In this document: positions 1 through 64,000 of the stretch, in pieces | How positions within the stretch are numbered: position 1 is the stretch's first letter | Layout: the number at the start of each line of letters is the position of its first letter | DNA from: Deinococcales bacterium | Lineage (GTDB): Bacteria > Deinococcota > Deinococci > Deinococcales > JAAFIG01 | Length of the DNA: 64,000 nt | Assembly (NCBI GenBank): GCA_031414595.1 | Contig: JANNVX010000032.1 | Span: 6,947 to 70,946, forward strand | Reading direction: 5' to 3' | Notes under the pieces: generated by a model | Seen by the model: only the letters and a program-made list of their open reading frames with translations | What the model was told of the DNA's origin: nothing | The model's database searches: none | Program-made: the position numbers and the translations under genes

Positions 1-282
1 TTCCTTCGATTCTTTAAGCCTTCCGACCCGCTTGGATGGAATGGATCAAATTGTGGATATTCAGGGGTTTCGATCTCATTTGATGCTGTTGAAGTCCAAT
101 CGTTCTTTGCATGGCTGGGGCTTTAATAGTTATCAACAAGTTGCTTGTAGTTCTGATACAACTATTCCTTTTCCTAGCCTCATTCTTGGGATAACTTGGT
201 GAGATCATGATTTCAGTTCTGATTCCAGCCGCAGGAAGCGGCGAACGCCTCGGCTTAGGCGCTAAAGCATTAGGCAGTATTT

Positions 283-633
283 ATGATTAAGTCTGAGCAT
301 CCAGCAGGTGAACCAATCGCCTTTAAGCTCTTGCAAGGCTTTTTGTGGCATCCTAAAACCCTCGAGACAGTCACACTACCCACCGAATTACCTTCAGGGG
401 CGCTGATTGTCATGGACACGATAGAAGCACCGTTTGCGTTCTTTGAAGATGGCACTTGGACAGGGACTCAGGTCTTTTATCAACTGACGATTCTCGAGAT
501 TTTTGATGATTGGCTCGAGAATTCGGTGATTGCGGCTAGGGCAGTGCTTGCTTCAAACGAACTTACACCAATTCTTAATGCCACGCCAGTTGGTGTGGGT
601 TGGAGTTTATCCGAAGATTTACGTCCAGCTTAG
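283..633 (+). CDS. hypothetical acidic protein (116 aa)
   Basis: Uninterrupted ORF with a plausible composition. No motif recognised. Confidence 0.3.
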   Translation: MIKSEHPAGEPIAFKLLQGFLWHPKTLETVTLPTELPSGALIVMDTIEAPFAFFEDGTWTGTQVFYQLTILEIFDDWLENSVIAARAVLASNELTPILNATPVGVGWSLSEDLRPA

Positions 634-653
634 GTTGAAGCTCTACCCTCAGC

Positions 654-1067
654 TTAGGTTGAAGCTCTACTTTCTTTTTGTCGGGCTTCAACAATTTCTC
701 TGGTCGGGACTCGAGTCCAAACGTACCAAATGCCAATGCAGCCAAGCACAACCGTACCGATTTTTGCGACCAGTGGTGGGGCGATGATTGCGCTGATGGT
801 ACAAGAAGTGGCAATCATACAAAGCACCAAAATTTTGGTGCGGCGTTTCATGCCCAGTCCAGTGCGGTAATCTTTGACCATTTGCCCGATGACAGGTAGG
901 TTCAAAACCCATGTTTCAAAGCGTGGACTCGAGCGGGCAAAACAAGCCGCCGCCGCCACAAAAAACACTGTTCCAGGCATAACGGGTAAGTAATAGCCAA
1001 TAAAACCCAAAACCACGCAAACCCATCCAGCCGCGAACCATAACCAACGAGTGGGTGAGTTAGTCAT
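654..1067 (-). CDS. DUF454/YbaN-family inner membrane protein
   Basis: 137 aa, 3-4 TM helices. The YLPVMPGT...FF motif region is typical of YbaN/DUF454. Confidence 0.5.
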   Translation of the reverse strand: MTNSPTRWLWFAAGWVCVVLGFIGYYLPVMPGTVFFVAAAACFARSSPRFETWVLNLPVIGQMVKDYRTGLGMKRRTKILVLCMIATSCTISAIIAPPLVAKIGTVVLGCIGIWYVWTRVPTREIVEARQKESRAST

Positions 1068-1106
1068 TGGCTTAGCTTTTCCCTTTCCGGTTGGATAAAC
1101 GTCCCA

Positions 1107-1730
1107 TTATGGGTTTTGTGGGTCTGGTCGTTGTGGCATAAAAAACCACCGCTGCATACCTTCGGTGTAACCATTGCGAATTTCTGCGTAACGATTGCCG
1201 TTGCGTTTGGTAAAATAGGCAGTCAAGACATTCCAACCCTTTTGAAATTTCACATCTGAAACTTGTCGTCCTTCGCCAAAAATACAATCTTCTTTGATAA
1301 AACCTGTTCGATTGGCATAAAACCAAGCGGTTAATTTCAGGTCGCCTTGGTCAATTGCAGCTTCAAAATCGTTATTTGGAATTCGCCGACTGGTGTGCAT
1401 CATTTGTCCAATTACTCCAGAGTCATCCTTTACAATCACCGAGGCAATCGTTCCTAGTCGTAAACCAGCCGTTGCATCGCCACACGAATCATCAACTATT
1501 GGAGGCGATAGGGCATCTTCGGATAGCGTTTGAGGCAATTCAAAACTAAATTTTTTGTTTGCACCTATAGAACCTGCTTTTAGGGCAGTCTCGAGGTCAT
1601 TAAAACCATCTAAGCCAACGTATAAATCTGCCGCGCCTCCTCGGTAATCTAGGGCTTTACCTTTCCAAACCAAATTATCTGCCAGTACCGAGATTGCAAA
1701 AATCAAGATTAAGAATATCGCTCGAATCAT
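1107..1730 (-). CDS. secreted hypothetical protein
   Basis: N-terminal signal peptide MIRAIFLILIFAISVLA, 207 aa. Divergent from the amidohydrolase gene. Confidence 0.45.
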   Translation of the reverse strand: MIRAIFLILIFAISVLADNLVWKGKALDYRGGAADLYVGLDGFNDLETALKAGSIGANKKFSFELPQTLSEDALSPPIVDDSCGDATAGLRLGTIASVIVKDDSGVIGQMMHTSRRIPNNDFEAAIDQGDLKLTAWFYANRTGFIKEDCIFGEGRQVSDVKFQKGWNVLTAYFTKRNGNRYAEIRNGYTEGMQRWFFMPQRPDPQNP

Positions 1731-1753
1731 ACAAACAGATTACAATAGTTTTT

Positions 1754-3052
1754 ATGTTTGATTTGATTATTCGGGCTAAAAACATCCAGATTGGAATTGA
1801 GTCTGGTAAAATCGTCGGTCTCGAGGCTGAAATAACCAGCCCTAGCAAGTCTGAACTTAATTTTCTCGAGCTTGATGCAGTTCCAGCCGTAATTGATACC
1901 CATGTCCATTTTAACGAACCCGGAAACGAAGATTGGGAGGGCATTCAAACTGGCTCGAGTGCCTTAGCGGTCGGTGGCGGAACGGTTTTTATTGACATGC
2001 CACTCAATTCGATTCCAGTCACCACAACCAAAGCAGCCCTAACTACCAAACTCGAGTGCTTAGCCCAAAAATCCATCACTGATTATGCAGTCTGGGGTGG
2101 TTTAACCCCCGATAGTTTGCCACATCTCGAGGCAATGGCAATGGCTGGTGTGATTGGCTTTAAGGCATTTATGAGCGGCAGTGGATTGCCAGAATTTGAA
2201 CGTTCTGACGAAGAAACGTTACTCGAGGGTATGCAAATTGCGGCAGCCTTGGGCTTACCTGTAGCGGTTCATGCCGAATCTGAGCGCATCACCAGTGCCT
2301 TGAGTAAAGCTGCCAAAGTGATGGGTAAAACAGGCATCCGAGATTACTTGGATTCACGTCCGATAGAAGCCGAACTCGAGGCGATCAAAAGTGCAATTGC
2401 AATTGCTGAACAGACCAATTGTGCGCTTCACATCGTCCATATCTCAAGTGCGGCGGGTGTAGAGCTTATAACCGAAGCCAAAGCCAGAGGTGTGAATGTC
2501 ACCGCCGAAACATGCCCGCATTATTTGTGGTTTTCTGAATCCGACCTAGAACGCCTTGGGGCGGTGCTAAAATGTGCGCCTCCTGTTCGCAGGGCTGAAG
2601 AACTCGAGCAGCTTTGGGGCGTGTTTGAACAAATTGATATTCTTGGTTCTGACCACTCGCCTGCCCCGCCGAGCATGAAAACTGATTTGGATTTTTTTAA
2701 GATTTGGGGCGGTATTTCCGGGGTGCAAAGTACCTTAGAGGTGATGATGACTGCTTCTCAGGCTCGAGGCATCCCACTGGCAGCCTTGCATCAAAAACTC
2801 AGTGCTAACCCTGCCAAGCGCTTTGGTTTACAAAACAAAGGGCAACTTGCAATCGGATTTGATGCCGACATTGCCTTGGTTCAGACAATACCGTACACCC
2901 TCGAGAAAACCGATTTGCACTACCGCCATGCACAAAGCCCGTACCTTGGAGCAAGTCTTTCGGCTCGAGTCAAGCGGACTTTTTTGCGTGGCAATACAAT
3001 TTGGGACGGTCAGCAACTTCATAGAGTCCAAGTAAGTTTTTTGCGACCCTGA
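1754..3052 (+). CDS. allB: cyclic amidohydrolase, allantoinase/dihydropyrimidinase family
   Basis: Start trimmed to MFDLII. Metal-binding motif DTHVHFNEPG...WEG, and overall similarity to AllB over ~430 aa. Confidence 0.65.
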   Translation: MFDLIIRAKNIQIGIESGKIVGLEAEITSPSKSELNFLELDAVPAVIDTHVHFNEPGNEDWEGIQTGSSALAVGGGTVFIDMPLNSIPVTTTKAALTTKLECLAQKSITDYAVWGGLTPDSLPHLEAMAMAGVIGFKAFMSGSGLPEFERSDEETLLEGMQIAAALGLPVAVHAESERITSALSKAAKVMGKTGIRDYLDSRPIEAELEAIKSAIAIAEQTNCALHIVHISSAAGVELITEAKARGVNVTAETCPHYLWFSESDLERLGAVLKCAPPVRRAEELEQLWGVFEQIDILGSDHSPAPPSMKTDLDFFKIWGGISGVQSTLEVMMTASQARGIPLAALHQKLSANPAKRFGLQNKGQLAIGFDADIALVQTIPYTLEKTDLHYRHAQSPYLGASLSARVKRTFLRGNTIWDGQQLHRVQVSFLRP

Positions 3053-3090
3053 ACAATGTTTTTGTGGTCAAAACCGATTACAATTGACTT

Positions 3091-3633
3091 ATGCGATTTC
3101 TTTTTTTAATCCTAATGCTTTTCGGCTTCTCGAGTTTCACGCTGGCGCAGGATTTCTCGAGCAGCGCGGCATTGAACAGTCTAGCGGCTGTTTCGCAAAC
3201 AATCTCAAGGCTTGACCCACCTGTTTTAATGGCTCGAGATTGGGTCTTTGGCGGTTTAGAAGCTGGTTTTGCTGGTCGCACCGTCTCAACGCGCTTACTG
3301 CTTTGGTCGTTGCCGTGGATGGGCGCAAGTATCCTTGGTTTAACCCTAACCACCGATGACAAAGCCAAGGGGTTTTGGAGCATGAGCGGCGCTTGGGGAT
3401 TTATCAATAGTGCGATTGCAATGATTGGTTTTCTGACCCCAGAATCAGACCTCGAGAGCTTACGGAATTTACTGCTGATTAACGCTGGTGTAGATGTGCT
3501 GTACATCGCGGCGGGTGCGTACATGTTGTCTCGAGCCGAAGCCTATTGGCAGGGAGCAGGTTGGGGCGTGATTTTACAAGGTACTTTTTTATTGGTTTTT
3601 GATTTATGGCAGGGTTTGGCAATTCGGTTTTGA
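3091..3633 (+). CDS. hypothetical membrane protein
   Basis: Signal-like N-terminus and several hydrophobic helices. 180 aa. Confidence 0.4.
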   Translation: MRFLFLILMLFGFSSFTLAQDFSSSAALNSLAAVSQTISRLDPPVLMARDWVFGGLEAGFAGRTVSTRLLLWSLPWMGASILGLTLTTDDKAKGFWSMSGAWGFINSAIAMIGFLTPESDLESLRNLLLINAGVDVLYIAAGAYMLSRAEAYWQGAGWGVILQGTFLLVFDLWQGLAIRF

Positions 3634-3667
3634 CTCAAAGCCCATAGCCCAAAGCTCATAGCCCAAC
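3634..3667. repeat. left copy of a ~34-bp inverted repeat pair (CTCAAAGCCCATAGCNCAAAGCNCATAGC)
   Basis: About 90% identical to the reverse complement of 13617-13651. Abuts the stop codons of two convergent genes. Confidence 0.5.
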
Positions 3668-4098
3668 TATGGAATCACATATATCCCATCGCTGCGAGCC
3701 TCGAGCTTAAAGGCTGGTAATGGCTTGGCGGCTGGACCTTGAATCACTGCACCTGTTTCTAAGTTAAACAAACTGCCGTGGCAAGGGCAACCAAGTTGAT
3801 TATTGACGGGTGCGCTGACTCCACAGCCAACATGGGTGCAAACCGTAGAACGAGCAATTAAATGGATTTCGCCTTGGCTGATGCCAGCCGCTTGTGGTTT
3901 GGCAACCCTTGCAATAATGGCTGGATTGGTCTCGAGATTGAGGTTCTTAAAACTACCAACACTGGGAAATTCGCTTAAAGTCGCTACTTTTATGCCCGCT
4001 TGGGCTAGACTCGCTCCGGGGTTTTCTCGGATTGGCATACAGCCAGTCGCACCAATTGCTCCAATTGTAACTAGGGCTTCTCGTCTGGTGATTTTCAT
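3667..4098 (-). CDS. Rieske [2Fe-2S] protein with Tat signal
   Basis: Twin-arginine N-terminus MKITRREAL. Rieske boxes CTHVGC and CPCHGS. Confidence 0.75.
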   Translation of the reverse strand: MKITRREALVTIGAIGATGCMPIRENPGASLAQAGIKVATLSEFPSVGSFKNLNLETNPAIIARVAKPQAAGISQGEIHLIARSTVCTHVGCGVSAPVNNQLGCPCHGSLFNLETGAVIQGPAAKPLPAFKLEARSDGIYVIP

Positions 4099-4315
4099 AA
4101 TTCATTGTCGCACAGGCTTTCGTGAGTATTTTTTGCAACCAAGAGTCAATTGTCTCCTACCATTCAATTTTCTGTTGTCATCAAAGGCGTATGGGACAAT
4201 TCTCTGGTTGTTGCACAGTGTTGTAATTCGTATGCTGTTGCGTAATCTGCTGAACATAAGGCTGAGGTCGTCTACCTGACATAAGGTTGTTGGGGTTTCT
4301 CGAGGAGGAAGGCTG

Positions 4316-5767
4316 GTGGGTATGAGTATGCTCGAATCTGTGCGTGATCGTTTGTTTCCTGATACTCCAGACGGGTCGGCAAAGCTGTGGCTTACGTCGT
4401 CTGTGGTCTGGGGGGTTATTGGCATGACCTTTGGTGTGTTCATGGCAATTTTGTTTGTCTTTCCAGAATTCACCAAAGGTGTGCCGTGGTTGTCGTTTAG
4501 TCGGATTCGTCCGTCACACGTCAACACCGTGGTGATGTCTTGGGTTTCGATGGCAAGCATTGGCTCGATGTTTTATATGTTGCCGCGCTTATTAAAGACT
4601 CCACTGGTTTCTGAGCGTCTGGGTACGGCGGTCGGTTGGTCTTGGAACGCCTTTGCCATCTGTATTCCGCTAACACTCTTAAATGGACTATCGGAAGGGC
4701 GCGAGTGGGCGGAGCTTGTTTGGTGGATGGATTGGTGGATGTTGATTAACCTTGGCTTGGTCGGTTATTTAACCTTTGCGACTGTGGCAAGACGCACCGA
4801 ACCACAATTGTACGTCTCGGTTTGGTATTGGATGGGTTCGATGGTTGGCATGACCTTGGTCTGGATTGTTGGCAACCGAACTTTTGTACCACTAGACGGA
4901 CTTAACGATGCGATTGCCAATTGGTTCTATGCCCACGATGTATTAGGATTATGGATTACCACCATGGGCATTGGAATTATTTACTACCTGTTGCCAAAAC
5001 TAACGGCTGGCAAGAATGGCGAACCGGGCAACCCTGTCTTTAGCCATAAAATGTCCTTGATTGGGTTCTGGGGAAATTTTGCCTTCTACACGGGTATTGG
5101 GGCGCATCACATTATTCAGTCGCCAGTTCCAGAATGGCTTAAAGCCTTTGCGATTGCCTCGAGTGTTTTAATGAGCATTCCAGTCTACTCGGCAAGTGCC
5201 AATTTTTTCTTAAGCACCCAAGGGCGTTGGGAGAACTTGGCTTGGAATTTACCGCTTCGATTTGTAACCTTTGGCTGGATTATGTACGCGCTCTCGAGTT
5301 TTCAGGGCAGTTTACAAGCAGTGCGTTCAATCAACTGGTATCAGCACTTCACGGGAATTGTCAGCGCTCACGCCCATTTAGCCATGCTTGGTGGCTTTAG
5401 CGTGGTGTTGTTTGCTAGTATTTATTACTGTATTCCGCGTCTTTACAAAGTCGAGTGGTACTCTAAAAAACTCGTGGTGGTGCATTTTTGGACGTTTACG
5501 GTTTCGTTTGTAATGTTCTTTTTGGTCTGGACAACCATGGGCTTTGTACAAGCCACCAGTTGGGTCATGGGGATTAACGTCCAACAAACCGTGCCATTTT
5601 TACAACCGTTTACCTTCACCCGCATGATTGCCGCGTTAGCGATGATTTTTTCGGTTTATATTTTTGCCTATAACGTGCTGCAAACTGTGCGGAGCGCTAA
5701 ACGTCAAGAGGCTTTTTCCGGAGCCAGAATTCCTTCAGCAGTTGCGCCTGCTGCGGCGGATGATTAG
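4316..5767 (+). CDS. ccoN: cbb3-type haem-copper oxidase subunit I (CcoN-like)
   Basis: 483 aa polytopic protein. His-ligand motifs GAHH and HAH are present. Followed by CcoO. SD GGAGGAAGG lies upstream. Confidence 0.75.
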   Translation: MGMSMLESVRDRLFPDTPDGSAKLWLTSSVVWGVIGMTFGVFMAILFVFPEFTKGVPWLSFSRIRPSHVNTVVMSWVSMASIGSMFYMLPRLLKTPLVSERLGTAVGWSWNAFAICIPLTLLNGLSEGREWAELVWWMDWWMLINLGLVGYLTFATVARRTEPQLYVSVWYWMGSMVGMTLVWIVGNRTFVPLDGLNDAIANWFYAHDVLGLWITTMGIGIIYYLLPKLTAGKNGEPGNPVFSHKMSLIGFWGNFAFYTGIGAHHIIQSPVPEWLKAFAIASSVLMSIPVYSASANFFLSTQGRWENLAWNLPLRFVTFGWIMYALSSFQGSLQAVRSINWYQHFTGIVSAHAHLAMLGGFSVVLFASIYYCIPRLYKVEWYSKKLVVVHFWTFTVSFVMFFLVWTTMGFVQATSWVMGINVQQTVPFLQPFTFTRMIAALAMIFSVYIFAYNVLQTVRSAKRQEAFSGARIPSAVAPAAADD

Positions 5768-5775
5768 GAGTTTTT

Positions 5776-6699
5776 ATGCTGAATCCTAAGAATGCAATTA
5801 TCGGGCTGATGTTTATGCTCCTTGTGACTGGTGTGACCAGTTTGGTGGTCGTCGTACCCGCCGCAACTTTTAATCCTGAGCCATCAGTTGGTTTACGCAA
5901 TTACACCGAAGCCGAGTTGCGTGGGCGCGAAGTTTTTAAGCGCGAGAACTGCTATGTTTGCCATAGTCAATTTGTGCGTTTTCAAGACGAAGGTGTTGGT
6001 CCAACTTCGCAAGCTGGCGACTTTGCCTACGACAATTCAAACTTGCTCGGCACGCTGCGAAATGGTCCGGATTTGACCTATGAAGGCGGCTTATACCCGG
6101 ACGAATGGCACATTGGGCATCTAAAAGCGCCGCGTTCGTACTTACCGGGCAGCTATATGCCAAGTTACAGTTACTTAGACTCTAAAGACATCAAAGACCT
6201 TGTGGCATTTATCCAAAGCCTTGGGACACGCAATACACGAGCTTGGGACACCAAAGATGTCAATGTCCCAGAAAAGTACCGCAATCTCGAGTCTCCACTT
6301 GGTCAGACGGCAGCAAATATCGGGGCTGGGCGTGGTATTTACAACCAGAATTGCTCGGCTTGTCACGGCTTTGAGGGTCGGGCAGATGTGCCTTTGGCAA
6401 AAATGTTCTATCCAAAACCAGCCGCCAATTTCCATTTGCCTCGTTATAAAGATTTTACCGACGGACACTGGTTTAATAAAGTCGCAAGGGGCGTACCGGG
6501 AACTCGGATGCCGCGCTGGGACCAAATTCTCAATTCTGAGCAAATGTGGTATGTCGTCACCTACCTAAAGTCTTTAGCAGCAGACCAAGACCTTGTGCCG
6601 AAAGCGGGACGGGAAAAGTATTACGACAAGTCAGTTTTGCAACCCGGAACAATCAAGAAAAAGTACGAAGGCGCACCTAAAGCGGGCGGTGGTCACTAA
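5776..6699 (+). CDS. ccoO: CcoO-like monohaem subunit fused to a second c-type cytochrome domain
   Basis: N-terminal TM helix. First CYVCHSQ...GPDL...MPSY region matches the FixO/CcoO pattern. A second CSACH haem motif sits in the C-terminal half. Confidence 0.7.
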   Translation: MLNPKNAIIGLMFMLLVTGVTSLVVVVPAATFNPEPSVGLRNYTEAELRGREVFKRENCYVCHSQFVRFQDEGVGPTSQAGDFAYDNSNLLGTLRNGPDLTYEGGLYPDEWHIGHLKAPRSYLPGSYMPSYSYLDSKDIKDLVAFIQSLGTRNTRAWDTKDVNVPEKYRNLESPLGQTAANIGAGRGIYNQNCSACHGFEGRADVPLAKMFYPKPAANFHLPRYKDFTDGHWFNKVARGVPGTRMPRWDQILNSEQMWYVVTYLKSLAADQDLVPKAGREKYYDKSVLQPGTIKKKYEGAPKAGGGH

Positions 6700-6992
6700 T
6701 GAAACATTTGGCTCGAGCCTTGGTTCTTGCTTGTTTCTCGAGTTTGGCATTTGCCGACCATGTGCCGGGCGTTGGCTTAAATTACAGTGGAACTTGGGTG
6801 GTGTTGATTGCTGTTGGTGTGATTTTTTCGCTTTTGATTTTGTCTTTGTTGTGGGCAGTTTTAGATGGGCAATTTCAGAATTCTGAACGGGTTAAATTTG
6901 CAGTGGCAGAGGTTAATGAAACCGATTTTATTCCGAGTATTGAGCGTCCGCAAGGCAATCTGGGTATTCAACGTCCGCAAGGCAAGAGGTGA
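6699..6992 (+). CDS. small membrane protein with C-terminal ERPQGN repeat
   Basis: TAATG-coupled to ccoO. One TM helix. The DNA carries a tandem copy of CGTCCGCAAGGCAA. Confidence 0.4.
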   Translation: MKHLARALVLACFSSLAFADHVPGVGLNYSGTWVVLIAVGVIFSLLILSLLWAVLDGQFQNSERVKFAVAEVNETDFIPSIERPQGNLGIQRPQGKR

Positions 6993-6995
6993 GTT

Positions 6996-7154
6996 ATGGC
7001 AGAGCAGAATAAAGACAACCACGACGACAACCATACCCACGAAATTGCTGGTATTCAAGTTGGCGAGAAAAACGTGCCAACCTCAGTGATTGCTGTGATT
7101 ATTTTCATTGTCTTTTTCGCCTTAATTTCTTGGATTGCACCACAGGGGTTTTGA
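6996..7154 (+). CDS. 52-aa single-TM protein, FixP_N/CcoQ-like
   Basis: Not in the ORF track (<60 aa). HTHEIAGIQ...TM helix resembles the CcoP N-terminal segment. Its stop overlaps the start of the next gene (TGATG). Confidence 0.35.
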   Translation: MAEQNKDNHDDNHTHEIAGIQVGEKNVPTSVIAVIIFIVFFALISWIAPQGF

Positions 7155-8158
7155 TGAAAAAAATCATAACACTCTTTCTAATCTCGAGTTTAGCCGCTTG
7201 TAGCGTACCGAGTAACGCCAATAATCCAGCCAAAGAAGCCGCCAAAAAAGGGGTTTTGTACATTCGTGAAGGCGAAAAACCACTTGAATTAAAAGTCGAA
7301 GAAGGCGCATATGACTGGAAGTACCCGAAGTACCCCGAAGATTACAAAGTTGATTTGAGTAACCGCGACCAAAACAACCAAACTTATATGTCTGGGCGGG
7401 AAATCACTTACCGAGCCAAACCCGATGGTCAACATAAAATGGACACTGCCTTGGCAGAATTTGGTTCATATGCAGGTCCTTGGCTCGAGGGCGAAGAAGC
7501 CTTGCTCTTACCAGTAGCCAACCCCAATGTGGTACTGGGTGACGCTTTAATCAAGAGTTTGGGGGCAGAAATCAAGCCCGAAATGCTGCCGACACTCGAA
7601 GAAACCCCTTTTCAGGCATACTTAAAATTGCGTGAACTTGGTAAGGACACGGAAGGTCGTCACCGCACTGTAACCATCGAATTAACTGGTGTGACTAACC
7701 CTTCGAGTGGCAAGCCCGAAAATGCCGAGTACGATGTTCAACTTGATAAAGAGGCTTTATGGAGCATTGCTTACGCTTTGTACCGCAAAATTCAACCTGA
7801 CTTTAAGACCAGAATTCCAACTCGAGAAGACCCGAAAAAACTACTCGATGGCGCATTGATTTACGGCAATTGCAACATGTGTCACGGCTCGGATGGTTGG
7901 GGCTTGGGCAAGAGTGGTCATAAGTTGCAACCACACCCAGCCAATTTTCATGAGCCAAGGCGTTTGTTTAATCGTTCTGATGCCAAACTGCGTGAAGTCT
8001 TGAAGCACGGAATTTACGGAAGTGCCATGCCACCGTGGGGTGACATACTCTCTGAAAATGAAATTAACCATGTGGTGGCATATATTCGTTCTTTTTCGTA
8101 CAGTCTCGAGCCACCAGTCTTGAATGTCAAACCACGTTTTAAGGGAGGTCAGCCATGA
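7154..8158 (+). CDS. lipoprotein with C-terminal monohaem cytochrome c domain (CcoP c-domain-like)
   Basis: Lipobox LAAC. CNMCH haem motif and a C-terminal cyt-c-like tail. Start trimmed to MKKIITL. Confidence 0.6.
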   Translation: MKKIITLFLISSLAACSVPSNANNPAKEAAKKGVLYIREGEKPLELKVEEGAYDWKYPKYPEDYKVDLSNRDQNNQTYMSGREITYRAKPDGQHKMDTALAEFGSYAGPWLEGEEALLLPVANPNVVLGDALIKSLGAEIKPEMLPTLEETPFQAYLKLRELGKDTEGRHRTVTIELTGVTNPSSGKPENAEYDVQLDKEALWSIAYALYRKIQPDFKTRIPTREDPKKLLDGALIYGNCNMCHGSDGWGLGKSGHKLQPHPANFHEPRRLFNRSDAKLREVLKHGIYGSAMPPWGDILSENEINHVVAYIRSFSYSLEPPVLNVKPRFKGGQP

Positions 8159-8183
8159 ACCTGACACTCAAGGGAGGTCAACC

Positions 8184-8837
8184 ATGATTGACCGCAGAAG
8201 TATCGTGAAAGGCATCACTATTTTGCCGCTTTTAGCTGTGGCTGGTGGGATTGGAACTGCCCTTTTATCGTTTCTTAAACCGACTTGGAAACCACTGGCT
8301 TTGCCTGTCACCGAAAAACCCTTAAATGAGGACAAAGTTGTTGGCACACTCGAGGAATTTGCTAAGGATTACGACTTTAAGGCGTTTGTATTCACGCAAA
8401 TTACCGTCGAATACACGGCTCGAGGGCGGGCGGCTACCGATGTGCTTGGTTATGCGGTTCGCATCCCCAATAACAGTTTAGCCGCCGCCGATGTGGGTGT
8501 TGGACCCAGTGGCTTACGCCGAGGCTACGGCGAAACTGATTACAATGGTCAAAAGTACAGCATTGTGGTGGTCTCAAGAATTTGCGCTCATTTGGGTTGT
8601 ATTTTTGAGTACCATCAACCTGCCGAAGTTTGTTCTGGCTTTAATTACTGTGGCGGCTCTACTCCAATGTTTTCTTGTCCGTGCCATTTATCGGTCTATG
8701 ACCCAGCCCAACAGCAAGATGTGGCTGGGGTTGGTAAATTACCCGGCAAGGTTGTCTCTGGTCCTGCGCCCCGCACTCCATTTCCTTTTGATTTTGAAAT
8801 TAAAGGCAATGAAATCATCGTCAAAAGCTACGGTTAA
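8184..8837 (+). CDS. Rieske iron-sulfur protein of a bc/b6f-type complex
   Basis: SD AGGGAGG then ATG. N-terminal TM helix. Rieske boxes CAHLGC and CPCHLS. Confidence 0.75.
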   Translation: MIDRRSIVKGITILPLLAVAGGIGTALLSFLKPTWKPLALPVTEKPLNEDKVVGTLEEFAKDYDFKAFVFTQITVEYTARGRAATDVLGYAVRIPNNSLAAADVGVGPSGLRRGYGETDYNGQKYSIVVVSRICAHLGCIFEYHQPAEVCSGFNYCGGSTPMFSCPCHLSVYDPAQQQDVAGVGKLPGKVVSGPAPRTPFPFDFEIKGNEIIVKSYG

Positions 8838-8849
8838 GGAGGAATACTT

Positions 8850-10157
8850 ATGGCAGCCCCCGCAGTTCCCGCAAAAAAAGCTGTTCCAAATGTTGGGCAA
8901 AAAATCGCCCAATGGTGGACTAAAAGTGCGCGTAATTTAGATTTATTTGACGAAAACCAAACCGATAAAGTTTTAACCGACCCGTGGTACATGCTTGGTG
9001 GGATGGCGTTGTTGTTTTGGTACATCACCATTGTGACAGGCACAGTTCTGATGTTTTTTTATGTGCCGGACACCTATCAGGCATGGCGCAGTGTGCGTGG
9101 AATGTTTGAAGGTGAACAGGGTTTTATTGTTGCCCTGATTCGCAATATGCACAAATACGGCGCAGATGCACTGATTATTGCCCTAACAATGCGAATTTAC
9201 CGCATGTACTTTAGGGGTGAATTTAAGAATTACAATCAGCTTTCCTATATGCTGACAATCATTGGCTTACTTTTAGCCATGTTTAGTGGTTTAACGGGTT
9301 ACTTGCTGATTTGGAATCAACGCGCACTGTGGGCAACCAAGGTTTTTGCGACCTTCCCAACTTTTGTGGATGATTTTCACAATATCCCGACGATCAAAGT
9401 CTTCCTAGCTCCGCTTGCTTATGTTCTCGAGCATACCCTCTCGAGTCTTAAAATTGGGGCTTTGACGGCTAATTTTATGCTGGCTGGTCAAAGTATCGGT
9501 CCAGCTACTTTGACCCGTTTTTACAGCGCCCATTTTATGCTTTCGATGCTGGCAATTTTGGCAATTGAAGCCTACTTTGCCCGTAAGGGACGCGGTGGTA
9601 AAATTGGTGAAGCGGCAGCCGGTGGTGGGGCTGGGCGCTTTAAGCGGATTAATTTACCGTGGTTTGCAGTGGTTTTTTGTTTTGTAATTCTGGTGGTAGT
9701 TTCGATTTGGGTTCCAGTGGATACGGGCAGCCCCGCGAACTACAGCGTTACGCCAAATCCGATTTTGTCCGACTGGTACTTTTTGGGGTTGTACCAAATG
9801 ATGAAGTGGTGGCAACCCGCCGTGGCAACCTTACAGACCGTTTTGCTTCCCTTGGTGGCTTTTATTGTCGTCTTTTTAGATTATAGCCCCGAACGCAATC
9901 CTTGGAAACGCCCGTTCTGGACAATGGTTGGAATTTACGGATTGGTCTCATGGTTGGCGTTTAGCATCCTGATTATTCTAAACATTGCCGACATTAAACG
10001 CGACCCACCTTATGTTTACTTGGTCAGCATGATTATGCTTGGGGCTGGCGCAATTTGGCACTGGGTCTTTATGGCAGGCGAACGCAAAAAACGCTTAAAA
10101 CTCGAGGCAGAAAAAGCCGCTAAAGCTGCTCTAGCCGCCCCACAAGCGGCTGATTAA
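8850..10157 (+). CDS. cytochrome b (long form) lacking both haem bH ligands
   Basis: Cyt b/b6 helix B and D motifs are present. First His is retained (NMHKYG, SAHFML). Residues at the +14 His positions are Arg and Tyr. Confidence 0.7.
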   Translation: MAAPAVPAKKAVPNVGQKIAQWWTKSARNLDLFDENQTDKVLTDPWYMLGGMALLFWYITIVTGTVLMFFYVPDTYQAWRSVRGMFEGEQGFIVALIRNMHKYGADALIIALTMRIYRMYFRGEFKNYNQLSYMLTIIGLLLAMFSGLTGYLLIWNQRALWATKVFATFPTFVDDFHNIPTIKVFLAPLAYVLEHTLSSLKIGALTANFMLAGQSIGPATLTRFYSAHFMLSMLAILAIEAYFARKGRGGKIGEAAAGGGAGRFKRINLPWFAVVFCFVILVVVSIWVPVDTGSPANYSVTPNPILSDWYFLGLYQMMKWWQPAVATLQTVLLPLVAFIVVFLDYSPERNPWKRPFWTMVGIYGLVSWLAFSILIILNIADIKRDPPYVYLVSMIMLGAGAIWHWVFMAGERKKRLKLEAEKAAKAALAAPQAAD

Positions 10158-10174
10158 GCGAAAGGAAAGCAATC

Positions 10175-10477
10175 ATGAAAGGAAGCACTTGGCTATTTAC
10201 CCTCGCCTCATTTGTTGGTGGCATCCTTGTCTTTTCAAGTGGCTACAACCAAGTGTTGCGCTACCTCGAGCAGCCGACTTGGACGGGCTTAGCGATGATT
10301 GCTTTTTGGTTGACTTTGCTGCTGTTTTTTGTGGTTACACTGGGGTTTATTATGTATGCCGTAGACCGCAAAGCTGGCAATGTACGGGTCAAAATCGCGT
10401 TATTTGAACGTTTACTGGGTTATTCTAAAGAGGCTGTTTTGCCAGAATCTCGAGAAAAAAATAAGGAGAATTCATGA
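10175..10477 (+). CDS. small membrane protein (2 TM)
   Basis: Hydrophobic 100-aa ORF with an SD. Lies within the coupled operon. Confidence 0.4.
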   Translation: MKGSTWLFTLASFVGGILVFSSGYNQVLRYLEQPTWTGLAMIAFWLTLLLFFVVTLGFIMYAVDRKAGNVRVKIALFERLLGYSKEAVLPESREKNKENS

Positions 10478-10845
10478 AGACAATCATCGCCATACTGCTG
10501 GTTTTAGGGGCGCTCGGACTTGCGCCTTTGACCATTGGGGCGTTCGCTCACGCCAATCCAGATTTTGGAACAGTTGATAAAACCTTATCTTCCGAAAATC
10601 CATACATTGTTCGTGAGGATGGAGCGCCAAAAATTCCAGAGCTTGCGGTGAGCTTGGTTAAAATTATTCGAGATACCGAAGGGGCGATTTCTGGGGCGTT
10701 GCTGCCAAACCTAAAATCCTTCCCATTTGAACGTGGCTTTGCGTATATGGGCTTAACTGTACTGCTGACTGCGATTGCTTCGGCACTGCTTGCCGATACG
10801 CGCAGTCAAACCCTCGTTAAACCTGGCAAGAGGAGGCTGGCATAA
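10474..10845 (+). CDS. exported protein (signal peptide)
   Basis: ATGA overlap with the upstream gene. Cleavable-looking N-terminus. Confidence 0.4.
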   Translation: MKTIIAILLVLGALGLAPLTIGAFAHANPDFGTVDKTLSSENPYIVREDGAPKIPELAVSLVKIIRDTEGAISGALLPNLKSFPFERGFAYMGLTVLLTAIASALLADTRSQTLVKPGKRRLA

Positions 10846-12032
10846 TGGCAGGTTACAGCGCCGACCAAGCCCCAACTTCTCGGGACAAAGGTTTTGATGC
10901 AGGTTTAGATGGTATCCATAAAGGTGTTGTTGCCGTAGACAAAGCCATCAATAAAGTCATCCCCGAAGAGTTCAATCCGTTTTATTACTTGGGCGGCATC
11001 ACCAATGTACTTTGGGTGCTGCTTGTGCCAACCGGCATTTTCTTGTGGTTTTACTATAAACCCACCACCTCAGAAGCCTTCTCGAGTGTTGATTATTTAA
11101 CCGTACAGGTCTTTTTTGGTGGTGTGATTCGCGGTATTCATCGTTATGCTGGCAATGGCATGATTTTATTGGCGGTGCTGCACATGTTGCGTAATTTCTT
11201 CACCGACCGTTACCGAGGCTTTAGAGATATCCCTTGGGTTTCTGGAGTTATCCTCTTGTTTCTAACTGGTTTCATTGGCTTGACTGGTTATTTGTTGGTT
11301 TGGGATCAACGCGCCTTGGTCATTACCGAAGCCTTGGTACAGATTTTACGCAGTTTTGACTTGGTGGTTGCTGGATTTGGCACTTGGTTAGCCAGAGGAC
11401 TCATCGGTGGTGACGAACCGAATAATTTAACCTTGGCTCGGATGCTGTTTTTGCATGTTGGACCTGCAGTGATGGTGTTCTTTTTCTTGTGGGTGCATTA
11501 TTTGCGTTTGCACCGCCCCAAAATCTGGCCTCCGGCTTTTGTAACGCTACTGACGATTGGCGCAGTTTTATTGGTGGCTGGTTTAGCACCACTCGAGAAA
11601 ACCTTGCCCGCCACACAACCGATTGTTGAAGGACAAGCTGCCATTGTCTATGACATTTTCTATTTGCTGCCTGTATTAGCGCTCTCGAGCATCAGCGCCC
11701 CTTGGATTTTGGCGATTCTACTGCTGCTTTTTGCGGTGATGTTTATTCTGCCTTGGATTCCAGCCAAAAAACACCGTTATGTCAATGTCGCAACCGTCAC
11801 CCCAGAAAACTGTACCGGTTGTCAACTCTGTGCTATTGACTGCCCGTTTGACGCAATCGTGATGGTTCCTGGAGCAAATCCAAATCCGCGTTATACCGAG
11901 TTAGCCGTGGTCAATGATGACAAATGTGCTGAATGTGGTATTTGCGTTGGTGCTTGCCCATTCCATGCAATCAATCTCCCGCTCATGGATGAATACACTG
12001 TGCGCGATAAGGTGGTGGCGTTACTTAAATGA
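10845..12032 (+). CDS. dihaem cytochrome b domain fused to 2x[4Fe-4S] ferredoxin domain
   Basis: Helix B has H..(13)..H (GIHRY...VLHML). Helix D has H..(13)..H (FLHVG...WVHYL). C-terminal CTGCQLCAIDCP and CAECGICVGACP motifs. Confidence 0.75.
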   Translation: MAGYSADQAPTSRDKGFDAGLDGIHKGVVAVDKAINKVIPEEFNPFYYLGGITNVLWVLLVPTGIFLWFYYKPTTSEAFSSVDYLTVQVFFGGVIRGIHRYAGNGMILLAVLHMLRNFFTDRYRGFRDIPWVSGVILLFLTGFIGLTGYLLVWDQRALVITEALVQILRSFDLVVAGFGTWLARGLIGGDEPNNLTLARMLFLHVGPAVMVFFFLWVHYLRLHRPKIWPPAFVTLLTIGAVLLVAGLAPLEKTLPATQPIVEGQAAIVYDIFYLLPVLALSSISAPWILAILLLLFAVMFILPWIPAKKHRYVNVATVTPENCTGCQLCAIDCPFDAIVMVPGANPNPRYTELAVVNDDKCAECGICVGACPFHAINLPLMDEYTVRDKVVALLK

Positions 12033-12517
12033 CACAAGCAACTGAACATATCCAACCCCAAGTTTTAGCCTTGAGTGGCAAACCCAAAATTTTTGGCTTT
12101 GTCTGCGAATGGAGCTTAGGACGCACCGATTACATCCATGAAGATGGCACGGTCAAAGGCATGGAGCATATCAAAACCCTTAAAATTCCTTGCTCGGGCT
12201 TTGTGAAAACCGAATGGGTCACGGTGGCATTTGAAAATGGCGCTCAAGGTGTGTTTGTGCTGGGTTGCCCACTCGGAGATTGCCATTTTAACGAAGGTAA
12301 CTTCATTATTAACGGCAGACTCGAGCAGCACACAGGCAGAATGGTCAACCGTAAAATCATTGACGAAGCTGGGCGCGTTGCCGAGCTTTACCTTGGTGTG
12401 ACTGGCAACAACGATTTCTTTACTCAACTCGAAGACTTCACCAAGTACATCAGCGACATGCCAGCCTTGGTAGTCGCTGCCAAAAAACCTCGGGCTGCGG
12501 CAGCCAAAAAGGAGTAA
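12029..12517 (+). CDS. MvhD/FlpD-like hydrogenase iron-sulfur subunit family protein
   Basis: Cys pattern CEWS...PCSGF...GCPLGDCHF, typical of the methyl-viologen-reducing hydrogenase delta subunit family. ATGA-coupled to the upstream gene. Confidence 0.6.
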   Translation: MTQATEHIQPQVLALSGKPKIFGFVCEWSLGRTDYIHEDGTVKGMEHIKTLKIPCSGFVKTEWVTVAFENGAQGVFVLGCPLGDCHFNEGNFIINGRLEQHTGRMVNRKIIDEAGRVAELYLGVTGNNDFFTQLEDFTKYISDMPALVVAAKKPRAAAAKKE

Positions 12518-12521
12518 TCAG

Positions 12522-12725
12522 ATGGAAGAAACTGCTGTAAATTCTAAAATTCTCGAGATAAGCGGCGAATCTACCTTGGCTGTGCGACCTGAACTCGAGC
12601 AAGTTGGAACTACCGAAAAGGACTCTCGGGGGGTGGGCTATCTGATGAATTGGGTCAGTTTAATTTTACTTTTTGTGCTTTCAATGATTGCCATTGCTTG
12701 GTTTGGACCTTTTAGCGAAGTATAG
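12522..12725 (+). CDS. small C-terminally anchored membrane protein
   Basis: SD AAGGAG. One TM helix at the C-terminus. Confidence 0.35.
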   Translation: MEETAVNSKILEISGESTLAVRPELEQVGTTEKDSRGVGYLMNWVSLILLFVLSMIAIAWFGPFSEV

Positions 12726-12773
12726 CCGAGCCTCATCTTAAGTCTGGTTCTTAATCATCCAAAAAGCGTTAAA

Positions 12774-12806
12774 CTAGAGGCAACCATCAGTGGTTGCCTC
12801 TAGTTT
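12774..12806 (+). terminator. perfect 12-bp stem hairpin abutting the kinase start codon
   Basis: CTAGAGGCAACC-ATCAGT-GGTTGCCTCTAG followed by TTT, then ATG. Confidence 0.4.
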
Positions 12807-13616
12807 ATGGCAAGAATCCCTTTAACAACACCTGAGCCAGCCGAACCTTCCAATGCGATGGATAAGTTGCGTATGAGCCAAATAGAAATTATCTCGATCA
12901 CCCCATTTATTCGGCTCGAGAAGGGCAATTGGCAAGGCAAGCGTGTGCTGGTCAAACGCTTAAAAACATCCATGATGAACAACCCTGATGTGCTTGAACG
13001 CTTCGAGCGCGAAGCCGATATTCTCGAGCGGCTTGACCACCCGAATATCCCAGCCTTGATTCACCGCGAATCTGGGGTACTGATGCGCCAATACGTTGAA
13101 GGCAACACGCTTTATCATTACCTCAACACCGCCACCATAGACACCGCCTCAACTTTGCATATTGCAAGGGGTTTATTGTCGGCATTGGTGCATTCGCACG
13201 TCCGAGAAATCCTACATTTGGATGTCAAACCCGCCAATGTGCTACTCAGCGCTGACCGCCGCGTCCATCTGATTGATTTTGGATGTGCCAAAGACCTGAC
13301 TTTGGGCAGTATTACCCACCATGAAGCCCGTCTTGGCACACCGCATTACATGGCACCCGAGCAATTCAAAGGCATCCGCGATGAACAACGCTCCGACATT
13401 TACAGCGTCGGGGCAGTGATGTACGAATGCCTGATGGGACAACCACCACAACGTGACCCATTTGCATGGTTATCTGGACGTGGTGCATTACCCAAGCAAA
13501 TGCCTAAGAATAATCAGTTGGCTGATATCATCTGGAAAGCCATTCAACGCAACCCAGACCACCGATACGACGAAGCCCTTGATATGCTCGAGGCGTTAGA
13601 AGCGATTGAAGTTTAG
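12807..13616 (+). CDS. Ser/Thr protein kinase (Hanks-type)
   Basis: HLDVKPANVLL catalytic loop, DFG, and GTPHYMAPE activation segment. Confidence 0.75.
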   Translation: MARIPLTTPEPAEPSNAMDKLRMSQIEIISITPFIRLEKGNWQGKRVLVKRLKTSMMNNPDVLERFEREADILERLDHPNIPALIHRESGVLMRQYVEGNTLYHYLNTATIDTASTLHIARGLLSALVHSHVREILHLDVKPANVLLSADRRVHLIDFGCAKDLTLGSITHHEARLGTPHYMAPEQFKGIRDEQRSDIYSVGAVMYECLMGQPPQRDPFAWLSGRGALPKQMPKNNQLADIIWKAIQRNPDHRYDEALDMLEALEAIEV

Positions 13617-13651
13617 GAGAGCTATGGGCTTTGAGCTATGGGCTTTGAGGG
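13617..13651. repeat. right (inverted) copy of the ~34-bp repeat
   Basis: Its reverse complement CCCTCAAAGCCCATAGCTCAAAGCCCATAGCTCTC matches 3634-3667. Confidence 0.5.
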
Positions 13652-13695
13652 TTTACTAGCCGATTGTCTCGAGAAACCGATTCTTAGAGGAAAAA

Positions 13696-14610
13696 ATGAA
13701 ACGATTATTGACTTTCTTGGGTGTGTTTCTATTTGGCTTGGCAATTTCTCAAAGTGGCTCTCCTCTGCCCGCCAGTGCAACCCTCATCTCGAGCAAAATC
13801 ATCAACGGAATTACCGAACAAGACCTGTGGTATAAAAGCGACAATTTACGAATTCGCGGGCGGTTGTTTTTGCCAAGTGGCACGGCTCGAGTGGCTGGGG
13901 TTGTCTACAATCACGGCGGGGTTACTGGTTTATCTAACCTTGCGGCAACACGCTGCCGCGAACTGGCACAGGCTGGCTTGGCGGTCTTTGCCTCGAGCTA
14001 CCGAGGTGAGGATGGCTCGGATGGCAAAGTAGAAGTCGCCAAAGGCGAAATAGACGATGTTCTGGCTGGCTATAACTGGTTTAAGACCCACCCTCGAGTG
14101 GATGCAAAGCGCATTGCCCAATTTGGCACAAGCCACGGGGCATTGATCGGGCTTTTTAGCAGCGCAAGGGACTCGAGTTTTCGCAGTTTGGTCTTTGCTT
14201 ACGGCGTAGCCGATATTGTCGCATGGTACGAGCATTTGGTACGCACCAAGCAACTGACAAACGACCAATTGACCAAGGACACTTACGGTAACGGTCCCGC
14301 AGACCGCCCCGAAAGTTTTGCGGTTCGGATGGGTTTGAGCGCCGTCCCAAAAATCCCTGATGCCATGCCTGTGCTGATTATTCAGGGTGGAAAAGATGTG
14401 ATTGTGCCGCTTGAACAAGCCAAAGTCTTACACAGCAGCCTCAAGAAAAACGGCAAACAAAGCCAATTGAACGTTTATCCAAATAGCGAACATGGTTTTG
14501 TGATTACCCAAGAAGCGGCTGCCAAAAAAAGTAAGGTGTCTGGTCTCGAGGCTAGTCTTGCATGGTCAGACATAAAAAAATTCTTACTCGAGACAACCAA
14601 AATCAGGTAA
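13696..14610 (+). CDS. secreted alpha/beta hydrolase (dienelactone hydrolase/S9-like)
   Basis: Signal peptide. Nucleophile elbow GTSHG. C-terminal His region. Confidence 0.6.
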   Translation: MKRLLTFLGVFLFGLAISQSGSPLPASATLISSKIINGITEQDLWYKSDNLRIRGRLFLPSGTARVAGVVYNHGGVTGLSNLAATRCRELAQAGLAVFASSYRGEDGSDGKVEVAKGEIDDVLAGYNWFKTHPRVDAKRIAQFGTSHGALIGLFSSARDSSFRSLVFAYGVADIVAWYEHLVRTKQLTNDQLTKDTYGNGPADRPESFAVRMGLSAVPKIPDAMPVLIIQGGKDVIVPLEQAKVLHSSLKKNGKQSQLNVYPNSEHGFVITQEAAAKKSKVSGLEASLAWSDIKKFLLETTKIR

Positions 14611-14619
14611 ACTCGAGCC

Positions 14620-15126
14620 ATGTTATTTGCTTTGGTTGCCCTCATTATTGTGCAGCGCTTACTTGAACTGGGTCATGCTAAGCGCAACTTGGCTTGGGTA
14701 ATGGCAAATGGTGGCAAAGAATACGCAGCCGAACATTACCCTTTTATGGTTGCCTTGCACTCGAGTTGGATTGTGGCACTGCTGCTTGAGGGATGGCTAC
14801 GCGGCGCGGCTCTTTCGAGTTTATGGTGGTTGTGGCTTGGGCTTTTTTTAGTCGCTCAGGTCTTACGCTACATCGTCATCTCGAGCCTAGGTAAACTCTG
14901 GAATACCCGAATTATTATTGTGCCAAATGCAAAATTGGTACGCTCTGGGTTATACAGCTTTGTTAAACACCCCAATTATATGATTGTTGCCCTCGAGTTA
15001 TTGGTCACACCACTGATTTTTGATGCTTGGATTACAGCGATTGTTTTTAGTGTCCTGAATGCTGTTTTATTGCTAGGTTTTCGGATTCCTGCCGAAGAAC
15101 GCGCCCTCGAGACATTAAAGGGTTAA
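14620..15126 (+). CDS. isoprenylcysteine carboxyl methyltransferase-family membrane protein
   Basis: Polytopic 168-aa protein with the C-terminal ICMT/PEMT-like motif region. Confidence 0.45.
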   Translation: MLFALVALIIVQRLLELGHAKRNLAWVMANGGKEYAAEHYPFMVALHSSWIVALLLEGWLRGAALSSLWWLWLGLFLVAQVLRYIVISSLGKLWNTRIIIVPNAKLVRSGLYSFVKHPNYMIVALELLVTPLIFDAWITAIVFSVLNAVLLLGFRIPAEERALETLKG

Positions 15127-15145
15127 TGTAGCTTATAATGCCAGT

Positions 15146-16690
15146 ATGACGATTCAATTGACCAACCCTGTACCCGAAGTAGCAATGCCACTTTTTTCGC
15201 AAGCTGCCTTAGAATTTGTGACTCAACTCGAGCAGAAATTTGCAGCGCGGCGCTTGGAGTTACTGACCGCTCGAGCCGAACGCGCCAAGCGCCTAAAAAA
15301 CGGCGAATTACCGCATTTTTTGCCTGAAACAAGCAATATCAGGGAATCTGAATGGACGGTTGCACCATTGCCACAAGACCTACAAGACCGCCGTACCGAA
15401 ATAACCGGACCCGTAGACCGAAAAATGGTGATTAACGCCCTCAATTCTGGGGCAAAGGTTTTTATGGCAGATTTTGAAGATGCCAATAGTCCAACATGGT
15501 CAAACACCACGCTAGGACAAGTGAATTTGCTTGATGCCAATAAACGCATTATTTCACTCGAGCAGGGCGAAAAAACCTATGTGTTAAACCAAACCGTTGC
15601 GACTCTCAAAGTTCGTCCGCGTGGTTGGCATCTCGAGGAACGCCATGCGGTCTTGGATGGCAAGGCTGTGTCGGCTTCGCTGTTTGATTTTGGGATTTAC
15701 TTTTTTAACAATGTTGATGTGCTGCTTGGACGTGGTTCAGCCCCTTATTTTTACCTGCCTAAACTTGAATCACATCTCGAGGCAAGATTATGGAACGATG
15801 TTTTTGTCTTTGCCCAAGAATACCTTGGTGTCCCACAAGGCACGATTCGCGCCACAGTTTTAATCGAAACAATCCTCGCCTCGTTTGAAATGCACGAGAT
15901 TTTGTATGAACTGCGCCACCACTCGAGTGGCTTAAATTGCGGACGTTGGGATTATATTTTTAGTTTTATTAAAAAACTCGGTCACGACCCTAGATTTGTT
16001 CTGCCAGACCGTGCCAAAGTGACGATGGCAACCCAGATGATGCGCTCCTACTCAAAACTGGCGATACAAACCTGCCACAAGCGCAACGCCCCAGCCATCG
16101 GCGGGATGAGTGCTTTTATTCCCGTTAAAAACGATGAGGCTGCCAATGCAAAGGCATTTGAACAAGTTCGGCTTGATAAAGAACGTGAAGCTGGCGATGG
16201 TCATGACGGCACTTGGGTGGCGCACCCCGGGCTTGTCCCTGTGGCACTCGAGGTCTTTAACCGACTGATGCCGACCCCCAATCAAATCGGCAAAATTCCA
16301 GAAGGGGCTGTTTTTGAATCAGACCTTTTAATTGTTCCGACCGATGGTGTGACCCGAACTGGACTCGAGCTAAATGTTTCTGTGGCACTCCAATACTTAG
16401 AAGCATGGTTACGCGGCAGTGGGGCAGTGCCAATCAATAATTTAATGGAAGATGCGGCTACCGCCGAAATCTCGAGGGCGCAACTCTGGCAATGGGTGCA
16501 TCACAAAGTTGAACTCGAGGACAGCACAATTGTCACCCGCGACTTGGTACTACAAACCATTCAAAAGTACCTTGGACAGCTAAAAGCAGAAGGCAAACGC
16601 TTTGAAGAAGCCGCTAAACTCTTAATCAACACCACCAAAGAACCATTTGCCGAATTCTTAACCACCTCGGCGTACCAAATTCTTGAGTAA
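15146..16690 (+). CDS. aceB: malate synthase A
   Basis: Colinear with E. coli AceB, including DFEDANSPTW, GLNCGRWDYIFS and MEDAATAEISR. Confidence 0.85.
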   Translation: MTIQLTNPVPEVAMPLFSQAALEFVTQLEQKFAARRLELLTARAERAKRLKNGELPHFLPETSNIRESEWTVAPLPQDLQDRRTEITGPVDRKMVINALNSGAKVFMADFEDANSPTWSNTTLGQVNLLDANKRIISLEQGEKTYVLNQTVATLKVRPRGWHLEERHAVLDGKAVSASLFDFGIYFFNNVDVLLGRGSAPYFYLPKLESHLEARLWNDVFVFAQEYLGVPQGTIRATVLIETILASFEMHEILYELRHHSSGLNCGRWDYIFSFIKKLGHDPRFVLPDRAKVTMATQMMRSYSKLAIQTCHKRNAPAIGGMSAFIPVKNDEAANAKAFEQVRLDKEREAGDGHDGTWVAHPGLVPVALEVFNRLMPTPNQIGKIPEGAVFESDLLIVPTDGVTRTGLELNVSVALQYLEAWLRGSGAVPINNLMEDAATAEISRAQLWQWVHHKVELEDSTIVTRDLVLQTIQKYLGQLKAEGKRFEEAAKLLINTTKEPFAEFLTTSAYQILE

Positions 16691-16692
16691 AT

Positions 16693-17634
16693 TTATAACC
16701 ACGTTTGCATTTGCTTAGGTGTTAAGTTCCCACCACAAATAATCGTGGCAACTCGAGAACCAATAAATTGCGCCCGATGCTCGAGCAGTGCTGCAATACC
16801 CACCGCCCCAGACGGTTCTACCACCAAACCAAGGTGTTGATGCAGTAATTTCATTGCCTCGAGAATACTGGAATCCGAGACCAGCAAGCCATCATCCACA
16901 ATGCCGTTCATGTCTTGTACTGCCTCGAGAATCGGTTCGCGTACCCCAATCCCGTCAGCAATTGTGTTTACGCTGTCAAACCGCACAACCTTCCCAGCCC
17001 GCCAAGACTCGAGCATACTTGGCGCACCAGCCGCACAGATTGCCACCACTTTTGCCCTCGAGTTGGCTTTGATGTACCGTGCAACACCGTTTAAGAGCGC
17101 TCCGTTACCCAATGGAATCAACACCGCATCAAAATCTAAGCCACGCAGCATCTCGAGTCCGATTGTTCCCGCCCCTTCGGAAATCAGTGGCTCGAGACCA
17201 TCTTCAACCATATAGGCATTGTTTTTGATTGCCCAGCGTTTTGCCTCGAGTTTAGCGGCATCAAAATCCTCACCATACAAAATGACAGTTGCACCCAATG
17301 CCCGCATTCGCTCGAGTTTTAGCGGATTGGCATTAACACTGGCAAAAACCGTTAAATCAATACCCTTAGCACGGCAAGCATATGCCATTGCCTGACCAAA
17401 ATTCCCAGCACTGCCGCAGACCAGTTTTGCACTTTTCTCGAGACTCGAGATAAAATGACTTGCACCACGACCCTTAAAGCTGCGAACCGGATTGAGCGTC
17501 TCGATTTTGACCGTAACTCGAGTACCCAGTGCAGCATTTAGGGCTTCGGATTCGTATTGCGGGCTGTTTAGAAATTCGGCTGGAATGGTGAGCATGGCAT
17601 TTTCTATCGACTCGAGACTTAAACGATGTTTCAT
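16693..17634 (-). CDS. PLP-dependent threonine/serine dehydratase-family enzyme
   Basis: Start trimmed to MKHRL. PLP-lysine motif SFKGRGA. Confidence 0.7.
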   Translation of the reverse strand: MKHRLSLESIENAMLTIPAEFLNSPQYESEALNAALGTRVTVKIETLNPVRSFKGRGASHFISSLEKSAKLVCGSAGNFGQAMAYACRAKGIDLTVFASVNANPLKLERMRALGATVILYGEDFDAAKLEAKRWAIKNNAYMVEDGLEPLISEGAGTIGLEMLRGLDFDAVLIPLGNGALLNGVARYIKANSRAKVVAICAAGAPSMLESWRAGKVVRFDSVNTIADGIGVREPILEAVQDMNGIVDDGLLVSDSSILEAMKLLHQHLGLVVEPSGAVGIAALLEHRAQFIGSRVATIICGGNLTPKQMQTWL

Positions 17635-17658
17635 TGATAACTCCTTTATACTGAACCT

Positions 17659-17940
17659 ATGAACCTCGAGCAAATACAGCAGATTGCTGCCCGAAATCGT
17701 GTCCAACGACTCGAAATTTTTGGTTCGGCATCTCGAGGTGAAACTGCCAACGACTTTGATTTTTTGGTGCAATTTCAACCGATGCCTGTCCTTGAGCATG
17801 GTCGGGCATATTTTGCGTTGCTTGAGGAATTACGTCTGGCTTTGAATAAACCGATTGATTTACTTGAGGAAAACGCGATTGAAAATCTATTTTTTCTAAA
17901 AAGTATCGCCGCCGATAGAAAAGAGATTTATGTCGCTTGA
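17659..17940 (+). CDS. mntA: MNT-type nucleotidyltransferase antitoxin
   Basis: GSxxRGE...DxD minimal nucleotidyltransferase motif (FGSASRGETANDFDFLV). Confidence 0.7.
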   Translation: MNLEQIQQIAARNRVQRLEIFGSASRGETANDFDFLVQFQPMPVLEHGRAYFALLEELRLALNKPIDLLEENAIENLFFLKSIAADRKEIYVA

Positions 17941-18265
17941 AGCCCAAATATACGCGGCTGATATTCTCAAAGCCATTGGTTTGATTGAACGATTTACCAA
18001 GAACTTTGAGTATGAGGCGTATTGCTTGGATGTCTTGCGAATTTCGGCGGTTGAGCGTCAACTGGGTATTATTGGTGAAGCTGTGACACAAATGGTTAAA
18101 CTCAATTCGAGTTTTTCGGTTCGCAATGCAAAACAAATTATTGGGTTTCGTAATATTTTGATTCATAATTATGCTCGAGTTAGCCAAGCTGTGATTTGGA
18201 CAATTGTCATAGATGAATTACCCGTCCTAAAAATTGAATGCGAAGCAATAGTTGAATTAACCTAA
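17930..18265 (+). CDS. hepT: HepT/DUF86 toxin
   Basis: Overlaps the MNT gene. HepT R-x4-HxY-like motif (RNILIHNY). Confidence 0.7.
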   Translation: MSLEAQIYAADILKAIGLIERFTKNFEYEAYCLDVLRISAVERQLGIIGEAVTQMVKLNSSFSVRNAKQIIGFRNILIHNYARVSQAVIWTIVIDELPVLKIECEAIVELT

Positions 18266-19380
18266 GTACAGAACTCCTTGATGGTTTCAAACAAATTGTT
18301 GGTTAATGTTTCCAAACTGGTTAAGTCCACCCATTCGGTTTTGGCATGAGCGCCGTCGCCTATCACACCGTACATGACTGTATCTATACCAGCCGCTTGC
18401 ATCAGCGCGGCATCTGCCCAGTAGCTTGCACCAGAAATTTTTGCACCAGTTTTGCATTGCAGAATCTCGAGGATAACAGCGTCTGGCGGAGTCGCGAGCG
18501 GGTGGCGCTCGAGACCAATTTGATAACTGGCTTTGAAGGTCGGGTCAGCCGCACGGCAGGTCTCGAGGATTGCCTGAATTTCGTTTTGTAGGGTTGCCGC
18601 GTTTTCATTTGGAATGGTGCGCCGTTCAAGCTCGAGGACACACTGCGCGGGGTAACTCGAGCGCTCCTCTCCTCCACTGATATGGCTGGCATGAAGGCTT
18701 CCAGTGCCTAGAAGTGGATGCGGTGAATCTAAACGCAATTGTGTATCTAACTTCTCGAGTTCGATTAAAACCCGTCCCATTTTGGCAATCGCATCCACCC
18801 CCAAATGTGGTCTCGAGCCGTGCGCCGCTACACCGTGGGTGGTGATGGTTGCCCAAACAAAACCTTTGTGGGCGGTGACAATCTCAAGTTCGGTAGGTTC
18901 GATCACGATTCCAGCATCGGCAGTAAAGTGCCGCAACACTTCTTCTGTGCCAATACTCGAGTCTTCTTCATCGCTTACACAGGCAACAATAATATCGCCA
19001 CGCAGTCCAAGTTTTTTGGCTCGAGAAGCCGCAATCAGCATGGCAGCAACGCCGCTTTTCATGTCGTAACTACCACGCCCGAACATTTTGCCGTTTTCAA
19101 CTCGAGGCTCGAGCGCGTTGCCTTCGTAACCCGCAATCGTCACAGTATCCAAATGCCCATTGAGCATCAGGCTACGCCCACCACCCGTGCCTTTGGCAAC
19201 ACCAACCACACTTGGGCGACCTGCCGTGTCCTCGAGCCAATGGGTGGTAAAGCCGTTTTGCTCGAGCCAGTGCTGCACGAATTTAGCAATGTTCGTTTCG
19301 CCAGCCCCGCCAGTCACTAAACTAGGATTGACGCTGTTAATAACAATCAGTTGCTCGAGAAGTTTTTGGGAGTCGGTCAT
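18262..19380 (-). CDS. M20 family metallopeptidase (ArgE/DapE-like)
   Basis: GHLDTV and GRGSYDMKSG motifs. Start trimmed to MTDSQKL. Confidence 0.75.
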   Translation of the reverse strand: MTDSQKLLEQLIVINSVNPSLVTGGAGETNIAKFVQHWLEQNGFTTHWLEDTAGRPSVVGVAKGTGGGRSLMLNGHLDTVTIAGYEGNALEPRVENGKMFGRGSYDMKSGVAAMLIAASRAKKLGLRGDIIVACVSDEEDSSIGTEEVLRHFTADAGIVIEPTELEIVTAHKGFVWATITTHGVAAHGSRPHLGVDAIAKMGRVLIELEKLDTQLRLDSPHPLLGTGSLHASHISGGEERSSYPAQCVLELERRTIPNENAATLQNEIQAILETCRAADPTFKASYQIGLERHPLATPPDAVILEILQCKTGAKISGASYWADAALMQAAGIDTVMYGVIGDGAHAKTEWVDLTSLETLTNNLFETIKEFCT

Positions 19381-19595
19381 ATTGGTATGTAATATACTAC
19401 TTGAAGAAACTTGGGTTTGCAAGTCGTATCTATGCTTATTTTTAATTACTGATCGTAAAAAATTTGTGCTAGGCTCGAGTTATAGCGGGAGTCGCAATTT
19501 CTTTCAGTCGTAAAAATCTGGAGGCGGTGCTGTTATTCTCGCCAATTATTTATAGCCATGAATCATCAGTAAATTGCGATTCATACCGCTTTAGA

Positions 19596-19631
19596 CGCAT
19601 ATTTAAGCCAAGGTTGTGACTCGAGTATAAT
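19596..19631 (+). promoter_or_regulatory. candidate sigma70 promoter (TTTAAG-18 nt-TATAAT)
   Basis: Perfect -10 hexamer at 19626-19631, about 60 nt upstream of the small ORF. The -35 element is weak. Confidence 0.3.
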
Positions 19632-19689
19632 TTTTAACCGCGATGTTTTCTTGAAAATACATCTGCTCACACTCAGCCAAAGGAGTCGC

Positions 19690-19830
19690 ATGAAAGACAG
19701 TCATAAAGACCAGAAAATTCCGTATCAAACTCCAAAACTCGAGGGGTTAGGCGTATTTGTGGCGCTCATCGGTGGTTCACCGATTCGTGTGCCAATTCAA
19801 CTCGAAGTGCCAGTAAAAGGAGAAAAATAA
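19690..19830 (+). CDS. 46-aa small protein, translationally coupled to the downstream lipoprotein
   Basis: SD AAAGGAG. ORF MKDSHKDQKIPYQTPKLEGLGVFVALIGGSPIRVPIQLEVPVKGEK. Its stop overlaps the next start (TAATG). Confidence 0.35.
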   Translation: MKDSHKDQKIPYQTPKLEGLGVFVALIGGSPIRVPIQLEVPVKGEK

Positions 19831-21725
19831 TGAAAAACCCCATAAATTACCTAGCAACTGCCTTTGTTGCCGCCATTGCCTTAGCCGCCTGTACGCAAAC
19901 CAGTCCTCAACCACAACAAGTTCTCGGGCTGATGCGAATTGGTTTTCAAGTTGACTCAAGCGGTGTAAGTTCAAACGCCAAATTGCAACCACAAACCCTG
20001 ACAGGCACAGCCAGTGGAATCCAAATGAAGTTAATTAACACCAGTACCTTCACGACTGGCACAAGGGGTTCTGGCGGTGAGCGCTGGGTCAGTGCAACCT
20101 ATGACATTCGCAACGCCACCACTGGCGGCACAGCCTATACAAGCGCCAACAGCAACATCAGTTTTCTGGCGGTTAGCACGGCAACCAGTCTTGGTGAAAG
20201 TGCGATTGCCGATATGAAAAGTTACGGCGGCACACTTTTGACCACGCCAGCCTTGGCGCAGTCGTTTAAGCCCACCCACGGAATGCGCTACAACGCCCTA
20301 GGCAACACAGTCGAAACCAGTTCTGGGGCAGAGGATTTTCAGGTCTTTGATGAATCTGAAGTCTCGAGCTTTGCCACGGCGGGTGTTGTCCCCATCAATT
20401 ATGGTTTTGTGGTCAGGCGCACCAGTGCTAACCCGACAAGCCGCACCTTAGCTGCCAACCCAAGCACCAATTTATTCGAGGGGCGGGTCACATTGGCGGT
20501 GCGTTTTCCATTGCAAGCCACCATCTCGGATGACCCATTTACCTTTTCAATGGACTTTTTGGTGGTCACAGACGACCAGACCAGAGTCACCCAAAGTCTC
20601 GAGCAACAAGCCCTCAACAGCCTTCCAAGTCAGACAGCCCAATTGACGGGGGCAGTGGTCAATACCCTACCCGGCTCGACCGACACTACCGCGACCAACC
20701 GTTTTGTTCCAAGTGTGCGTTTGGCACGGGCGGTGGGTGCGCCAACTGCGATTTATTTAGTTCAAGCACCAACAACCATTAACGTCTCGAGTAACGCCGA
20801 CAGTGGCGCTGGAACACTACGCAGTGCGATTCAAAACATTGCTTCTGGAGGCACAATCAACCTAAATAGCATTAACGGTCAGAACATCACGCTTTTAAGT
20901 ACCTTGGTGATTGGTAAAAGCCTGACAATCACCAATACCAACGCCACACCAACGGCGGCTGTACTGGGTGGGGCAACTGCTTTTAACAGCAGCAATGTGC
21001 GTGTTTTTAACATTCAAAGCGGCAATACTGTAACCCTAAGCAACTTCACCATCGGTAATGGTTATGTTTCTGGCAGTTCTGCACAAGGGGCGGCAATTCT
21101 AAACGCTGCTACACTGACATTAAGCAACATCAGGGTACAAAATAATCAAGCCCAAGGTGGTGTGGGTAGCAATGGCACGCCTGGTTTTAATGGGGGTCAA
21201 GATGGTGGGGTCGGAGGCGCGGCGCAAGGCGGCGCAATCTATAATTCTGGCGCATTAACAATTAACTCGATCAGCCTGTTTAGTGGTAATAGGGCGATTG
21301 GTGGTATCGGTGGTTCAGGCGCGGCTGGGTCTCAGGTGAATAGTTTTCCCAATGGTCTGGGCGGACTGGGCGGAACTGCCCAAGGCGGAGCGATTTTTAA
21401 TGCCAGCACTGCTACACTGAGCATCAATACTGTCACCTTTAACACCAATAATGCCACGGGTGGACAAGGCGGAGCGCCGGGTAATGCACTGGGTGGTTCA
21501 GGTCAACAAACTTATGGCAAAGGTGGTTCTGGTGGAAACGCCAACGGCGGCGCAGCTTTCAATGCCAACGCTACGGCTGGTTCTGCCACAGCCGTGACTG
21601 TGACTTACGGAACAGTCGCCAATGCCAATACGGTTATTGGTGGGCTTGCTGTGCAAGGTGGAACACCACTTGGGACAAATAATGGAACAAATGGAACAAC
21701 CAGCAGTCCGAATGCAAATTTCTAA
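19830..21725 (+). CDS. lipoprotein with PMP-like parallel beta-helix repeats (GGAI/FxxN) and Gly-rich tail
   Basis: Lipobox LAAC. Repeated GGAI(Y/F)N and FNxN motifs. GGxGG tracts. Confidence 0.6.
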   Translation: MKNPINYLATAFVAAIALAACTQTSPQPQQVLGLMRIGFQVDSSGVSSNAKLQPQTLTGTASGIQMKLINTSTFTTGTRGSGGERWVSATYDIRNATTGGTAYTSANSNISFLAVSTATSLGESAIADMKSYGGTLLTTPALAQSFKPTHGMRYNALGNTVETSSGAEDFQVFDESEVSSFATAGVVPINYGFVVRRTSANPTSRTLAANPSTNLFEGRVTLAVRFPLQATISDDPFTFSMDFLVVTDDQTRVTQSLEQQALNSLPSQTAQLTGAVVNTLPGSTDTTATNRFVPSVRLARAVGAPTAIYLVQAPTTINVSSNADSGAGTLRSAIQNIASGGTINLNSINGQNITLLSTLVIGKSLTITNTNATPTAAVLGGATAFNSSNVRVFNIQSGNTVTLSNFTIGNGYVSGSSAQGAAILNAATLTLSNIRVQNNQAQGGVGSNGTPGFNGGQDGGVGGAAQGGAIYNSGALTINSISLFSGNRAIGGIGGSGAAGSQVNSFPNGLGGLGGTAQGGAIFNASTATLSINTVTFNTNNATGGQGGAPGNALGGSGQQTYGKGGSGGNANGGAAFNANATAGSATAVTVTYGTVANANTVIGGLAVQGGTPLGTNNGTNGTTSSPNANF

Positions 21726-21734
21726 GTAACCAAA

Positions 21735-21770
21735 AAAAGCACCGCCTCATACTCGAGGGTGGTGCTTTTG
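21735..21770 (+). terminator. rho-independent terminator
   Basis: AGCACCGCC...GGTGGTGCT stem followed by TTTTG. Confidence 0.5.
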
Positions 21771-21816
21771 GCTGCTCGAGCGCACCATTTAGAAAAACTT
21801 TGGCTATACTCTATTT

Positions 21817-24549
21817 ATGACCCCAGAAGAACGCGCCAGATTCCGCATAGACCAACAACTGCTGGCATCTGGTTGGGTTCTACAAAACAAAGATGAGTTT
21901 AATCGCACGGCTGCTTTTGGGGTGGCGGTGCGTGAATTTGCCTTGTTAAACGGCGAAGCTGATTATTTGCTGTTTGTGGATGGTAAAGCCATTGGGGTTC
22001 TCGAGGCAAAACCAGTTGGCACGACCCTTTCTGGGGTGGCAGAACAAACCAAGAAATACCTCGAAGGAGTACCGCCGCACCTCGCCAAACACAGTGCCAA
22101 TTTGCCTTTTGGCTTTGAAAGTACAGGACAAGAAACGTTTTTAATAGATACCCGAGACCCGAATGCCCGTTCAAGGCGAATTTTTCAAATCCACCGCCCA
22201 GAAACCCTGCTCGAGTGGGTGCGGCAGCCAACGACCTTACGAACCCGTTTAAGCCAGTTACCAAGCGTAGACAAAAACGGTTTGCGCTTATGCCAAATAG
22301 AGGCAGTTGGCGGACTCGAGCAGAGTTTAAGCCAGAATAAACCCCGCGCTTTAATTCAGATGGCAACCGGCAGCGGCAAAACCTTTACTGCCGTGACCAG
22401 CAGTTACCGCTTGATAAAACAGGCTGGCGCAAAACGAATTTTGTTCTTGGTAGACCGCAACAATTTAGCCAAACAAACCCTCGCCGAATTCCAGCAATAC
22501 ACCACCCCAGACGATGGGCGCAAATTTAGTGAACTCTACAATGTCCAGATGCTACAAGGTAAACGCCTAGACCCTGTAGCCAAAGTAGTGATTGGCACAA
22601 TCCAGCGCCTTTTTAGTATGCTTAAAGGCGAAGAGATAGACGATGAACTCGATAACAAAAGCCTGCATGAACTGGGGATTAAAGACCAAAAACCCAAAGA
22701 AGTGATGTATAACCCCGAGATTCCGATAGATTCTTTTGATTTTATTATTATTGACGAATGCCACCGCAGCATTTATAACCTCTGGCGTGGGGTTCTCGAG
22801 TATTTTGATGGGTTTTTGATTGGTTTAACCGCCACCCCAAGTAAACAAACGATTGGCTTTTTTAACCAGAACCTTGTGACCGAATACGCCTACAGCCAAG
22901 CCGTCAAAGATAATGTCAATGTGGATTACGATGTCTACCGCATTAAAACCCAAATTGGCGAATTTGGGGCAACCATCGAACAAGGCGAATACATTGATAA
23001 ACGCGACCGCCAAACCCGCCGTAAACGCTGGGAGGCACTGGACAATGACCTTGAATACACAGGCAAAGAACTTGACCGCAGCGTTGTAGCGGTCAGCCAA
23101 ATCCGCACCGTGATTCGCACCTACAAAGAAAAACTGCTCGAGATTTTCCCAGAGCGCAGCCATACCCCAAAAACCCTGATATTTGCTAAAACCGATAGCC
23201 ATGCCGAAGATATTGTTGAAATTGTGCGTGAAGAATTTGGCAAAGGCAATGATTTTTGTAAAAAAATAACCTACCGCACAACCGAAGACCCCGAAACGTT
23301 GATCAAAGAATTTCGCAACAATTATTATCCACGAATTGCCGTGACCGTAGACATGATTAGCACTGGCACAGACATTAAACCACTCGAGGTGCTGCTGTTT
23401 ATGCGCGATGTTGCCAGCGCTGTCTACTTTGAACAAATGAAGGGACGCGCCACCCGCACCATCCATCCAGACGAACTCAAAGCCGTCACCCCAGATGCCA
23501 AACACAAAACCCATTTTGTGCTGGTGGACGCAGTGGGCGTAACCGAAACAATCAAAACCGATTCTAAACCACTCGAGCGCTTACCGAGTATTCCCTTTGC
23601 CAAAATCCTGCAAAAAATTGCCATGGGCGACACCAGCTTAGAAACCATCTCGAGTTTAGCCAGCCGTTTAACCCGACTTGATAAAAAACTAAGCGAAACC
23701 AGCCGCGATGCACTGGAAGTCCACGCCAAAAAAGACCTCAAAACCGTTGTTGCAAACCTCATTCGCGCCACCGACCCAGACAGCATCGAAGCCCACGCCA
23801 TAACCCAAACGGGCAACCCCAACCCAAGCGATTTGCAATACGACCAAGCCCAATCTGACTTAGCCGAAAATGCCGCCCAGCCATTTAATAACCCAGAATT
23901 CAGGCGTTTACTCGAGGACATCCAACGCGATAGCGAACAAACCATAGACACCGTCACCCAAGACCAAGTGCTGTATGTCGGCTACGATTTTGACAAAGCC
24001 AGACGGATGGTACAAACATGGCAAGACTTTATCGAACAACACAAAAACGAACTGACGGCACTGCAAATTATTTACAACCAACCCAAGCAACAACAAAAAC
24101 TGACCTTTGCCGCAATCCAACAACTTGCCAGCGCCATCGAGCAGCCACCGTACTATTTAACCCCAGAAAATGTTTGGAAAGCCTACGAAAACCTCGAGCA
24201 AACCCGAGTGAAAAGCAGCCACAACCCGCAGCGCCTCCTAACCGACCTTGTAGCCTTGGTGCGCTTTACAACTGGGCAAGACACGATGCTAACACCATTT
24301 ATGGACACCGTACAACACCGTTTTCAGACATGGCTAAGTCTGCAACAATCGAGCGGCACAGCTTTTAGTACAGAACAACTCGAGTGGCTAGGCATGATCC
24401 GAGACCACATTGCCAGCAGTGCTGCGATTGAGATTCAAGACCTCGAACTCAGCCCGTTTCACCAACGCGGTGGGGCATACAAAGCCGTACAATTATTTAA
24501 GAACATCAGACCACTGCTCGAGGAACTCAACACGACCCTGAGTGCATAA
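21817..24549 (+). CDS. hsdR: type I restriction enzyme R subunit
   Basis: Walker A TGSGKTFT. DEAH-box DECHRS. Helicase C motifs. 910 aa. Confidence 0.85.
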   Translation: MTPEERARFRIDQQLLASGWVLQNKDEFNRTAAFGVAVREFALLNGEADYLLFVDGKAIGVLEAKPVGTTLSGVAEQTKKYLEGVPPHLAKHSANLPFGFESTGQETFLIDTRDPNARSRRIFQIHRPETLLEWVRQPTTLRTRLSQLPSVDKNGLRLCQIEAVGGLEQSLSQNKPRALIQMATGSGKTFTAVTSSYRLIKQAGAKRILFLVDRNNLAKQTLAEFQQYTTPDDGRKFSELYNVQMLQGKRLDPVAKVVIGTIQRLFSMLKGEEIDDELDNKSLHELGIKDQKPKEVMYNPEIPIDSFDFIIIDECHRSIYNLWRGVLEYFDGFLIGLTATPSKQTIGFFNQNLVTEYAYSQAVKDNVNVDYDVYRIKTQIGEFGATIEQGEYIDKRDRQTRRKRWEALDNDLEYTGKELDRSVVAVSQIRTVIRTYKEKLLEIFPERSHTPKTLIFAKTDSHAEDIVEIVREEFGKGNDFCKKITYRTTEDPETLIKEFRNNYYPRIAVTVDMISTGTDIKPLEVLLFMRDVASAVYFEQMKGRATRTIHPDELKAVTPDAKHKTHFVLVDAVGVTETIKTDSKPLERLPSIPFAKILQKIAMGDTSLETISSLASRLTRLDKKLSETSRDALEVHAKKDLKTVVANLIRATDPDSIEAHAITQTGNPNPSDLQYDQAQSDLAENAAQPFNNPEFRRLLEDIQRDSEQTIDTVTQDQVLYVGYDFDKARRMVQTWQDFIEQHKNELTALQIIYNQPKQQQKLTFAAIQQLASAIEQPPYYLTPENVWKAYENLEQTRVKSSHNPQRLLTDLVALVRFTTGQDTMLTPFMDTVQHRFQTWLSLQQSSGTAFSTEQLEWLGMIRDHIASSAAIEIQDLELSPFHQRGGAYKAVQLFKNIRPLLEELNTTLSA

Positions 24550-24564
24550 GGGTAGAATACCGTC

Positions 24565-24852
24565 ATGGATACCCAAGCCATACAGCAGATTCTAGGGCAA
24601 CACCAAGCCGAACTTCGGGCGTTTGGTGTGCGCGAACTGCTTTTGTTTGGCAGCACTGCCCGAGGCGAAGCCACGCCGCAAAGCGACCTAGATTTTTTGG
24701 TCGAACTCGAGCGATACACACTAACCGATTTTATGGGCTTAAAATTTGCACTCGAAGAATGGTTTGGTCAAAAAATAGATTTAGGGACTCGAGCCAGCCT
24801 AAAACCGATACTGAGCGCCGAAGTCGAAAAGGACTTACGCCGTGTCGCGTAA
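24565..24852 (+). CDS. mntA: MNT-type nucleotidyltransferase antitoxin (second copy)
   Basis: FGSTARGEATPQSDLDFLV motif. Confidence 0.7.
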   Translation: MDTQAIQQILGQHQAELRAFGVRELLLFGSTARGEATPQSDLDFLVELERYTLTDFMGLKFALEEWFGQKIDLGTRASLKPILSAEVEKDLRRVA

Positions 24853-25192
24853 ACTAGAATTGTATTTAATCGATATTCTCGAGGCAATAGCGCGATTAAA
24901 GTTATTTACCAAAGGCTTTGACCAAGAAGCCTACCTGAATTCGTTGCTGGTACGAGATGCGAGCTTTCGCAATTTTATGGTTATTGGCGAGGCAGTTAAG
25001 CAAATTTCCGATGAATCTCGAGCTAAACACCCAACAGTACCTTGGAAATCTATTGCGGGTTTACGAGATTTATTAGCCCATGAGTATTTTAGAACCGATG
25101 ATCGAATTTTATGGAATGTAATTGAAAAAGAACTAGACCCACTCAAAGAAGCAGTCTTGGCACTTCTAGCAGCAAGCAAGGCTGACCGATGA
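24842..25192 (+). CDS. hepT: HepT/DUF86 toxin (second copy)
   Basis: GTG start overlapping the MNT gene. RDLLAHEY motif. Confidence 0.7.
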   Translation: MSRKLELYLIDILEAIARLKLFTKGFDQEAYLNSLLVRDASFRNFMVIGEAVKQISDESRAKHPTVPWKSIAGLRDLLAHEYFRTDDRILWNVIEKELDPLKEAVLALLAASKADR

Positions 25193-26727
25193 CCCTAACC
25201 AAAACGCAACCCGATTTTTTTGCAGTTCTGACAGGCGCACAAGCCACAGCTGCCCCCGCGTTGCAGGAGTTACCAATGAACTGGGAATGGGCAAAACTCG
25301 AGGATGTTTATAAAATTGTTGGTGGTGGAACTCCTGCAACTGCAAATCAAGAGTTTTGGAATGGAGATATTCCGTGGATCACCAGTGCTGATATTACTGA
25401 TTCTGGCGAAATAAATCCCAGAAAGTTCATTACAGAGATTGGTGTAAAAAATTCACCAATTAACATTATTCCCGAGGGCGCAATTGTCATTGCTACTCGA
25501 GTGAGTTTGGGTAAGATTGCAATTGCACCAACAAAACTTACTTTCAGTCAAGATTGCCAAGGATTGTTGGCAGAAATTCAAGTTCTCGAGCCAGCTTTTG
25601 CATTGCATTTTTTAGCAACAGAAGCAAAAAAGTTTCAGTACATTAGTCGTGGTACTACGATTTCGGGAATTACAAAAAAACAGCTTTCAGAACTGAATGT
25701 GCGTGTCCCGCCGCTTCTCGAGCAGAAACGAATTGTGGCTAAACTCGAGGAATTACTATCCGAACTCGAGTTTGGGGTCAAAACCCTAAAAATTGCTTTG
25801 GCAAAAGTCAAAAAATACCGTCAGAGTGTGCTTAAAGCTGCCGTTCAAGGCGATTTATCCAAGGCGTGGCGTGAAGCCCAAGGCGGTTCGCTCGAGCCAG
25901 CCAGTGTGTTGTTAAAAAAAGTCTTACTCGAGCGCCAACAAAAATGGATTCTCGAGCAGCAAGCCAAGGGCAGGAAAAATGCGAAGTACACCGAGCCACA
26001 AGCCCCAGACTCGAGCGGTTTGGCGGAATTACCAGAAGGTTGGGTCTGGACAACAGCAGGATATATTTGTGACTGTATTGTTCCAAATCGTGATAAGCCT
26101 CAATCTTTTACAGGCGACATACCTTGGATTACGATTCCAGATTTTGATTCAAGTAACCTACATATTTCCAAGGCTAAATCTGGTTTAGGTTTAACTCGAG
26201 AAGAAGTTGAGAAATATCGAGCAAGATTGATTCCAGTAAACAGCGTCATTATGACTTGTGTGGGTCGTTTTGGAATAGCAGCAACCACTAAACAAGAATG
26301 CGTAATCAATCAGCAACTTCACGCTTTTCTATTTGTTCCTGAGTTGATTCCTGAGTATTTGACAATTGTTTTAATAACTCAAAAATCCTACATGGATAAG
26401 AAGGCAAACGCGACAACAATTGCTTACTTAAATAAGGAAAGTTGTAACAGCGTTCCTCTCCCTCTTCCCCCGCTCGAGGAACAAGCCTTTATTGTCTCCC
26501 AAGTCGAAGCGAAACTATCTGCCACCGACCATCTCGAGAACAGCATCAAAGCCAATTTGCTACGGGCGGAACGCTTGCGGGCAAGTACGCTCAATATGGC
26601 GTTTCGTGGTGAGCTTGTCGCCCAAGACGCAACGGATGAACCGGCGGCGGTACTGCTCGAGCGGATACGCGGTTTGCGGGCAGAGGCGGGACGTAAGAAG
26701 TTGCCTAAAAAATCATCTAGCCCTTAA
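25189..26727 (+). CDS. hsdS: type I R-M specificity subunit
   Basis: Two AT-rich target-recognition domains separated by conserved helical spacers (LPPLLEQKRI / LPLPPLEEQ). Confidence 0.8.
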   Translation: MTLTKTQPDFFAVLTGAQATAAPALQELPMNWEWAKLEDVYKIVGGGTPATANQEFWNGDIPWITSADITDSGEINPRKFITEIGVKNSPINIIPEGAIVIATRVSLGKIAIAPTKLTFSQDCQGLLAEIQVLEPAFALHFLATEAKKFQYISRGTTISGITKKQLSELNVRVPPLLEQKRIVAKLEELLSELEFGVKTLKIALAKVKKYRQSVLKAAVQGDLSKAWREAQGGSLEPASVLLKKVLLERQQKWILEQQAKGRKNAKYTEPQAPDSSGLAELPEGWVWTTAGYICDCIVPNRDKPQSFTGDIPWITIPDFDSSNLHISKAKSGLGLTREEVEKYRARLIPVNSVIMTCVGRFGIAATTKQECVINQQLHAFLFVPELIPEYLTIVLITQKSYMDKKANATTIAYLNKESCNSVPLPLPPLEEQAFIVSQVEAKLSATDHLENSIKANLLRAERLRASTLNMAFRGELVAQDATDEPAAVLLERIRGLRAEAGRKKLPKKSSSP

Positions 26728-26743
26728 TCAGCTATAATTTCGT

Positions 26744-26983
26744 ATGCTTCAGACTTTGTTTACAGTGGGTGACGGCACGGCGGTAATTATTCTAGCCGAT
26801 TTACTCAAGCGGTACGGCTTAAAAGCTGGGGATTTGGTCAATTTGCTCAGTACCGAAGCAGGAATTGCAATTGTACCAGAAACGGGTTTAGACCCAAGTT
26901 TTGAAAATGCCTTACGCACCATTTCGAGAGAACGCCATGAATTGTTTCAACGCCTTACTGACTTTGATACACAAAAACCATGA
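26744..26983 (+). CDS. small AbrB/SpoVT-like protein
   Basis: 79 aa. A swapped-hairpin-like VGDGTAVIIL...GLKAGDLV segment. Embedded between hsdS and hsdM. Confidence 0.35.
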   Translation: MLQTLFTVGDGTAVIILADLLKRYGLKAGDLVNLLSTEAGIAIVPETGLDPSFENALRTISRERHELFQRLTDFDTQKP

Positions 26984-27026
26984 GGTTCGTTGCATTTTGG
27001 CTCGAGTCTCGGGTTAGCATGGGCGC

Positions 27027-28496
27027 ATGAGTTCAGCTTCGGCATTGGTTTCTAAAGTTTGGAGTCTCGCCCATGTATTGCGGGACGATGGTGTCAGTTA
27101 CGGCGATTACCTCGAGCAGATTACGCTTTTGGTGTTTCTAAAAATGGCGCAAGAAGATTTTGAATTGACTTCTGGTTTTGTGGATTTGCCAGTGCGAACC
27201 ACCAATCCCGAAGTGCTTTCTTGGTCGGAGTTGCGCTCAAAAAGTGGTGTGGCACTCGAGAACTATTACCGTTATGTGCTGACCACTTTAAGTACCCATA
27301 CGGGTTTACTCGGGGTTATTTTTCGTAAAGCCCAAAACAAAATTCAAGACCCCGCCAAACTCGAGCGGGTGATTAAACTTATCGATGGTGAGGTTTGGCG
27401 GGCATTGGATGTTGATGTCAAAGGCGAAATCTATGAGGGTTTACTCGAGCGCAACGCCAAGGATATTAAAAGCGGAGCGGGGCAGTATTTTACGCCGCGC
27501 CCTTTAATAGATGCGATGGTACTGGTCTGCCGTCCGCAATTGGGGTACAAAATCGCTGACCCCGCCTGTGGTACGGCTGGTTTTTTGATTGCGGCGCATC
27601 AGTTTATTTTGAACAGCAAACAAAACCTCAATGCCGAACAGCGCCGAGTTTTGCGCGAAGAAATGTTTTTTGGGGTGGACATTGTGGATAGCGTGGTGCG
27701 TTTGGCGGCGATGAATATGTATTTGCATGGCATCGGTGGCGAAGCCGAATCGTTGGTGCGTGCCGATGATTCATTGCGTTCTAAACCGAGTACCTTGGTG
27801 GATTTGGTGTTGACCAATCCGCCTTTTGGTAAAAAAAGCAGCATCCGAATTATCAACGAAGAAGGCGACGAGGAACGCGAAGCCCTGACCTACTCGAGGG
27901 ATGATTTTTGGGCAACCACCAGCAATAAACAACTTAATTTTGTACAACACATTGTCAATATGCTTAAAATTGGTGGCTTGGCGGCGGTGGTGCTGCCAGA
28001 CAATGTGTTATTCGAGGGCGGCACGGGCGAAACAATTCGTAAGAATCTCTTAAAAACCTGCGATGTCCATACATTGCTGCGGCTTCCAACTGGGATTTTT
28101 TATGCCCAAGGGGTCAAAGCCAATGTTTTGTTCTTTGAGCGCAAGGCTGGCTCAGACACCGCCCAAACACAGCAACTTTGGGTCTACGATTTACGCACCA
28201 ATCAGCATTTCACCTTAAAAGAAAATCCGCTTTTACCCAAGCACCTGACCGACTTTATCGCTTGTTACAACCCAGAAAACCGCTTTGAACGTTTTGAAAC
28301 CGAGCGCTTTAAGGCATTTAGCTACACCGATTTAATGGCAAGGGACAAAGCCAACTTGGATATTTTTTGGCTGCGAGATGAATCGCTCGAGGAATCCGAT
28401 AACTTACCCGCCCCAAGTATTCTAGCCCAAGAAATCATGGATGATTTAGAAAGTGCCATGACCGCTTTTAGCAATGTGGCTGAATCGCTAAATTAA
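27027..28496 (+). CDS. hsdM: type I R-M N6-adenine DNA methyltransferase
   Basis: HsdM N-terminal domain. SAM motif DPACGTAGF. Catalytic NPPF. Confidence 0.85.
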   Translation: MSSASALVSKVWSLAHVLRDDGVSYGDYLEQITLLVFLKMAQEDFELTSGFVDLPVRTTNPEVLSWSELRSKSGVALENYYRYVLTTLSTHTGLLGVIFRKAQNKIQDPAKLERVIKLIDGEVWRALDVDVKGEIYEGLLERNAKDIKSGAGQYFTPRPLIDAMVLVCRPQLGYKIADPACGTAGFLIAAHQFILNSKQNLNAEQRRVLREEMFFGVDIVDSVVRLAAMNMYLHGIGGEAESLVRADDSLRSKPSTLVDLVLTNPPFGKKSSIRIINEEGDEEREALTYSRDDFWATTSNKQLNFVQHIVNMLKIGGLAAVVLPDNVLFEGGTGETIRKNLLKTCDVHTLLRLPTGIFYAQGVKANVLFFERKAGSDTAQTQQLWVYDLRTNQHFTLKENPLLPKHLTDFIACYNPENRFERFETERFKAFSYTDLMARDKANLDIFWLRDESLEESDNLPAPSILAQEIMDDLESAMTAFSNVAESLN

Positions 28497-28550
28497 CCAC
28501 TTCTCGAGCCACCACAAAACCGCGTATAATCGCAGAATGCAAACAGTTTT

Positions 28551-28934
28551 GTGGAGGAAGACGTGAAAGGCACAATCAACGTCACAGAAAATGCCCTCGC
28601 CAGTTTACTTGGTCTAGCGGCGCATGAAGTTCCGGGTGTGGTTGGTATGGCACCGGCAAACCTCAAAGAAGGGATTCAAAAAATTCTTGGACAACCACAG
28701 TCTCGAGATGGCGTGGTCGTGGCTGGCGAAGGCACAACCCGTACTTGCGAAATCTTTGTGGTGGTGGCGTTTGGTACAGCCATTCATGCTGTGGCAGAAA
28801 ATGTCAAAGACCGTATTGTGCATACCGCCAAAGCCCTTGCTGGGATTGAACTCTCGAGTGTGCGGGTGCATGTGGTCGGGGTGGCTAAACCGGGTGCAAA
28901 TAACGTGAAGAAAAAAGGGGCGCGAGGTGGATAA
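28551..28934 (+). CDS. Asp23/Gls24 family protein
   Basis: Typical alkaline-shock-protein N-terminus. Paired with a DAK2 gene. Confidence 0.7.
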   Translation: MEEDVKGTINVTENALASLLGLAAHEVPGVVGMAPANLKEGIQKILGQPQSRDGVVVAGEGTTRTCEIFVVVAFGTAIHAVAENVKDRIVHTAKALAGIELSSVRVHVVGVAKPGANNVKKKGARGG

Positions 28935-30522
28935 CATAACCAGTCAGCAATTAGCCGAGTGCTTTATTTACGCCACCGACTGGCTTGGCGTGTACAAAGA
29001 AGAAACCAATGCCCTAAATGTCTATCCTGTGCCAGACGGCGATACAGGCACAAACATGCACCTCACCATGCAGAGTGTGCGCCGTGAACTCGATGTCGCC
29101 AACCATGCCAATATGCCCGATGTGACAAGGGCTATTTCTTATGGTTCGTTGCTGGGCGCTCGGGGCAACAGTGGTGTAATTTTAAGTCAACTCTTAAAAG
29201 GCTTTGCCGAAGTGGTACGCGAACAAAGCAGCATTAGCGCCCAAACCCTGACCGAAGCCTTAGAACGCGCCACCAAAATTGGGTATGCCGCCGTGATGAA
29301 GCCCGTCGAAGGGACAATTCTGACCGTGGCTAGGGAGACCGCCGAAGCTGCTCGGGCAGCGCTCACTGCCAATCCGAATCTGAATGTCCTCGAGTTGCTG
29401 CAAATGGCATTAAAAGGCGGGTATATTAGTCTCGAGAACACCACCAATTTACTGCCAGTGCTAAAACAAGCCGGCGTGGTGGATTCTGGCGGGGCTGGTT
29501 TTTTACATGTACTCAAAGGCATTGAAGCCAAACTCACTAACTTGCCACTGCCCGAAGCACCGTTAATTGAATCTTACGCCCAAGACCAATTTGAAAACGA
29601 GGAATTTGGCTACTGCACAGAATTCCTGCTCGAGAATGCGGTTAAATCGGCAACCGAAATCCGTGAAATTGTTCAAGAATTTGGTGATAGTTTACTGGTT
29701 GTCGGCGCAGAAGGTTTTGTCAAAGGGCATATTCACACCGATAACCCCGATGCGCTGCTGGCAACCGTGGCACGCTACGGCAAAATGATTCGCTCAAAAA
29801 TTGAGGATATGTCTGAGCAGCACACCGAAATTCTTGCGATGGCAGGCGCAGCCAGCAAAGCCGAAACGCCAACAACAGGTGCGGTTGCGGTGGTTTCGGG
29901 GTACGGACTGGTCAAGGTTTTTCGCAGTCTCGGGGTGCGGATTATTTCGGGTGGGCAAACCCAAAACCCCAGTGTCCAAGATATTCTCGATGCTGCCAGA
30001 AGTGTTGAGTCTGATGATGTGATTGTCTTGCCAAACAACAAAAATGTGATTATGGCAGCCCAAAAAGCCGCCGAACTCGAGACCGAAAAACGGCTTCATG
30101 TGATACCAACCCGCACACTTGGGCAGGGCTTGGGGGCAGCCTACCGCTACCTCAAAGACAACACCAGTGCCGAACTCATCCCAGAAATGACCGAAGGTAG
30201 TTCTCGAGTCCTAACTTTTGAAGTCACAAAGGCAAGCCGCACCGCCACCATAGACGGACTAGAAATTAAAGAAGGCGAAGTGATTGGACTGCGTGACGAT
30301 GTACTGGTTTACAACGGCGGCACAGCCGAACAAGCGGTCCTCGAGATGCTCAAAGGTTCATACACGATGCAAGAAATTGTCACAGTCTTTACTGGACCAA
30401 ATGTAAGTGCCGAAACCGCCGAAGGGCTGGTCTCGAGTATTCACGAAACCCTACCGCAACTTGGGGTTGAAGTCATGACGGGCGGACCCGATTTATACGA
30501 TTACCTTGTGACCATGGAGTAA
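28927..30522 (+). CDS. DAK2 domain fusion protein (YloV family)
   Basis: DGDTGTNM Dak2 motif. 531 aa. GTG start overlapping the asp23 end. Confidence 0.75.
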   Translation: MDNITSQQLAECFIYATDWLGVYKEETNALNVYPVPDGDTGTNMHLTMQSVRRELDVANHANMPDVTRAISYGSLLGARGNSGVILSQLLKGFAEVVREQSSISAQTLTEALERATKIGYAAVMKPVEGTILTVARETAEAARAALTANPNLNVLELLQMALKGGYISLENTTNLLPVLKQAGVVDSGGAGFLHVLKGIEAKLTNLPLPEAPLIESYAQDQFENEEFGYCTEFLLENAVKSATEIREIVQEFGDSLLVVGAEGFVKGHIHTDNPDALLATVARYGKMIRSKIEDMSEQHTEILAMAGAASKAETPTTGAVAVVSGYGLVKVFRSLGVRIISGGQTQNPSVQDILDAARSVESDDVIVLPNNKNVIMAAQKAAELETEKRLHVIPTRTLGQGLGAAYRYLKDNTSAELIPEMTEGSSRVLTFEVTKASRTATIDGLEIKEGEVIGLRDDVLVYNGGTAEQAVLEMLKGSYTMQEIVTVFTGPNVSAETAEGLVSSIHETLPQLGVEVMTGGPDLYDYLVTME

Positions 30523-30524
30523 AT

Positions 30525-31343
30525 GTGAATTTTGCCCAGACCCTACACACCCGAATGCTCGAGAAAAACACCCGCCTTTGCTTGGGCTTAGACCCGCGGC
30601 TCGAGTTACATCAAAATAGTGTCGAAAAGGTTGAGCAGCACTGCTTAGACATTCTCGAGACTTGTGCCGACTTAGTGGCTTGCGTCAAACCAAACCTTGC
30701 TTATTACGAAGCCATGGGCATAGCGGGAATGGTGCTGCTCGAGAAAATCTGTGCTTTAGCACGGGTTATGGGCATCCCCGTTATTTTGGACGGCAAACGC
30801 GGTGATTTTCCAAGTACCGCCGAAGCCTACGCCAAGGCATGGCTAACTGGGCAACACGCAGGCAGTGCTTTAACTATGAATCCATTTTTAGGGTTTGAAA
30901 CCATCGAAACTTTTTTAAGTGCAGCAACAGAAAATTCTGGGGCAATTTTTGTGCTGGTCAAAACCAGTAACCCCGGTTCTCGAGACCTTCAAGACCTCGA
31001 GACCAAAAACGGCACGGTTGCAGAGGTGATTGCAACCTATCTCGAGACTCAGACCCAAGGTGTTTACGGCACAGTTGGGGCAGTGGTTGGGGCAACCCAT
31101 GCAAGGCAACTTGAGGCTTGGCGTAAGCTGATGCCGAATGTTTTGTTGTTATTGCCCGGGCTTGGCGCTCAGGGGGCAAAGGCTACGGATTTGGCGGCGG
31201 CATTTGACAAAAGTGGTTTGGGAGCGGTTGCCAGTGCCTCGAGAGCGATTGAGTATGCAAGTATGGGTTCGGATTTTGCTGTGGCTGCTCGAGATGCGGC
31301 GTTGGACTTACGGGATGAACTGAATCAAGCCCTTGGAAAATAA
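30525..31343 (+). CDS. pyrF: orotidine-5'-phosphate decarboxylase (type 2)
   Basis: 272 aa. Conserved KxN LAYYEA region and DGKRGD. Confidence 0.8.
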   Translation: MNFAQTLHTRMLEKNTRLCLGLDPRLELHQNSVEKVEQHCLDILETCADLVACVKPNLAYYEAMGIAGMVLLEKICALARVMGIPVILDGKRGDFPSTAEAYAKAWLTGQHAGSALTMNPFLGFETIETFLSAATENSGAIFVLVKTSNPGSRDLQDLETKNGTVAEVIATYLETQTQGVYGTVGAVVGATHARQLEAWRKLMPNVLLLLPGLGAQGAKATDLAAAFDKSGLGAVASASRAIEYASMGSDFAVAARDAALDLRDELNQALGK

Positions 31344-31404
31344 GTTTCGAGAAAACCAAAACAGGCAAATAAAAAGTCTCGAGACACGAGGTAAACTTAT
31401 CCAT

Positions 31405-31917
31405 ATGTACACGATTAACGACCCAGTATTTGGAAAACTTGAACGACACGGACAAACTTGGCGCGGAAGCTACTGGTTTGAAGCATTACAGCGTGATATT
31501 GAGGTCAATTTATCCTATCAGGACAAGGATTCTCCAAATGAAAAAGAACAAGCTAATTTCCTAAATTTCAAAACTCAAATCGGGCTGATTTTTCCTGCTT
31601 TTGAAAAGGCTTTATTTCATTTTCTCACAGAAAATACTGAATTTTATCGTCAACAGAACAACGGGTGGGAACAAGAAAGTGATATACCTACTCTGAAAAA
31701 CGCCGCAGAAGTTTGGGAAAATCTCGAAATCATGCACATCGAAATTGACTCCGAAAACTATCAAGACATCTGTATCACCCTGATTTGTGATTTCAAATGG
31801 GAAGTAGAACACGGAATTGATATTGACTTCTACAACAATCAAATTGGTATTGCTGAAGGCGGCGCTCACTGGGACGACAAAACACACTATGATTTTGAAG
31901 GTAATCCAATCGAGTGA
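31405..31917 (+). CDS. AT-rich orphan hypothetical protein
   Basis: GC is much lower than in neighbouring genes. SD GAGG then ATG. No recognisable motif. Confidence 0.4.
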   Translation: MYTINDPVFGKLERHGQTWRGSYWFEALQRDIEVNLSYQDKDSPNEKEQANFLNFKTQIGLIFPAFEKALFHFLTENTEFYRQQNNGWEQESDIPTLKNAAEVWENLEIMHIEIDSENYQDICITLICDFKWEVEHGIDIDFYNNQIGIAEGGAHWDDKTHYDFEGNPIE

Positions 31918-31963
31918 TGAAGCTACGGCTTCTCGGGAAGTCAAAGCTCGAACAATCGGGAAG

Positions 31964-32246
31964 CCCCTCTCCCGACTCGCTTAGGCTCGCTACCCTCCCC
32001 CAAACTGCGCTTCGCTGGGGGAGGGTCTGGATTTCGGGCTTTTAATTTTATTTCCGTAAGAAGTGTTTTTAGAACTATGTTTTTGGTTCTTTACCAAAAA
32101 CCAAAGCAAAAAATAACCCGAACAACCCTCTCCCGCGCTTTTTGGTGACTACAACAGACCGAGCGAAGCTCGTGGAAACGCAGGAGAAAAGTAACAAGCA
32201 GTCTAATAGGGTAACGAGCCTAGGCGAGTTGGGTGAGGGTTGGGGC
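31964..32246. repeat. MITE-like element: inverted copies of CCCNACTCGCNTAGGCTCGNTACCC flanking ~190 bp
   Basis: The terminal ~35-bp repeats are inverted with respect to each other. The same motif recurs at 39409-39492. Internal hairpin CCCTCCCCC...GGGGGAGGG. Confidence 0.45.
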
Positions 32247-32354
32247 GCGGTACAGACAATTCATTGTGTACAACAGGTTTTTGTTATTCTACACTATAAA
32301 TCCCCTTAAGTTGATGCCTATGGGTTGGTGAAAATTCTTTGAAATAACAGCGTA

Positions 32355-33869
32355 CTATTTACGGATTCTTACAAGGTCGTTCAGTACACCATCTAAGCCG
32401 TTGGTCACGGTTAGAGTTTGGACTTTTTCAATGATTCTTTCCAGTGCCTCGAGTTCTTTAAGACGCAATGCCACAGGGTTGTCTTCCATGACTTTAGCGG
32501 TGTTCAGCAAATTGCGGGTAGCGGCAGTTTCTTCGCGGCGACGAATCAAGTTGGCTTGGGCTTGTTTTTCGGCTTCAACCACTTTGGCAAGGATGGTTTT
32601 CATTTCGCCGGGCAAAATAATGTCTTTGACACCAACGCTCTCGAGTTGCATTCCTAGCCCCTCGAGTTTGGCGCGAACGATGCTGGCAATATCGCTGTCC
32701 AAGGCTGTTTTTTCCTCGAGTAGCGTATCTAAGCTCTTTGTGCCAATCACACTGCGGAGTGCAAATTGCAGTTCTTTGTACAAAAATGCCACAAAATCTG
32801 AGAGTTGGGCAAATGCCAGTAGTGGCTCGAGAACACGGTAGCCAGCCGTGAGATTCACACGTAGCGCAACTTTATCTTTGGTCAAGATTTCCTGTCCGCC
32901 AACCTCCAAGTTTTGCAAGCGCAAATCGGTGGCGGCGACTCGCACGCTGCGTCCGACTTTCCAGAAGGCATGAACCCCAACATTCAGTGGGCGCTCGAGT
33001 TTTCCATCTAGGAACAATGCGCCTTGGTGGTACTCTGGAACAAGGGCGTATTCGATAAAATTCTCGAGTGGTGTGCCTTTGGCATTCTTGGCGAGGGTTT
33101 GGGGGACATTCAAATCGCTGGTCTCGAGAATTTCAACTTTGGTGGCTTGGTCAAGCATTACCAAAGTATTGCTGCTTGGGGCAAAGGCACTGACAATGGC
33201 TGCACTGCGGCGGATAATCGCAACTTGCGTATCGGTCAGTTCTAGGCGGGTGAATTGCTCGAGCCACTCTGGGTTTTTAGCCAAAATAGCTTCGGCAACG
33301 TTTTTGGCAAGTGGAGCAGCCACAGTTTGCAAGGCAGTCGCAATATCTTCAAGTCCACGCCAGTAAACTCGGCGCTCACCGCTCGGCACAAGGTCTCGCA
33401 CTACGCCGCCTCGAGTCACAATTGCAAATTGCAAGGCAGCAGGGGCAACTTCGGTGAAGTATTTGGTGAGGACTGCTTTGTTACGAACTTGAGCCAGCAC
33501 CGCTCCAGTCTCGAGCAGAACGCCATCCGTAATGTTCAAAGTCAGAACTTTTAGGGCAGTAAATCCTTTCCAGAACAAGGCTTGAGTATTCGGAGCGACC
33601 ACATCGAGGATTTCATCACCTCGAGCAATCAAGGCGACTTCTAAAGCATTGGTTTGTACTGCTTCAAAGTGCTTGCCCACCACATCAGAACGGCGCTCGA
33701 GTAAAAAACTGGTCAGTCCATGCTCAAACCGAGTCCCTTGTGGAAAACGTTCAACGCTGTAACCAGAGCCATAAACCGTGTTTGCGCCAGCCTCGAGAAT
33801 ACGAATAAAACGACCGTGACGGGTGAGAATGCCTTTTTCAATGTCTTTCATTGGAAAATTTTGAATCAT
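32355..33869 (-). CDS. SPFH/Band-7 domain protein with ~300-aa N-terminal repeat extension
   Basis: The C-terminal half has SPFH core and coiled-coil motifs (EAEKQAQANLIRRRE...NPVALRLKELEAL). Start trimmed to MIQNF, preceded by AAAGAGG. Confidence 0.6.
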   Translation of the reverse strand: MIQNFPMKDIEKGILTRHGRFIRILEAGANTVYGSGYSVERFPQGTRFEHGLTSFLLERRSDVVGKHFEAVQTNALEVALIARGDEILDVVAPNTQALFWKGFTALKVLTLNITDGVLLETGAVLAQVRNKAVLTKYFTEVAPAALQFAIVTRGGVVRDLVPSGERRVYWRGLEDIATALQTVAAPLAKNVAEAILAKNPEWLEQFTRLELTDTQVAIIRRSAAIVSAFAPSSNTLVMLDQATKVEILETSDLNVPQTLAKNAKGTPLENFIEYALVPEYHQGALFLDGKLERPLNVGVHAFWKVGRSVRVAATDLRLQNLEVGGQEILTKDKVALRVNLTAGYRVLEPLLAFAQLSDFVAFLYKELQFALRSVIGTKSLDTLLEEKTALDSDIASIVRAKLEGLGMQLESVGVKDIILPGEMKTILAKVVEAEKQAQANLIRRREETAATRNLLNTAKVMEDNPVALRLKELEALERIIEKVQTLTVTNGLDGVLNDLVRIRK

Positions 33870-34165
33870 AATAAACCTCTTTAAGTACAAGGCTAGAAAC
33901 CTTGCCTTTCGCCTTTATCTTTGCCTGCTTTGTCTCGAGTATTTCGGGTCTCAAATGGGCTACTTGGCGCGTGTTCGCTGGGTGGAAAGCGTCTCGAGCA
34001 AATGTTCTGCTCGAGGTGGCATTTCTGGTGGGCGAATCGGTGCTTTGTGCCGATGCGAGACTCGAGGCTTTGGGCTTTACTTTGGGTTTCCCCTTAGTTT
34101 GGCTTCTTGCAACTCGAGACAAAACAGGTGCTGCTTGTGTTGCGTAATTTTTCCGTTTCAAGGAA

Positions 34166-34239
34166 AGTGATTTATGGGAGTCGAACCCATTACCGTCAGT
34201 TTACAAGACTGATGCTCTAACCAGTTGAGCTAAAACCTT
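34166..34239 (-). tRNA. tRNA-Thr(UGU)-like; acceptor stem does not pair as read
   Basis: D-arm GCTCAACTGGTTAGAGC. Anticodon loop CUUGUAA. T-arm ATGGGTTCGACTCCCAT. 5' AAGGTTT against 3' AAATCAC gives only 3 bp. Confidence 0.4.
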
Positions 34240-34241
34240 GG

Positions 34242-34327
34242 TAAAAGATGCAGGATTTGAACCTGCTTGCCCTTGCGGGCGCTCGTTTTTCAGACGAGTG
34301 CGTTTATCCAGTATCCGCCAATCTTTT
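34242..34327 (-). tRNA. type II (long variable arm, Leu-like body) tRNA with apparent GAA anticodon
   Basis: Acceptor AAAAGAT/ATCTTTT. D-arm TGGCGGA...CGC. Anticodon arm CTCGT-CUGAAAA-ACGAG. Variable hairpin GCCCGCAAGGGC. T-arm GCAGGTTCAAATCCTGC. Followed by ACCA. Confidence 0.5.
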
Positions 34328-34330
34328 TTT

Positions 34331-34405
34331 GGTGAAAGGAATCGAACCTCTGACCTCTCGAGTGGTTTACCCATCCCAAGCGCTCTGCCCATCTAAGCTA
34401 CACCG
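34331..34405 (-). tRNA. tRNA-like element; anticodon arm unresolved
   Basis: Canonical T-arm GGTTCGATTCC and D-arm GCTT-AGATGGGCA-GAGC. Only a 4-bp acceptor (GGTG/CACC). The 3' end abuts the next tRNA. Confidence 0.3.
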
Positions 34406-34601
34406 TTTATCTTTGTGCGATATGCAGATTAAGCATGGCTTAAAAGCATCGGCGGGGCATACAGAACCCCAAACCACAGCACGAGATGTAGGAAGTGTAC
34501 TCGAGCAGATGAAGTTGCACATGACTGTTTTAGCTTAGGTTTGGGGTACGCCATTTACTTAGAATTTATCCTGAAATTAAGTGCTGCGAGCAATAGTATT
34601 G

Positions 34602-35537
34602 TTACTTTAATACTTGAATTAACAAAGCAGGGTCGTAATTTCCTCCCGAGACGATACAAACTGTTTTACCGACTGGCTTAAAGGCTTGGCTGCGAATTGC
34701 GGCGGTGGTTAGTGCGCCCGTTGGTTCGACGGCTAATTTGGTCTCGAGAAAGAGGTGTTTCATGGCTTCATAAACAGCCTCTTCGGAAACAGTGATGATG
34801 TCGTCCACCAGCCTACTGATAATTCCAAAATTCAGCACCCCAATCCCTTGAGTTCGCACCCCGTCGCAAATGGTTCGGGTCACTAAACTGGCATCCCATG
34901 AACGGCGTTCTTTAGCGTAAAACGATTCTCTGGCATCGGCGGCGAGTTCGGGTTCTACCCCAATCACACGGGTTTTGGGCGATAAGGCTTTGATGCTGGT
35001 CGCAATTCCAGCCAATAAGCCGCCACCACCAACACAGACCAGCACGGTATCCACATCTTCTAAATCCGAAAGTATCTCGAGTCCGATTGTACCTTGCCCA
35101 GCAATCATTCGGGCATCATCGAATGGGGCAATATACTCGAGACCTTTTTGATCCCGAATGTCCATAGCAACTTTCATTCGTTTGTCCGAGGCATTGGGAC
35201 AGCGCACAATCTCTGCGCCCCAAGCCGCCGTTCGATCTACTTTAATTTGTGGGGCGTTGTGTGGAATCACAATTGTGGCTGGAATGTCGTGCATAAAGGC
35301 AGCCGCCGCCACCCCTTGGGCATGATTTCCGCTCGAGTCTGCCACCACACCACGCGCTCGAGTTTCGGGGTCTAGGCTCGAGATGGCATTGTATGCCCCA
35401 CGAAACTTAAAACTTCCAGTCACTTGCAGATTTTCGGGTTTTAACCAAATCCCGTTCTCGAGTGGTAAAAGCGGTGTGTGCCTTGCAAAACCTTTGATTC
35501 TCGAGGCTGCCATTTGCACATCTTCTAAGGTAATCAC
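34602..35537 (-). CDS. threonine dehydratase (catabolic-type, ~311 aa)
   Basis: PLP motif SFKFRGAYN. Gly-rich PLP phosphate loop. Start taken as GTG after GGAG (MITLEDVQ). Confidence 0.7.
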   Translation of the reverse strand: MITLEDVQMAASRIKGFARHTPLLPLENGIWLKPENLQVTGSFKFRGAYNAISSLDPETRARGVVADSSGNHAQGVAAAAFMHDIPATIVIPHNAPQIKVDRTAAWGAEIVRCPNASDKRMKVAMDIRDQKGLEYIAPFDDARMIAGQGTIGLEILSDLEDVDTVLVCVGGGGLLAGIATSIKALSPKTRVIGVEPELAADARESFYAKERRSWDASLVTRTICDGVRTQGIGVLNFGIISRLVDDIITVSEEAVYEAMKHLFLETKLAVEPTGALTTAAIRSQAFKPVGKTVCIVSGGNYDPALLIQVLK

Positions 35538-36658
35538 AGTTTGTACTCCGTGAATGGAGCAACGTCTGGTTGACCATTGGACACCCACATCGTTCGCGTC
35601 TCGAGATTCATAATCACACCACAAATTGTGGCAACGCGGTCTTCTACGGGTTCTTCGGTGTTTGGGTAACGACAAATTCCATCTGGGTCATCGTCGCGGT
35701 CAGCTAGGAATTCCTTAAAATCCTCGAGTTTTAATGGGCGGCGCTCTTGGAGCAGTTCGGTCATGCGTTTTTGGCGGTGATAACTGTGCGGGCGGCGTTC
35801 AGAGGGCGGCTCGATGATGTTTAGGCTTTGCGGGTCTAAGAAATGATTGGTGTGCGCCATGCTGCCCTGATGACACGAAACGGCGCGAATCCCATGTGGG
35901 GCAGTTTCAAAATCAATGGCTTGGTCTGGGGCAAGTGCGACCATAAAATTGGTGCTACAGGCTTTTGTACCATCGTCTATGACGCTTTTTGCTTGCTCGA
36001 GCGAGGTCGAGCGCAGAATTTCCCAGCAGCGTGCATGGGTCGGACGGGCTTCCCGAGACCAATCGTCGTCCATACTGGTTAGCCCCGAGATGCACAAACC
36101 TAATCCAGCACTGTTCAAACCCAGTTTTGGGGCAAAAATTCCTGCTTCGGTAAACCCAAGCGTCTCGAGTCCATCGTGGTGCTTGGTACGCAGTAATGCC
36201 CCTTTGACATTTTCAATCCAATCCCAATTCTGACCCATCGTTAATTGCCCGCTTGCGGTGGCTTCTGGCAATGCCGCAAATAATGTACAACCATCTGGAC
36301 GGCGATGCTCGGGCGAAGCAGTCACCCTTGTCAAACCGTTCTTCTCGAGTCCAACCGTACCGTACTGATAATACAGAATTTCGTAGCGAGCGTTTAAGGC
36401 GGCAATCTCAAAGAAATTACGCCCAGAACTCTGCGAAATCCCGCGCATCCCTTCAGAAAAGGCTGGCGAAAACTTCTCAAAATGCCGAGCGATCTTCGCC
36501 GCCATTGATAGGGTCTGTTCACGGGTCAGTTTGGCTTCTTTTTCAAAACGGTAAAAGTACAATTCAATATTATGCTCGATTAAATCTTTTAGTGCCTCAC
36601 CGTGGGCTAAGCCCTGCTCGAATGGCGTGCCGGATAATTCCACAAGTCTAAAAGTCAT
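35534..36658 (-). CDS. peptidase C45 / acyl-CoA:6-APA acyltransferase-like Ntn hydrolase
   Basis: Autoproteolytic DG|CT site (PDGCTLFAA). Start trimmed to MTFRLVEL. Confidence 0.6.
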   Translation of the reverse strand: MTFRLVELSGTPFEQGLAHGEALKDLIEHNIELYFYRFEKEAKLTREQTLSMAAKIARHFEKFSPAFSEGMRGISQSSGRNFFEIAALNARYEILYYQYGTVGLEKNGLTRVTASPEHRRPDGCTLFAALPEATASGQLTMGQNWDWIENVKGALLRTKHHDGLETLGFTEAGIFAPKLGLNSAGLGLCISGLTSMDDDWSREARPTHARCWEILRSTSLEQAKSVIDDGTKACSTNFMVALAPDQAIDFETAPHGIRAVSCHQGSMAHTNHFLDPQSLNIIEPPSERRPHSYHRQKRMTELLQERRPLKLEDFKEFLADRDDDPDGICRYPNTEEPVEDRVATICGVIMNLETRTMWVSNGQPDVAPFTEYKL

Positions 36659-36727
36659 GCGGTAAGCATACCTTGACTCGAGGGCAGACACATACGAGAA
36701 ATGGCGCAGTAAAACCGCTAAACCGTA

Positions 36728-36749
36728 GGGGCAAGGCATGCCTTGCCCC
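36728..36749 (-). terminator. perfect 22-bp palindrome GGGGCAAGGCATGCCTTGCCCC
   Basis: Located downstream of csaB on the minus strand. A T-rich stretch follows on that strand. Confidence 0.35.
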
Positions 36750-36771
36750 GCAAGAGAAGCGTTTTATGTCC

Positions 36772-36852
36772 TCTAGCGCCCATGCAAAGCTGGTTCTAGC
36801 GCCCATGCAAAACTGGTTCTAGCGCCCATGCAAAACTGGCTCTAGCGCGGGC
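36772..36852. repeat. tandem repeat, 23 bp x ~3.5 (TCTAGCGCCCATGCAAAACTGGT)
   Basis: Three full units plus a partial one. They span the csaB stop codon and its last ~19 codons. Confidence 0.65.
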
Positions 36853-37791
36853 TTTCATGGCTTCTACAGCTTCCCAATTCGGTTGGTCATTTCTTAGTAT
36901 CGCTGCCTCGAGAACGCCAATATCAAAGCTGGTAGGTAACTCGAGGGCGCTGACATCACGGCAAAAGCCTTGAACTTTGGGGTCATAAGAGATTCCATAA
37001 AAAGGAACTCGAGCCGCCGCCGCCAGAATCACTGCATGAAGGCGCACACCAATGACTGCACCACTGCTTGCAATCAGTTCTAATGCCCGAGCAGGATTAG
37101 CGGTGTTTTCGATGCGGGTATTGGGGATTCCTTCAAAGGCTTTCAGTTCATCGTCATCCCAACCGGGTTGGAAACCAAGCGCCACAATATTTTTACCTTG
37201 TTGTACCAATTTTTTAGCGAGTTCGACGAGGCAATCAGTGGCAGCCGCTTGTCCTTCACGTGGGGCAATCAGGATTTGATTTGGGTTTTGGGTCACACCA
37301 ACTGGTTTTTCCAAGAGTAGCGCAGGGTCGCCGCCAAGTTGCACCGCCACGCCCAATTTCTCGAGCAGTGCAAAACTGCCAGTGTCACGGACAATACTGG
37401 TTACGCCACGCAAGGACGCGGCTACTCGAGCCTGCCCCTGAGTGGACAATGGTCCGATGCTTTGGTTAAACACCGCCACCCGCTTGCCGAGCATTTTTGC
37501 CGAACCAATAATGCCAAGGTAATAAGTCAGGGTGCGGCTCGAGGTTTTGTCTTGCAGTAAGCCACCGCCACCAGACAAGACCACATCGGCGCTGAAGATA
37601 GCCAGTGGTGTTTGTATTGGACTCATGCGTTTGACTGACTTAACACCGTATAAAGCAGTTGTTTCGGCTGGGTTGGCACTCAGCACCGTGACTGTATGCC
37701 CAAGCCGAGTTAATTCTCTGGTGATGGCAAGGCAAATGGCTTCATCGCCAGTGTTCTTAAAACCGTAATAACCACAAAGTAAAATCTTCAT
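36796..37791 (-). CDS. csaB: polysaccharide pyruvyl transferase (CsaB-like)
   Basis: N-terminal ILLCGYYGxxNxGDEAI motif. 331 aa. Confidence 0.65.
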   Translation of the reverse strand: MKILLCGYYGFKNTGDEAICLAITRELTRLGHTVTVLSANPAETTALYGVKSVKRMSPIQTPLAIFSADVVLSGGGGLLQDKTSSRTLTYYLGIIGSAKMLGKRVAVFNQSIGPLSTQGQARVAASLRGVTSIVRDTGSFALLEKLGVAVQLGGDPALLLEKPVGVTQNPNQILIAPREGQAAATDCLVELAKKLVQQGKNIVALGFQPGWDDDELKAFEGIPNTRIENTANPARALELIASSGAVIGVRLHAVILAAAARVPFYGISYDPKVQGFCRDVSALELPTSFDIGVLEAAILRNDQPNWEAVEAMKARARASFAWALEPVLHGR

Positions 37792-39269
37792 TTTGTTTTT
37801 TTCTTACGACGGCGTTTATGCTTTTTGTCAAAGTTGGCTGGAACTGGGACAGCATTGGGTTTTTCTCGAGGTGGCGTGTTGTGATCAAAAACAGGCAAAA
37901 GCGCTAACCAAGGCTGGGCGGGTTTAGCCAGTACCTCAAGAATTTGTGTGCCGTAGCGCTCGAGTTTTTTGACCCCGATGCCTTTTATCTGGCTGCATTC
38001 TTCTAAGTTGCGCGGGGTTTCTTGGGCTAATTCAGCAAGAATAGCGTTACTTAAAACCAAAAAGCGGCTGATGCCCTCAGTGTTGGCGGTTGTGTCGCGC
38101 CATGTCCGAAGCTGAAGAAAGCGGTCTAAAGTGGGGTTGTCCATGCCAATGCTCACATCGTCTAGGGCTGGTAATGGTGGATGGGCTGCGCCTTCGGGTT
38201 CGTCTAACTCGAGTGGTTCGGGTTCGGGGGTGACTTCAAAAGCGGCATCTAATGCCGGCTCGAGAACCCGCCAAGTGTCAAGGACATCTTCTAAGCCAAG
38301 GCTTAAACGCACCAAGCAATCGGATAAACCTAAACCAAGTGGCTCGAGGGCGCGGTGACTGGTGCGGTTGGGAATACAAACGGTGTTTTCGGCGCTGGCA
38401 ATCCAGTCGAGCGTTTCAAAGTGCCGTAATTTATCTACAAAGGCTTTGGCGGCTTCGGGAACAGCAAATTCAAGAGCAATCAGCGAACCATTCATCTCGC
38501 GTCCGTCACGGGTTAAGTTGGTTTCAGAACTCGGATAGGTTATACCGATAATCGCGGCATGGCTTTCGATTTTGGGTAAAACCGTGAGTGCCGAAGCCGT
38601 TTGGCGCTCGAGACGTACCGAGAGGGTTTTTAAGCCGCGTAAGGCACTGCCACAAACTTGGGCGTTGGGTCTTGCGCCCACAGTGTCTCGGTGTCCGCGA
38701 AGGCGCTCTAGGAGGTCTTCGGAGCGCCCCATGATTGCCCCAAATGCCAAGGTGCTGTCACCTGTCAGTGACGAGGCACTGGTGTAAATCACGGCATCTA
38801 TGGCGAACTCGAGCGGGCGACAGGCAAACATCGTCAGAACCGAATTGTCCACCACCAATAACGCACCTGCCTGATGGACTTTTGAAGCCAGTTTACTCAA
38901 ATCGAACGCCGTTAAAGTTGCCGAAGTTGGATTTTCAACAAAGACCAGACTTGTGCCGTCAAATGAAACTTCGGGGCTGGTCAGGTCGTTGAATTCAATT
39001 TCAATATCAAATTCGGACAAAGCACTAAACGCCCGTACCGCAAATCCAGAGGACTCCGAGTGCAACATCACTTTGTCATTTGGGCGCAACAAGCGCCCCA
39101 AGGCATCCAAAGCGGCTCTTCCTGAAGAAAATGCCACACTCCACGCGCCGCGACCAGACAAACCACTGCCCTCGAGTACCCCAAGGCGAGCTTCTAACTG
39201 CGCCAATGGGTTCGGAAGGTGATTTTCGGCGCGGACAGCCAGACTATCAAAACGCAAACCGTCGTCCAT
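37788..39269 (-). CDS. Cys/Met-metabolism PLP-fold domain (catalytic Lys replaced by Ser) fused to an HRDC domain and polybasic tail
   Basis: LVVDNS and SSGRAAL motifs are present. YTSASSLTGDST aligns to HSATKYLGGHSD. C-terminal HRDC (RFLVLSNAILAELAQ...IKGIGVKKLERYG). Tail KKHKRRRKKKTK. Confidence 0.6.
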   Translation of the reverse strand: MDDGLRFDSLAVRAENHLPNPLAQLEARLGVLEGSGLSGRGAWSVAFSSGRAALDALGRLLRPNDKVMLHSESSGFAVRAFSALSEFDIEIEFNDLTSPEVSFDGTSLVFVENPTSATLTAFDLSKLASKVHQAGALLVVDNSVLTMFACRPLEFAIDAVIYTSASSLTGDSTLAFGAIMGRSEDLLERLRGHRDTVGARPNAQVCGSALRGLKTLSVRLERQTASALTVLPKIESHAAIIGITYPSSETNLTRDGREMNGSLIALEFAVPEAAKAFVDKLRHFETLDWIASAENTVCIPNRTSHRALEPLGLGLSDCLVRLSLGLEDVLDTWRVLEPALDAAFEVTPEPEPLELDEPEGAAHPPLPALDDVSIGMDNPTLDRFLQLRTWRDTTANTEGISRFLVLSNAILAELAQETPRNLEECSQIKGIGVKKLERYGTQILEVLAKPAQPWLALLPVFDHNTPPREKPNAVPVPANFDKKHKRRRKKKTK

Positions 39270-39408
39270 GCTTTTTCATCATAACCCGTTTTGGGGGGGC
39301 GTAAGTCAAGGGGGCAAAAACAGGGTGCATCTCAAGATTGGGGTTGCCTATAAATTAGCTCTCTGACAGCCTCCTAAAAGTAAATCGAATCATTATCCGC
39401 TCCTAAAG

Positions 39409-39492
39409 CCCTCTCCCAACTCGCTTAGGCTCGTTACCCTCTCCCGCGTGCGGGAGAGGGTCGTTGCGAGTTCACGAGCAACGGGGAGAGGG
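39409..39492. repeat. third copy of the CCCAACTCGCTTAGGCTCGTTACCC element with adjacent hairpins
   Basis: Same core as the MITE ends at 31964 and 32246. Followed by hairpin CCCTCTCCCGC-GTG-CGGGAGAGGG. Confidence 0.45.
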
Positions 39493-39565
39493 TTTTAGGT
39501 CTTCATTCTGTGACAAAAACCCCCAATTCTGAGATGCACCCCGAAAAACACGGCATAATAGGCGC

Positions 39566-41794
39566 ATGAAGTTAAGCGAATTTAATCCCCTCAACTGGAA
39601 TCCTAAACGTTGGGCAAGTTATGTACCTTTTGGGATTGGTCAACAGCGCCCCAATAATTATCTCGAGGTTTTTAGGGCAGCTTGGGAATCCAAGGATAAT
39701 TTGGGCTATGCTTGGAAAGTCCTGAATGAAGGTGTCTGTGACGGCTGCGCCCTTGGCACAAGCGGCTTAAAAGATTGGACACTGGACGGGATTCACCTCT
39801 GTAACATCCGTTTGCGTTTGTTGCGCCTAAATACCATGCCCGCTCTCGAGACCGCTTGGCTTGGTGATGTCTCGGCACTACGGGCGCTCTCGAGTAAAGA
39901 ACTGCGCGACCTTGGGCGTTTACCATTTCCAATGCGCCGTAAGAAAAACCAAACAGGATTCTCGAGAATTACATGGGATGAGGCACTGGATGCGATTGCA
40001 ACTCGAGTCAAAGATACATCAGCACGGCGGATGGGCTTTTTTTTAACCTCGAGAGGCATGACCAACGAAGGCTACTACACCGTACAGAAAGCAGTTCGAG
40101 CAATCGGGTCTAACTGCATAGACAACGCGGCACGGCTCTGTCACAGCCCTAGTACCGTCGCCCTCAAACAAACCCTTGGGATTGTTGCCACAACTTGTTC
40201 TTATACTGACTGGATTGGTTCGGATGTGGTGGTTTTTATTGGTAGCAACGTGGCGACCAATCAGCCAGTGGCGACCAAATACCTGCACCATGCCAAGGTT
40301 GCTGGCACAAAAGTGGTTTGTGTCAATGCTTACCGCGAACCCGGAATGGAGCGTTACTGGGTCCCCAGTGCGCCAGAGAGTGCCGTTTTTGGAACTAAAA
40401 TCACTGATTCGTTTTATTTGGTCAATACGGGCGGTGATGCGGCTTTTTTAAGTGGAGTCTTAAAGCACATCTTGCACCTTGGACTCGAGAACAAAGAATT
40501 TGTAGAAGCACGCACATCAGGTTTTGATGCCTTAAGAATTCATCTCGAGGCGTTGGACTGGGCGGAACTTGAAACCAGTAGCGGCTCGAGTGTTACCGAA
40601 ATGCAAGAATTAGCGCTACAACTCGGCTCTGCCAAGACTGGCGTTTTGGTTTGGAGTATGGGCGTGACCCAGCATTTTTGTGGTGAGGACACGGTACGAG
40701 CGATTGTCAATCTTGGTTTAGCGCTTGGTTGGGTCGGACGAGACAAATGCGGTTTAATGCCAATTCGCGGACATTCTGGGGTGCAAGCTGGCGCAGAAAT
40801 GGGTGCATACAGCACGATGCTGCCCGGTGGTCTCAATCCATCCGAAGAAAATTATGTGGCACTCGAGCAGCAATACGGTTTTAGCCTGTCTCGAGAGTCT
40901 GGACTGACCGTTCCAGAAATGATAGATGCAGCTTTTAACCAAGAACTCGATTTACTATTTGCAGTTGGCGGTAATTTTCTCGAGGTGCTGCCCGACCCGA
41001 ATTACGTGGCTGTGGCATTAGAGCAAGTGCCTTTGCGGGTGCATATGGACTTGGTGCTGTCGAGTCAAATGCTGCTTGATGGCGAAGACGTGATTGTCTT
41101 ACCCGCAATGACACGCTATGAAATTGCTGGCGGTGTGACCGAAACCAGTACCGAACGCCGCGTGATTTACAGCCCCGAAATTATTGGACACCGAATCCCA
41201 GAAGCTCGAGCCGAACTCGATGTCTTTATGGATTTAGCCCGTCGGGTTCGCCCAGAAATGGCAGCCCAACTGACTTTTAAGAATACCCAAGCCATCCGTG
41301 AAGAAATTGCTCGAGTCATCCCTAGTTACAACGGCATTGAACATTTAGCCAAACAAGGCGACCAATTTCAAATGTCTGGGCGACACTTATGCGAAGGTGG
41401 TATTTTTAAGACCCCAGACACAAAAGGGCGATTTAGCGTGGTTCATCCCTCGAGCAGTGCCGTTCCAGAAGGATTTTTTAGGTTATCCACACGACGCGGA
41501 AAACAATTTAATTCGATGATTCATGAACATAAAGACAGCATCAATGGGGCAATGCGTGACTCGGTGCTGATGAGTGTTGTGGATGCAGCTAACCTAGGAC
41601 TCAAAAATGGGGACGCGGTAGAACTGAAGTCAACCCACGGTAGCATGTTAGCTCGAGTCTGGATTGCCAATGTTAAACCCAGCAATCTTCAAGTTCACTT
41701 TCCGGAAGGCAATGTGCTGCTCGATAAATCCAAGCGCTCGGCACAAAGTCATATCCCAGATTACAATGCACTGGTGCAAATCACTCGAGTCTAG
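39566..41794 (+). CDS. FdhF/YdeP-family molybdopterin oxidoreductase
   Basis: Colinear with E. coli YdeP, including the CHSPS...GSN region and the C-terminal MoCo-binding domain. 742 aa. Confidence 0.75.
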   Translation: MKLSEFNPLNWNPKRWASYVPFGIGQQRPNNYLEVFRAAWESKDNLGYAWKVLNEGVCDGCALGTSGLKDWTLDGIHLCNIRLRLLRLNTMPALETAWLGDVSALRALSSKELRDLGRLPFPMRRKKNQTGFSRITWDEALDAIATRVKDTSARRMGFFLTSRGMTNEGYYTVQKAVRAIGSNCIDNAARLCHSPSTVALKQTLGIVATTCSYTDWIGSDVVVFIGSNVATNQPVATKYLHHAKVAGTKVVCVNAYREPGMERYWVPSAPESAVFGTKITDSFYLVNTGGDAAFLSGVLKHILHLGLENKEFVEARTSGFDALRIHLEALDWAELETSSGSSVTEMQELALQLGSAKTGVLVWSMGVTQHFCGEDTVRAIVNLGLALGWVGRDKCGLMPIRGHSGVQAGAEMGAYSTMLPGGLNPSEENYVALEQQYGFSLSRESGLTVPEMIDAAFNQELDLLFAVGGNFLEVLPDPNYVAVALEQVPLRVHMDLVLSSQMLLDGEDVIVLPAMTRYEIAGGVTETSTERRVIYSPEIIGHRIPEARAELDVFMDLARRVRPEMAAQLTFKNTQAIREEIARVIPSYNGIEHLAKQGDQFQMSGRHLCEGGIFKTPDTKGRFSVVHPSSSAVPEGFFRLSTRRGKQFNSMIHEHKDSINGAMRDSVLMSVVDAANLGLKNGDAVELKSTHGSMLARVWIANVKPSNLQVHFPEGNVLLDKSKRSAQSHIPDYNALVQITRV

Positions 41795-41812
41795 GCATGT
41801 TAGGCTATCGCC

Positions 41813-42979
41813 ATGAAAATCCATGTGATTGTGCTGGATAGTGTTGGGGTCGGCGCACTGCCTGACGCGCATTTGTTCTCGAGTAGCCCGAGCCACCCAC
41901 GCGGCGACGAGGGTTCGCACACAATCAATCATATCTTAGAGCAAACCCAAATTAAATTACCGAATCTCGAGGGGCTAGGTTTGGGCTGGATTCCAACCGT
42001 CAAGGCGGCTCGAGTACCAAATCCCACAGGCAGTTATGGGCGAATGCTTGAGGTCAGTAAAGGCAAAGACACCAGCACGGGGCATTGGGAATTTATGGGA
42101 ATCCAACTCGAGCATCCGTTTCAAGTTTTCCCAGACGGTTATCCAAAACCAGTCATGGATGCCTTCGGTAACGCCATCGGACGCGGTTGGTTGTGCAATA
42201 AGCCGTACAGTGGCACAGATGTGATTCGAGATTACGGGGCGCAACACCTCGAGACGGGTTTTCCAATCGTTTATACCAGTGCTGATAGTGTTTTTCAGAT
42301 TGCCACCCACGAAGACCGTGTGCCACTGGACACCTTGTATCGTTGGTGCAAAGAAGCCCGAGCGATTTTACAAAATGAGTTTGCCGTGGCTCGAGTGATT
42401 GCCCGTCCGTTTCGTGGGACTCATCCGTTTGAGCGGGCGAGTGAGCATCGCAAGGATTATTCGCTTGTGCCGCCACCAAATGCTCTGGATGCTTTATTTG
42501 AGGCAAAGTTTGATGTGATTGGGCTTGGTAAAATCCCAGATATTTATGCTGGGCGTGGCTTTACCCAGAGTATTCACACCGACAATAACGATGATGGTAT
42601 CCAGAAAATGCTAGGTGTGATGCGCTCTGATTTTCATGGTTTGGCGTTTCTAAACTTGGTGGACTTTGATGCCAAGTATGGTCATCGGCGTGATGTCCTT
42701 GGCTATGCCCATGCCTTAGAAACCTTTGATGCCCAACTCCCCGAAATTCTGGCGGCTGTCTCGAGTGGTGACAGGCTCTACATTGTTTCTGACCACGGCA
42801 ACGACCCAACATGGTTTGGTTCAGACCACACCCGAGAACACGCCATGCTGTTAGCCTACAGCCCCAATATGCCTTCTCGAGACCTAGGGGAACGCACTAC
42901 CTTTGCCGACCTAGCTGCTACGATTTGTGCTGGCTTAAATGTGCCGTGGTCTGGACATGGAACAAGTTTTGAAGGTTAA
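41813..42979 (+). CDS. deoB: phosphopentomutase
   Basis: N-terminal VIVLDSVG. Metalloenzyme-superfamily motifs. ~390 aa. Confidence 0.8.
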
Positions 42980-43010
42980 AAGGCGAAGGTCTTTTGCTTT
43001 TCGCCTTTTG
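42978..43010 (+). terminator. rho-independent terminator (AAAGGCGAA...TTCGCCTTT + TTTTG)
   Basis: 9-bp stem followed by a T-tract, immediately after the deoB stop. Confidence 0.5.
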
Positions 43011-43017
43011 CCCTTCT

Positions 43018-43785
43018 TCACATCACTGTTGCATTACTGGCATTTCGGATGGTGTCCCGTTCCCAAATTAAATCGCGCAGTAACCAACCTGAACCATTGA
43101 TTTCAATTTCACCAGTCCGTACCGCTTCAATTAAATAAGTTCTGAGTGTGTCAATCCGAAAACCAAGCTCGAGTAAATCGAGAATTCGGCGTTTGCCATC
43201 CAAGTAAGTTGGAATGGTTTGCAGGGTGTACCCTTCGCTGTTGCCTTTTCGGGCGGCTGGATGCTGGATTTTCATCCCCATCCAAGCAAATTTATCGAGC
43301 AGCATCAATACTTTACTAGGAATTAACGGCATCACTCGAGTGGTCACCTCAAAAGCACTGGCTTCTAAAGTACGGGCAACCGTTCGGATACTTTTACCAC
43401 CCTGAAAAGGATGTGGCGTGTCTTGGACTGTGCCGTTGTAATCGAGCATACGGCTGGGGCTGCCGATTATTGGTAGCATCCGCGCCCATTCATCGTTGAC
43501 CCTTGCCCAATCGGTCATCAGGGTCGGAAAAGCAAGGTTAAATTGGGCTACGACTGATTGACTCGATGGAGTAAAACGAAAATTGCCATCGCTGGCATGA
43601 AGTACAAAACTCTGCACCGCTTCTAAACCGCCCCAATCGAGGATGTTACCAGCAATCACTTCACCTTGGACAATGCTCAGTGCCAAAGGCAATTCGGCGG
43701 CGACTTGCAAACGCCCAGATTGCTTGGTCAGGTTTATCAGTTCTAGTACACTCGAGAGTGGTGTGTCACGCAGGTTGCCTTCCAT
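43018..43785 (-). CDS. DUF4388 (PatA-N-like) domain protein
   Basis: GNLRDTPLSSVLELINLTKQSGRLQV matches the DUF4388 N-terminal motif. Start at ATG after AAAGGTGG. Confidence 0.45.
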   Translation of the reverse strand: MEGNLRDTPLSSVLELINLTKQSGRLQVAAELPLALSIVQGEVIAGNILDWGGLEAVQSFVLHASDGNFRFTPSSQSVVAQFNLAFPTLMTDWARVNDEWARMLPIIGSPSRMLDYNGTVQDTPHPFQGGKSIRTVARTLEASAFEVTTRVMPLIPSKVLMLLDKFAWMGMKIQHPAARKGNSEGYTLQTIPTYLDGKRRILDLLELGFRIDTLRTYLIEAVRTGEIEINGSGWLLRDLIWERDTIRNASNATVM

Positions 43786-44671
43786 GATCCACCTTTCCCC
43801 CCAGTTCGTAACCACTTGCAATGGGCAACTCTAGTATACGTGAAGCAAATTTTAGAAGTGGGACTTTCACACTGTCAACTTGGTTTACTTCACAAATTGC
43901 AGCCACACTTGGACCTGCCCCAGATAAAAAAGCGGCTAACGCGCCAGCTTCTAGGGCGGCGGCTATCGTCTCGAGCAGATTTGGTACAAATTGGGCGCGG
44001 TACGGTTGGTGGATGGTGTCTTGACAGGCTTCACGCAGCAATTCATAGCGCCCAGCACTTAAGGCAGCTACCCATAGCGCAGTCCGGGAAGCATTAAAAA
44101 TTGTATCGGCTTGGCTATATTGATTTGGCAAGGCGGCTCTGGCTTCGGAGGTTTTCAACAAAAAGTCTGGAATCGCAAACACGGCTCGCCAAGACTCTGG
44201 GACAGCTAAACTGACCGACAAAGGTAAATCGCCTTTCATCGCACTGGCAGTAAAACCCCCTAATACGGCTGGCGCAACATTATCGGGGTGTCCCTCGAGG
44301 GCGGCGCAAACCCTGAGTACCCCTTCGCGTCCAAGACGACCACCCAGCACATCATCGGCTAAGGCTGCTCCCCCGACCAAGGCGGCACTTGAACTGCCCA
44401 GCCCTCGAGCCAAGGGAATCGGATTTTGGCAAGTTATTCTGGCGGCTGGTGGCTCGAGACCAAGGCTTCTAAAGGCGGCGTTCCAGCCAGCGTGCATCAG
44501 GTTATTTTCGGGGTCTACTGTGCCGTCGCCAGCGTAAATAAATTCTGGTTTCTGGCTAGGTTCTACCCTAGCACTTAAATAAAGTCCTACCGCTAAGCCA
44601 AGGCAATCAAACCCTGGTCCTAAGTTGGCAATGGTGGCGGGAACGCGAATCGAAACTGGAGCAAAATCCAT
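43766..44671 (-). CDS. thrB: homoserine kinase
   Basis: GHMP kinase motif PxGSGLGSSAA (ARGLGSSSAA). N-terminus VPATIANLGPGFDCLG. Confidence 0.8.
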   Translation of the reverse strand: MDFAPVSIRVPATIANLGPGFDCLGLAVGLYLSARVEPSQKPEFIYAGDGTVDPENNLMHAGWNAAFRSLGLEPPAARITCQNPIPLARGLGSSSAALVGGAALADDVLGGRLGREGVLRVCAALEGHPDNVAPAVLGGFTASAMKGDLPLSVSLAVPESWRAVFAIPDFLLKTSEARAALPNQYSQADTIFNASRTALWVAALSAGRYELLREACQDTIHQPYRAQFVPNLLETIAAALEAGALAAFLSGAGPSVAAICEVNQVDSVKVPLLKFASRILELPIASGYELGGKVDHGRQPA

Positions 44672-44807
44672 GACACTCGTATTTGTACCATCTCAAGGAC
44701 ACGACGTACAGCCTTGCAGCGAGAGTAGACTTATAACCATCACCTAAGATGAGGCTAAGTAAGGAAGCAAATTTAAGTTGAGGTATCAATACGAAGAAAA
44801 CATGTGT

Positions 44808-44832
44808 AGGGGCAGACCCCTGTGTCTGCCCT
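44808..44832. repeat. GC-rich hairpin repeat (GGGGCAGACCCCTGTGTCTGCCC)
   Basis: 8-bp stem. Related hairpins at 57693-57714 and 57746-57770. Confidence 0.4.
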
Positions 44833-44895
44833 GCTGAGAATTGGTTAAGAGTAATTTGGCTTTCCTACTTACCAAGCAGTCAGTGGATTTTTGGT

Positions 44896-45894
44896 TTAGT
44901 CTATAAAGACACCAGCCCGTTGTAACTCGAGCTTGGCTTCTTCGAGTACCTTGGCGTAGCTTTGGGCAAACGGTAGGTTAATTGTCGCCCCAGCCGCCGG
45001 AACATGCCCACCGCCACCGCAGGCAATGGCAATGTTCTGGGCGCTGACCCCGCTTTTAGAACGCAAACTGACTTTGACCGAATCGCCGTAATCCTTAAAT
45101 AAACAAGCCACGACCGTTCCTTCGGCGTTGCGAATGTAATTAACTAAACTTTCGACATCCTCCCAAGAAGCCCCTAAGCGCGTCAGCATTGCCGAATTCA
45201 CAAAAGCCGTGACCATCTTGCCGGACAGCGGAAATTCTATTGTTGAGTAGACCTCGGCTTGGAGTTTATAAAACGAATGCGGTTGAGAAGCCAGGGCTTC
45301 GTTAATTTTAACTAAACTGACCCCGGAAGAAAGTAAATCAGCCGCCGCATGAAGCACCGAAGTATCGGTGTTGCTATTACGAAAAAAACCAGTATCGGTC
45401 AGAATACCTGTCAGCAATGGCTCGCTGATTGTGGGGTTAAGTTCCACGCCAAGCGCCACTACCAAATCTTTAACCATTAAGGCACAAGCGGCTTTATCTG
45501 GACTGACCAAAGCAATTTCGCCAAAACGTGGATTAGAACCATGATGGTCAATGTTAATGATTGGAATACCAGCTTGGTTCATTGGCACACCATCTACCCT
45601 CGAGACCTCGGCGCTGTCCACCACCAAAAGCAGTGCGCCGTCTGGCAGTACCTCGAGTTTGGGGGTCAGTTCATCTGTCCCAGCCATCCATTCTAAGTAA
45701 CGCGGCGGCACACCAACCGGCAGTACCGTCTTGCCGATAGCGGCTAAGGCTCGAGAAGCCCCTAAAACACTGCCAATCGCATCTCCGTCAGGGTCTACAT
45801 GGGCGGCAATCACAATTGTGCCAGTGTGGGATTTAAGTCGCTCGGCAATTGCAACTAATTTTGTCTGATAATTGGGGTCAATCGAATTATTCAT
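44896..45894 (-). CDS. nrnA: DHH-family oligoribonuclease/pAp phosphatase
   Basis: DHH motifs HVDPDGDAIGS and DHHGSN. DHHA1 motif GGGGH. Confidence 0.75.
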   Translation of the reverse strand: MNNSIDPNYQTKLVAIAERLKSHTGTIVIAAHVDPDGDAIGSVLGASRALAAIGKTVLPVGVPPRYLEWMAGTDELTPKLEVLPDGALLLVVDSAEVSRVDGVPMNQAGIPIINIDHHGSNPRFGEIALVSPDKAACALMVKDLVVALGVELNPTISEPLLTGILTDTGFFRNSNTDTSVLHAAADLLSSGVSLVKINEALASQPHSFYKLQAEVYSTIEFPLSGKMVTAFVNSAMLTRLGASWEDVESLVNYIRNAEGTVVACLFKDYGDSVKVSLRSKSGVSAQNIAIACGGGGHVPAAGATINLPFAQSYAKVLEEAKLELQRAGVFID

Positions 45895-46002
45895 GAATTC
45901 CTTTCGTGCAGTAAAACCGCAAACACCACCAGTTTACCCTACAAGCCATCAAAGCGTGAAATTTTTACTAGGCGCAGCTTTCAAAAATGGTAGGCTTAGA
46001 CG

Positions 46003-47445
46003 ATGAAAAAAGTCTTTTTAAGCCTTGCCTTTTGCGTTTGTATTGCCACCCAAGGCTTTGCCAGTCCAGCCGTAGAACTCTTTAACCAAGCCGCCAATTT
46101 TATCGAAACCCAGTATTTTGGACCCAGCACCGTGGCTATTCCAGCCTTATTAGAAAAATACCGCAACGAAGTCGCCCTGGTTTGTTTACGCAGCGCCAAC
46201 CCAGAAGAATGCAGTTATGAAAAAATTGAACCGGTTATTGCCAAGTTATTTGCCGACCTCCAAGACGGACATGCCTATTACTTAAATGCCGAAGCGGTGC
46301 GCCAAGAAAACGCCAATCGCCAAGGACAAGCCATTACGCCACGCCCAGCCCTAGGACTTCGCTTCTCGAGTTTTTGCGATACCCCCAACGGCACATGTGA
46401 GTATGACAGCGAAAATAACTTAAGCAGCCAAATTCTACGCGACCAACTGGTCACTCGAGTCACGATTGGTAGCCCATCCGAAGCAGCCGGGGTTCGCTAC
46501 GGAGACCGTCTGGTGGGCTACAACAACACCCTTTTCTCGAGTTTTGCGACCCTCGCAGAATACCAAAAGTTTCGGGCTGACCTGACTCCAAAAGTCCAAG
46601 CCGGCGAAGACATCACCCTGAACTTGCTACGCGGCGAAAATCGTCAAGCCATTAACATCAAGTACAAAGGCGCACTTTTTAACACCAGCCAAATGCCCGT
46701 CCTCGAGATGCGCCCCGACGGAATTGCGGTTCTGACTGTCCGAGATTATCAGATTCGCGGTGTCGGACAACAGATTCATAATTTAATCCGCCAAGCCGAA
46801 GCTCAAAATGCCAAAGGGATTATTTTTGAACAACGTCAAAATGGCGGCGGCAGTGTCTTTGAAATGATGTTGGCAGTTGGTGCATTTATAGCAAACCCAG
46901 ACCCATTTCGGTTTGTACCACGTTACAACCCCGACAGCAACAGCATTGAATTTGGCTACCAAGCTGGAAATGCCACCGTCCGTTACGGCACTGGTATTTT
47001 ACAAATTGGCTCGAGCGTTAGTGACCCAATTACGACTCGCTTACCAATGGTGACTTTGGTAGATGGTAACTGTGCTTCTGGTTGTGAGTATTTTGCTAAC
47101 TATATCCAGCGCCACCAGCGCGGCGTGGTGATTGGTGCAAAAACAGCTGGGGTCGGCAACAGCAATACGGCTCGTTTTGCCTTAATTAACGGTGGCTCGG
47201 CGGGTATACCAACCCTGCGTGCTTTCTGGCTTGATGGCACTGGATTACCCGCTTTTGCCACTGCCGACCAAAAACTCCCAGAACTCGAGTGGAATTTATT
47301 TAACACCGGACGAGACCAAGCCATGTTACTGGCACTGAACAGCTTAAAACAAAATCCGAGTCTGCAAACTCGAGAAGCACCGATTCCAACAGCCCTACAA
47401 CAAGAAATTTGGCAACGCCAATACCCAAATCAAAGACTCGAATAA
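46003..47445 (+). CDS. S41-family C-terminal processing peptidase (secreted)
   Basis: Signal peptide. PDZ-like GSPSEAAGVRYGDRL. NGGG loop. GNCASGCE catalytic Ser region. Confidence 0.65.
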   Translation: MKKVFLSLAFCVCIATQGFASPAVELFNQAANFIETQYFGPSTVAIPALLEKYRNEVALVCLRSANPEECSYEKIEPVIAKLFADLQDGHAYYLNAEAVRQENANRQGQAITPRPALGLRFSSFCDTPNGTCEYDSENNLSSQILRDQLVTRVTIGSPSEAAGVRYGDRLVGYNNTLFSSFATLAEYQKFRADLTPKVQAGEDITLNLLRGENRQAINIKYKGALFNTSQMPVLEMRPDGIAVLTVRDYQIRGVGQQIHNLIRQAEAQNAKGIIFEQRQNGGGSVFEMMLAVGAFIANPDPFRFVPRYNPDSNSIEFGYQAGNATVRYGTGILQIGSSVSDPITTRLPMVTLVDGNCASGCEYFANYIQRHQRGVVIGAKTAGVGNSNTARFALINGGSAGIPTLRAFWLDGTGLPAFATADQKLPELEWNLFNTGRDQAMLLALNSLKQNPSLQTREAPIPTALQQEIWQRQYPNQRLE

Positions 47446-47480
47446 ATAAAAAAAGGGCGACTAAGAAGCTCGCCCTTAAA
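47446..47480 (-). terminator. hairpin AAGGGCGA...TCGCCCTT with T-tract on the minus strand
   Basis: Lies between the convergent S41 peptidase and substrate-binding-protein genes. Confidence 0.5.
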
Positions 47481-47489
47481 TCACAACAA

Positions 47490-48401
47490 TTACTTCTTGG
47501 CAGCCGCAGCTTGGGCTTCACGAACAATGTCGTAATCGCTGTCTTTAGCGGTCACAAGGTATTCTATACGGTAGAGGTCACGCAGTAATTTGCGGCTTTC
47601 TGGTTTGGAGCGCATGGCAAGCAAGGCATTGGTCACCAGTGTGACGGTATCTTTACAACTGCTTTGGAAGTTACGACGCACCGAAACAGTATCACCGGGG
47701 ATTGGCTTAGAGTATGCCAAAACACGAATTTTAGCTTGTTGGGCTGGGTCGCTTAGGTACTGTGTCCAAGAACCACTTGTGCCTTTGGTGTTGTTAGAAA
47801 AAGTTGCCCCAACATCAACTGTACCGTTCAAGACACTAAAGACCACGGCATCATGTCCACCGGCAAAAACTTGTTTGGCAAATAATTTATCGGCATCGAG
47901 TTTATTAGCAATTAAAGTGGCTTTAGGAAAAGTGTAACCAGCCGCGCTGTTTGGATCTACCCAAGCGATACTCGAGCCTTGAAGGTCTTGGAGGGTACGA
48001 AAACGGCTGTCTGAACGCACAATAAAGGCTGACCAGTAATAAGGACCGCCTTCTCGAGACGATTTTAGTAAGACATTGGCAATGCCTTCTTTGGCTGCGT
48101 CCACATAACCAACTGGGTTTAACCAAGCAAAGTCCAGTTGACCAGAACGCATGGCTTCGATTAAGCCACGGTAATCTTGGGCAACTGTGGCTTTGACTTC
48201 AACACCACGAATTGTTTCCTCGAGATAATTGGCAATCGGTTTAGCACTGGCAAGAACTTTAGTGGCATCTTGGGCGGGGTTAAAGCCCATGCGGATGACT
48301 TTGCAGTTTTCTGCACCTTGTGCCACAGTTGGCAAATTCGAGATAGCTAAGGTGCTAAGGGCGGCGATTGCGCTGGCGACACCAAAAACGATTTTTTTCA
48401 T
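47490..48401 (-). CDS. phosphonate/phosphate-type ABC transporter substrate-binding protein (PhnD-like)
   Basis: Start trimmed to MKKIVFG after GGAGGAAAAT. Signal peptide. PhnD/SsuA family features. Confidence 0.6.
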   Translation of the reverse strand: MKKIVFGVASAIAALSTLAISNLPTVAQGAENCKVIRMGFNPAQDATKVLASAKPIANYLEETIRGVEVKATVAQDYRGLIEAMRSGQLDFAWLNPVGYVDAAKEGIANVLLKSSREGGPYYWSAFIVRSDSRFRTLQDLQGSSIAWVDPNSAAGYTFPKATLIANKLDADKLFAKQVFAGGHDAVVFSVLNGTVDVGATFSNNTKGTSGSWTQYLSDPAQQAKIRVLAYSKPIPGDTVSVRRNFQSSCKDTVTLVTNALLAMRSKPESRKLLRDLYRIEYLVTAKDSDYDIVREAQAAAAKK

Positions 48402-48667
48402 ATTTTCCTCCAAAAAAGCTCGGCAACCAACAGACTTGGTTGCTACTAGGAGCAGACTATACAATTTTTACTCGAGCCATGCCGATAATTAGACTCGAGT
48501 CTATTTCATAATCCCTAACATCACCATTACTAAAACGGCAATTCCACCAAGCGTATTGACAACCGCCACGATTCGCATAAAGTTGCGCTGTATGGGCGGC
48601 ACCTTAGGTAGCACCGAAAAATAAAACATTCCAAAGCCTAAGAGTGCCACACCAAGAATCAGCGAAG

Positions 48668-49177
48668 TCATGTGCAGGGTCCACGCTCGGCGAGTTCATA
48701 GAAACCCTTGTTGTCGCCGTCGGTTATCAGTTCCTTGGCTTTACCGCCGGTCAAACCAGCCGCTTCATTGGCAGCCCAATTCATAAATTCACGGTTAAAG
48801 CCACTGTAACCACGGATAATTTTGCCATCCATACCAATTAAATAAATAGTTGGCAAAAACTTTGCGCCATACAACCCAGCCACAGCACAATTGTCGTGAG
48901 CCACTGGCATTTTTAAGTACAAGTTCTCGCCTTCGCCGACATACGTTTTGGTTTCCTCGAGCCGCCCTTCGGACAGCACCCAAACGGGGACACTTGGCGC
49001 AATTTCTGCCCAACGACGTAAGTACCCCACAACCAAGCGACTGGCGTTGATGACTGGATGGGCAAAAACCAACAAGACGGGAGCTTTGGATAGAGCTGCA
49101 CTTAAATCTAGGGTAACGCCGTTCAAATCGGTGGTGGTAAAATGCGGGGCAACTGTTCCCGCTTCAAGTATTTGCAT
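48668..49177 (-). CDS. redoxin (AhpC/TSA)-fold protein lacking active-site cysteines
   Basis: Start trimmed to MQILEAG after AAAGGAGA. Thioredoxin-fold pattern APHF...VLLVF, but HPVINAS replaces the CxxC position. Confidence 0.45.
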   Translation of the reverse strand: MQILEAGTVAPHFTTTDLNGVTLDLSAALSKAPVLLVFAHPVINASRLVVGYLRRWAEIAPSVPVWVLSEGRLEETKTYVGEGENLYLKMPVAHDNCAVAGLYGAKFLPTIYLIGMDGKIIRGYSGFNREFMNWAANEAAGLTGGKAKELITDGDNKGFYELAERGPCT

Positions 49178-49229
49178 AATCATTCTCCTTTTAGCAAGCG
49201 GTATTGTAACAGGCAAACGCAGGGCAATT

Positions 49230-50399
49230 TTACTTGGTTGGTGGGGCGCTCTGAATGGCTTTAACCACCGTTCCGGGGTACTGAGCGGTTTTGTACTGCA
49301 AGACATAATAATCGGCGGTTTGCCTGTCGCCATTGGCATTTAAGCGAATCCTTCCCGTCACTCCATCCCACTCGAGGGCGCGAACGGTACTGGCAACCTC
49401 GGCTCGAGATGGCAGTTTTTTGTTTTTCTCAAAAAGCTGGGCAACCGCTTCTAAAATCATATTGCTGGCATCAAAAGCATAGGGCGAATAGGTTTCTGGT
49501 GGACTTTGAAAAGCAGTTGTATAACGCTGCACAAAACCCTTGACATCACGTCCGCGTAAACCCAAAACAGGTCCCGCCGTAGAGGTAAAATAGACACCTT
49601 TAGCGGCTGCGCCCGCTAAACCAACAAAATTAGAATTGTCCAAACCATCTGGTCCAACAAATGCGGCTCGAGCTTGACTTAAAACTAGATTCTTGACCAA
49701 ATCTGCCCCTTGAACCTCTGTGCCGCCATAATAAATTACTTCGGGGTTATAGAGTTTAATCTGTTGGGTCACAGCCGCCAGTGCAGCTGTGCTGAGTTTA
49801 CCTTTGGGATTAGTGATAAACCCCACCACCGCTAAACCAATTGCCTTTGCTCGTTTTTGAAATGCCTGAGCGATTCCTAAACCGTAAGCATCGCCATCGT
49901 TAATCACCAAAACCCGACGGGCTTTTAAGGAACTGCGAATAAACTCGGCAGCCACAGGACCTTGCACATCATCACGCCCACAAACTCGGTTGACAAAACT
50001 TAAACCTTGGTCGGTGACTAAGGGATTGGTATTTGAAGGCGAAACCAGTACCAAATTAGCACTTTTATAAATCGGTAATGCCTCGAGGGTCACACCACTG
50101 TTCATATGACCGACCAGACCTAAAACACGGCTATCAATCACAATTTTACGCGCCACCAACACCCCTGTGGCTGGCAGGGCTTGGTCATCCAAAGCCAGTA
50201 ACTCGAGTTTAAGCCCGAGTTTTGTAAACCGAGACTGCGCCTCCAAGACCGCTAACTGCGCCCCATTGCGAACCGTAGTACCAGTGTTGGCTTGTTCACC
50301 AGAAAGCGGCGCAGCCACCGCCAAGCGCACCACTGGCACGGACTGCCCCAAAGCTGAGGTGATCAGCGCCAGCCCCACCAATCCAAAAAACCATTTCAT
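49230..50399 (-). CDS. ABC transporter substrate-binding protein (branched-chain amino acid, LivJ-like)
   Basis: Signal peptide. Periplasmic-binding type I fold signature. 389 aa. Confidence 0.7.
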   Translation of the reverse strand: MKWFFGLVGLALITSALGQSVPVVRLAVAAPLSGEQANTGTTVRNGAQLAVLEAQSRFTKLGLKLELLALDDQALPATGVLVARKIVIDSRVLGLVGHMNSGVTLEALPIYKSANLVLVSPSNTNPLVTDQGLSFVNRVCGRDDVQGPVAAEFIRSSLKARRVLVINDGDAYGLGIAQAFQKRAKAIGLAVVGFITNPKGKLSTAALAAVTQQIKLYNPEVIYYGGTEVQGADLVKNLVLSQARAAFVGPDGLDNSNFVGLAGAAAKGVYFTSTAGPVLGLRGRDVKGFVQRYTTAFQSPPETYSPYAFDASNMILEAVAQLFEKNKKLPSRAEVASTVRALEWDGVTGRIRLNANGDRQTADYYVLQYKTAQYPGTVVKAIQSAPPTK

Positions 50400-50431
50400 T
50401 CTAGGCAGTATAGCAAAGCGTAAGATAAAGC

Positions 50432-51322
50432 GTGGCTGTCTTTATTGTTAATAAACCCCTAGGCTGGACTTCATTTGATGTGGTCGCTAAAGCCAGAAAA
50501 TTACTCAGTACAAAACGCATCGGGCATACAGGAACACTCGACCCACTGGCGACGGGTGTGCTGGTGCTATTAACCGATGAAAGCACCAAACTTGTGCCGT
50601 ACTTAGAGATTGCCGACAAGGACTATTTGGCGTTTATCAGTTTAGGCGCAAGTACCCCAACGCTCGATGCCGAAGGACCAATTCTCGAGACTATGCCTGT
50701 CGAAAACATATCCCCTTGGAGAGTAGAAGAAGTTCTTGAAAAATTTACAGGTAAACAAATGCAGCTTCCTCCAAATTACAGTGCTATTCATATTAACGGA
50801 CAACGGGCTTATGACCTTGCAAGGGCTGGAAAAGAAGTCAAACTCGAGCTTAGAGAAGTGAATATTAAGCGCTTGATACTGCTTGGTTCAATGGATTCAA
50901 TGCAGGAAGCTCACCGTTATTCTGATTCACAATTTCCGACTCAACTAGGTGAACTTCTAACCCTTACGCTCGAGATTAGCGTTTCGAGCGGTACATACAT
51001 CCGCAGTTTAGCCCGTGACCTCGGTGTTGCCCTTGGTACAGCGGCGCATTTGGGCGGTTTGGTACGCACCCGAGTTGGCAAGTTTAACTTAAGCCAAGCC
51101 ATTGCCCTCGAGCAACTAGAACCCAGCCTAGGACTACCCGACTTAAGCGCCCTTGAGTACCCTGTCATCGAACTTAGCGCCAAAGAAGCCCGAGACCTCA
51201 AAGACGGCAAACGCATCCCAAACCCAAACCTAGGGCGCTATACCGTCACTTTTGACGATAAGCTGATTGCCATCGCCGAAGCCGACGGCTCGAGCCTAAA
51301 AGCCCTGCGCGTTTGGCAGTGA
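50432..51322 (+). CDS. truB: tRNA pseudouridine(55) synthase
   Basis: GHTGTLDPLATGVL catalytic motif. PUA-less 296-aa form. Confidence 0.85.
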   Translation: MAVFIVNKPLGWTSFDVVAKARKLLSTKRIGHTGTLDPLATGVLVLLTDESTKLVPYLEIADKDYLAFISLGASTPTLDAEGPILETMPVENISPWRVEEVLEKFTGKQMQLPPNYSAIHINGQRAYDLARAGKEVKLELREVNIKRLILLGSMDSMQEAHRYSDSQFPTQLGELLTLTLEISVSSGTYIRSLARDLGVALGTAAHLGGLVRTRVGKFNLSQAIALEQLEPSLGLPDLSALEYPVIELSAKEARDLKDGKRIPNPNLGRYTVTFDDKLIAIAEADGSSLKALRVWQ

Positions 51323-51368
51323 GAAGGCGAAGGGCAAAGGGCAAAGGGCGAAAGTAAAAACCTTTGCC
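51323..51368. terminator. hairpin/repeat GAAGGGCAAAGGGCAAAGGGCGAAAG...CCTTTGCC
   Basis: Lies between convergent truB and the HD-GYP gene. Related to the repeat at 42990-43015. Confidence 0.4.
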
Positions 51369-52612
51369 TATTTCGTATCATTGCGAGCAATTAACTCAGC
51401 GATGATATTGCGGTCAATCTCACCACTGAGATTGATTTGCAGCACCGCTTCAGAAACCTTTTGATCGGACATGGCTTCAATAAAAAGCGGCACAAGTTCG
51501 GGGTCAAAATGTGTGCCAATGTCTTTTTTGAGAATTTCAAAAGTGGCTTCCCAAGACTTGGGGGTGCTGTAGGGGCGGGCGGTGGTCATGGCATCAAAAG
51601 CATCGGAAATACCAACCATTCGGGCTAATAACGGAATATCCGTGCCAGATAAGCCATCAGGGTAGCCGCGTCCATCCCAGCGTTCATGGTGCGAACGGAT
51701 TGAAGAGAGAATCCCTTCAAAACCCTTGGTGTTATTGCGAAGTAGCTTTTCGCCAATGACGGTGTGCTGCTCGAGAATGGTGCGTTCTTCTTGGGTCAGT
51801 TGTCCAGTTTTATGGAGATACACATCTCGAATACCAATTTTACCGATGTCATGGACAAAACCAGCAAATAACGCCCGCTCGAGGTCAGCAGTATCCCAAT
51901 TTAATTTCTCGGCGAGTTTACGGGTGTACAAGCCCACCCTGTCCGAATGACCAGCCGTGTACTCATCCCGAGCTTCAAGGGTATTGAGCATCATTTTGAC
52001 CAAATTGACATAATTTTCGTGTTCTTGTTGGATACTTCGGGCTAAAGTAACAGCCACACCTGCTTGCGCCGCAAAGCCATTTAAGATGCTCGAGTCGGAT
52101 TCAGTAAAGGCGCGTTGGGTGAATTGCGTATCGACATACAAGACCCCAATCACATCATCCCGCGCTCGAAGCGGCACTGCCAAGACACTGCGAATATCCA
52201 GTGCCAGAATGCTTTCTGAGGCACTATGCCCCATGTCTTCTTGGACATTGGTGGTGATGATGCTCTGTTTGGTGGTCACAACCCGTTCCAAGAGCGTCCT
52301 CGAGACTTGCACCTCATCGTGTGAATCTTTAGAACAACTGTCCACCACTTGCACCGAACCATGCTCGACTAAGGCAAGCGCTCCTCGGTCTGCCTGCATT
52401 AAACGCACTGCTTCGGTCAGCATGTCCTGAAAAAGCGTAATCACATCGAAACTATCACGCACCCCAGATAATTTCATGCCTAAGCTCTGAAAAGCAGTCA
52501 GCGCACTGCGCTCCGCCTCGAGTTCACGCACAATGGTACGCACCCGCCCGCCAACTTGTGGCGGAAGCAAAGACGAAATTTGAGAAAGTTGCTCGAGAGG
52601 ACTGGCAGGCAC
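51368..52612 (-). CDS. GAF + HD-GYP domain c-di-GMP phosphodiesterase-type protein
   Basis: HDIGKI and HHERWDGRGYPDGL motifs. N-terminal GAF-like domain. Confidence 0.75.
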   Translation of the reverse strand: MPASPLEQLSQISSLLPPQVGGRVRTIVRELEAERSALTAFQSLGMKLSGVRDSFDVITLFQDMLTEAVRLMQADRGALALVEHGSVQVVDSCSKDSHDEVQVSRTLLERVVTTKQSIITTNVQEDMGHSASESILALDIRSVLAVPLRARDDVIGVLYVDTQFTQRAFTESDSSILNGFAAQAGVAVTLARSIQQEHENYVNLVKMMLNTLEARDEYTAGHSDRVGLYTRKLAEKLNWDTADLERALFAGFVHDIGKIGIRDVYLHKTGQLTQEERTILEQHTVIGEKLLRNNTKGFEGILSSIRSHHERWDGRGYPDGLSGTDIPLLARMVGISDAFDAMTTARPYSTPKSWEATFEILKKDIGTHFDPELVPLFIEAMSDQKVSEAVLQINLSGEIDRNIIAELIARNDTK

Positions 52613-52775
52613 AATCCTAGTTTACTCGAGAATTGGAATTAAATGGGCGAATTTGCACACAGTTGCTTGAACCACAATAAAAAAGCCCGAGCGCTTAGGC
52701 TCGAGCTTTTTAGATATTCACAAAATTTTTAATCAACTCGAGAAAAAATGGCTACCTCGAGACTCCTAGCCCTTA

Positions 52776-54797
52776 CTATCCGCCAACATGAATCATCGGG
52801 CGGCGTTTGGCATCTGGTTCGCTACGGCGCAGGATTTCTCGGGTAATCGGGGCAGTGTCGCCTTCACCAAATAGCACATAACGCATCAGGTGACGCAACG
52901 GATTACCGTCCGACCAAGTGAAATAACAATGCGGTTGCAAATGCGTTTCGTCGCGGATGTACAGCAAAAACGCAGCTATCGCGTTTGGTACGGCTGGGGC
53001 TTTGACCCGCATGATGCGGTACTTGCCGCAATCGCCGCTCAGTTCTACGCCCCGAATCCGCAGCACATCTTCAAAGTCGGAAGCATCGGAAATTTCGACC
53101 TCGAGAAAGACCACAGGTTCGCGTTCTTCGATGTGGTGGTCTTCGCGTTGGCGCAGTTCTTTGTCGTAGTATTCGGCTTCTGCCCCTGTTTGTTTACGGT
53201 TAGCAATAATCCGCAATTCGCCGTGGGCAAGGTCATCAATAAATTTTTGGGCGGTGGCATCAAGTTCAATTTTGGTGGCACGTAACTCGAGACTGCGAAA
53301 TGTCCTCGAGAGCAAGCTAACCAGCACAATCCCCGCGATAAAAATACCCGCGATTCGTAAGCCGTCGGGTCGGTCAATGATGTTGGTAATCGTCGCAAAG
53401 AGCATGATTGCGGTAATAATTGCAAACATGATGGTTGAACCAACCTGCCCTTTTTTACGCGCCGATAAGGTCACCGCAATGGCAGCACTCGAGAACAACG
53501 CCAGCACACCTGTGGCATACGCGCCAGCTTGAGCGGTCACATCGGCATTAAAGGCGATGGTCACAATCGCACTGATGACCGTAAATAAAATAACCAGTGG
53601 TCGGTTGGCTCGCGCCCAGTCTGGTGCCATACCGTAGCGTGGTAAGTAACGCGGCACAAGGTTTAAGAGGGCTGCCACAGCACTAGCGCCAGCGAACCAA
53701 AGAATCAGAATTGTACTGATGTCATAAAGTGTGCCAAAGCCGTCGCCTAGAAATTTATGGGCTAAGTAGGCAAGGGCGCGTCCGTATGCCTCTCCGCCTT
53801 TTTGAAATTCTTCGGCTGGAATAATTAAAGTCGTAATAATACTTGAAGCCATCAGATAAACACTCATGATTAACGCAGCAACAGTCAAGAGTTTTTTGGC
53901 ATTGCGGATTCGCCCAAGTGGTTTTTTGGGGTTATCATTGGCGTTTCCTTTGACCAATGGAATCACTGCTACACCTGTTTCAAATCCGGATAACCCAAGG
54001 GCTAATTGTGGAAACAGTAAAAATGATGCTGCAAACAATGCCACGGGATTATCCACCCGTAAACTAATCAGGTTTTGCCAATCTGGAAGGTAATTGGGAT
54101 GGGTAAAAATTTCATAAACTGATCGAAAAATAACCACCGCGTTTAAGCCCAAAAAGACAATCACCAAGACCACAGCAATGCCAATCGCTTCCGAAAAACC
54201 CTTTAAGAAGACTGCGCCGAGCAGAAAAATTAGCACCAGTGTGATAATCACGGCTTTACCTTCAACATACTGATGAACAAACGGGTTCTCGATGATGTGC
54301 GCCGCCGCATCCGAAGCCGACAAGGTAATCGTGATGATAAACCCAGTCATGGCAAATCCAAGCAACACCAAAACCGTTAATTTTCCTGCCCACCAAGCCA
54401 GCAACGACTCGAGCATAGACAAACTGCCCTGCCCATGCGGACTTTCAGCAGCCACTCGGCGGTACATTGGCAATGCCCCAAAGAGTGTCACCAAGACCAA
54501 AATCAGGGTTGCAAACGGTGACAATGCACCAGCCGCCAACGCCGCCAACGCTGGTTGATAACCGAGTGAGGAGAAGTAATCCACACCCGTCAAACACATG
54601 ACTTTCCACCAAGGCTGGGTATGGTGCTGTGCCGCCACCTCGGATTCGGATTCAAATGCCCCTTCGGGTTCTTTTGCACCCTCGAGCAACCACTCTTTTA
54701 AGCCGTGTGGATGTTCGCTGTGTGCCGCCGTAGAATCAATTTTTTGTTCGCTCATTTTGCTCCCGTCGCCAAAAGGCAACAGGCTATTGTACGCCAT
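52776..54797 (-). CDS. APC-superfamily amino-acid permease with ~200-aa C-terminal cytoplasmic domain
   Basis: ~12 TM helices. The hydrophilic C-terminal region has no recognised motif. Confidence 0.55.
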
Positions 54798-54841
54798 AAA
54801 GCCTAGGAAAGTTCCAGATTGTTAGACTAAGCTGTTGTCCC

Positions 54842-55405
54842 TCATACAGTATCGGGATTGGTACGAACTCCAGTATCGGAATTGGTACGAACTCCAGTAT
54901 CGGGATTGGGACGAACTCCAGTATCGGGATTAAACACCGATTCGGTTAAGCACTCAGCCATAAAAGTCTCGAGCAGAGTCAGCATGGCACGGGCGGGTTG
55001 TTCACCACCCAATTTTTCTAAGACTCGAGCCAAGGCAAGTCGGCGGTTCAAAACCAGACGTTCGACCAATTCTCTGCCTTTGCTGGTTAATCGCACCCGA
55101 ATGGTACGGGCATCTCCGTTGTCTCGGTGTCGTTCTGCCAGAAAACGCTCGGTCAGTCTATCCACAGCTTTGGTGGCGGCTGGGTAAGAAATATGTAAGC
55201 CAGTGGCAATTTGTCCAACTGGAAACCCAGCATCGTCTTTGTTTAATCCCGCCAAAAAACGCAGGGTACGCAATTGGGCGGTGCTGACTTCATCGCTTTC
55301 ACCTAAAATCTGCTCGAGTAAACGGCGTTCAAAAACCTCTTCGATAATTTCGGGCAATTGGGCTAAAGCGCGTTCAAGTTCGGCAAGGGTGTCAATTTCG
55401 GGCAT
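54842..55405 (-). CDS. MarR-family transcriptional regulator with C-terminal PDTGVRT(N) repeats
   Basis: wHTH region (LTSKGRELVERL). The C-terminus is encoded by 24-bp tandem repeats. Confidence 0.65.
   Translation of the reverse strand: MPEIDTLAELERALAQLPEIIEEVFERRLLEQILGESDEVSTAQLRTLRFLAGLNKDDAGFPVGQIATGLHISYPAATKAVDRLTERFLAERHRDNGDARTIRVRLTSKGRELVERLVLNRRLALARVLEKLGGEQPARAMLTLLETFMAECLTESVFNPDTGVRPNPDTGVRTNSDTGVRTNPDTV
54847..54933. repeat. tandem repeat 24 bp x ~3.6 (CAGTATCGGGATTGGTACGAACTC)
   Basis: Three near-identical units plus a partial one. They code for the MarR C-terminal octapeptide repeats. Confidence 0.65.
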
Positions 55406-55411
55406 AAGGAT

Positions 55412-56056
55412 TCATAAAGTCTCGAGCCAACGCGGTAAAAAATGCTCTGTCACCAGCGCAGCACGTTCAGCGGCTTTGGGTAGAAAATCGCTGTAAGTCA
55501 GCGCAGCTTCATCATTGGCACTGTCCGAAATGACCCGAATTAAAACCATTGGGACATTAAAATCATCCGCCACTTGCAATGCCGCCGCGCCTTCCATTTC
55601 CACCGCATCTGCCATAAAAGTTTGTTGTAACCACAGGCTTTTTTGGCTGTTGGCAAGAAAAGCATCTCCCGTTACAACCCGCCCAAGCCTCGAGTGATAC
55701 CCAAGTTCTCGAGCCGCCTCAAGTGCCAGGGCAGTACCTTGGGTATGCGTGGCAATTGCGCCGCGTCCATCGTTGAGTGTGCCAAGCTGACCGCCGTTAA
55801 TTGGGGTTAAATCTACATCCCATTGCAGCGCATCTTTAGCCACCAAAACACTGAGTTGGGCAAGGTCTGGTGATAATCCGCCAGCCACACCGACAAAAAC
55901 AATTCCAGACGGGCGATACTCGAGAATCGCCTTGGTGGTGGCACTGGCAGCCGCCACTTTGCCAACGCCTGTACCAATAATTGGTATATCTGGGAGAACT
56001 CGCGTTAGGGCAGCCGTTTCTGAACCCATTGCCGCCAGAATAATAATTTTAGACAT
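55412..56056 (-). CDS. MTA/SAH nucleosidase family (Pfs/MqnB-like)
   Basis: Colinear with E. coli Pfs, including GIGKVAAA, SGDAF and VEMEGAA. Start trimmed to MSKIIIL after AAGGAG. Confidence 0.6.
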   Translation of the reverse strand: MSKIIILAAMGSETAALTRVLPDIPIIGTGVGKVAAASATTKAILEYRPSGIVFVGVAGGLSPDLAQLSVLVAKDALQWDVDLTPINGGQLGTLNDGRGAIATHTQGTALALEAARELGYHSRLGRVVTGDAFLANSQKSLWLQQTFMADAVEMEGAAALQVADDFNVPMVLIRVISDSANDEAALTYSDFLPKAAERAALVTEHFLPRWLETL

Positions 56057-56202
56057 GGTACTCCTTAAACAGTATTCACAAAATTCGTAGAATTTTGGCG
56101 AGCTATGCGAGTAGAAGAAAAGTACAGTGTTGATGGGTGTGAAGACTCTTTGGAGCGAAGCGGAAAATAGTCGGAACATTTAATTAACACTGTACTTGGT
56201 AT

Positions 56203-56889
56203 TTACTGCGGGGTAAAAGCTGGTGGGGTGGCTTTACCACCCGGCGGTAAGGCTGCCAGAATATCCCATTTGTTATCCGAACGCAGCCGCACATCATAGC
56301 CATTGCTGGCAAGTTCACCCTCGAGCAGATTCCACCCTGATTGCATCGGCAAATTATAACGGTAATAGCCTTTTGCACCCGTGGCACTGTCTTGGGTTTC
56401 CACCAAACGGGCTTCGGAACTAACCAACAGCACTTTATAACGAAAAAATGCCCTTAAGTTTGGGTCTGTGTTTGGGGCAAATAAGGTCGCCTCGAGTTGT
56501 GGTTCACCACTGTCGAGCAAACTGTTTTTATTTTGGTCATCGTACATTAAAAATTTTGTCTCCGCCCCTAAAATACTTTCAGGCAAACGACCATCCCCAT
56601 GTACCAACTGTGCATCTTTTAATGAAACTGGTGGCACAGCAATTCCACTTGGTAACTCGAGACGGTACTGACCATTGGTGACAGCGCTTTCTGCCACACT
56701 TGTGCCAGCCACAATTAAAGCCACCCGAAGATTATCCACCGCTTGCGGCGCAATTGCCTTACCTTCAAGAACCCGAGCCTGTACCGAAAAACCCGAAGCG
56801 ACTGGGTTGCCGACAGGTTTAGGGCGACTAAACAAAAAAGCCGCAACAAGGGCTAAAACAATCACAACGGCTGGAATAAAACGATTCAT
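56203..56889 (-). CDS. membrane-anchored exported protein (paralogue 1)
   Basis: N-terminal TM helix. Pro-rich C-terminus. Shares GWNL and other blocks with the next gene. Confidence 0.4.
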   Translation of the reverse strand: MNRFIPAVVIVLALVAAFLFSRPKPVGNPVASGFSVQARVLEGKAIAPQAVDNLRVALIVAGTSVAESAVTNGQYRLELPSGIAVPPVSLKDAQLVHGDGRLPESILGAETKFLMYDDQNKNSLLDSGEPQLEATLFAPNTDPNLRAFFRYKVLLVSSEARLVETQDSATGAKGYYRYNLPMQSGWNLLEGELASNGYDVRLRSDNKWDILAALPPGGKATPPAFTPQ

Positions 56890-56964
56890 CACTTGATTAT
56901 TGACAGATTAGAGATGAGATAGAAAAGCCAAGGTGTCACAGATTTGTGACACCTTGGCTAAAAT

Positions 56965-57546
56965 TTAATAGCCTTGTGAGGCAAAAACCTCGAGTTGCAC
57001 ACCCTCAATTCGTTCGACCCGTTTGGTTTCGATTACTTTACCCAGTTCGATAGCCACCAAGTTCCAACCAGCCTCTAGGGTTAAATCAAAACCACGATCC
57101 CCTTGTACCCGAAAACGCGACTCGGCATAAATAATGATTAAGTTACCGCGTCCACGGGTCAGGGTCGTCTCGAGCAGTTTATCGCCAGCCCCAAACGAAC
57201 CATTTCTATCGGCATCGTTATAGCCACGCAGCATCGCCCTAACCGCCCGTGCTTGCCCAGTGATTTTGACATCTCCTAATAAGCCGGGCCAGTCCAGAGC
57301 ATCACTCGAGAGTGCGCCTAGGCTACTGGCAATTGGCGCAGCATCAGGAATAGAAAGTGCAAAACTGGTGTTCGGCACAACCGAAATCAATTCTTTGCTG
57401 GGATTGCCGTTTCTATCCACCAAAAACGCCGCAATTCGCAAGTTCTGGATGGCAGCCGAGGTTTTAACTGAGCCACTCACCCCAAGCGGGGCAGCCAAAG
57501 CAAAAGCGATTAAAAATACGGTGATAACAGCCAATAATTTTTTCAT
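56965..57546 (-). CDS. membrane-anchored exported protein (paralogue 2)
   Basis: Start trimmed to MKKLLAV. Same architecture as 56203-56889. Confidence 0.4.
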   Translation of the reverse strand: MKKLLAVITVFLIAFALAAPLGVSGSVKTSAAIQNLRIAAFLVDRNGNPSKELISVVPNTSFALSIPDAAPIASSLGALSSDALDWPGLLGDVKITGQARAVRAMLRGYNDADRNGSFGAGDKLLETTLTRGRGNLIIIYAESRFRVQGDRGFDLTLEAGWNLVAIELGKVIETKRVERIEGVQLEVFASQGY

Positions 57547-57692
57547 GGTGATACCCGTTTTCGCTGGCGGAATCCACGCTTGGCGATGTAGGGATGCTCC
57601 AACCATGACCTTAGCACGATTTTCGCGTTTGACATGAGAAACTAAGCACTGAATAAAGACTCCGATACAGTCTCTTTATCATCGTTGTCACA

Positions 57693-57770
57693 GGACAGAC
57701 ACAGGGGTCTGTCCCTACAGTCTTAGGGTAAAAAGTGCGTTAGGTAGGGGCGAACCCCCGTGTTCGCCCT
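57693..57770. repeat. two GC hairpins of the GGGNNGAC-CCCNGTG family
   Basis: GGACAGACACAGGGGTCTGTCC and GGGGCGAACCCCCGTGTTCGCCC(TG)TTTTT. The second is terminator-like. Confidence 0.4.
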
Positions 57771-57857
57771 GTTTTTCTATTCACATATTCAACAAAAATC
57801 CTAAAATCAAAACCTTTCGGAAACTCTAAATTCCCGATGGCACAAATGAGATAACGT

Positions 57858-58439
57858 TCAAGAAACTAAAGACTCCAAGGTCTCGAGAATCAACTTGACC
57901 GCTTTGGTTTGGTACTTTAAGGGCAAAAAAGGCTCAGATTTTGACAGTGCCAAGGTTTCATCGCTGGGCAAGTGTAAAAAACCACTGGGTAAATCTGGAT
58001 ATAACGCCCGAGCCAAGAAAAACACCTGATTGCACAAAAAAGCCCCTGCCGAAAAGGATAAATCTACGGGGACGCGATTTAATTTTAGGGCTGCTTGAAG
58101 GCTTGTCAGTGGCAAACTCGAGAACAGGGCATCAGGGGCATTTTCAAAGATTCGCTTGCCCTGCTGCACCAAGCCAGAATTATCTGGAATTCGGTACTCG
58201 AGCCAGTTAATTGCCACTTTCTCGAGTGCCAAACGGGTTTTACCTCGAGCCAAGCCGAGCATTAACAGTGCTTTAGGTTTGGTCTCCTCAATTGCCATTT
58301 TGAGCGCGGCTTGAATTTGTGCGCCATCCACTGGCAGAATTCGCACTGCCACATCTGCCGATTCTAATGCTTTAGCCACGGTTGCACTTGGATTATGGGT
58401 ATCACCACCAAAAGGCTCGAAGCCAGTAAGTAAAATCAT
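57858..58439 (-). CDS. pcp: pyroglutamyl-peptidase I
   Basis: N-terminal LLTGFEPFGG. The Cys/His catalytic region of peptidase C15 is conserved. Confidence 0.75.
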   Translation of the reverse strand: MILLTGFEPFGGDTHNPSATVAKALESADVAVRILPVDGAQIQAALKMAIEETKPKALLMLGLARGKTRLALEKVAINWLEYRIPDNSGLVQQGKRIFENAPDALFSSLPLTSLQAALKLNRVPVDLSFSAGAFLCNQVFFLARALYPDLPSGFLHLPSDETLALSKSEPFLPLKYQTKAVKLILETLESLVS

Positions 58440-58459
58440 GCTGTAGTATAAATTGAATT

Positions 58460-60175
58460 ATGCCGCTTTTACCTTCGGACATTATTCCGAGTATCTCAAC
58501 TCGTCAAGAACTTGTTAGGGTGGCTCAAGGACTCGAGCCAGCCGATTTGTGCATCCTCAACGCCCGAATTGTGGATGTCCACACCTTGACTATTTTTCGT
58601 GGGGCGGTCGCTATAAAAAGCGGTTTTATTGCCTCGGTCGGGACAGCCTTAACTGCCGCCCAGACATTTGACGCAAACGGTATGTACCTTACGCCCGGAC
58701 TGATAGATGCCCATATCCACATCGAAAGCTCACTTTTAACGCCGCGCCGATTTGCCGAAACGGTTGTGCCTCGCGGTACAGTTGGCGTGGTTTGCGAACC
58801 GCACGAAATCGCCAATGTGATTGGCATGGCTGGAATTCGGGCGATGCTTGAGGCTGGAATGCAAACCCCATTATCAATTTGGGCAAGTGTGCCATCTTGT
58901 GTTCCTGCCAGTGCTTTTGAAGCCAGTGGTGCAAAGATTGGCGCAAGCGAAGTTAAAATTGCCCTCGAGTTGGCTGGGGTGCTTGGGCTTGCCGAAATGA
59001 TGAATTACCCCGGAGTCTTAAATCTCGAGCCAAAGGTCTGGGAAATTTTAGAAGCTGCCCAAGGTCAGCGCCTTGATGGTCATGCGCCCGGGGTGAGCGG
59101 TGCAGCATGGCAGGCTTATGTGTCAGCAGGACTCGAGTCCGACCATGAAACAGTAAACCAAGCCGAAGCCTTTGAACGTCTGCGTTCTGGGACTTGGCTA
59201 ATGGTGCGCGACGGCAGTGCGGCTCGCAATCTCGAGGCGTTAGCGCCGTTAATAGCACGCTTAAGACCTTCTCGAGCAATGCTGATTACCGATGATGCCG
59301 ATGCGGCTGAATTGCTTGAGGATGGACACTGCGACCGCTTATTACGCAAAGCCATTGCTTGCGGTATCCCCGCGCCGTTAGCAGTGCGAATGCTGACTTT
59401 AGCCCCGTCCGAGTATTGGCGCATTCCCAACCGAGGCGCAATTGCCGCCGGTCAAATTGCCGATTTGGTTTTATTTGATACTTTAGAGACCGCCAACGCC
59501 CAAATTGTCTGGCGCTCTGGTAAAATCGTGGCTCGAGACGGCAAATTATTAGAAACACCAGAAGGTTTTAGCTTTCCAGAACAAGCCTTAAAAAGTGTGC
59601 GCTTACCAAAAAACATTTCACTCGAGACTGGCGTAAAATCCCAACCAATTATTGGGGTTCACCCAGACCAGATTCGCACCGATAAATTGCCCGAGATAAA
59701 AATTGGCGCTGCCGACCCAGACCAAGACCTTATAAAATTGGTGGTCATCGAACGACATTCGGGACAAGGCAAGACTGGCATCGGTTTTGCCAAAGGCATC
59801 GGGCTAAAACGCGGCGCAATTGCCCAAACCTTTGCCCATGATGCCCACAACATTATTTGCGCTGGTGTGACCAACTCGGATATGGAGCTTGCCATTCGCA
59901 CCCTAGAGACCATCCAAGGTGGCGTGGTGATTGTGGCAGACGGAACGGTTTTAGCGCGTCTCGAGTTACCCGTGGCTGGTCTGATGTCCGATGCACCCGC
60001 CCAAGATGTGGTGGCTGCCCAGCGCAAGCTCGAGGCTGTTGCCCATGAACTGGGGTGTACGTTGTCGCATCCGATTGTGACTTTGGCATTTTTGGCTTTA
60101 ACCGTCATTCCAAGCCTAAAAATAACTGAGCAGGGCTTATTTGATGTTGAGCAGTTTAAGTTACTCGAGCCGTAG
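58460..60175 (+). CDS. ade: adenine deaminase
   Basis: Amidohydrolase motif PGLIDAHIHIESS. ~570 aa, typical of Ade. Confidence 0.8.
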   Translation: MPLLPSDIIPSISTRQELVRVAQGLEPADLCILNARIVDVHTLTIFRGAVAIKSGFIASVGTALTAAQTFDANGMYLTPGLIDAHIHIESSLLTPRRFAETVVPRGTVGVVCEPHEIANVIGMAGIRAMLEAGMQTPLSIWASVPSCVPASAFEASGAKIGASEVKIALELAGVLGLAEMMNYPGVLNLEPKVWEILEAAQGQRLDGHAPGVSGAAWQAYVSAGLESDHETVNQAEAFERLRSGTWLMVRDGSAARNLEALAPLIARLRPSRAMLITDDADAAELLEDGHCDRLLRKAIACGIPAPLAVRMLTLAPSEYWRIPNRGAIAAGQIADLVLFDTLETANAQIVWRSGKIVARDGKLLETPEGFSFPEQALKSVRLPKNISLETGVKSQPIIGVHPDQIRTDKLPEIKIGAADPDQDLIKLVVIERHSGQGKTGIGFAKGIGLKRGAIAQTFAHDAHNIICAGVTNSDMELAIRTLETIQGGVVIVADGTVLARLELPVAGLMSDAPAQDVVAAQRKLEAVAHELGCTLSHPIVTLAFLALTVIPSLKITEQGLFDVEQFKLLEP

Positions 60176-60370
60176 TTTTATTTGTGCCAAGCAATCACAA
60201 ATAAAACAAATCGAATTTAGACTTGGGTTCAAAAAGTAAAATAGGTCTAGCAAACACTGTCAGGAACATGACAATTGCCTGACAAATTCAAATAGCCAAA
60301 AAACCTAGTTAAAAATAATTTGCCAGATGAAAACAAAATGTGTTTACATACGCCACGGAGGATTTACCCC

Positions 60371-61135
60371 ATGAACAAATTTTTGAAAGCACTAACTGTA
60401 CTAGCCGCCACCGTTGCCCTCTCGAGTCCAGCATCCGCCCAACTGAGCGGATTTTTGTCGTTAGATACCTTTTTCCCTGGACCAGCGTTTAGCGCCCGTC
60501 TTGGTTTAAACTATGGTTTAGACTTAAATGCCAACACTTCCGCAACTCTTGGCTTTCGCTATAACTTCAACTTTAATGTTGAATCTAGTGCAAGTGTTTT
60601 TGCTCGAGTAGATTCATCTGTCAGTGACAAGCTCACCATTGGTGGCACATTGATCCTAAGCCTTAGCAGCATTGGTACAGGAAATAACTTTGGTGTTACC
60701 CTACGTCCTTACGCAAGCCTAACCTTGGTTGAATCAGACACTTTCTTTGTGGCTGGCACATTGTACTTAAATGTTCCAATCATTCCAGCCTTTGCGCTGC
60801 AACCGTGGTTGGCGATTGATGCTTCTTACAGCATGGGTGCATTGGGCGTGGATTTTGGCGTGGAAGCCGATTTCCAAATCATCCCATCATTCCGCTTTGA
60901 CGGCATTTATGGCTATGTCCATGCTAACTACGACATCAACAGCCCATTACGTGTCTTTGGTGGACTTGGTTTTTACACCGATTTTAGCGGATTCTTCTTT
61001 GATGGTGTCTACAGCACGGATTTCCGTGGGTTATACGCTGGCTTACGCTACAACCTCTCAAATGCTTTTGCTGCTCGTTTGACCACTGGTTACAACGGCG
61101 GTTTCTACGTTACCTTAACTGGCATTTTGCGCTAA
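60371..61135 (+). CDS. secreted protein, possible outer-membrane beta-barrel
   Basis: GGAGG then ATG. Signal peptide ending ASA. Alternating hydrophobic pattern rich in aromatic residues. Confidence 0.35.
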   Translation: MNKFLKALTVLAATVALSSPASAQLSGFLSLDTFFPGPAFSARLGLNYGLDLNANTSATLGFRYNFNFNVESSASVFARVDSSVSDKLTIGGTLILSLSSIGTGNNFGVTLRPYASLTLVESDTFFVAGTLYLNVPIIPAFALQPWLAIDASYSMGALGVDFGVEADFQIIPSFRFDGIYGYVHANYDINSPLRVFGGLGFYTDFSGFFFDGVYSTDFRGLYAGLRYNLSNAFAARLTTGYNGGFYVTLTGILR

Positions 61136-61181
61136 TTTTCAAAACAAGAAAACCCCCCGCCAATTGGCGGGGGTTTTACAT

Positions 61182-62585
61182 TTACTTATTCAAAGTGTGA
61201 ATACTACGCTTATGGGTGGCTTCGGCAACCTCGAGCATCAGTTCCGATAAGGTTGGGTGTGGGTGAATCGTCAGGGCAATATCATCCACCACTGCGCCCA
61301 TCTCGAGGGCAAGACAGGCTTCGCCAATAATATCCGAAGCATTTGCCCCAATCGCATGAACCGCCAAAACCACATCGGTTTCTTCGTCGGCAATCATTTT
61401 GACCAAGCCTTCGCTCGAGCCTAGGGTTAATGCCCTGCCAAGCGCCGCTAATGGGAACTTACCGATTTTAAGGTTATAGCCTTTGGCACGAAGTTCTTCT
61501 TCGGTTGGTCCGACCCAAGCCACTTCTGGACTGGTGTAGACCACGCCTGGCACAGCCACTGCATCGTTAAGACTGGTTTTGCCAGCGCAACGCTCGGCGG
61601 CAACAATTCCGTCCTTCATGGCTTTATGGGCAAGCCAAACACCTTGCACCACATCGCCAATCGCGTAAATTCCCGGTACGTTGGTCTCTAAAGTTTGTGG
61701 ATTGATGTCAATTGCGCCTTTCTCGAGAAAACGCACGCCTAGCTCCTCGAGTCCAATGCCCTTGCCAACTGGGTGACGACCAACCGCACTGACAATTCGG
61801 TCAAAAATTTCGGTGCGTTTTTCTTTGTTCTCGAGATTTTCGATTTCGACATGCAGACCATCGGATTTTTTGGTAAATCCAACCACACCAGTCTTGCCAA
61901 AAATTTTGATCCCTTGTTTTTTATAGGATTTCTGGGCTTCTTTAGCAATTTCTTCATCTACGCCAGCCAGCACCTTAAAGGGTTCAACCACGGTCACTTG
62001 GCTGCCAAGGCGGTTATAAATCGTGGCAAACTCGAGTCCGATCACACCACCGCCAATACATAAAACACGGGCTGGAATGGTTTCTGGGATAATTAAAGCA
62101 CTGGTGCTATCAGTAATATCAGTGCCGTCCACTGGAAAAGTTTTTAAGTGATTTGGCGCTCCGCCCGTGGCAATAATCAGGTTATCAAATTCAATTTCTT
62201 CAGTGCCTTTTTTGCCAGTCACAACCGCCACATTGCGGCTTTTAAGTTTAGCTTCACCCTCGAGCATCGTCACGCCGTTACCTTTAAGCAGCCCAGCCAC
62301 ACCACCACTTAATTTTTTAACAATACCGTCTCGGTACTTATTAACTGCCTTTAGGTCGAGGTTCATCTCCAAGATATTTAAGCCAAAATCCTTGCCATGC
62401 TGCGCGTTATAAACTTCTTGCCCAACATGCAGCAGGGCTTTGGTTGGAATACACCCGACATTCAAGCAAACCCCACCCCAAAATTCTCGTTCGGCAATGG
62501 CTACTTTTAAGCCCATCTGTGCCGCCCGAATTGCTGCGTGATACCCGCCCGGTCCTGCTCCAATCACAAACACGTCGTAACGCAT
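61182..62585 (-). CDS. lpdA: dihydrolipoyl dehydrogenase
   Basis: GAGPGGY FAD motif. Redox-active disulfide GGVCLNVGCIPTK. Start trimmed to MRYDVFV. Confidence 0.85.
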   Translation of the reverse strand: MRYDVFVIGAGPGGYHAAIRAAQMGLKVAIAEREFWGGVCLNVGCIPTKALLHVGQEVYNAQHGKDFGLNILEMNLDLKAVNKYRDGIVKKLSGGVAGLLKGNGVTMLEGEAKLKSRNVAVVTGKKGTEEIEFDNLIIATGGAPNHLKTFPVDGTDITDSTSALIIPETIPARVLCIGGGVIGLEFATIYNRLGSQVTVVEPFKVLAGVDEEIAKEAQKSYKKQGIKIFGKTGVVGFTKKSDGLHVEIENLENKEKRTEIFDRIVSAVGRHPVGKGIGLEELGVRFLEKGAIDINPQTLETNVPGIYAIGDVVQGVWLAHKAMKDGIVAAERCAGKTSLNDAVAVPGVVYTSPEVAWVGPTEEELRAKGYNLKIGKFPLAALGRALTLGSSEGLVKMIADEETDVVLAVHAIGANASDIIGEACLALEMGAVVDDIALTIHPHPTLSELMLEVAEATHKRSIHTLNK

Positions 62586-62648
62586 GATTATCTCCTTGGC
62601 TCGAGAAGCCTCGAGCAACATCTTATTTTAACGCTTCTCGAGTAGACT

Positions 62649-63269
62649 TTGGGCATGACACAAACATTAGAGCGACCACAAAAACAACCCGAGCCAATGA
62701 ATGTTGTCCAAAACCAACCAAGACCTGTTGGGCAGTCTCGAGTTTTACCATTAACTGTTGTGCAGTACGAAGCCCTTATCGAACAAGGGTTAATGCCAGA
62801 GCGAGTCGAACTGATTAAAGGAGCAATAACGATTATGGCACCAATGGGAGATGCACACATTATTTCACTTGATGGTTTTGCCGACATTTTAAGGCAAAAA
62901 TTTCGGACTCGAGCCAGAATTACATCACAAACACCAGTCCGATTGACCGAGGCTTTTGGCGAACCCGAACCAGATTTTATGCTTTGTAAATTAGGCTCTA
63001 AAGGCGTGACCAACCCCGAAGATGTGCTTTTAGTGATTGAAATTTCAAAAAGCACATTGGATACTGACCGCGCTGACAAACTACCAATGTACGCCCAGCA
63101 CAGTATTTCAGAAGTCTGGATTCATAACCTGAACAACAATAATTTAGAGGTTTACCGCAACCCGCGTCTGGTCTCGAGTGGCTGGGCTTATGATGCGCCA
63201 ATTGTCTTTGAACATGGACAGCAGGTTGCTCCACTTGCCTTTCCCGAAGATTTGCTCGAGTGGTGGTGA
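62649..63269 (+). CDS. Uma2-family (DUF820) putative endonuclease
   Basis: PD-(D/E)xK-like core with PDFML...EVW motifs typical of Uma2. Confidence 0.6.
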   Translation: MGMTQTLERPQKQPEPMNVVQNQPRPVGQSRVLPLTVVQYEALIEQGLMPERVELIKGAITIMAPMGDAHIISLDGFADILRQKFRTRARITSQTPVRLTEAFGEPEPDFMLCKLGSKGVTNPEDVLLVIEISKSTLDTDRADKLPMYAQHSISEVWIHNLNNNNLEVYRNPRLVSSGWAYDAPIVFEHGQQVAPLAFPEDLLEWW

Positions 63270-63308
63270 TAATGTGGTACAAAATTGTTTTTGTGGTACA
63301 CTTAGCCC

Positions 63309-63542
63309 ATGAACACGGTACGCCTCGAGCCTGAACTCAAAGCCAAAATCCAGAAACTCGCCCAATTACAAAATATCACCCAATCAGAATTACAACGCCG
63401 AGCGCTTGAATTGTATGTTGAACAAACAGCAGTTGTACAAAGCCGATTCGAGGATATGTTCGGTGTAGCTAGTGGTTCAGCAGAATTATCTGAACACGTC
63501 AAAGAAGAATTTGCCTTACTGATGGCACAAAAACATGACTGA
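63309..63542 (+). CDS. ribbon-helix-helix type antitoxin (VapB/ParD-like)
   Basis: 77 aa with an N-terminal RHH-like segment. Overlaps the PIN gene. Confidence 0.45.
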   Translation: MNTVRLEPELKAKIQKLAQLQNITQSELQRRALELYVEQTAVVQSRFEDMFGVASGSAELSEHVKEEFALLMAQKHD

Positions 63543-63882
63543 AATTCTGATTGATACAGGACCAATTTTAGCGGCGCTGAATCGGCAAGACAAACACCAT
63601 CTTTTTGCCGTAGAAACCATGCGTCAATACAATCAGCCTTTTTTGACGACTGTCGCAGTAATGACTGAAGTCATGTACCTGACGCAACAACGACTCGGTT
63701 GGTACGCTGCCGAAAAATTACTAGAAATTGTCAACCGTGGTGATATTATTGTACAGCACATTGGTCTTGCCGATTTTCAAAGAATTTCTGTACTGATGAA
63801 AAAATACCTTGATTTACCAATGGATTTTGCTGATGCAACCCTTGTGGCACTGGCAGAACGCTTAGGATTTGTCCCAGAATAA
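63535..63882 (+). CDS. vapC: PIN-domain toxin (VapC-like)
   Basis: N-terminal ILIDTGPILA with a conserved Asp. Acidic residues downstream. 115 aa. Confidence 0.6.
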   Translation: MTEILIDTGPILAALNRQDKHHLFAVETMRQYNQPFLTTVAVMTEVMYLTQQRLGWYAAEKLLEIVNRGDIIVQHIGLADFQRISVLMKKYLDLPMDFADATLVALAERLGFVPE

Positions 63883-64000
63883 CTTCCCGATTTCAAGAAT
63901 AGTGTCATTCGGTTCTCGGTTTGGTAAAGTCATTTGAATGCAGACCTACTCACTAAAAGTCAAAAATATGATGTTACGGCTGTACCAGTCACTTAATGAA

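Follow-up and report, generated by a model that had tools for sequence, protein, structure and literature searches.

The hexamer CTCGAG, which is the XhoI site, recurs so often in this piece of DNA that its abundance calls for an explanation: it could be a product of engineering or assembly, a consequence of codon and protein preference, or a motif that is kept up at the level of DNA. The window denotes here the whole stretch that was analysed, 64,000 bases in length. A preliminary description of it had estimated by eye about 17 copies in the first 3 kb and a recurrence roughly every 150-200 bp. A random hexamer occurs once per 4 kb.

Abundance and placement of CTCGAG in the window

The strong over-representation was confirmed by exact counting. 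The window contained 340 copies, equivalent to 5,312 per Mb, with exactly 17 in the first 3 kb and a mean spacing of about 186-190 bp (186 bp by direct measurement; median 126). The Markov comparison that the description had recommended gave expectations of 14.5 copies from base composition, 7.4 at order 1 and 18.3 at order 2, corresponding to O/E values of 23, 46 and 19, which is a 19- to 46-fold excess. Synonymous-codon shuffling, a null in which all proteins and the codon usage, itself already inflated, stay the same, yielded 24.3 ± 4.3 copies against the 313 observed in coding DNA. CTCGAG was the top hexamer of the window and 3 times commoner than any other, and the runner-up hexamers were all overlaps of it. 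Under the HIP class definition of Elhai 2015 and Xu et al. 2018, which we followed, a member shows an O/E of roughly 15-300 and is the top oligomer of its length; both were observed here. Each 4-kb bin of the window held 9-38 copies, and the local variation was as follows.

1..64000, strand not applicable: 340 dispersed CTCGAG copies (exact count against Markov expectation and synonymous shuffle)
16693..19422, minus strand: densest CTCGAG stretch (per-gene counts, Pfam)
16693-17799, minus strand: gene of a PLP-dependent enzyme, 16 sites, 14.5 per kb (Pfam)
18262-19422, minus strand: gene of an M20 peptidase, 14 sites, 12.1 per kb (Pfam)
4316..12517, plus strand: sparse stretch, a respiratory gene cluster, 1-4 sites per kb (per-gene counts, Pfam)

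By Pfam, the respiratory cluster encodes a COX1/FixO-like oxidase and cytochromes c and b. It includes three gaps of 0.86-1.0 kb without any CTCGAG, and its gene at 4316-5767 has 2 sites (Poisson p = 0.017). Either strong constraint on the proteins or acquisition at a later time may account for the low density of this cluster.

Genes on either strand carried sites, with 192, 60 and 61 in the three codon phases, and 27 sites were intergenic, at 4.4 per kb compared with 5.4 per kb in coding DNA, in line with what had been described from the sequence. As in the HIP class, they thus occupied every frame and non-coding DNA, with no explanation at the peptide or RNA level. A translational or protein-level preference, in which selection would favour the dipeptide Leu-Glu or the codon pair CTC-GAG, was considered against these data. 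In its favour, 61% of the coding sites lay in the Leu-Glu phase, and Leu-Glu dipeptides numbered 282 against 126 expected, a 2.2-fold enrichment. However, the other two phases, which encode unrelated peptides, held 39% of the coding sites, the intergenic density was about 80% of the coding density, and Glu-Leu (118) was not enriched. The CTC-GAG spelling was used in 68% of Leu-Glu dipeptides, compared with about 2% from context-free codon use, while outside CTCGAG both are minority codons, CTC making up ~9% of Leu codons and GAG ~21% of Glu codons. The gene used for comparison across genomes gave the same answer.

39566..41794, plus strand: gene of a NarB-like molybdopterin oxidoreductase, 17 sites; test gene for orthologue comparison

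NarB orthologues outside the clade of the window carried a normal number of Leu-Glu dipeptides, 5.3, against 6-18 inside it. The protein-level preference is contradicted by the phase and intergenic data, and a codon-pair or dipeptide preference was ruled out by these together with the shuffle test; we regard it as very improbable. These results indicate that the force behind CTCGAG acts on DNA and not on RNA or protein. It dictates synonymous codon choice and alters amino acids, and the doubling of Leu-Glu illustrates the extent to which a signal in DNA can alter the make-up of proteins.

Around the sites, the six positions on either side (-6 to -1 and +1 to +6) had base frequencies near composition, and 81% of the sites had no palindromic extension at all. 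Since the flanks show no conservation, and the copies share no sequence beyond the core as dispersed repeats (REP/MITE) do, CTCGAG is not a repeat element. Extension to the 8-mer GCTCGAGC was not favoured in the window; in some high-GC members of the clade it was partly favoured, at 17-29% compared with 7-8% expected (L006, L211). Two copies attracted attention for their context.

48490..48503, strand not applicable: TAGACTCGAGTCTA, the sole intergenic copy within a longer perfect palindrome (site 48494; palindrome-extension check)
34357..34362, strand not applicable: CTCGAG copy in a tRNA-like element (Rfam tRNA match 34331-34404)

Copies in terminator loops had been reported, and with the unextended majority and the single intergenic site at 48494 this does not hold as a general feature. 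A copy had also been placed inside a tRNA-like element at 34359. It does lie within an Rfam tRNA match on the minus strand, with its actual position at 34357-34362; the match itself is borderline, with 30.4 bits against a threshold of 29, and ARAGORN made no call at 34331-34404. Spacing was mildly regular. Spacings of 6-20 bp numbered 67, compared with 143 expected from an exponential null that is not coding-aware, and the coefficient of variation was 0.90 and fell below 1 in 14 of 15 loci.

Distribution among relatives and retention of sites

The closest relatives of the window were Deinococcus and MAGs of Deinococcales. Related loci were collected with homologues of NarB, TruB and AroA, and the relatives were found to share the enrichment, a point that the description had left to be checked. 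At least 14 loci, labelled or inferred as the uncultured "Deinococcales bacterium" and with a GC content of 46-63%, carried 4.6-8.7 sites per kb. Eight of these MAG loci, found via NarB, had 4.9-8.7 per kb, and those found via TruB or AroA had 4.6-7.7 per kb. The TruB of the former was 95, 75, 58, 56 and 53% identical to that of the window, and the AroA of the locus L211 was 67% identical to that of L086. Outside the clade, the density was 0.1 per kb in Deinococcus taeanensis, 0 in L087 and 0.9 per kb in L212. The NarB orthologues of nine clade genomes had 12-19 sites each, compared with a mean of 0.19 in 72 orthologues from outside. In the searches with TruB of the window and AroA of L086, no named cultured member of the clade was found above the level of Deinococcus, and Truepera was absent from the matches. 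CTCGAG is thus probably iterated at about 5-9 copies per kb along the chromosomes of a Deinococcales clade that is uncultured and of roughly family level. A complete chromosome, OZ252252.1, and the larger MAGs JAYWGM01, JAYWHB01, JAAFIG01 and JAAFJQ01 belong to this clade, whose MAGs derive from soda-lake or other metagenomes.

The same comparison bears on an artefactual origin, which would make the sequence engineered or post-processed, contaminated by linkers or adapters, or peppered with a dispersed mobile repeat. Its appeal is that XhoI is a cloning site and that the window lacks many other restriction palindromes: 28 of the 64 palindromic hexamers were missing, with a summed expectation of about 390, near the 340 copies of CTCGAG. 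An independent Logan assembly, however, contained an identical stretch of 5,313 bases with 32 CTCGAG sites, and the enrichment was seen in independent MAGs from NCBI, ENA and JGI, which come from different projects and sequencing centres. The sites lie in frame within conserved genes, whose orthologues align by substitutions and not by insertions, and the flanks are without conservation. The depletion of the other palindromes is graded and not all-or-none. Because of this gradation and because independent assemblies carry the same sites, post-processing or engineering, which the description had kept as an alternative, was rejected; the artefact is already contradicted by the data, and we consider it practically untenable. 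The scarcity of other palindromes (2 copies of GGCC, 29 of GATC and none of CGATCG) has an ordinary reading. The avoidance of GGCC and GATC means that the genome responds to restriction-modification pressure in the usual way. Restriction-site avoidance is therefore strong here for other palindromes, while CTCGAG goes in the opposite direction.

Retention of individual sites was then compared with that of control hexamers. Between relatives, 33 of 54 CTCGAG sites (61%) were retained, compared with 24% of the controls (p = 7e-9). One stretch of the window could be aligned to two relatives.

48494..52692, strand not applicable: stretch alignable to L208 and L082, used to measure site retention (alignment)

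Here, 16 of 18 sites (89%) were shared with L082, at 76% nucleotide identity, compared with 30% of the controls (p = 3e-7), and 17 of 19 (89%) with the closest relative L208, at 91% nucleotide identity, compared with 62%. Existing sites are maintained far better than the neighbouring sequence, and CTCGAG shows the lineage-wide occurrence and the conservation of orthologous sites above control oligomers by which the HIP class is recognised. At the same time, 62 distinct positions were used in NarB across the nine clade genomes, so that density is conserved while single positions turn over. The sites in NarB arise by substitution, which is often non-synonymous, as where Leu-Ser of the outgroup became Leu-Glu in 8 of 9 genomes. 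Insertion of six bases (Leu-Glu) was ruled out, the sites of orthologues being aligned with substitutions and only one case being associated with a gap. The excess retention is no proof of selection, since a mutational attractor at work separately in each of the two lineages would also yield it.

The one-off variants of CTCGAG reached at most ~2.3 times the expectation, compared with 20-45-fold for the site itself, and none was depleted. In 300 kb of pooled clade DNA, the O/E values of the T-containing variants were 1.69 for TTCGAG, 1.85 for CTCGAA, 1.74 for CTTGAG and 1.31 for CTCAAG; very-short-patch repair would deplete these T:G-derived forms. The halo of one-offs was estimated at about 0.17 per CTCGAG site, compared with a value near 1 that would be expected from neutral decay. 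These values suggest that only the perfect 6-bp palindrome is favoured. Since the one-offs are barely raised and none is depleted, the pattern argues against neutral decay and against a drive by Vsr-type repair. Depletion of the T variants followed from the Vsr idea of the preliminary description, which these values do not support.

Candidate readers and rival explanations

The phases, the intergenic sites, the codon-aware nulls, the clade-wide distribution and the conservation of sites together uphold the earlier proposal of a HIP1-like oligonucleotide bias, as opposed to a codon-pair effect. We give a probability of roughly 55% to the reading that CTCGAG belongs to the HIP type of motif and is recognised by a sequence-specific protein of restriction-modification character, which is probably a methyltransferase, with the density of the motif kept by selection or by repair bias. 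As only the perfect palindrome appears to be favoured, a putative reader is suggested that discriminates as sharply as a Type II restriction-modification protein. By analogy with the cyanobacterial HIPs, it would most probably be a solitary DNA methyltransferase specific for CTCGAG or for the inner TCGA. The dense, evenly spread and putatively marked sites could further serve a genome-wide DNA transaction. Candidates are mismatch repair, in which the sites would help to discriminate strands or self, recombination, and the uptake of kin DNA. Selection, or a repair bias coupled to the reader, would hold the density high.

Candidate genes were sought in the window and in clade DNA. Pfam analysis of about 48 ORFs of the window revealed no methyltransferase specific for CTCGAG or TCGA, no Vsr and no other reader, and no vsr gene lay beside a cytosine-5 methyltransferase there. 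The sole DNA methyltransferase was a Type I HsdM, which is part of a Type I restriction-modification system. When 219 ORFs from 300 kb of clade DNA were scanned for motifs, no amino-methyltransferase other than HsdM appeared. The Vsr-like or methyltransferase gene that had been suggested as the driver was accordingly found in neither. CTCGAG was also enriched on phage-like contigs, such as UViG_3300005289_000104 and UViG_3300012033_000164 of IMG/VR; among the ORFs of the CTCGAG-rich viral contigs, Pfam identified a ParB protein and no methyltransferase, and tblastx gave no matches between these contigs and the clade.

The enrichment on phage-like contigs is what would be expected if all DNA that replicates in the cells meets the same bias, and it fits a purely neutral drive. 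Under such a drive, a sequence-specific repair or mutation bias makes and restores CTCGAG without benefit, the motif being a by-product; very-short-patch repair with a cytosine methyltransferase, or the methyl-directed mismatch-repair ratchet of Elhai, would be examples. The occurrence of sites wherever they can be accommodated, even at the cost of amino-acid changes, and the turnover of positions at constant density are consistent with it, and a restoring bias would also explain why retention is high and the halo of one-offs small. Against it, there is no classical Vsr signature, since one-offs that contain T are 1.3-1.85-fold enriched, and neither vsr nor a cytosine methyltransferase was found within the small search space of the window and 300 kb. 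Moreover, closely spaced sites are in deficit, which would not be expected from a neutral drive, and comparable evidence for HIP1 has been read as selection (PMC5861425). We consider this explanation possible but doubtful.

Another reading takes CTCGAG, probably methylated, as a tag for kin recognition or DNA uptake, marking clade DNA that is preferred by the competence or recombination machinery. Such a role has lately been proposed for HIP1, and it is established for the uptake sequences of Neisseria and Haemophilus. One hexamer kept across a deep clade of 46-63% GC is what a shared exchange signal predicts, and selection on density and not on position, with mildly even spacing, would suit a signal recognised per fragment. 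Natural transformation is established in Deinococcus and Thermus, relatives of the clade. For HIP1, too, a methylation-dependent increase in transformation has been reported. However, known uptake sequences are non-palindromic, have 9-12 bases and occur at about 1 per kb, and a hexamer, which foreign DNA contains by chance once per 4 kb, discriminates weakly unless its density or methylation is read. This reading appears unlikely.

Comparison with known motifs and wider meaning

Of the described systems, HIP1, GCGATCGC of cyanobacteria, together with the alternate HIPs, is the closest (PMC4390886, PMC5861425). Like the HIPs, CTCGAG is a short palindrome that is tens-fold over-represented in every coding frame and in non-coding DNA, lineage-wide, with sites conserved between genomes above control oligomers. 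The identity of the motif can differ between lineages, as it does among the HIPs (PMC4390886, PMC5861425): alternate motifs are GGCGCC in Calothrix PCC 7103, GGGATCCC in Synechococcus JA-3-3Ab and CAGGCCTG in Synechococcus PCC 6312, and each co-occurs with a methyltransferase of the same specificity (PMC4390886). The sites of HIP1 are conserved by selection (PMC5861425). Unlike HIP1, CTCGAG belongs to Deinococcota and not to Cyanobacteriota, and it has no GATC or CGATCG core. The hexamer is present at 4,600-8,700 per Mb, compared with 300-2,700 per Mb for HIP1, and its one-offs are barely enriched, while those of HIP1 are common and conserved. HIP1 also has a quasi-periodic distribution, with periods of 10-90 kb; for CTCGAG, the analysis covered short-range structure within the 64 kb of the window. 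The relatives of the host are Deinococcales, and because the host is non-cyanobacterial and CGATCG is absent from the window (0 copies), CTCGAG is HIP-like only and not HIP1 itself.

The uptake sequences DUS of Neisseria and USS of Pasteurellaceae are also short, lineage-specific oligomers spread through the genome in genic and intergenic DNA, with density and not position conserved. They differ in being asymmetric, with 9-12 bases, conserved flanks and about 1 copy per kb, compared with a symmetric hexamer at 5-9 per kb in the clade and 5.3 per kb in the window. DUS and USS frequently form pairs in terminators, and the competence protein that recognises them is known. The Dcm/Vsr system of E. 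coli, which raises CCWGG and lowers CTWGG, offers a further analogy, in that a DNA enzyme with sequence specificity influences how often a site of restriction-modification type occurs; the corresponding reader of CTCGAG is putative. The effect in E. coli is well under two-fold with depletion of the T-variant, whereas CTCGAG is raised 20-45-fold and its T-variants are mildly enriched.

CTCGAG looks like an independent counterpart of HIP1 in another phylum and with another sequence. A more far-reaching and tentative proposal, which we would hold possible without favouring it, is that an uncultured lineage of Deinococcales independently evolved a HIP-like system. In that proposal, a methylated hexamer every ~150-200 bp would serve as a clade-wide mark of own DNA, for mismatch repair, recombinational repair or natural transformation, with selection rewriting about 1% of proteome dipeptides and being imposed on the phages of the clade too. 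If this were true, HIP-type motifs would be a general convergent solution and not a cyanobacterial oddity, and the clade would be an independent replicate in which to find the machinery common to both.

To our knowledge, no function of HIP1 has been agreed upon in about 30 years, and the HIP examples known to us all lie within one phylum. For that reason, co-inherited and causal traits have been inseparable for the HIPs. A direct comparative test becomes possible with a second lineage that is unrelated, has another palindrome and shows the same population-genetic behaviour, namely action at the DNA level, excess retention of sites and constant density with turnover of positions. The question is which genes are common to HIP-bearing cyanobacteria and this clade and absent from HIP-less sisters such as Deinococcus; solitary methyltransferases, partners of MutS/MutL, and competence or recombination proteins are candidates.

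A full-text search of the literature yielded nothing on a hyper-abundance of CTCGAG in bacteria. Its matches concerned CpG motifs of the honey bee, methylation in giant viruses and methylome surveys. For practical use, CTCGAG is a near-perfect k-mer signature for binning the clade and its phages from metagenomes, and its density also flags recently acquired genes. XhoI would cut DNA of the clade into fragments of about 190 bp.

Abundance and distribution of CTCGAG in the window

The GC content of the window was 48.3% over 64,000 bases, and an exact k-mer count gave 340 copies of CTCGAG, compared with 14.5 expected from base composition, 7.4 under an order-1 and 18.3 under an order-2 Markov model; orders above 2 are uninformative, since the motif itself is absorbed into the model. 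CTCGAG was the top hexamer, threefold ahead of any other, and ranks 2-7 were all one-base shifts of it. The 17 copies which the preliminary description had counted in the first 3 kb were recovered exactly, and its claim of over-representation throughout the window was confirmed, as each of the sixteen 4-kb bins contained 9-38 copies. At the 1-kb scale the counts were near Poisson (variance/mean ratio 1.04). As a stricter null, synonymous codons were shuffled among all genes, which preserves the proteins and the motif-inflated codon usage. Under this null 24.3 ± 4.3 copies were expected in coding DNA, and 313 were observed.

A simple longest-ORF model (61 genes, 90% of the window covered) was used to place the sites. 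The coding copies fell into all three codon phases (CTC-GAG, Leu-Glu, 192; xCT-CGA-Gxx, 60; xxC-TCG-AGx, 61) and into genes of either strand, and 27 copies were intergenic (4.4 per kb, compared with 5.4 per kb in genes). The spread over codon phases, strands and intergenic DNA described earlier from inspection was borne out. Outside the motif, CTC served for about 9% of Leu and GAG for about 21% of Glu, while 68% of all Leu-Glu dipeptides were spelled CTC-GAG. Amino-acid frequencies predict 126 Leu-Glu dipeptides and 282 were counted, whereas Glu-Leu numbered 118; the motif has altered the proteins of the window. These results indicated that the force acts on DNA. It takes precedence over the choice among synonymous codons and, where the protein allows it, over the identity of the amino acid.

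Base frequencies at the twelve flanking positions were near background, and 81% of the copies had no palindromic extension at all. CTCGAG is therefore a bare hexamer, and the core of a repeat element was ruled out. Some higher-GC members of the clade partly extend the site to GCTCGAGC, which made up 17-29% of the sites in loci L006 and L211 and 14-15% in L008 and L086, compared with 7-10% expected. This resembles the lineage-specific extensions of HIP1 (PMC4390886). The extension was not favoured in the window (5% of sites, 6% expected).

The genes of the window were ordinary chromosomal ones, including a respiratory oxidase, cytochromes, malate synthase, NarB, TruB, PyrF, an IspE-like protein and adenine deaminase, together with the following features:

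21817-28496, Type I restriction-modification operon (hsdR 21817-24549, hsdS 25189-26727, hsdM 27027-28496)
24565-25192, MNT/HepT (nucleotidyltransferase/HEPN) toxin-antitoxin pair, inserted between hsdR and hsdS

The density of CTCGAG was normal across the Type I operon, with 14 sites in hsdS alone, and the operon is therefore not a recent arrival. CTCGAG was markedly sparser in two stretches. The respiratory oxidase/cytochrome cluster (4316-12517) had 1-4 sites per kb, and an ORF of 631 aa without a Pfam match (19830-21725) had 1.6 per kb (Poisson p = 0.01). These genes may have been acquired later, or their products may be more tightly constrained, as in membrane proteins that contain little Leu-Glu. 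Three tandem tRNA-like genes were located at 34166-34404 on the minus strand, of which only tRNA-Thr(TGT) scored normally (Rfam 54 bits). The second, an 89-base "tRNA-Phe(GAA)", scored 35 bits; its variable arm is long and its acceptor stem rich in A/T. The third, which holds one CTCGAG, was borderline (30.4 bits) and not called by ARAGORN. These genes may be degenerate or mobile-element-derived tRNAs.

Spread across an uncultured Deinococcales clade

The suggestion that the sequence was engineered or post-processed was discarded, because an independent Logan assembly (SRR20217191) contains a 5,313-base contig, encoding the NarB-like protein and its neighbours, that is identical to the window and has 32 CTCGAG, and because relatives showed the same enrichment. 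When the NarB-like protein was scanned against one genome per GTDB species, the closest relatives were eight "Deinococcales bacterium" MAG loci (83-63% amino-acid identity, GC 46-62%), and CTCGAG was the top hexamer in all eight (4.9-8.7 per kb). The matches beyond the clade (cyanobacteria, Chloroflexota and others, ~61% identity) were essentially without it. The NarB gene itself carried 12-19 copies in each of the nine clade genomes, compared with a mean of 0.19 in 72 orthologues outside the clade.

The housekeeping gene TruB gave the same picture. Loci at 95, 75, 58, 56, and 53% identity to the window all carried 4.6-7.7 CTCGAG per kb at GC contents up to 63%, while Deinococcus taeanensis (TruB 54% identical) had 2 copies in 21 kb and the contig of a 49% homologue had none. 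With AroA of the high-GC member L086 as the query, the boundary of enrichment lay between 67% (clade locus L211, 6.2 per kb) and 62% identity (locus L212, 0.9 per kb). Only "MAG: Deinococcales bacterium" names, and no named cultured species, were present among the close TruB and AroA homologues, and Deinococcus species first appeared at 52-54% TruB identity. The trait thus marks out a deep clade of Deinococcales, uncultured to date, across which the enrichment is independent of GC content.

The best non-clade matches of the assimilatory-nitrate-reductase-like NarB (39566-41794; compared loci L010-L081), at ~60-62%, were from cyanobacteria and Chloroflexota, not from other Deinococcota, which hints at an old horizontal transfer. 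In the clade member L085 (GC 61%), a bacteriorhodopsin-family protein was found at 207-1058 near xanthine-dehydrogenase-like genes (precomputed Pfam annotation).

IMG/VR was scanned for three CTCGAG within about 90 bases, and most matches were due to chance. In five contigs (L206, L182, L188, L140, and L101; GC 58-68%), CTCGAG was the top hexamer at 3-7 per kb over 8-14 kb. In L140 (IMGVR_UViG_3300005289_000104) a portal protein was clearly recognised (E = 4e-101), and 8 CTCGAG lay in its gene; L188 (IMGVR_UViG_3300012033_000164) had weaker portal and head-morphogenesis matches. The enrichment therefore reaches phage or prophage DNA in this sample, which is biased by the search pattern. No homology between these contigs and the clade loci was found that would link them to the virome of the clade.

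Retention, turnover and spacing of the sites

Retention of CTCGAG was determined in alignments of the window with its relatives, with the other hexamers of the same alignments as controls, and was far higher than that of the controls.

Retention of CTCGAG sites in relatives (relative; nucleotide identity; sites retained; controls; p)
L003; about 76%; 33/54; 24%; 7e-9
L082; 76%; 16/18; 30%; 3e-7
L208; 91%; 17/19; 62%; 0.009
More distant relatives; about 65%; 20-67% (small samples, 4-11 sites); about 10%; not given

The nine NarB orthologues used 62 distinct positions; many of these occurred in only one or two genomes, and fewer were shared at greater distance. New sites were created by substitution, not insertion. 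Some gains were silent: at Leu-Glu or Ser-Arg-Gly positions that do not vary, the motif is used by only part of the clade genomes. Others were non-synonymous; at one position, for example, Leu-Ser in 55 of 72 outgroups became Leu-Glu in 8 of 9 clade genomes, all eight spelled CTCGAG. The density is conserved while the positions turn over.

Variants were pooled over 15 clade loci (the window, L002-L009, L082, L083, L085, L086, L208, and L211; 299,877 bases, 1,799 sites). The 18 one-base variants totaled 1,250, compared with 936 expected. A clear excess was seen only for the six variants that arise by transition (1.3-2.35-fold) and for CTCGAT (1.65-fold); the remaining transversion variants were near expectation, and none of the 18 was depleted. 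The excess was ~0.17 per site, whereas under neutral decay, as we infer it, decaying copies would be about as numerous as sites. The perfect sites are therefore actively maintained. Spacings of 6-20 bp were half as frequent in these loci as under an exponential model (67 compared with 143), and in 14 of the 15 the coefficient of variation was less than 1 (0.76-0.95), slightly more even than random. Thus the sites mildly avoid one another, as measured against the exponential null only, which is not coding-aware. Such avoidance would be expected if the benefit, or the footprint of the mechanism, saturates locally.

The main rival explanation is a drive by repair or mutation that serves no function. 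It accounts equally well for the retention of sites and for the phage signal. It does not predict the deficit of close spacings. Its best-known form, Vsr-type T:G to C:G repair, was contradicted, as TTCGAG/CTCGAA and CTTGAG/CTCAAG were not depleted.

Candidate reader and relation to HIP1

The constraint is a DNA-level, lineage-wide and actively maintained one, selective for the exact palindrome, and it conserves density, not position. Type II restriction-modification proteins typically distinguish a perfect 6-bp palindrome sharply from sequences one base away, and degenerate sites are tolerated by transcription factors and nucleoid proteins. In cyanobacteria, a methyltransferase of matching specificity accompanies every alternate HIP (PMC4390886). 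Together, the sharp discrimination and this association favour a solitary methyltransferase, and the most likely reader would be one specific for CTCGAG or TCGA. Such an enzyme would mark the sites, and the dense marks would serve a genome-wide DNA transaction. Proposals for HIP1 include methyl-directed mismatch repair (PMC4390886), chromosome organisation (PMC5861425) and a reported methylation-dependent boost of natural transformation or of the recognition of kin DNA. The Vsr-like or methyltransferase driver suggested in the preliminary description did not emerge: the window contained no Type II methyltransferase, restriction enzyme or Vsr, and in 300 kb of clade DNA the amino-methyltransferase catalytic motif was found only in HsdM of the window, besides one chance match.

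CTCGAG fits the HIP class on every tested feature, and the proposed HIP1-like genome-wide bias agrees with its codon phases, intergenic copies and clade-wide spread. It is not HIP1 itself, given the wrong phylum, the lack of a GATC or CGATCG core and zero copies of CGATCG in the window. Furthermore, it is denser, at about 5,300 per Mb in the window (HIP1, 300-2,700 per Mb), with a much weaker one-off halo. No description of hyper-abundant CTCGAG in Deinococcota or other bacteria was found in the full-text literature searched, whose coverage is incomplete, so that this is absence of evidence only. The clade provides an independent replicate for the HIP problem.

Other palindromes were strongly avoided in the window: GGCC had 2 copies (217-329 expected), GATC 29 (182-249 expected) and CCGG 60 (about 200 expected), and 28 of 64 palindromic hexamers were missing, such as AAGCTT (0 compared with 27) and TGCGCA (0 compared with 28). 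The genome therefore reacts to restriction pressure as usual, and the contrary behaviour of CTCGAG stands out all the more. Avoidance of the other palindromes is a phenomenon separate from the enrichment. It is common to the low-GC subclade (L082, L208, and L211) and not found in the higher-GC members L083, L085, and L086. It suggests that many restriction systems, one of them GGCC-specific, have been at work over a long time.

Follow-up and report, generated by a model that had tools for sequence, protein, structure and literature searches.

We know of no coding role for the STRR heptanucleotides, nor of a mechanism by which they spread. They were reportedly described by Mazel et al. in 1990 from Calothrix, Nostoc and Anabaena, with the units CCCCAGT, TTGGTCA and CAACAGT. 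Heptanucleotides are the most abundant class of long simple-sequence repeats (SSRs) in many bacteria, where they are mostly intergenic, lie near the end of the upstream open reading frame (ORF) and vary in length among close relatives (PMC4692102, PMC4679880). The heptameric SSRs GGGAATC of Xanthomonas and GGGGA(C/T)T of Nostoc are about 90% intergenic, lie on either strand, far nearer to where the upstream ORF ends than to the one that follows, and differ in length and sequence among close relatives that share the neighbouring genes (Rehm et al. 2015, PMC4692102). Marine Beggiatoaceae, cyanobacteria and Bacteroidetes carry direct repeats of TAACTGA as arrays of 2–6 copies dispersed over many intergenic sites; the majority of sets precede genes, within 5' UTRs, and were proposed to act in translational regulation (MacGregor 2015, PMC4679880). 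Spacers of relatives are shorter there and free of repeats, and distant phyla share the heptamer with no evident mechanism of transfer (PMC4679880).

Here we analysed a 64-kb stretch of Deinococcales DNA (the window, taken at its full length), in which an earlier note had described a near-identical 34-bp motif at either end of a block of respiratory genes. The pair is real, and its copies lie where they had been placed, at 3634 and in the region 13617–13651, in inverted orientation: a 29-nt consensus matched positions 3634–3662 on the plus strand and 13621–13649 on the minus strand. A length of 34 bp is nevertheless generous, the identical core amounting to 27 of 29 positions. A repeat finder assigned the inverted pair arms of 36 nt with 86% complementarity. 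Even with three mismatches allowed, the consensus had no third match in the window, and none of 100 shuffled controls contained any match to it.

Each copy abuts a stop codon. On the left, a DUF6992 gene (3091–3633, plus strand; Pfam PF22503, E 9e-23) terminates at 3631–3633 and the copy starts at 3634, its last base overlapping the stop codon (3667–3669, minus strand) of a Rieske [2Fe-2S] protein gene (3667–4098, minus strand; PF00355). On the right, the copy follows the stop codon (13614–13616) of a Ser/Thr protein kinase gene (12807–13616, plus strand; PF00069, E 6.5e-33), beyond which lies an S9/DLH-type alpha/beta hydrolase gene (13696–14610, plus strand; Pfam). The gene content reported between the copies was likewise borne out by Pfam matches. 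Divergent from the Rieske gene, a respiratory cluster (4316–12517, plus strand) carries the cbb3 gene ccoN, a FixO and cytochrome c gene, a further cytochrome c gene and a cytochrome b gene, followed by a second cytochrome b gene fused to a 2x[4Fe-4S] domain, a FlpD-like gene and small ORFs; the kinase gene is the last before the right copy.

The earlier note had overlooked the tandem make-up of each copy. The unit of both is the heptamer CAWAGCY, in which CAAAGCY and CATAGCY alternate, with about four units per array. Tandem repeats were detected with command-line TRF, including arrays that alternate between A and T, and both sites were described either as period 7 with 3.9 copies (80% match) or as period 14 with 2.2 copies (94–100% match). 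The left array (3634–3666, plus strand; CTCAAAGCC CATAGCC CAAAGCT CATAGCC CAA; period 7 x3.9 or 14 x2.2) occupies all 33 nt that separate the DUF6992 gene from the convergent Rieske gene. The right array (13619–13649, minus strand, reading CAAAGCC CATAGCT CAAAGCC CATAGCT on that strand; period 14 x2.2, 100% match) begins 2 nt past the kinase stop codon, within the 79-nt spacer that precedes the hydrolase gene, and lies at least 47 nt upstream of the next start codon. Relative to the gene whose stop codon precedes the array (Rieske on the minus strand, kinase on the plus strand), the two have the same orientation, and their units carry TGA on one strand and TAG on the other. The right array is identical in three independent assemblies of the same species (L001–L003); exact-protein look-ups with DUF6992, Rieske and CcoN for other assemblies spanning the left array returned no match, and that array is represented by the window only. 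A third heptamer array, built of a different unit, (GGCAAAG)x4, was located from TRF, the sequence and its ORFs at 51324–51354 (plus strand), directly after the truB stop codon and between convergent genes (Pfam: TruB and HD/GAF domains).

We interpret the two copies as independent heptanucleotide SSRs of an STRR-like kind, strain-specific and situated at gene 3' ends, and we put the probability of this reading at roughly 0.86. The arrays consist of head-to-tail 7-nt units, recur at unrelated loci and change in copy number by whole units. As with the STRRs, a 7-nt unit is repeated in tandem and one unit family is dispersed over many intergenic sites per genome; however, CAWAGCY is identical to no named STRR, hence STRR-like, the host belongs to an uncultured Deinococcales lineage and is not a cyanobacterium, and the arrays are short, at about four units. 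Like the repeats of Xanthomonas and Nostoc, they are heptameric and intergenic, lie near the end of the upstream ORF and vary among relatives. Those repeats, though, are G-rich and capable of forming G-quadruplexes, whereas a pattern of four G runs is missing from the CAWAGCY arrays; and where Xanthomonas species have most of their sites in common, the two described here are strain-specific. With TAACTGA they share the dispersal of heptamer arrays, units that contain stop codons and shorter, repeat-free spacers in relatives, but TAACTGA occurs mostly in 5' UTRs and the arrays here at 3' ends.

Comparison of the two junctions was made with relatives graded by identity of the kinase (L124, 97%; L456, 91%; L126, 84%; L129, 72%) and with the more distant L127. 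Gene order in L124 is the same as in the window from the amidohydrolase gene through malate synthase, but its left junction is a 4-nt gap with no array, against 33 nt in the window; copy number at this site stands at about 4–4.5 units in the window and none in L124. At the right junction, L124 holds a single CAAAGCC unit instead of four and is shorter by exactly 21 nt, or three units, which is the signature of replication slippage or unequal exchange in a tandem array. Both flanks are conserved in L126, with gaps of 2 nt (left) and 10 nt (right) and neither array. In L456 and L129 the kinase and hydrolase genes are 3 nt apart or overlapping, and there is no right array; across the gene tables of L456, L126 and L129, the hydrolase gene starts 3–10 nt past the kinase gene or overlaps it. 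Wherever a junction retains the window's flanking gene, therefore, relatives with kinases 72–97% identical lack the array; both arrays are recent and strain-specific.

Kinase orthologues (72–97% identity) occupy the same position in the relatives, the Rieske gene is annotated at the corresponding position in L124, L126 and L129, and the order of the cluster is kept in L124, L126, L127, L129 and the part covered by contig L456. The cbb3/bc-like cluster is resident and vertically inherited in this Deinococcales lineage; it was not mobilised recently as a cassette. No conclusion on the horizontal spread of aerobic respiration can therefore be drawn from the repeats, which have little bearing on the respiratory genes.

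The repeat family extends well beyond the block. A related Deinococcales MAG, which shares the CTCGAG excess of the lineage, holds the same mixture of CAAAGCY and CATAGCY on three scaffolds (L038, L091, L093), where a GNAT gene, greA and rpsD (rpsD–rpoA) have arrays behind their stop codons; all these loci are unrelated to the respiratory block, and they contain other heptamer arrays as well. All six arrays of the lineage begin 0–3 nt past a stop codon. From this MAG, and from the third window array with its different unit, we infer that the arrays are probably dispersed in the source strain itself. A scan of a genome collection that did not include the source genome found at least 120 loci with such arrays in many phyla, and a metagenome scan for the strict alternating pattern found 75, of which none (0 of 75) carried the CTCGAG excess that would mark further copies from this organism. 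The matches across phyla span GC contents of 0.36–0.68. We rejected the idea that CAWAGCY is a special pan-bacterial element: in a viral collection, permuted control heptamers of matched composition formed arrays at more than 120, 78 and 44 loci against 19 for CAWAGCN itself, as many or more. A literature search on the heptamer sequences themselves returned primer noise only. In a crude survey of arrays, 30 of 135 lay within 10 nt of a 3' end, compared with 5 of 79 for 5' ends, and 39 lay between convergent genes compared with 11 between divergent ones. This survey agrees with the published 3'-end bias of heptanucleotide SSRs.

The suggestion that the copies belong to a REP-like family was right insofar as they form a dispersed extragenic repeat family, but not as to kind. 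REPs are imperfect, hairpin-forming palindromes linked to RAYT transposases. In common with REP and BIME elements, the arrays are short, extragenic and dispersed, often following stop codons or lying between convergent genes; in contrast to them, they are direct tandem repeats with no significant hairpin potential.

As independent SSRs, the arrays would belong to the dispersed intergenic heptanucleotide repeats common in bacteria, and insertion directly after a stop codon would spare both the coding sequence and the promoter of the next gene. The right array may have gained its units by replication slippage or unequal exchange; the left array is a gain of about 29 nt at a site where relatives hold only 2–4 nt. 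Simple slippage fails to account for this composite left array, since relatives have no seed unit there. Ectopic copying from an array of the same family may have seeded it, or a switch of templates; the adjoining gene end, GGTTTTG, is complementary to its first unit, CAAAGCC. The arrays are probably near-neutral selectively at these sites. Their inverted orientation and their bracketing of respiratory genes are coincidental; with two copies, an inverted orientation has even odds. The locus offers a small, clean example of heptanucleotide repeats gained or lost at gene 3' ends between strains, in which the number of units at one site changed by exactly three and at the other a whole array arose without a seed, and this bears on the question of how heptamer families spread.

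Alternatively, the arrays could be functional 3'-UTR elements, placed after stop codons by selection or by a targeted mechanism, a reading that we regard as unlikely. Candidate roles, each correspondingly a long shot, are binding sites for a protein that binds single-stranded nucleic acid (one heptamer per protein, as for cold-shock proteins), barriers to mRNA decay and traps of out-of-frame stop codons. The placement of all six lineage arrays 0–3 nt past a stop codon fits such a function, as do the preference, across phyla, for 3' ends and convergent gene pairs and the TGA and TAG on opposite strands of the units. In L091, moreover, arrays of opposite orientation, separated by about 100 nt, form a strong hairpin on folding (−44.8 kcal/mol, z −6.2), and PMC4679880 cites binding of heptamer repeats by B. 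subtilis CspB. However, the arrays are absent from the same sites in relatives 84–97% identical and are thus dispensable there, arbitrary heptamers form arrays equally often, and purifying selection that removes insertions from promoters and coding sequence accounts for the 3' bias just as well, above all where intergenic gaps measure 2–10 nt. Isolated arrays also have no significant structure: 61-nt segments with an array at the centre, folded as RNA, had z-scores of −0.13, −1.46 and −0.54 relative to shuffles, with no significant hairpin, and a scan for terminator-like sites (17 found, 15.9 expected from shuffles) placed none over either array. A role as an intrinsic (Rho-independent) terminator or as structured RNA was rejected on these grounds. 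We also rejected a phase-variation contingency locus, since both arrays follow stop codons, outside any reading frame and any promoter or 5' UTR, the left one between convergent genes and the right one directly after the upstream stop codon.

Arrays of this lineage keep within 3 nt of a stop codon, closer than the general bias, which may hint at a function or a targeted mechanism. A related reading holds that a sequence-specific process, templated copying or template switching, seeds arrays at stop codons, where they then act as 3'-end elements; we consider it improbable. The 29-nt left gain without a seed in the 97% relative and the stop distances of 0–3 nt would be the footprints of such seeding. 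Equally doubtful are the roles that the seeded arrays would have at 3' ends, as protein-binding or decay-blocking sites, or as hairpin terminators formed by opposite arrays that lie close together.

The first proposal of the earlier note was that the copies mark the termini of a mobilised or recombined module. We consider it very improbable that they are the terminal inverted repeats of a 10-kb respiratory element, mobile or integrated not long ago, for which GGTTT would be the duplicated target site. In purely formal terms the layout suits such an element: the inverted pair, with its 29-nt core, sits exactly where the outermost genes of the block end, and on the plus strand GGTTT lies beyond both copies, as had been reported. 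In more distant relatives the cluster from ccoN to the kinase lies between other flanks (SecA and CsoR/HMA in L127; SIMPL on the left in L129). Even where flanks differ, however, no inverted repeats bracket the block, in L127, L129 or any other relative examined. The note itself had named two observations as contrary to a mobile module, and both were made: synteny in relatives without the repeats (both junctions in L124 and L126, which hold the block between the same flanks, and the right junction in L456 and L129), and dispersed copies unconnected to the block, at the GNAT, greA and rpsD loci of the related MAG. No transposase, integrase or recombinase gene is present in the block, nor among the 20 ORFs of 654–17799, whose Pfam families are respiratory, kinase, hydrolase and metabolic only. 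The composition of the block is native, and the proposed check against the flanks revealed no contrast: GC is 0.474 compared with 0.470–0.486 outside, GC3 is 0.484 compared with 0.470, and CTCGAG encodes a fraction of 0.67 of the Leu-Glu dipeptides compared with 0.68. GGTTT was rejected as a target-site duplication because it is older flank sequence, present in relatives without arrays. The left one is the coding end of the DUF6992 gene (CGG TTT TGA), a gene end found also in L124 and L126, and the right one lies in spacer already present in L124. As with the terminal inverted repeats of IS elements, composite transposons and MITEs, similar inverted sequences bound a DNA segment; here, though, neither a transposase nor a genuine target-site duplication is present, relatives have the segment free of repeats, and the supposed termini are simple-sequence arrays that also occur at unrelated loci. 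The case is a caution: two simple-sequence arrays of one family may pass for terminal inverted repeats and even seem to come with a target-site duplication.

Efficient RecA-dependent exchange usually needs an identity longer than 15 nt. It is likewise very improbable that the pair is a substrate for homologous recombination that flips the respiratory block as a switch: the copies are inverted, 27/29 identical and 9.9 kb apart, but their longest unbroken identity is just 15 nt, the repeats are missing from close relatives, the block has one orientation in every relative and in all three same-species contigs, and flipping it would leave the promoter relations of its internal operons unchanged.

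The density of CTCGAG is lower in the block (2.8 per kb) than in its flanks (6–7 per kb). Foreign origin was rejected as the reason, because the membrane proteins of the block contain fewer Leu-Glu dipeptides while the share of these written CTCGAG is equal. In this lineage CTCGAG is in 23-fold excess, a feature more notable than the repeats.

We found exactly two occurrences of a 29-nt consensus in the 64-kb window, at 3634–3662 (+) and 13621–13649 (−), with no third match there at ≤3 mismatches and none in 100 dinucleotide-preserving shuffles. A repeat finder returned the pair as the longest inverted repeat of the window, with 36-nt arms of 86% complementarity. The inverted pair described in an earlier note was therefore recovered, with a core identical at 27 of 29 positions, while its internal structure had been missed: each copy is a tandem repeat of about four heptamer units, CAWAGCY, in which CAAAGCY alternates with CATAGCY (TRF: period 7, 3.9 copies, or period 14, 2.2 copies). 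The positions were as described. The left copy starts at the base 3′ of the TGA of the DUF6992 gene (3091–3633, +), the left flank of the block, and extends as far as the Rieske gene's stop codon (gene at 3667–4098, −); the right copy comes after the TAG stop of the Ser/Thr kinase gene (12807–13616, +). The intervening ~10-kb block holds the expected Rieske gene, cbb3 ccoN, a FixO plus cytochrome c gene, a cytochrome c gene, two cytochrome b genes, one of them fused to a ferredoxin domain, an FlpD-like gene and the kinase.

Two features of the block merit mention. One is the unusual respiratory cluster at 8850–12517: the cbb3 ccoN and FixO-cytochrome c genes are followed immediately by a pair of cytochrome b genes, of which the second carries a fused 2x[4Fe-4S] ferredoxin domain, and then by an FlpD/MvhD-like gene. 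The other, in the gap separating the bc-like operon from the kinase gene, is a near-perfect 38-nt palindrome (TAAACTAGAGGCAACCA-TCAG-TGGTTGCCTCTAGTTTA, 12770–12807, 17-bp stem) that extends to the kinase start codon and may serve as a terminator or operator.

Relatives were fetched at graded distances from the window kinase, which served as the anchor, ±10 kb around it covering both junctions. At 97% kinase identity (L124), gene order from amidohydrolase to malate synthase is kept, the DUF6992–Rieske gap measures 4 nt rather than 33 and contains no array, and the right junction has one CAAAGCC unit against four in the window, a difference of exactly 21 nt. At 91% (L456), the left junction falls outside the contig, and on the right 3 nt separate the kinase gene from the hydrolase gene; at 84% (L126), both flanks are kept, with gaps of 2 nt (left) and 10 nt (right). 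The ccoN-to-kinase cluster is kept between SecA (left) and CsoR/HMA (right) at 78% (L127), and at 72% (L129) a SIMPL gene replaces DUF6992 beside Rieske, and the kinase and hydrolase genes overlap. None of these relatives has inverted repeats at the cluster edges, which shows that the block is older than the repeats, and ccoN-to-kinase order is conserved in all of them, in L456 over the part covered by its contig, even with different flanks. Since the same sites lack arrays in relatives, the arrays are dispensable there; they were gained within the window's own sub-lineage, separately at two sites. Gene content also changes immediately to the right of malate synthase (16693–18265 versus 12318–17511 in L124), where the window and a same-species locus (L001) carry a nucleotidyltransferase/HepT toxin-antitoxin pair and the 97% relative carries Cupin_5, GNAT and SLFN/AlbA_2-HATPase genes with an extra 210-aa ORF.

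The proposal that the copies mark the termini of a mobile module does not hold, as L124 and L126 keep the block and its flanks without the repeats. No block ORF matched any family of transposases, integrases or recombinases. The GGTTT flanking each copy does not represent a target-site duplication, because both are present where arrays are absent: the left one is the DUF6992 coding end (CGG TTT TGA), and the right one lies within a spacer already present in L124. Comparison of GC and codon usage with the flanks, suggested as a check, gave no foreign signal: GC is flat across block and flanks, GC3 is 0.484 in the block versus 0.470 elsewhere in the window, and the share of Leu-Glu dipeptides encoded CTC-GAG is 0.67 versus 0.68, so the block is compositionally native. 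CTCGAG itself is sparser in the block than in the flanks (2.8 versus 6–7 per kb), which reflects only the lower number of Leu-Glu dipeptides in the block's membrane proteins; the equal CTC-GAG share rules this out as a sign of foreign origin.

CTCGAG occurs 340 times in the window against 14.5 expected, a 23-fold excess; it takes up 72% of TCGA tetramers, encodes ~68% of Leu-Glu dipeptides and is as dense in non-coding as in coding DNA. The excess extends to L001, to L124–L129 and to three scaffolds of a related Deinococcales MAG, JAAFJQ01 (L038, L091, L093), at 3.6–7 per kb in the MAG and in relatives whose kinase identity is as low as 72%. It resembles a HIP1-type highly iterated palindrome outside cyanobacteria; our literature search found no paper on CTCGAG hyper-abundance. 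Other short palindromes are strongly avoided in the window (GGCC 2, 217 expected; GATC 29, 249; CCWGG 10, 112; AAGCTT, ACGCGT, ACTAGT and CGATCG 0 each), which suggests heavy restriction pressure.

The three MAG scaffolds are assigned to the window's lineage by their CTCGAG excess (6–7 per kb) and by GC matching the window, and cluster-mates of the window CcoN are labelled Deinococcales or Deinococcota. They carry the CAAAGCY/CATAGCY mixture directly 3′ of a GNAT acetyltransferase stop between convergent genes, 3 nt past the greA stop, and directly past the rpsD stop in the rpsD–rpoA spacer. These loci, which also hold arrays of other heptamers, are unconnected to the block or to respiration, and the tie between motif and module fails here as well; the alternative of a REP-like family stands loosely, as a dispersed extragenic repeat, and in no stricter sense.

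Beyond this lineage, scanning 185,579 species-representative genomes with four CAWAGCN units gave at least 120 matches, against an estimated <0.1 by chance. The matches listed come from many phyla, including Gemmatimonadota, Acidobacteriota, Chloroflexota, Bacteroidota, several proteobacterial classes, Firmicutes, Planctomycetota, candidate-phyla-radiation (CPR) groups, Cyanobacteriota and Deinococcota, and are mostly uniform arrays, many of them next to arrays with a different heptamer and many at the end of a contig. In metagenomes, the strict alternating pattern matched 75 loci (GC 0.36 to 0.68), none of the window's lineage. About 13 dispersed CAAAGCY-CATAGCY arrays come from one assembly, JAESFU01 (L133, L135, L138, L151, L160, L162–L164, L167, L181, L184, L187, L203), mostly on contigs of 60–260 kb with GC 0.46–0.48 and no CTCGAG excess; this is an unrelated organism in which the heptamer family is abundant.

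The CAWAGCY heptamer is not special, tandem heptamers of arbitrary sequence being generically common: in viral contigs, CAWAGCN x4 occurred at 19 loci and three composition-matched permuted heptamers at >120, 78 and 44. Among long simple-sequence repeats, heptanucleotide repeats form the most abundant class in many bacterial genomes; they are mostly intergenic near the end of the upstream ORF and vary from one close relative to the next, and the proposed cause is slippage, which a 7-nt polymerase footprint would favour (PMC4679880, PMC4692102). In a rough survey of our fetched loci using crude ORF calls, arrays lay ≤10 nt from a gene 3′ end in 30/135 cases and from a 5′ end in 5/79, with 39 convergent versus 11 divergent neighbour pairs. 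The window arrays are dispersed heptanucleotide simple-sequence repeats of this known kind, here with the unit CAWAGCY in an uncultured Deinococcales lineage.

At the right site, the three-unit difference seen in the alignment would be the product of tandem-repeat slippage. The left array needs more than slippage, being a complete gain of ~29 nt where relatives have no seed unit; it may have been seeded by ectopic copying from another array, or by a template switch, possible because CAAAGCC, the unit with which it begins, is complementary in the fold to the GGTTTTG next to it. All six arrays of the lineage start 0–3 nt past a stop codon, which selection could explain in a genome with 2–10-nt intergenic gaps; a targeted process or a function at 3′ ends keeps a low probability. 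Folded in isolation, the arrays gave no significant structure as RNA (z −0.13, −1.46 and −0.54), and they overlap no terminator-like site; in the window, 9.9 kb separates the two copies, which lie on different transcripts. Within a ribosomal-protein/rpoA operon on L091 (3800–3945, rpsD–rpoA spacer), GCTATGAG arrays directly past the rpsD stop and opposite-orientation CTCATAGC arrays ~100 nt further downstream form a hairpin of very high stability (−44.8 kcal/mol, z −6.2), so heptamer arrays can create structure by accident.

The window contains further repeats. A third heptamer array, (GGCAAAG)x4 at 51324–51354, lies directly past the truB stop between convergent genes and pairs with a downstream CCTTTGCC in a 9-bp hairpin (51324–51369, z −2.8). 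A dispersed repeat, CCCTCTCCCGACTCGCTTAGGCTCGCTACCCTC, has three copies, one inverted (31965–32001, 32208–32239 and 39409–39445), and a palindromic repeat, TGTAGGGGCAGACCCCTGTGTCTGCCC, has two (44805–44833 and 57691–57719). Longer-period tandem repeats occur at 36772–36848 (23 nt x3.3, 96% match) and 54847–54931 (24 nt x3.5, 95% match).

Follow-up and report, generated by a model that had tools for sequence, protein, structure and literature searches.

A complex III-IV operon has been described for Melainabacteria (Soo et al. 2017 Science, as conveyed where PMC6349859 and bioRxiv 10.1101/531145 cite it). In the bc1-cbb3 structure, the transmembrane (TM) helix of CcoP is located at the interface, against TMH7 of cytochrome b, and the usual electron route leads from cp2 to cp1, co, and b (PMC7876108). 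The locus presented here is a variant of an operon type that was known before from cyanobacteria without photosynthesis. It occupies positions 4316 to about 12725 of the window (the whole stretch of DNA that was analysed, 64,000 nucleotides) as a 13-gene operon, with 4316-8158 as its front half, and its sequence points to a C-family (cbb3-type) oxygen reductase combined with a Rieske/cytochrome b quinol oxidase, i.e., to a complex III-IV operon. The features are listed below together with the evidence by which they were assigned.

4316-5767, + strand: CcoN, catalytic subunit of a C-family (cbb3-type) haem-copper oxidase, 483 aa (COX1, TIGR00780, PDB alignments)
5776-6699, + strand: CcoO with a C-terminal class-I cytochrome c domain, dihaem, 307 aa (FixO, Cytochrom_C, NF011054, PDB CcoO chains)
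6699-6992, + strand: CcoS/FixS-like single-TM protein, 97 aa, at the ccoQ position of ccoNOQP (FixS via orthologues, hhalign)
6996-7154, + strand: single-TM micro-protein, FixP_N-like, 52 aa (synteny, hhalign, bridge protein, dN/dS)
7154-8158, + strand: predicted lipoprotein cytochrome c, 334 aa (lipobox, Cytochrome_CBB3, PDB CcoP match)
8184-8837, + strand: Rieske iron-sulfur protein, 217 aa (CAHLGC...CPCHLS motifs, twin-arginine RRSIVK, synteny)
8850-10157, + strand: cytochrome b (b6 plus subunit-IV-like), 435 aa (Cytochrome_B 1.5e-20, Cytochrom_B_C 7e-5)
10175-10845, + strand: two small membrane proteins, 100 and 123 aa (synteny)
10845-12032, + strand: second cytochrome b (N-terminal half) with a 2x[4Fe-4S] ferredoxin domain, 395 aa (Cytochrome_B 1.9e-28, Fer4 families)
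12029-12725, + strand: FlpD/MvhD-like protein, 162 aa, and a 67-aa membrane protein; operon end (FlpD 2.6e-20, synteny)

The original prediction covered the front half only. Its five open reading frames are present at the same positions, independent gene callers returned identical sizes in other assemblies (483, 307, 97, 52, and 334 aa), and all five are under purifying selection. The cluster end that had been placed at 8158 had to be revised, as the genes run on to about 12725, and a perfect 17-bp hairpin is located 3' of the operon end at 12770-12807. The continuation into the Rieske/cytochrome b complex, and thereby the operon context, had been missed. Synteny of the whole operon was found in 13 Vampirovibrionia/Melainabacteria MAG loci as well as in closer relatives. 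By tblastn, CcoN, CcoO, cytochrome c, Rieske, cytochrome b, the second cytochrome b, and FlpD were colinear in L002-L013, and the small ORFs of the Vampirovibrionia loci follow in matching order as well. Judged from these comparisons of sequence, the gene cluster is real and conserved and would encode a low-oxygen respiratory oxidase of an uncultured Deinococcota bacterium.

CcoN matched COX1 at 4.1e-68 (Pfam) and the TIGR00780 ccoN model at 1.7e-72, with a score of 245 bits that lies below the model cut-off of 583 bits. Among PDB chains, 9g6b_A and 3mk7_A were matched at 4e-61 and 5e-58, respectively, and NorB merely at 1e-6. In the alignment with 9g6b_A/3mk7_A, the haem b His (RPSHVN), the CuB His (YAHD), Tyr-x6-HH (FYTGIGAHH), and AHAH are kept. 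The marks by which the C family is recognized are present, namely six His ligands and, six residues ahead of the HH pair, the Tyr of helix VII, and CcoN holds the full set of catalytic ligands.

The 307-aa protein contains a complete CcoO and combines FixO at residues 6-139 (7.8e-35, Pfam) with Cytochrom_C at 184-267 (Cytochrom_C/Cytochrome_CBB3 span 181-267), and the PDB CcoO chains 6xkw_o and 3mk7_B match residues 4-149 at 1e-26 to 4e-28. The motifs CYVCH (59-63), GPDL (97-100), MPSY (128-131), and CSACH (193-197) are invariant in 16 relatives, and so are both CxxCH sites and both Met ligands, including C59, C62, H63, and M128. An N-terminal TM helix, a monohaem domain with CxxCH and Met ligand, and an adjoining ccoN characterize the protein as a C-family CcoO. 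The predicted fusion of CcoO to an extra c-type domain is borne out by the FixO and Cytochrom_C matches and the invariant motifs. It is, however, not new, since both of its halves match NCBIfam NF011054, and alignment to a known dihaem family had been named as the finding that would speak against the prediction; the CcoO-c architecture is already modelled there as a 'bifunctional cbb3 subunit II/cytochrome c'. The match (3.3e-47) is made up of two stretches and reaches 161.4 bits against a cut-off of 447, which places the protein outside that equivalog, as a distant sister. CcoO-c fusions recur in Nitrospirota, Symbiobacteriaceae, and Vampirovibrionia, and the extra haem domain was more likely added earlier and independently than relocated from CcoP.

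The 97-aa protein has a signal-peptide-like N-terminus (..LAFA/DH), one TM helix, and two RPQG copies. This tandem repeat had been pointed out as a feature of the protein, but it is absent from the relatives and therefore not conserved. The match to Pfam FixS/CcoS (PF03597) was weak (15.7 bits, E 0.013) and under the gathering threshold of 23.1 bits. The syntenic Vampirovibrionia counterparts scored 32.1 and 23.1 bits, and hhalign aligned the two families at a probability of 94.4% (E 8.9e-8), which was reached by 0 of 100 shuffles. Because its syntenic orthologues score at or above the FixS threshold, the 97-aa protein can be tied to this family as a divergent CcoS/FixS-like protein. Against L081, a relative with 91% in CcoO, dN/dS was 0.10 for the 97-aa gene and 0.11 for the 52-aa gene, and start and stop codons overlap among these genes (TAATG, TGATG). 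Both small ORFs are genuine genes.

The 52-aa ORF (HEIAGIQVGEKNVP, then a TM helix) is kept and syntenic in 20 loci, and its position is constant across four phyla. Conservation in relatives, on which the original prediction had made this ORF depend, was found from this clade to Vampirovibrionia, with hhalign probabilities of 98.3% against the micro-ORFs of Obscuribacterales and 95.5% against those of Vampirovibrionales. In a search of 1.84 billion proteins, 12 of 12 cluster representatives were 49-93 aa long, matching at the C-terminal end. The 52-aa protein was unmatched by Pfam FixP_N (PF14715, gathering threshold 24.9 bits), even at E values up to 1, and by NCBIfam, and its predicted likeness to the N-terminal domain of CcoP emerged at the profile level. 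Here, the 16-sequence clade alignment matched the FixP_N of 42 CcoPs at a probability of 40.5% (P 2.9e-4), which none of 300 column shuffles equalled; across runs, the probability was merely 40-48% (P 2-3e-4), and a pooled 15-sequence alignment was matched or beaten by 12 of 60 block shuffles. The match is end-to-end and in register and includes the non-TM motif H-E-x-x-G-I-x6-P in addition to the helix. In a set of 10,380 ORFs, the micro-protein HMM matched a 131-aa short CcoP from Mesobacillus at an E value of 3.5e-7; with Pfam FixP_N, this protein scored 24.6 bits, just below the gathering score. In BLASTP, its N-terminal part aligned to the 52-aa protein and its C-terminal part to residues 209-322 of the lipoprotein, in the same order as in the window. 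Thermodesulfovibrionales have a standalone 69-aa FixP_N-like protein at the equivalent position beside a CcoO-c fusion (Pfam FixP_N 24.2 bits, also just below the gathering score; hhalign 94%, E 1.3e-7). The 52-aa micro-protein thus appears to resemble the CcoP N-terminal anchor (FixP_N) as a separate gene.

The lipoprotein starts with the ATG at 7154, not with the TTG at 7130, and a 334-aa protein on record is 100% identical. A lipobox (LAAC) is followed by a haem-less N-terminal domain of ~200 aa and a C-terminal monohaem class-I domain. The lipobox of the predicted lipoprotein, MKKIITLFLISSLAAC, follows the pattern [LVI][ASTVI][GAS]C, and across 45 relatives Cys16 is invariant, Leu13 is nearly so, and exactly one CxxCH is present in each. 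Matches were obtained with Cytochrome_CBB3 (1.5e-10, Pfam) and PDB CcoP 3mk7_C (4.4e-8), while TIGR00782 gave 25.6 and 34.1 bits for the lipoprotein and CcoO-c, respectively, at a cut-off of 180. The haem domain has its orthologue in haem domain 2 of the dihaem lipoproteins of Vampirovibrionia (hhalign score 165), with the CcoO C-terminal domain as the next-nearest relative. No ORF of the cluster encodes CcoP as a single chain with FixP_N anchor and two haem c domains; its anchor-like and haem parts are separate genes. As the short CcoP of Mesobacillus links the micro-protein with the haem domain of the lipoprotein, the suspected split of CcoP is supported.

The Rieske gene (ATG at 8184, 217 aa according to the gene callers) is syntenic in all relatives, and its Pfam and NCBIfam Rieske matches are weak. 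The 435-aa cytochrome b shows ~40% identity to its Vampirovibrionia orthologues and has no CxxCH c-haem site. The 100-aa and 123-aa membrane proteins were without a match in the family search, and their sizes and positions are equal in L082, L085, and L088. The cytochrome b-ferredoxin fusion shares synteny and 34-40% identity with Vampirovibrionia. Altogether, the 13 proteins of the operon have only three CxxCH c-haem sites; one of these is on the lipoprotein, and the Rieske and cytochrome b proteins are devoid of them.

We lean slightly towards reading the whole locus as a complex III-IV operon with a dihaem CcoO, a CcoS-like protein, CcoP as two adjacent genes, and a lipoprotein-linked electron route. 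CcoP would be represented by the neighbouring, translationally coupled genes for the micro-protein, in which the TM helix of the FixP_N anchor and its cytoplasmic motif HExxGI...P would be retained, and for the lipoprotein, which would be exported through its Sec/lipobox signal and carry one cytochrome c domain. The setting in a Rieske/cytochrome b operon changes the likely role of the lipoprotein. Since a c-type cytochrome is missing from this module, we infer that electrons of the Rieske cluster are handed to the lipid-anchored cytochrome. From there, they would pass via the CcoO C-terminal haem, the CcoO haem, and haem b to haem b3-CuB without a soluble carrier. In this way, the lipoprotein would probably connect the oxidase to the Rieske centre; the small proteins may be physically associated with the oxidase, and a supercomplex may form.

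It is possible, if rather unlikely, that the lipoprotein is no CcoP piece but the c-type subunit of the Rieske/cytochrome b complex (a c1/QcrC equivalent) or its tethered carrier (comparable to cytochrome cy or lipoprotein c551), with the CcoO C-terminal domain having taken the place of the haem domains of CcoP and the 52-aa protein being a leftover anchor. The lipoprotein is confined to loci with Rieske and cytochrome b next to it, and L014 and L075, CcoO-c loci with no adjoining Rieske/cytochrome b, have the micro-protein but no lipoprotein cytochrome after it, so the lipoprotein may belong to the bc module and not descend from CcoP. The bc module has no other c-haem, the gene order c-Rieske-b is like that of actinobacterial qcrCAB, and the dihaem orthologues match QcrC and ccoP of NCBIfam about equally. 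Descent from CcoP is favored by the colinearity of the Mesobacillus short CcoP with the micro-protein and then the lipoprotein haem domain, by the translational coupling of the two genes (TGATG) in CcoP domain order, and by the lipoprotein domain being nearer to CcoP domain 2 (105) than to the first haem domain of its Vampirovibrionia orthologues (72). The difference from the split CcoP is mainly one of descent, not of function.

The original prediction had gone further and proposed that the dihaem function of CcoP was redistributed. In the strict version of this idea, the proximal haem domain of an ancestral dihaem CcoP went to CcoO and the distal one to the lipoprotein, with three c-haems conserved. 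This is improbable, although the window clade has exactly three sites, the CcoO C-terminal and lipoprotein haem domains are mutual closest non-orthologous relatives (118-122), and the scores of the lipoprotein domain lean to CcoP domain 2 (105 vs 87) and those of the CcoO domain marginally to domain 1 (89 vs 85). These leanings are within noise, and a move over two intervening genes would require a rearrangement of which no trace was seen. CcoO-c fusions exist in Nitrospirota and Symbiobacteriaceae without the lipoprotein, and redistribution is not supported because Vampirovibrionia, with CcoO-c plus a dihaem lipoprotein, have four c-haems instead of three. We give equally little credence to the small proteins not being oxidase subunits at all, with the 97-aa protein as assembly factor (CcoS) only and the 52-aa protein as a lineage-specific membrane protein that resembles FixP_N through its TM composition. 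CcoS of Rhodobacter is known as an assembly factor and not as an oxidase subunit, the 52-aa protein lacks a Pfam match, and short TM profiles yield spurious hhalign scores of up to 28.7 (block shuffles, pooled alignment). However, the match extends beyond the helix into the non-TM motif, the score of the clade alignment was not reached by shuffling, the Mesobacillus bridge protein was matched, and the position of the 52-aa protein is fixed in four phyla.

With regard to canonical ccoNOQP (Pseudomonas stutzeri 3MK7/5DJQ; Rhodobacter capsulatus 6XKW), the window shares a CcoN with all ligands, a CcoO with TM anchor, CxxCH, and Met ligand, a small single-TM gene between O and P, and a putative FixP_N-type anchor followed by cytochrome c domain(s), with three c-haems in sum. 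In contrast, its CcoO is extended by a second haem domain and is without the ~60-residue insertion that proteobacterial CcoO has, a CcoS-like protein takes the CcoQ position, and CcoP would consist of two genes, the haem part being monohaem, lipid-anchored (predicted), and placed after a ~200-aa haem-less domain. CcoN and CcoO both remain under the NCBIfam equivalog cut-offs, and with NF011054 (PRK14486) the two-domain CcoO/cytochrome c architecture is shared, whereas the sequence falls outside the equivalog. Short monohaem CcoPs of Bacillaceae (Mesobacillus thioparans L049, 131 aa) and Bacteriovoracaceae (L063, 194 aa) likewise combine a FixP_N-type anchor with one Cytochrome_CBB3 domain, but as one polypeptide with a TM-helix anchor and without lipoprotein signal or haem-less domain.

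The actinobacterial QcrCAB-CtaCDEF supercomplex (7RH5, 7Q21), cytochrome cy, and Bacillus lipoprotein c551 offer a likeness to the proposed wiring from quinol to oxygen without a soluble cytochrome, in which complexes III and IV would be connected by a c-type cytochrome attached to the membrane, and to the order c-Rieske-b. The Melainabacteria/Vampirovibrionia complex III-IV operon has the identical gene order from CcoN through CcoO-c, CcoS-like protein, micro-protein, lipoprotein, Rieske, cytochrome b, two small proteins, and cytochrome b-Fer4 to FlpD, at about 35-45% identity. The window differs in its host, an uncultured Deinococcota lineage (submitters' names), in a lipoprotein with one haem instead of two, and in a CcoS-like protein whose N-terminus is signal-peptide-like with DH(V/I)P, where that of Vampirovibrionia reads MCPNC.

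All five ORFs named by the original prediction were found in the window's ORF list, and the genes from ccoN to the lipoprotein gene are closely packed, with stop/start codon overlaps (TAATG and TGATG). The features discussed here are as follows:

3667-4098, minus strand: divergent Rieske-domain protein, 143 aa
4316-5767: CcoN
5776-6699: CcoO-c, a CcoO with a C-terminal cytochrome c domain, 307 aa
6699-6992: p97, 97 aa
6996-7154: p52, 52 aa
7154-8158: lipoprotein, 334 aa (ORF listed as 7130-8158; the real start is the ATG at 7154)
8184-8837: Rieske protein, 217 aa, followed in order by cytochrome b, two small membrane proteins, a second cytochrome b-2x[4Fe-4S] fusion, an FlpD/MvhD-like protein and a 67-aa protein
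10845-12517: the cytochrome b (N-terminal half)-2x[4Fe-4S] ferredoxin fusion and the FlpD/MvhD-like protein of this series
12770-12807: perfect 17-bp inverted repeat, TAAACTAGAGGCAACCA-CTGA-TGGTTGCCTCTAGTTTA
21817-28496: type I restriction-modification system (HsdR-like, 910 aa; HsdS-like, 512 aa; HsdM/MAD2-like, 489 aa)
34169-34404, minus strand: three tandem tRNA genes (Rfam tRNA 54, 35 and 30 bits)

For the lipoprotein start at 7154, a recorded protein of 334 aa is 100% identical. In other assemblies of the same organism, independent gene callers gave 483, 307, 97, 52 and 334 aa for the first five genes, and the Rieske protein was likewise called as 217 aa. Against the nearest relative (L081, CcoO 91% identical), dN/dS was 0.11 for p52 and 0.10 for p97, and both are therefore genuine protein-coding genes. 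While the ORFs of the original prediction were correct, the downstream context, which includes a bc module of Rieske protein and cytochrome b, had been overlooked. From the Rieske gene to the gene of the 67-aa protein, all genes lie on one strand with minimal spacing, and the series stops before the hairpin at 12770-12807. This inverted repeat sits between the operon end and a Ser/Thr kinase gene; it probably serves as a terminator in both directions, and it extends into the first potential start codon of the kinase ORF, at 12807. A promoter scan was uninformative (11 sites vs 11.8 expected). Vampirovibrionia and all close relatives keep the cytochrome b-ferredoxin fusion and the FlpD/MvhD-like protein together with the operon, which suggests a link of the quinone pool to a cytoplasmic Fe-S or ferredoxin-type partner.

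Outside the operon, the 143-aa Rieske-domain protein just upstream of ccoN carries a twin-arginine signal (MKITRREAL) and a possible lipobox (ATGC). Its gene is present in L081; in L082, L084 and L088, an unannotated protein of ~400 aa takes its place. The restriction-modification system lies amid housekeeping genes, among them those for malate synthase, YloV/FakA-like, FdhF/YdeP-like, adenine deaminase and lipoamide dehydrogenase proteins.

CcoN matched COX1 (4e-68) and TIGR00780 (1.7e-72, under the TIGR00780 cut-off), and solved CcoN chains were matched at 1e-58 to 1e-61. Histidines for haem b, haem b3 and CuB (three) are kept in the alignment, as is the C-family tyrosine 6 residues before the HH pair. 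A reading as nitric-oxide reductase was rejected, as this tyrosine is conserved, the operon includes a CcoO, and NorB reached only 1e-6 where CcoN reached 1e-61. The proposed fusion of CcoO to an extra c domain was borne out: residues 6-139 of the 307-aa protein are CcoO (FixO 7.8e-35; CcoO chains of 6XKW and 3MK7 ~1e-27), residues ~181-267 are a class-I cytochrome c domain, and two CxxCH motifs and two Met ligands are invariant among 16 relatives. The architecture is not new: the NCBIfam model NF011054 matched it in two stretches at 3.3e-47, though the 161 bits scored are below the model's cut-off of 447; the same fusion was found in Thermodesulfovibrionales, Symbiobacteriaceae and Vampirovibrionia loci. 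At residues ~132-156, the CcoO part is without the ~60-residue insertion that proteobacterial CcoO has between MPSYSYL and the last helix (..DLVAFIQSLGT). This compact form is common to Vampirovibrionia and Bacillaceae, whereas the Thermodesulfovibrionales CcoO-c (L014) retains the insertion. An AF2 model of CcoO-c was too poor for a fold search (pLDDT 58) and was set aside.

The next gene, p97, occupies the position of ccoQ in a canonical ccoNOQP operon. Compared directly with Pfam FixS/CcoS, it gave a weak 15.7 bits. The Vampirovibrionia gene at this position encodes 55-80 aa (MCPNC...TM...LWAFKNGEFEDxE..KFxMLDD), and its products reached 32.1 and 23.1 bits against FixS, with a gathering score of 23.1. 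The p97 and Vampirovibrionia families matched in hhalign with 94.4% (E 8.9e-8) across the TM helix and the LWAxLDGQF...E..K motif, and none of 100 column shuffles came near the real score. Taking these FixS scores and the hhalign match together, p97 is classed as a divergent CcoS/FixS-like protein, a putative subunit or assembly factor. The tandem RPQG repeat pointed out in the original prediction is present in the window but not conserved in relatives, and was dismissed as a trivial local duplication. Canonical CcoS begins directly with the TM helix; p97 has an added signal-peptide-like segment (..LAFA followed by DHVPGVGL). Conserved potential metal ligands occur in the periplasmic N-termini of these CcoS-like proteins, as MCP(N/S)C in most Vampirovibrionia (L002-L013) and as DH(V/I)P after the signal-peptide-like segment in the Deinococcota clade. 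As a speculation, these motifs could be copper-handling sites for CuB insertion.

The most important part of the finding is p52. At its position, Vampirovibrionia loci have an ORF of 50-91 aa that aligns gap-free. Conservation in relatives had been set as a check beforehand and was found: the window-clade alignment (16 sequences) matched the Obscuribacterales micro-ORFs with 98.3% (E 2.3e-14) and those of Vampirovibrionales with 95.5% (E 1.6e-8). Searched with the p52 profile, 1.84 billion cluster representatives yielded 12 relatives, all standalone proteins of 49-93 aa matching at their C-terminal end, and no fused form.

Direct Pfam and NCBIfam scans gave no FixP_N match for p52 and its Vampirovibrionia homologues. 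For a profile comparison, a FixP_N alignment was built from the N-termini of 42 proteobacterial CcoPs from the fetched loci. The p52 clade alignment matched it end to end (HEIAGf.VGe..vP + TM vs GHeWDGi.ElNnPlP + TM) with a score of 21-22, P 2-3e-4 and a probability of 40-48%, and 300 column shuffles, full or in blocks, reached 18.6 at most. A pooled alignment of 15 micro-proteins scored 15.3, which was reached by 12 of 60 block shuffles, and the clade-specific alignments were used instead.

Two bridging proteins were found, both with FixP_N scores slightly below the Pfam threshold. In the Thermodesulfovibrionales locus, CcoO-c is followed by a standalone 69-aa protein with 24.2 bits to Pfam FixP_N and 94% (E 1.3e-7) to the FixP_N alignment. 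The second emerged when the complete set of fetched loci, with 10,380 ORFs in total, was searched with an HMM of all micro-proteins: besides 20 syntenic micro-ORFs, it retrieved one further protein of 131 aa (E 3.5e-7) from a Mesobacillus thioparans ccoN-ccoO-X operon (L049 and the near-identical L025). This protein is a short CcoP (FixP_N 24.6 bits, Cytochrome_CBB3 51.7 bits). By BLASTP against the operon proteins of the window, its N-part aligns to p52 and its haem domain to residues 209-322 of the lipoprotein, colinear with the two genes of the window. In the Symbiobacteriaceae locus (L075), CcoO-c is accompanied by a Q/S-like protein and by one of 57 aa that ends in ..TGF. The profile match and the short CcoP spanning both products support the original idea of a split CcoP, and p52 is probably a FixP_N-type anchor encoded as a separate gene.

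Single split-CcoP calls can be artefacts. On a long-read contig of a Sphingomonadales MAG (L047, 8853-9796), two overlapping ORFs, a FixP_N one of 87 aa and a dihaem one of 236 aa, make up a canonical CcoP that was probably split by a frameshift error. In contrast, the window-clade split occurs in more than 20 assemblies, and its haem part has its own lipoprotein signal. L025, labelled Chryseobacterium sp. ISL-80, holds a Bacillaceae-type ccoN-ccoO-short-ccoP operon, and this record is probably mislabelled or contaminated.

The lipoprotein keeps its lipobox Cys without exception, and 45 of 45 clade members have exactly one CxxCH, whereas the Vampirovibrionia orthologues, also lipoproteins, have two. 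In profile comparisons, its haem domain is orthologous to the second domain of the Vampirovibrionia lipoproteins (score 165), followed by the CcoO C-terminal domain (118-122) and by CcoP domains 2 (105) and 1 (87). MAFFT aligned the N-terminal half in register with the first haem domain of the dihaem orthologues, while hhalign gave only P 0.026 and Prob 1.9%; this half may, tentatively, be a degenerate cytochrome c domain. The original prediction saw in these proteins a redistribution of the dihaem CcoP function, with one haem fused to CcoO and one on the lipoprotein. The closeness of the two haem domains speaks for such an origin, but the Vampirovibrionia versions have four haems and CcoO-c fusions occur without the lipoprotein, which argues that the CcoO extension is independent and older. 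A redistribution of CcoP haems was therefore not shown and has a low probability compared with an independent CcoO extension.

The operon has three c-haem sites, none of them in the Rieske or cytochrome b proteins, and the lipoprotein is its sole c-haem protein outside CcoO. Since Rieske/cytochrome b complexes need a c-type acceptor, the lipoprotein is the natural candidate. Its gene position immediately 5' of the Rieske and cytochrome b genes and its absence from both CcoO-c loci without an adjacent bc module also favour this role. In the path that we infer from the observed gene identities, conservation, synteny and haem counts, quinol would be oxidised by the Rieske/cytochrome b module, and electrons would pass from the Rieske cluster to the lipid-anchored cytochrome c, on to the C-terminal haem of CcoO-c, and then via the CcoO haem and haem b to haem b3-CuB. 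This parallels the canonical route cp2 -> cp1 -> co -> b (PMC7876108). In the bc1-cbb3 supercomplex of R. capsulatus, the TM helix of CcoP is part of the interface with TMH7 of cytochrome b (PMC7876108), which makes a structural role for the retained anchor helix plausible. A wider scenario, which we consider rather doubtful, is that the operon encodes an obligate carrier-free quinol-to-oxygen supercomplex with a split CcoP, in which the p52 TM remnant would be the CcoN-side, cytochrome b-facing interface helix and the lipid-tethered haem domain would double as the missing cytochrome c1; the module would have moved horizontally between Vampirovibrionia and an uncultured Deinococcota lineage, and a standalone, so far unannotated FixP_N micro-subunit would be general to all CcoO-c type C-family oxidases in at least four phyla.

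With loci obtained through the CcoO-c alignment, tblastn recovered the complete gene series, with its order preserved, from 13 Melainabacteria/Vampirovibrionia/Obscuribacterales MAG loci (~35-45% identity), and the same series in closer relatives at 69-91%. The window lineage is uncultured and named 'Deinococcota bacterium' or 'Deinococcales bacterium' by its submitters; the operon proteins carry this label, as does a housekeeping dihydrolipoyl dehydrogenase in the same 90% clusters.

In microaerobic life, the high-affinity oxidases are those of the cbb3 type. To our knowledge, only CcoN and CcoO are universal among their subunits, and electron entry without CcoP is poorly documented. The locus and its relatives form a recurrent subtype with a dihaem CcoO and an unannotated FixP_N-like micro-subunit of ~50 aa, which is a 'hypothetical protein' or uncalled in databases; the III-IV operon form has the lipid-anchored cytochrome in addition. 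If confirmed, this would be a minimal, natural way to wire complex III to a C-family oxidase, would improve the annotation of micro-proteins in respiratory operons and would add a Deinococcota branch to the debate on the spread of aerobic respiration to lineages sister to Cyanobacteria.

The passages on the Melainabacteria complex III-IV operon in PMC6349859 and bioRxiv 10.1101/531145 both cite Soo et al. 2017. Our literature search, which had this last work outside its scope, found no paper that names GCA_013298185 or mentions a standalone FixP_N protein. The system encoded here is not of a new kind: Melainabacteria already provide the operon type, NCBIfam models the CcoO-c architecture, and Cco subunits are known in monohaem, triheme and fused forms. 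What appears to be new within the sources searched is a FixP_N-like micro-subunit that is conserved and stands alone, a CcoP-like cytochrome in lipoprotein form and the Deinococcota host with its monohaem version.
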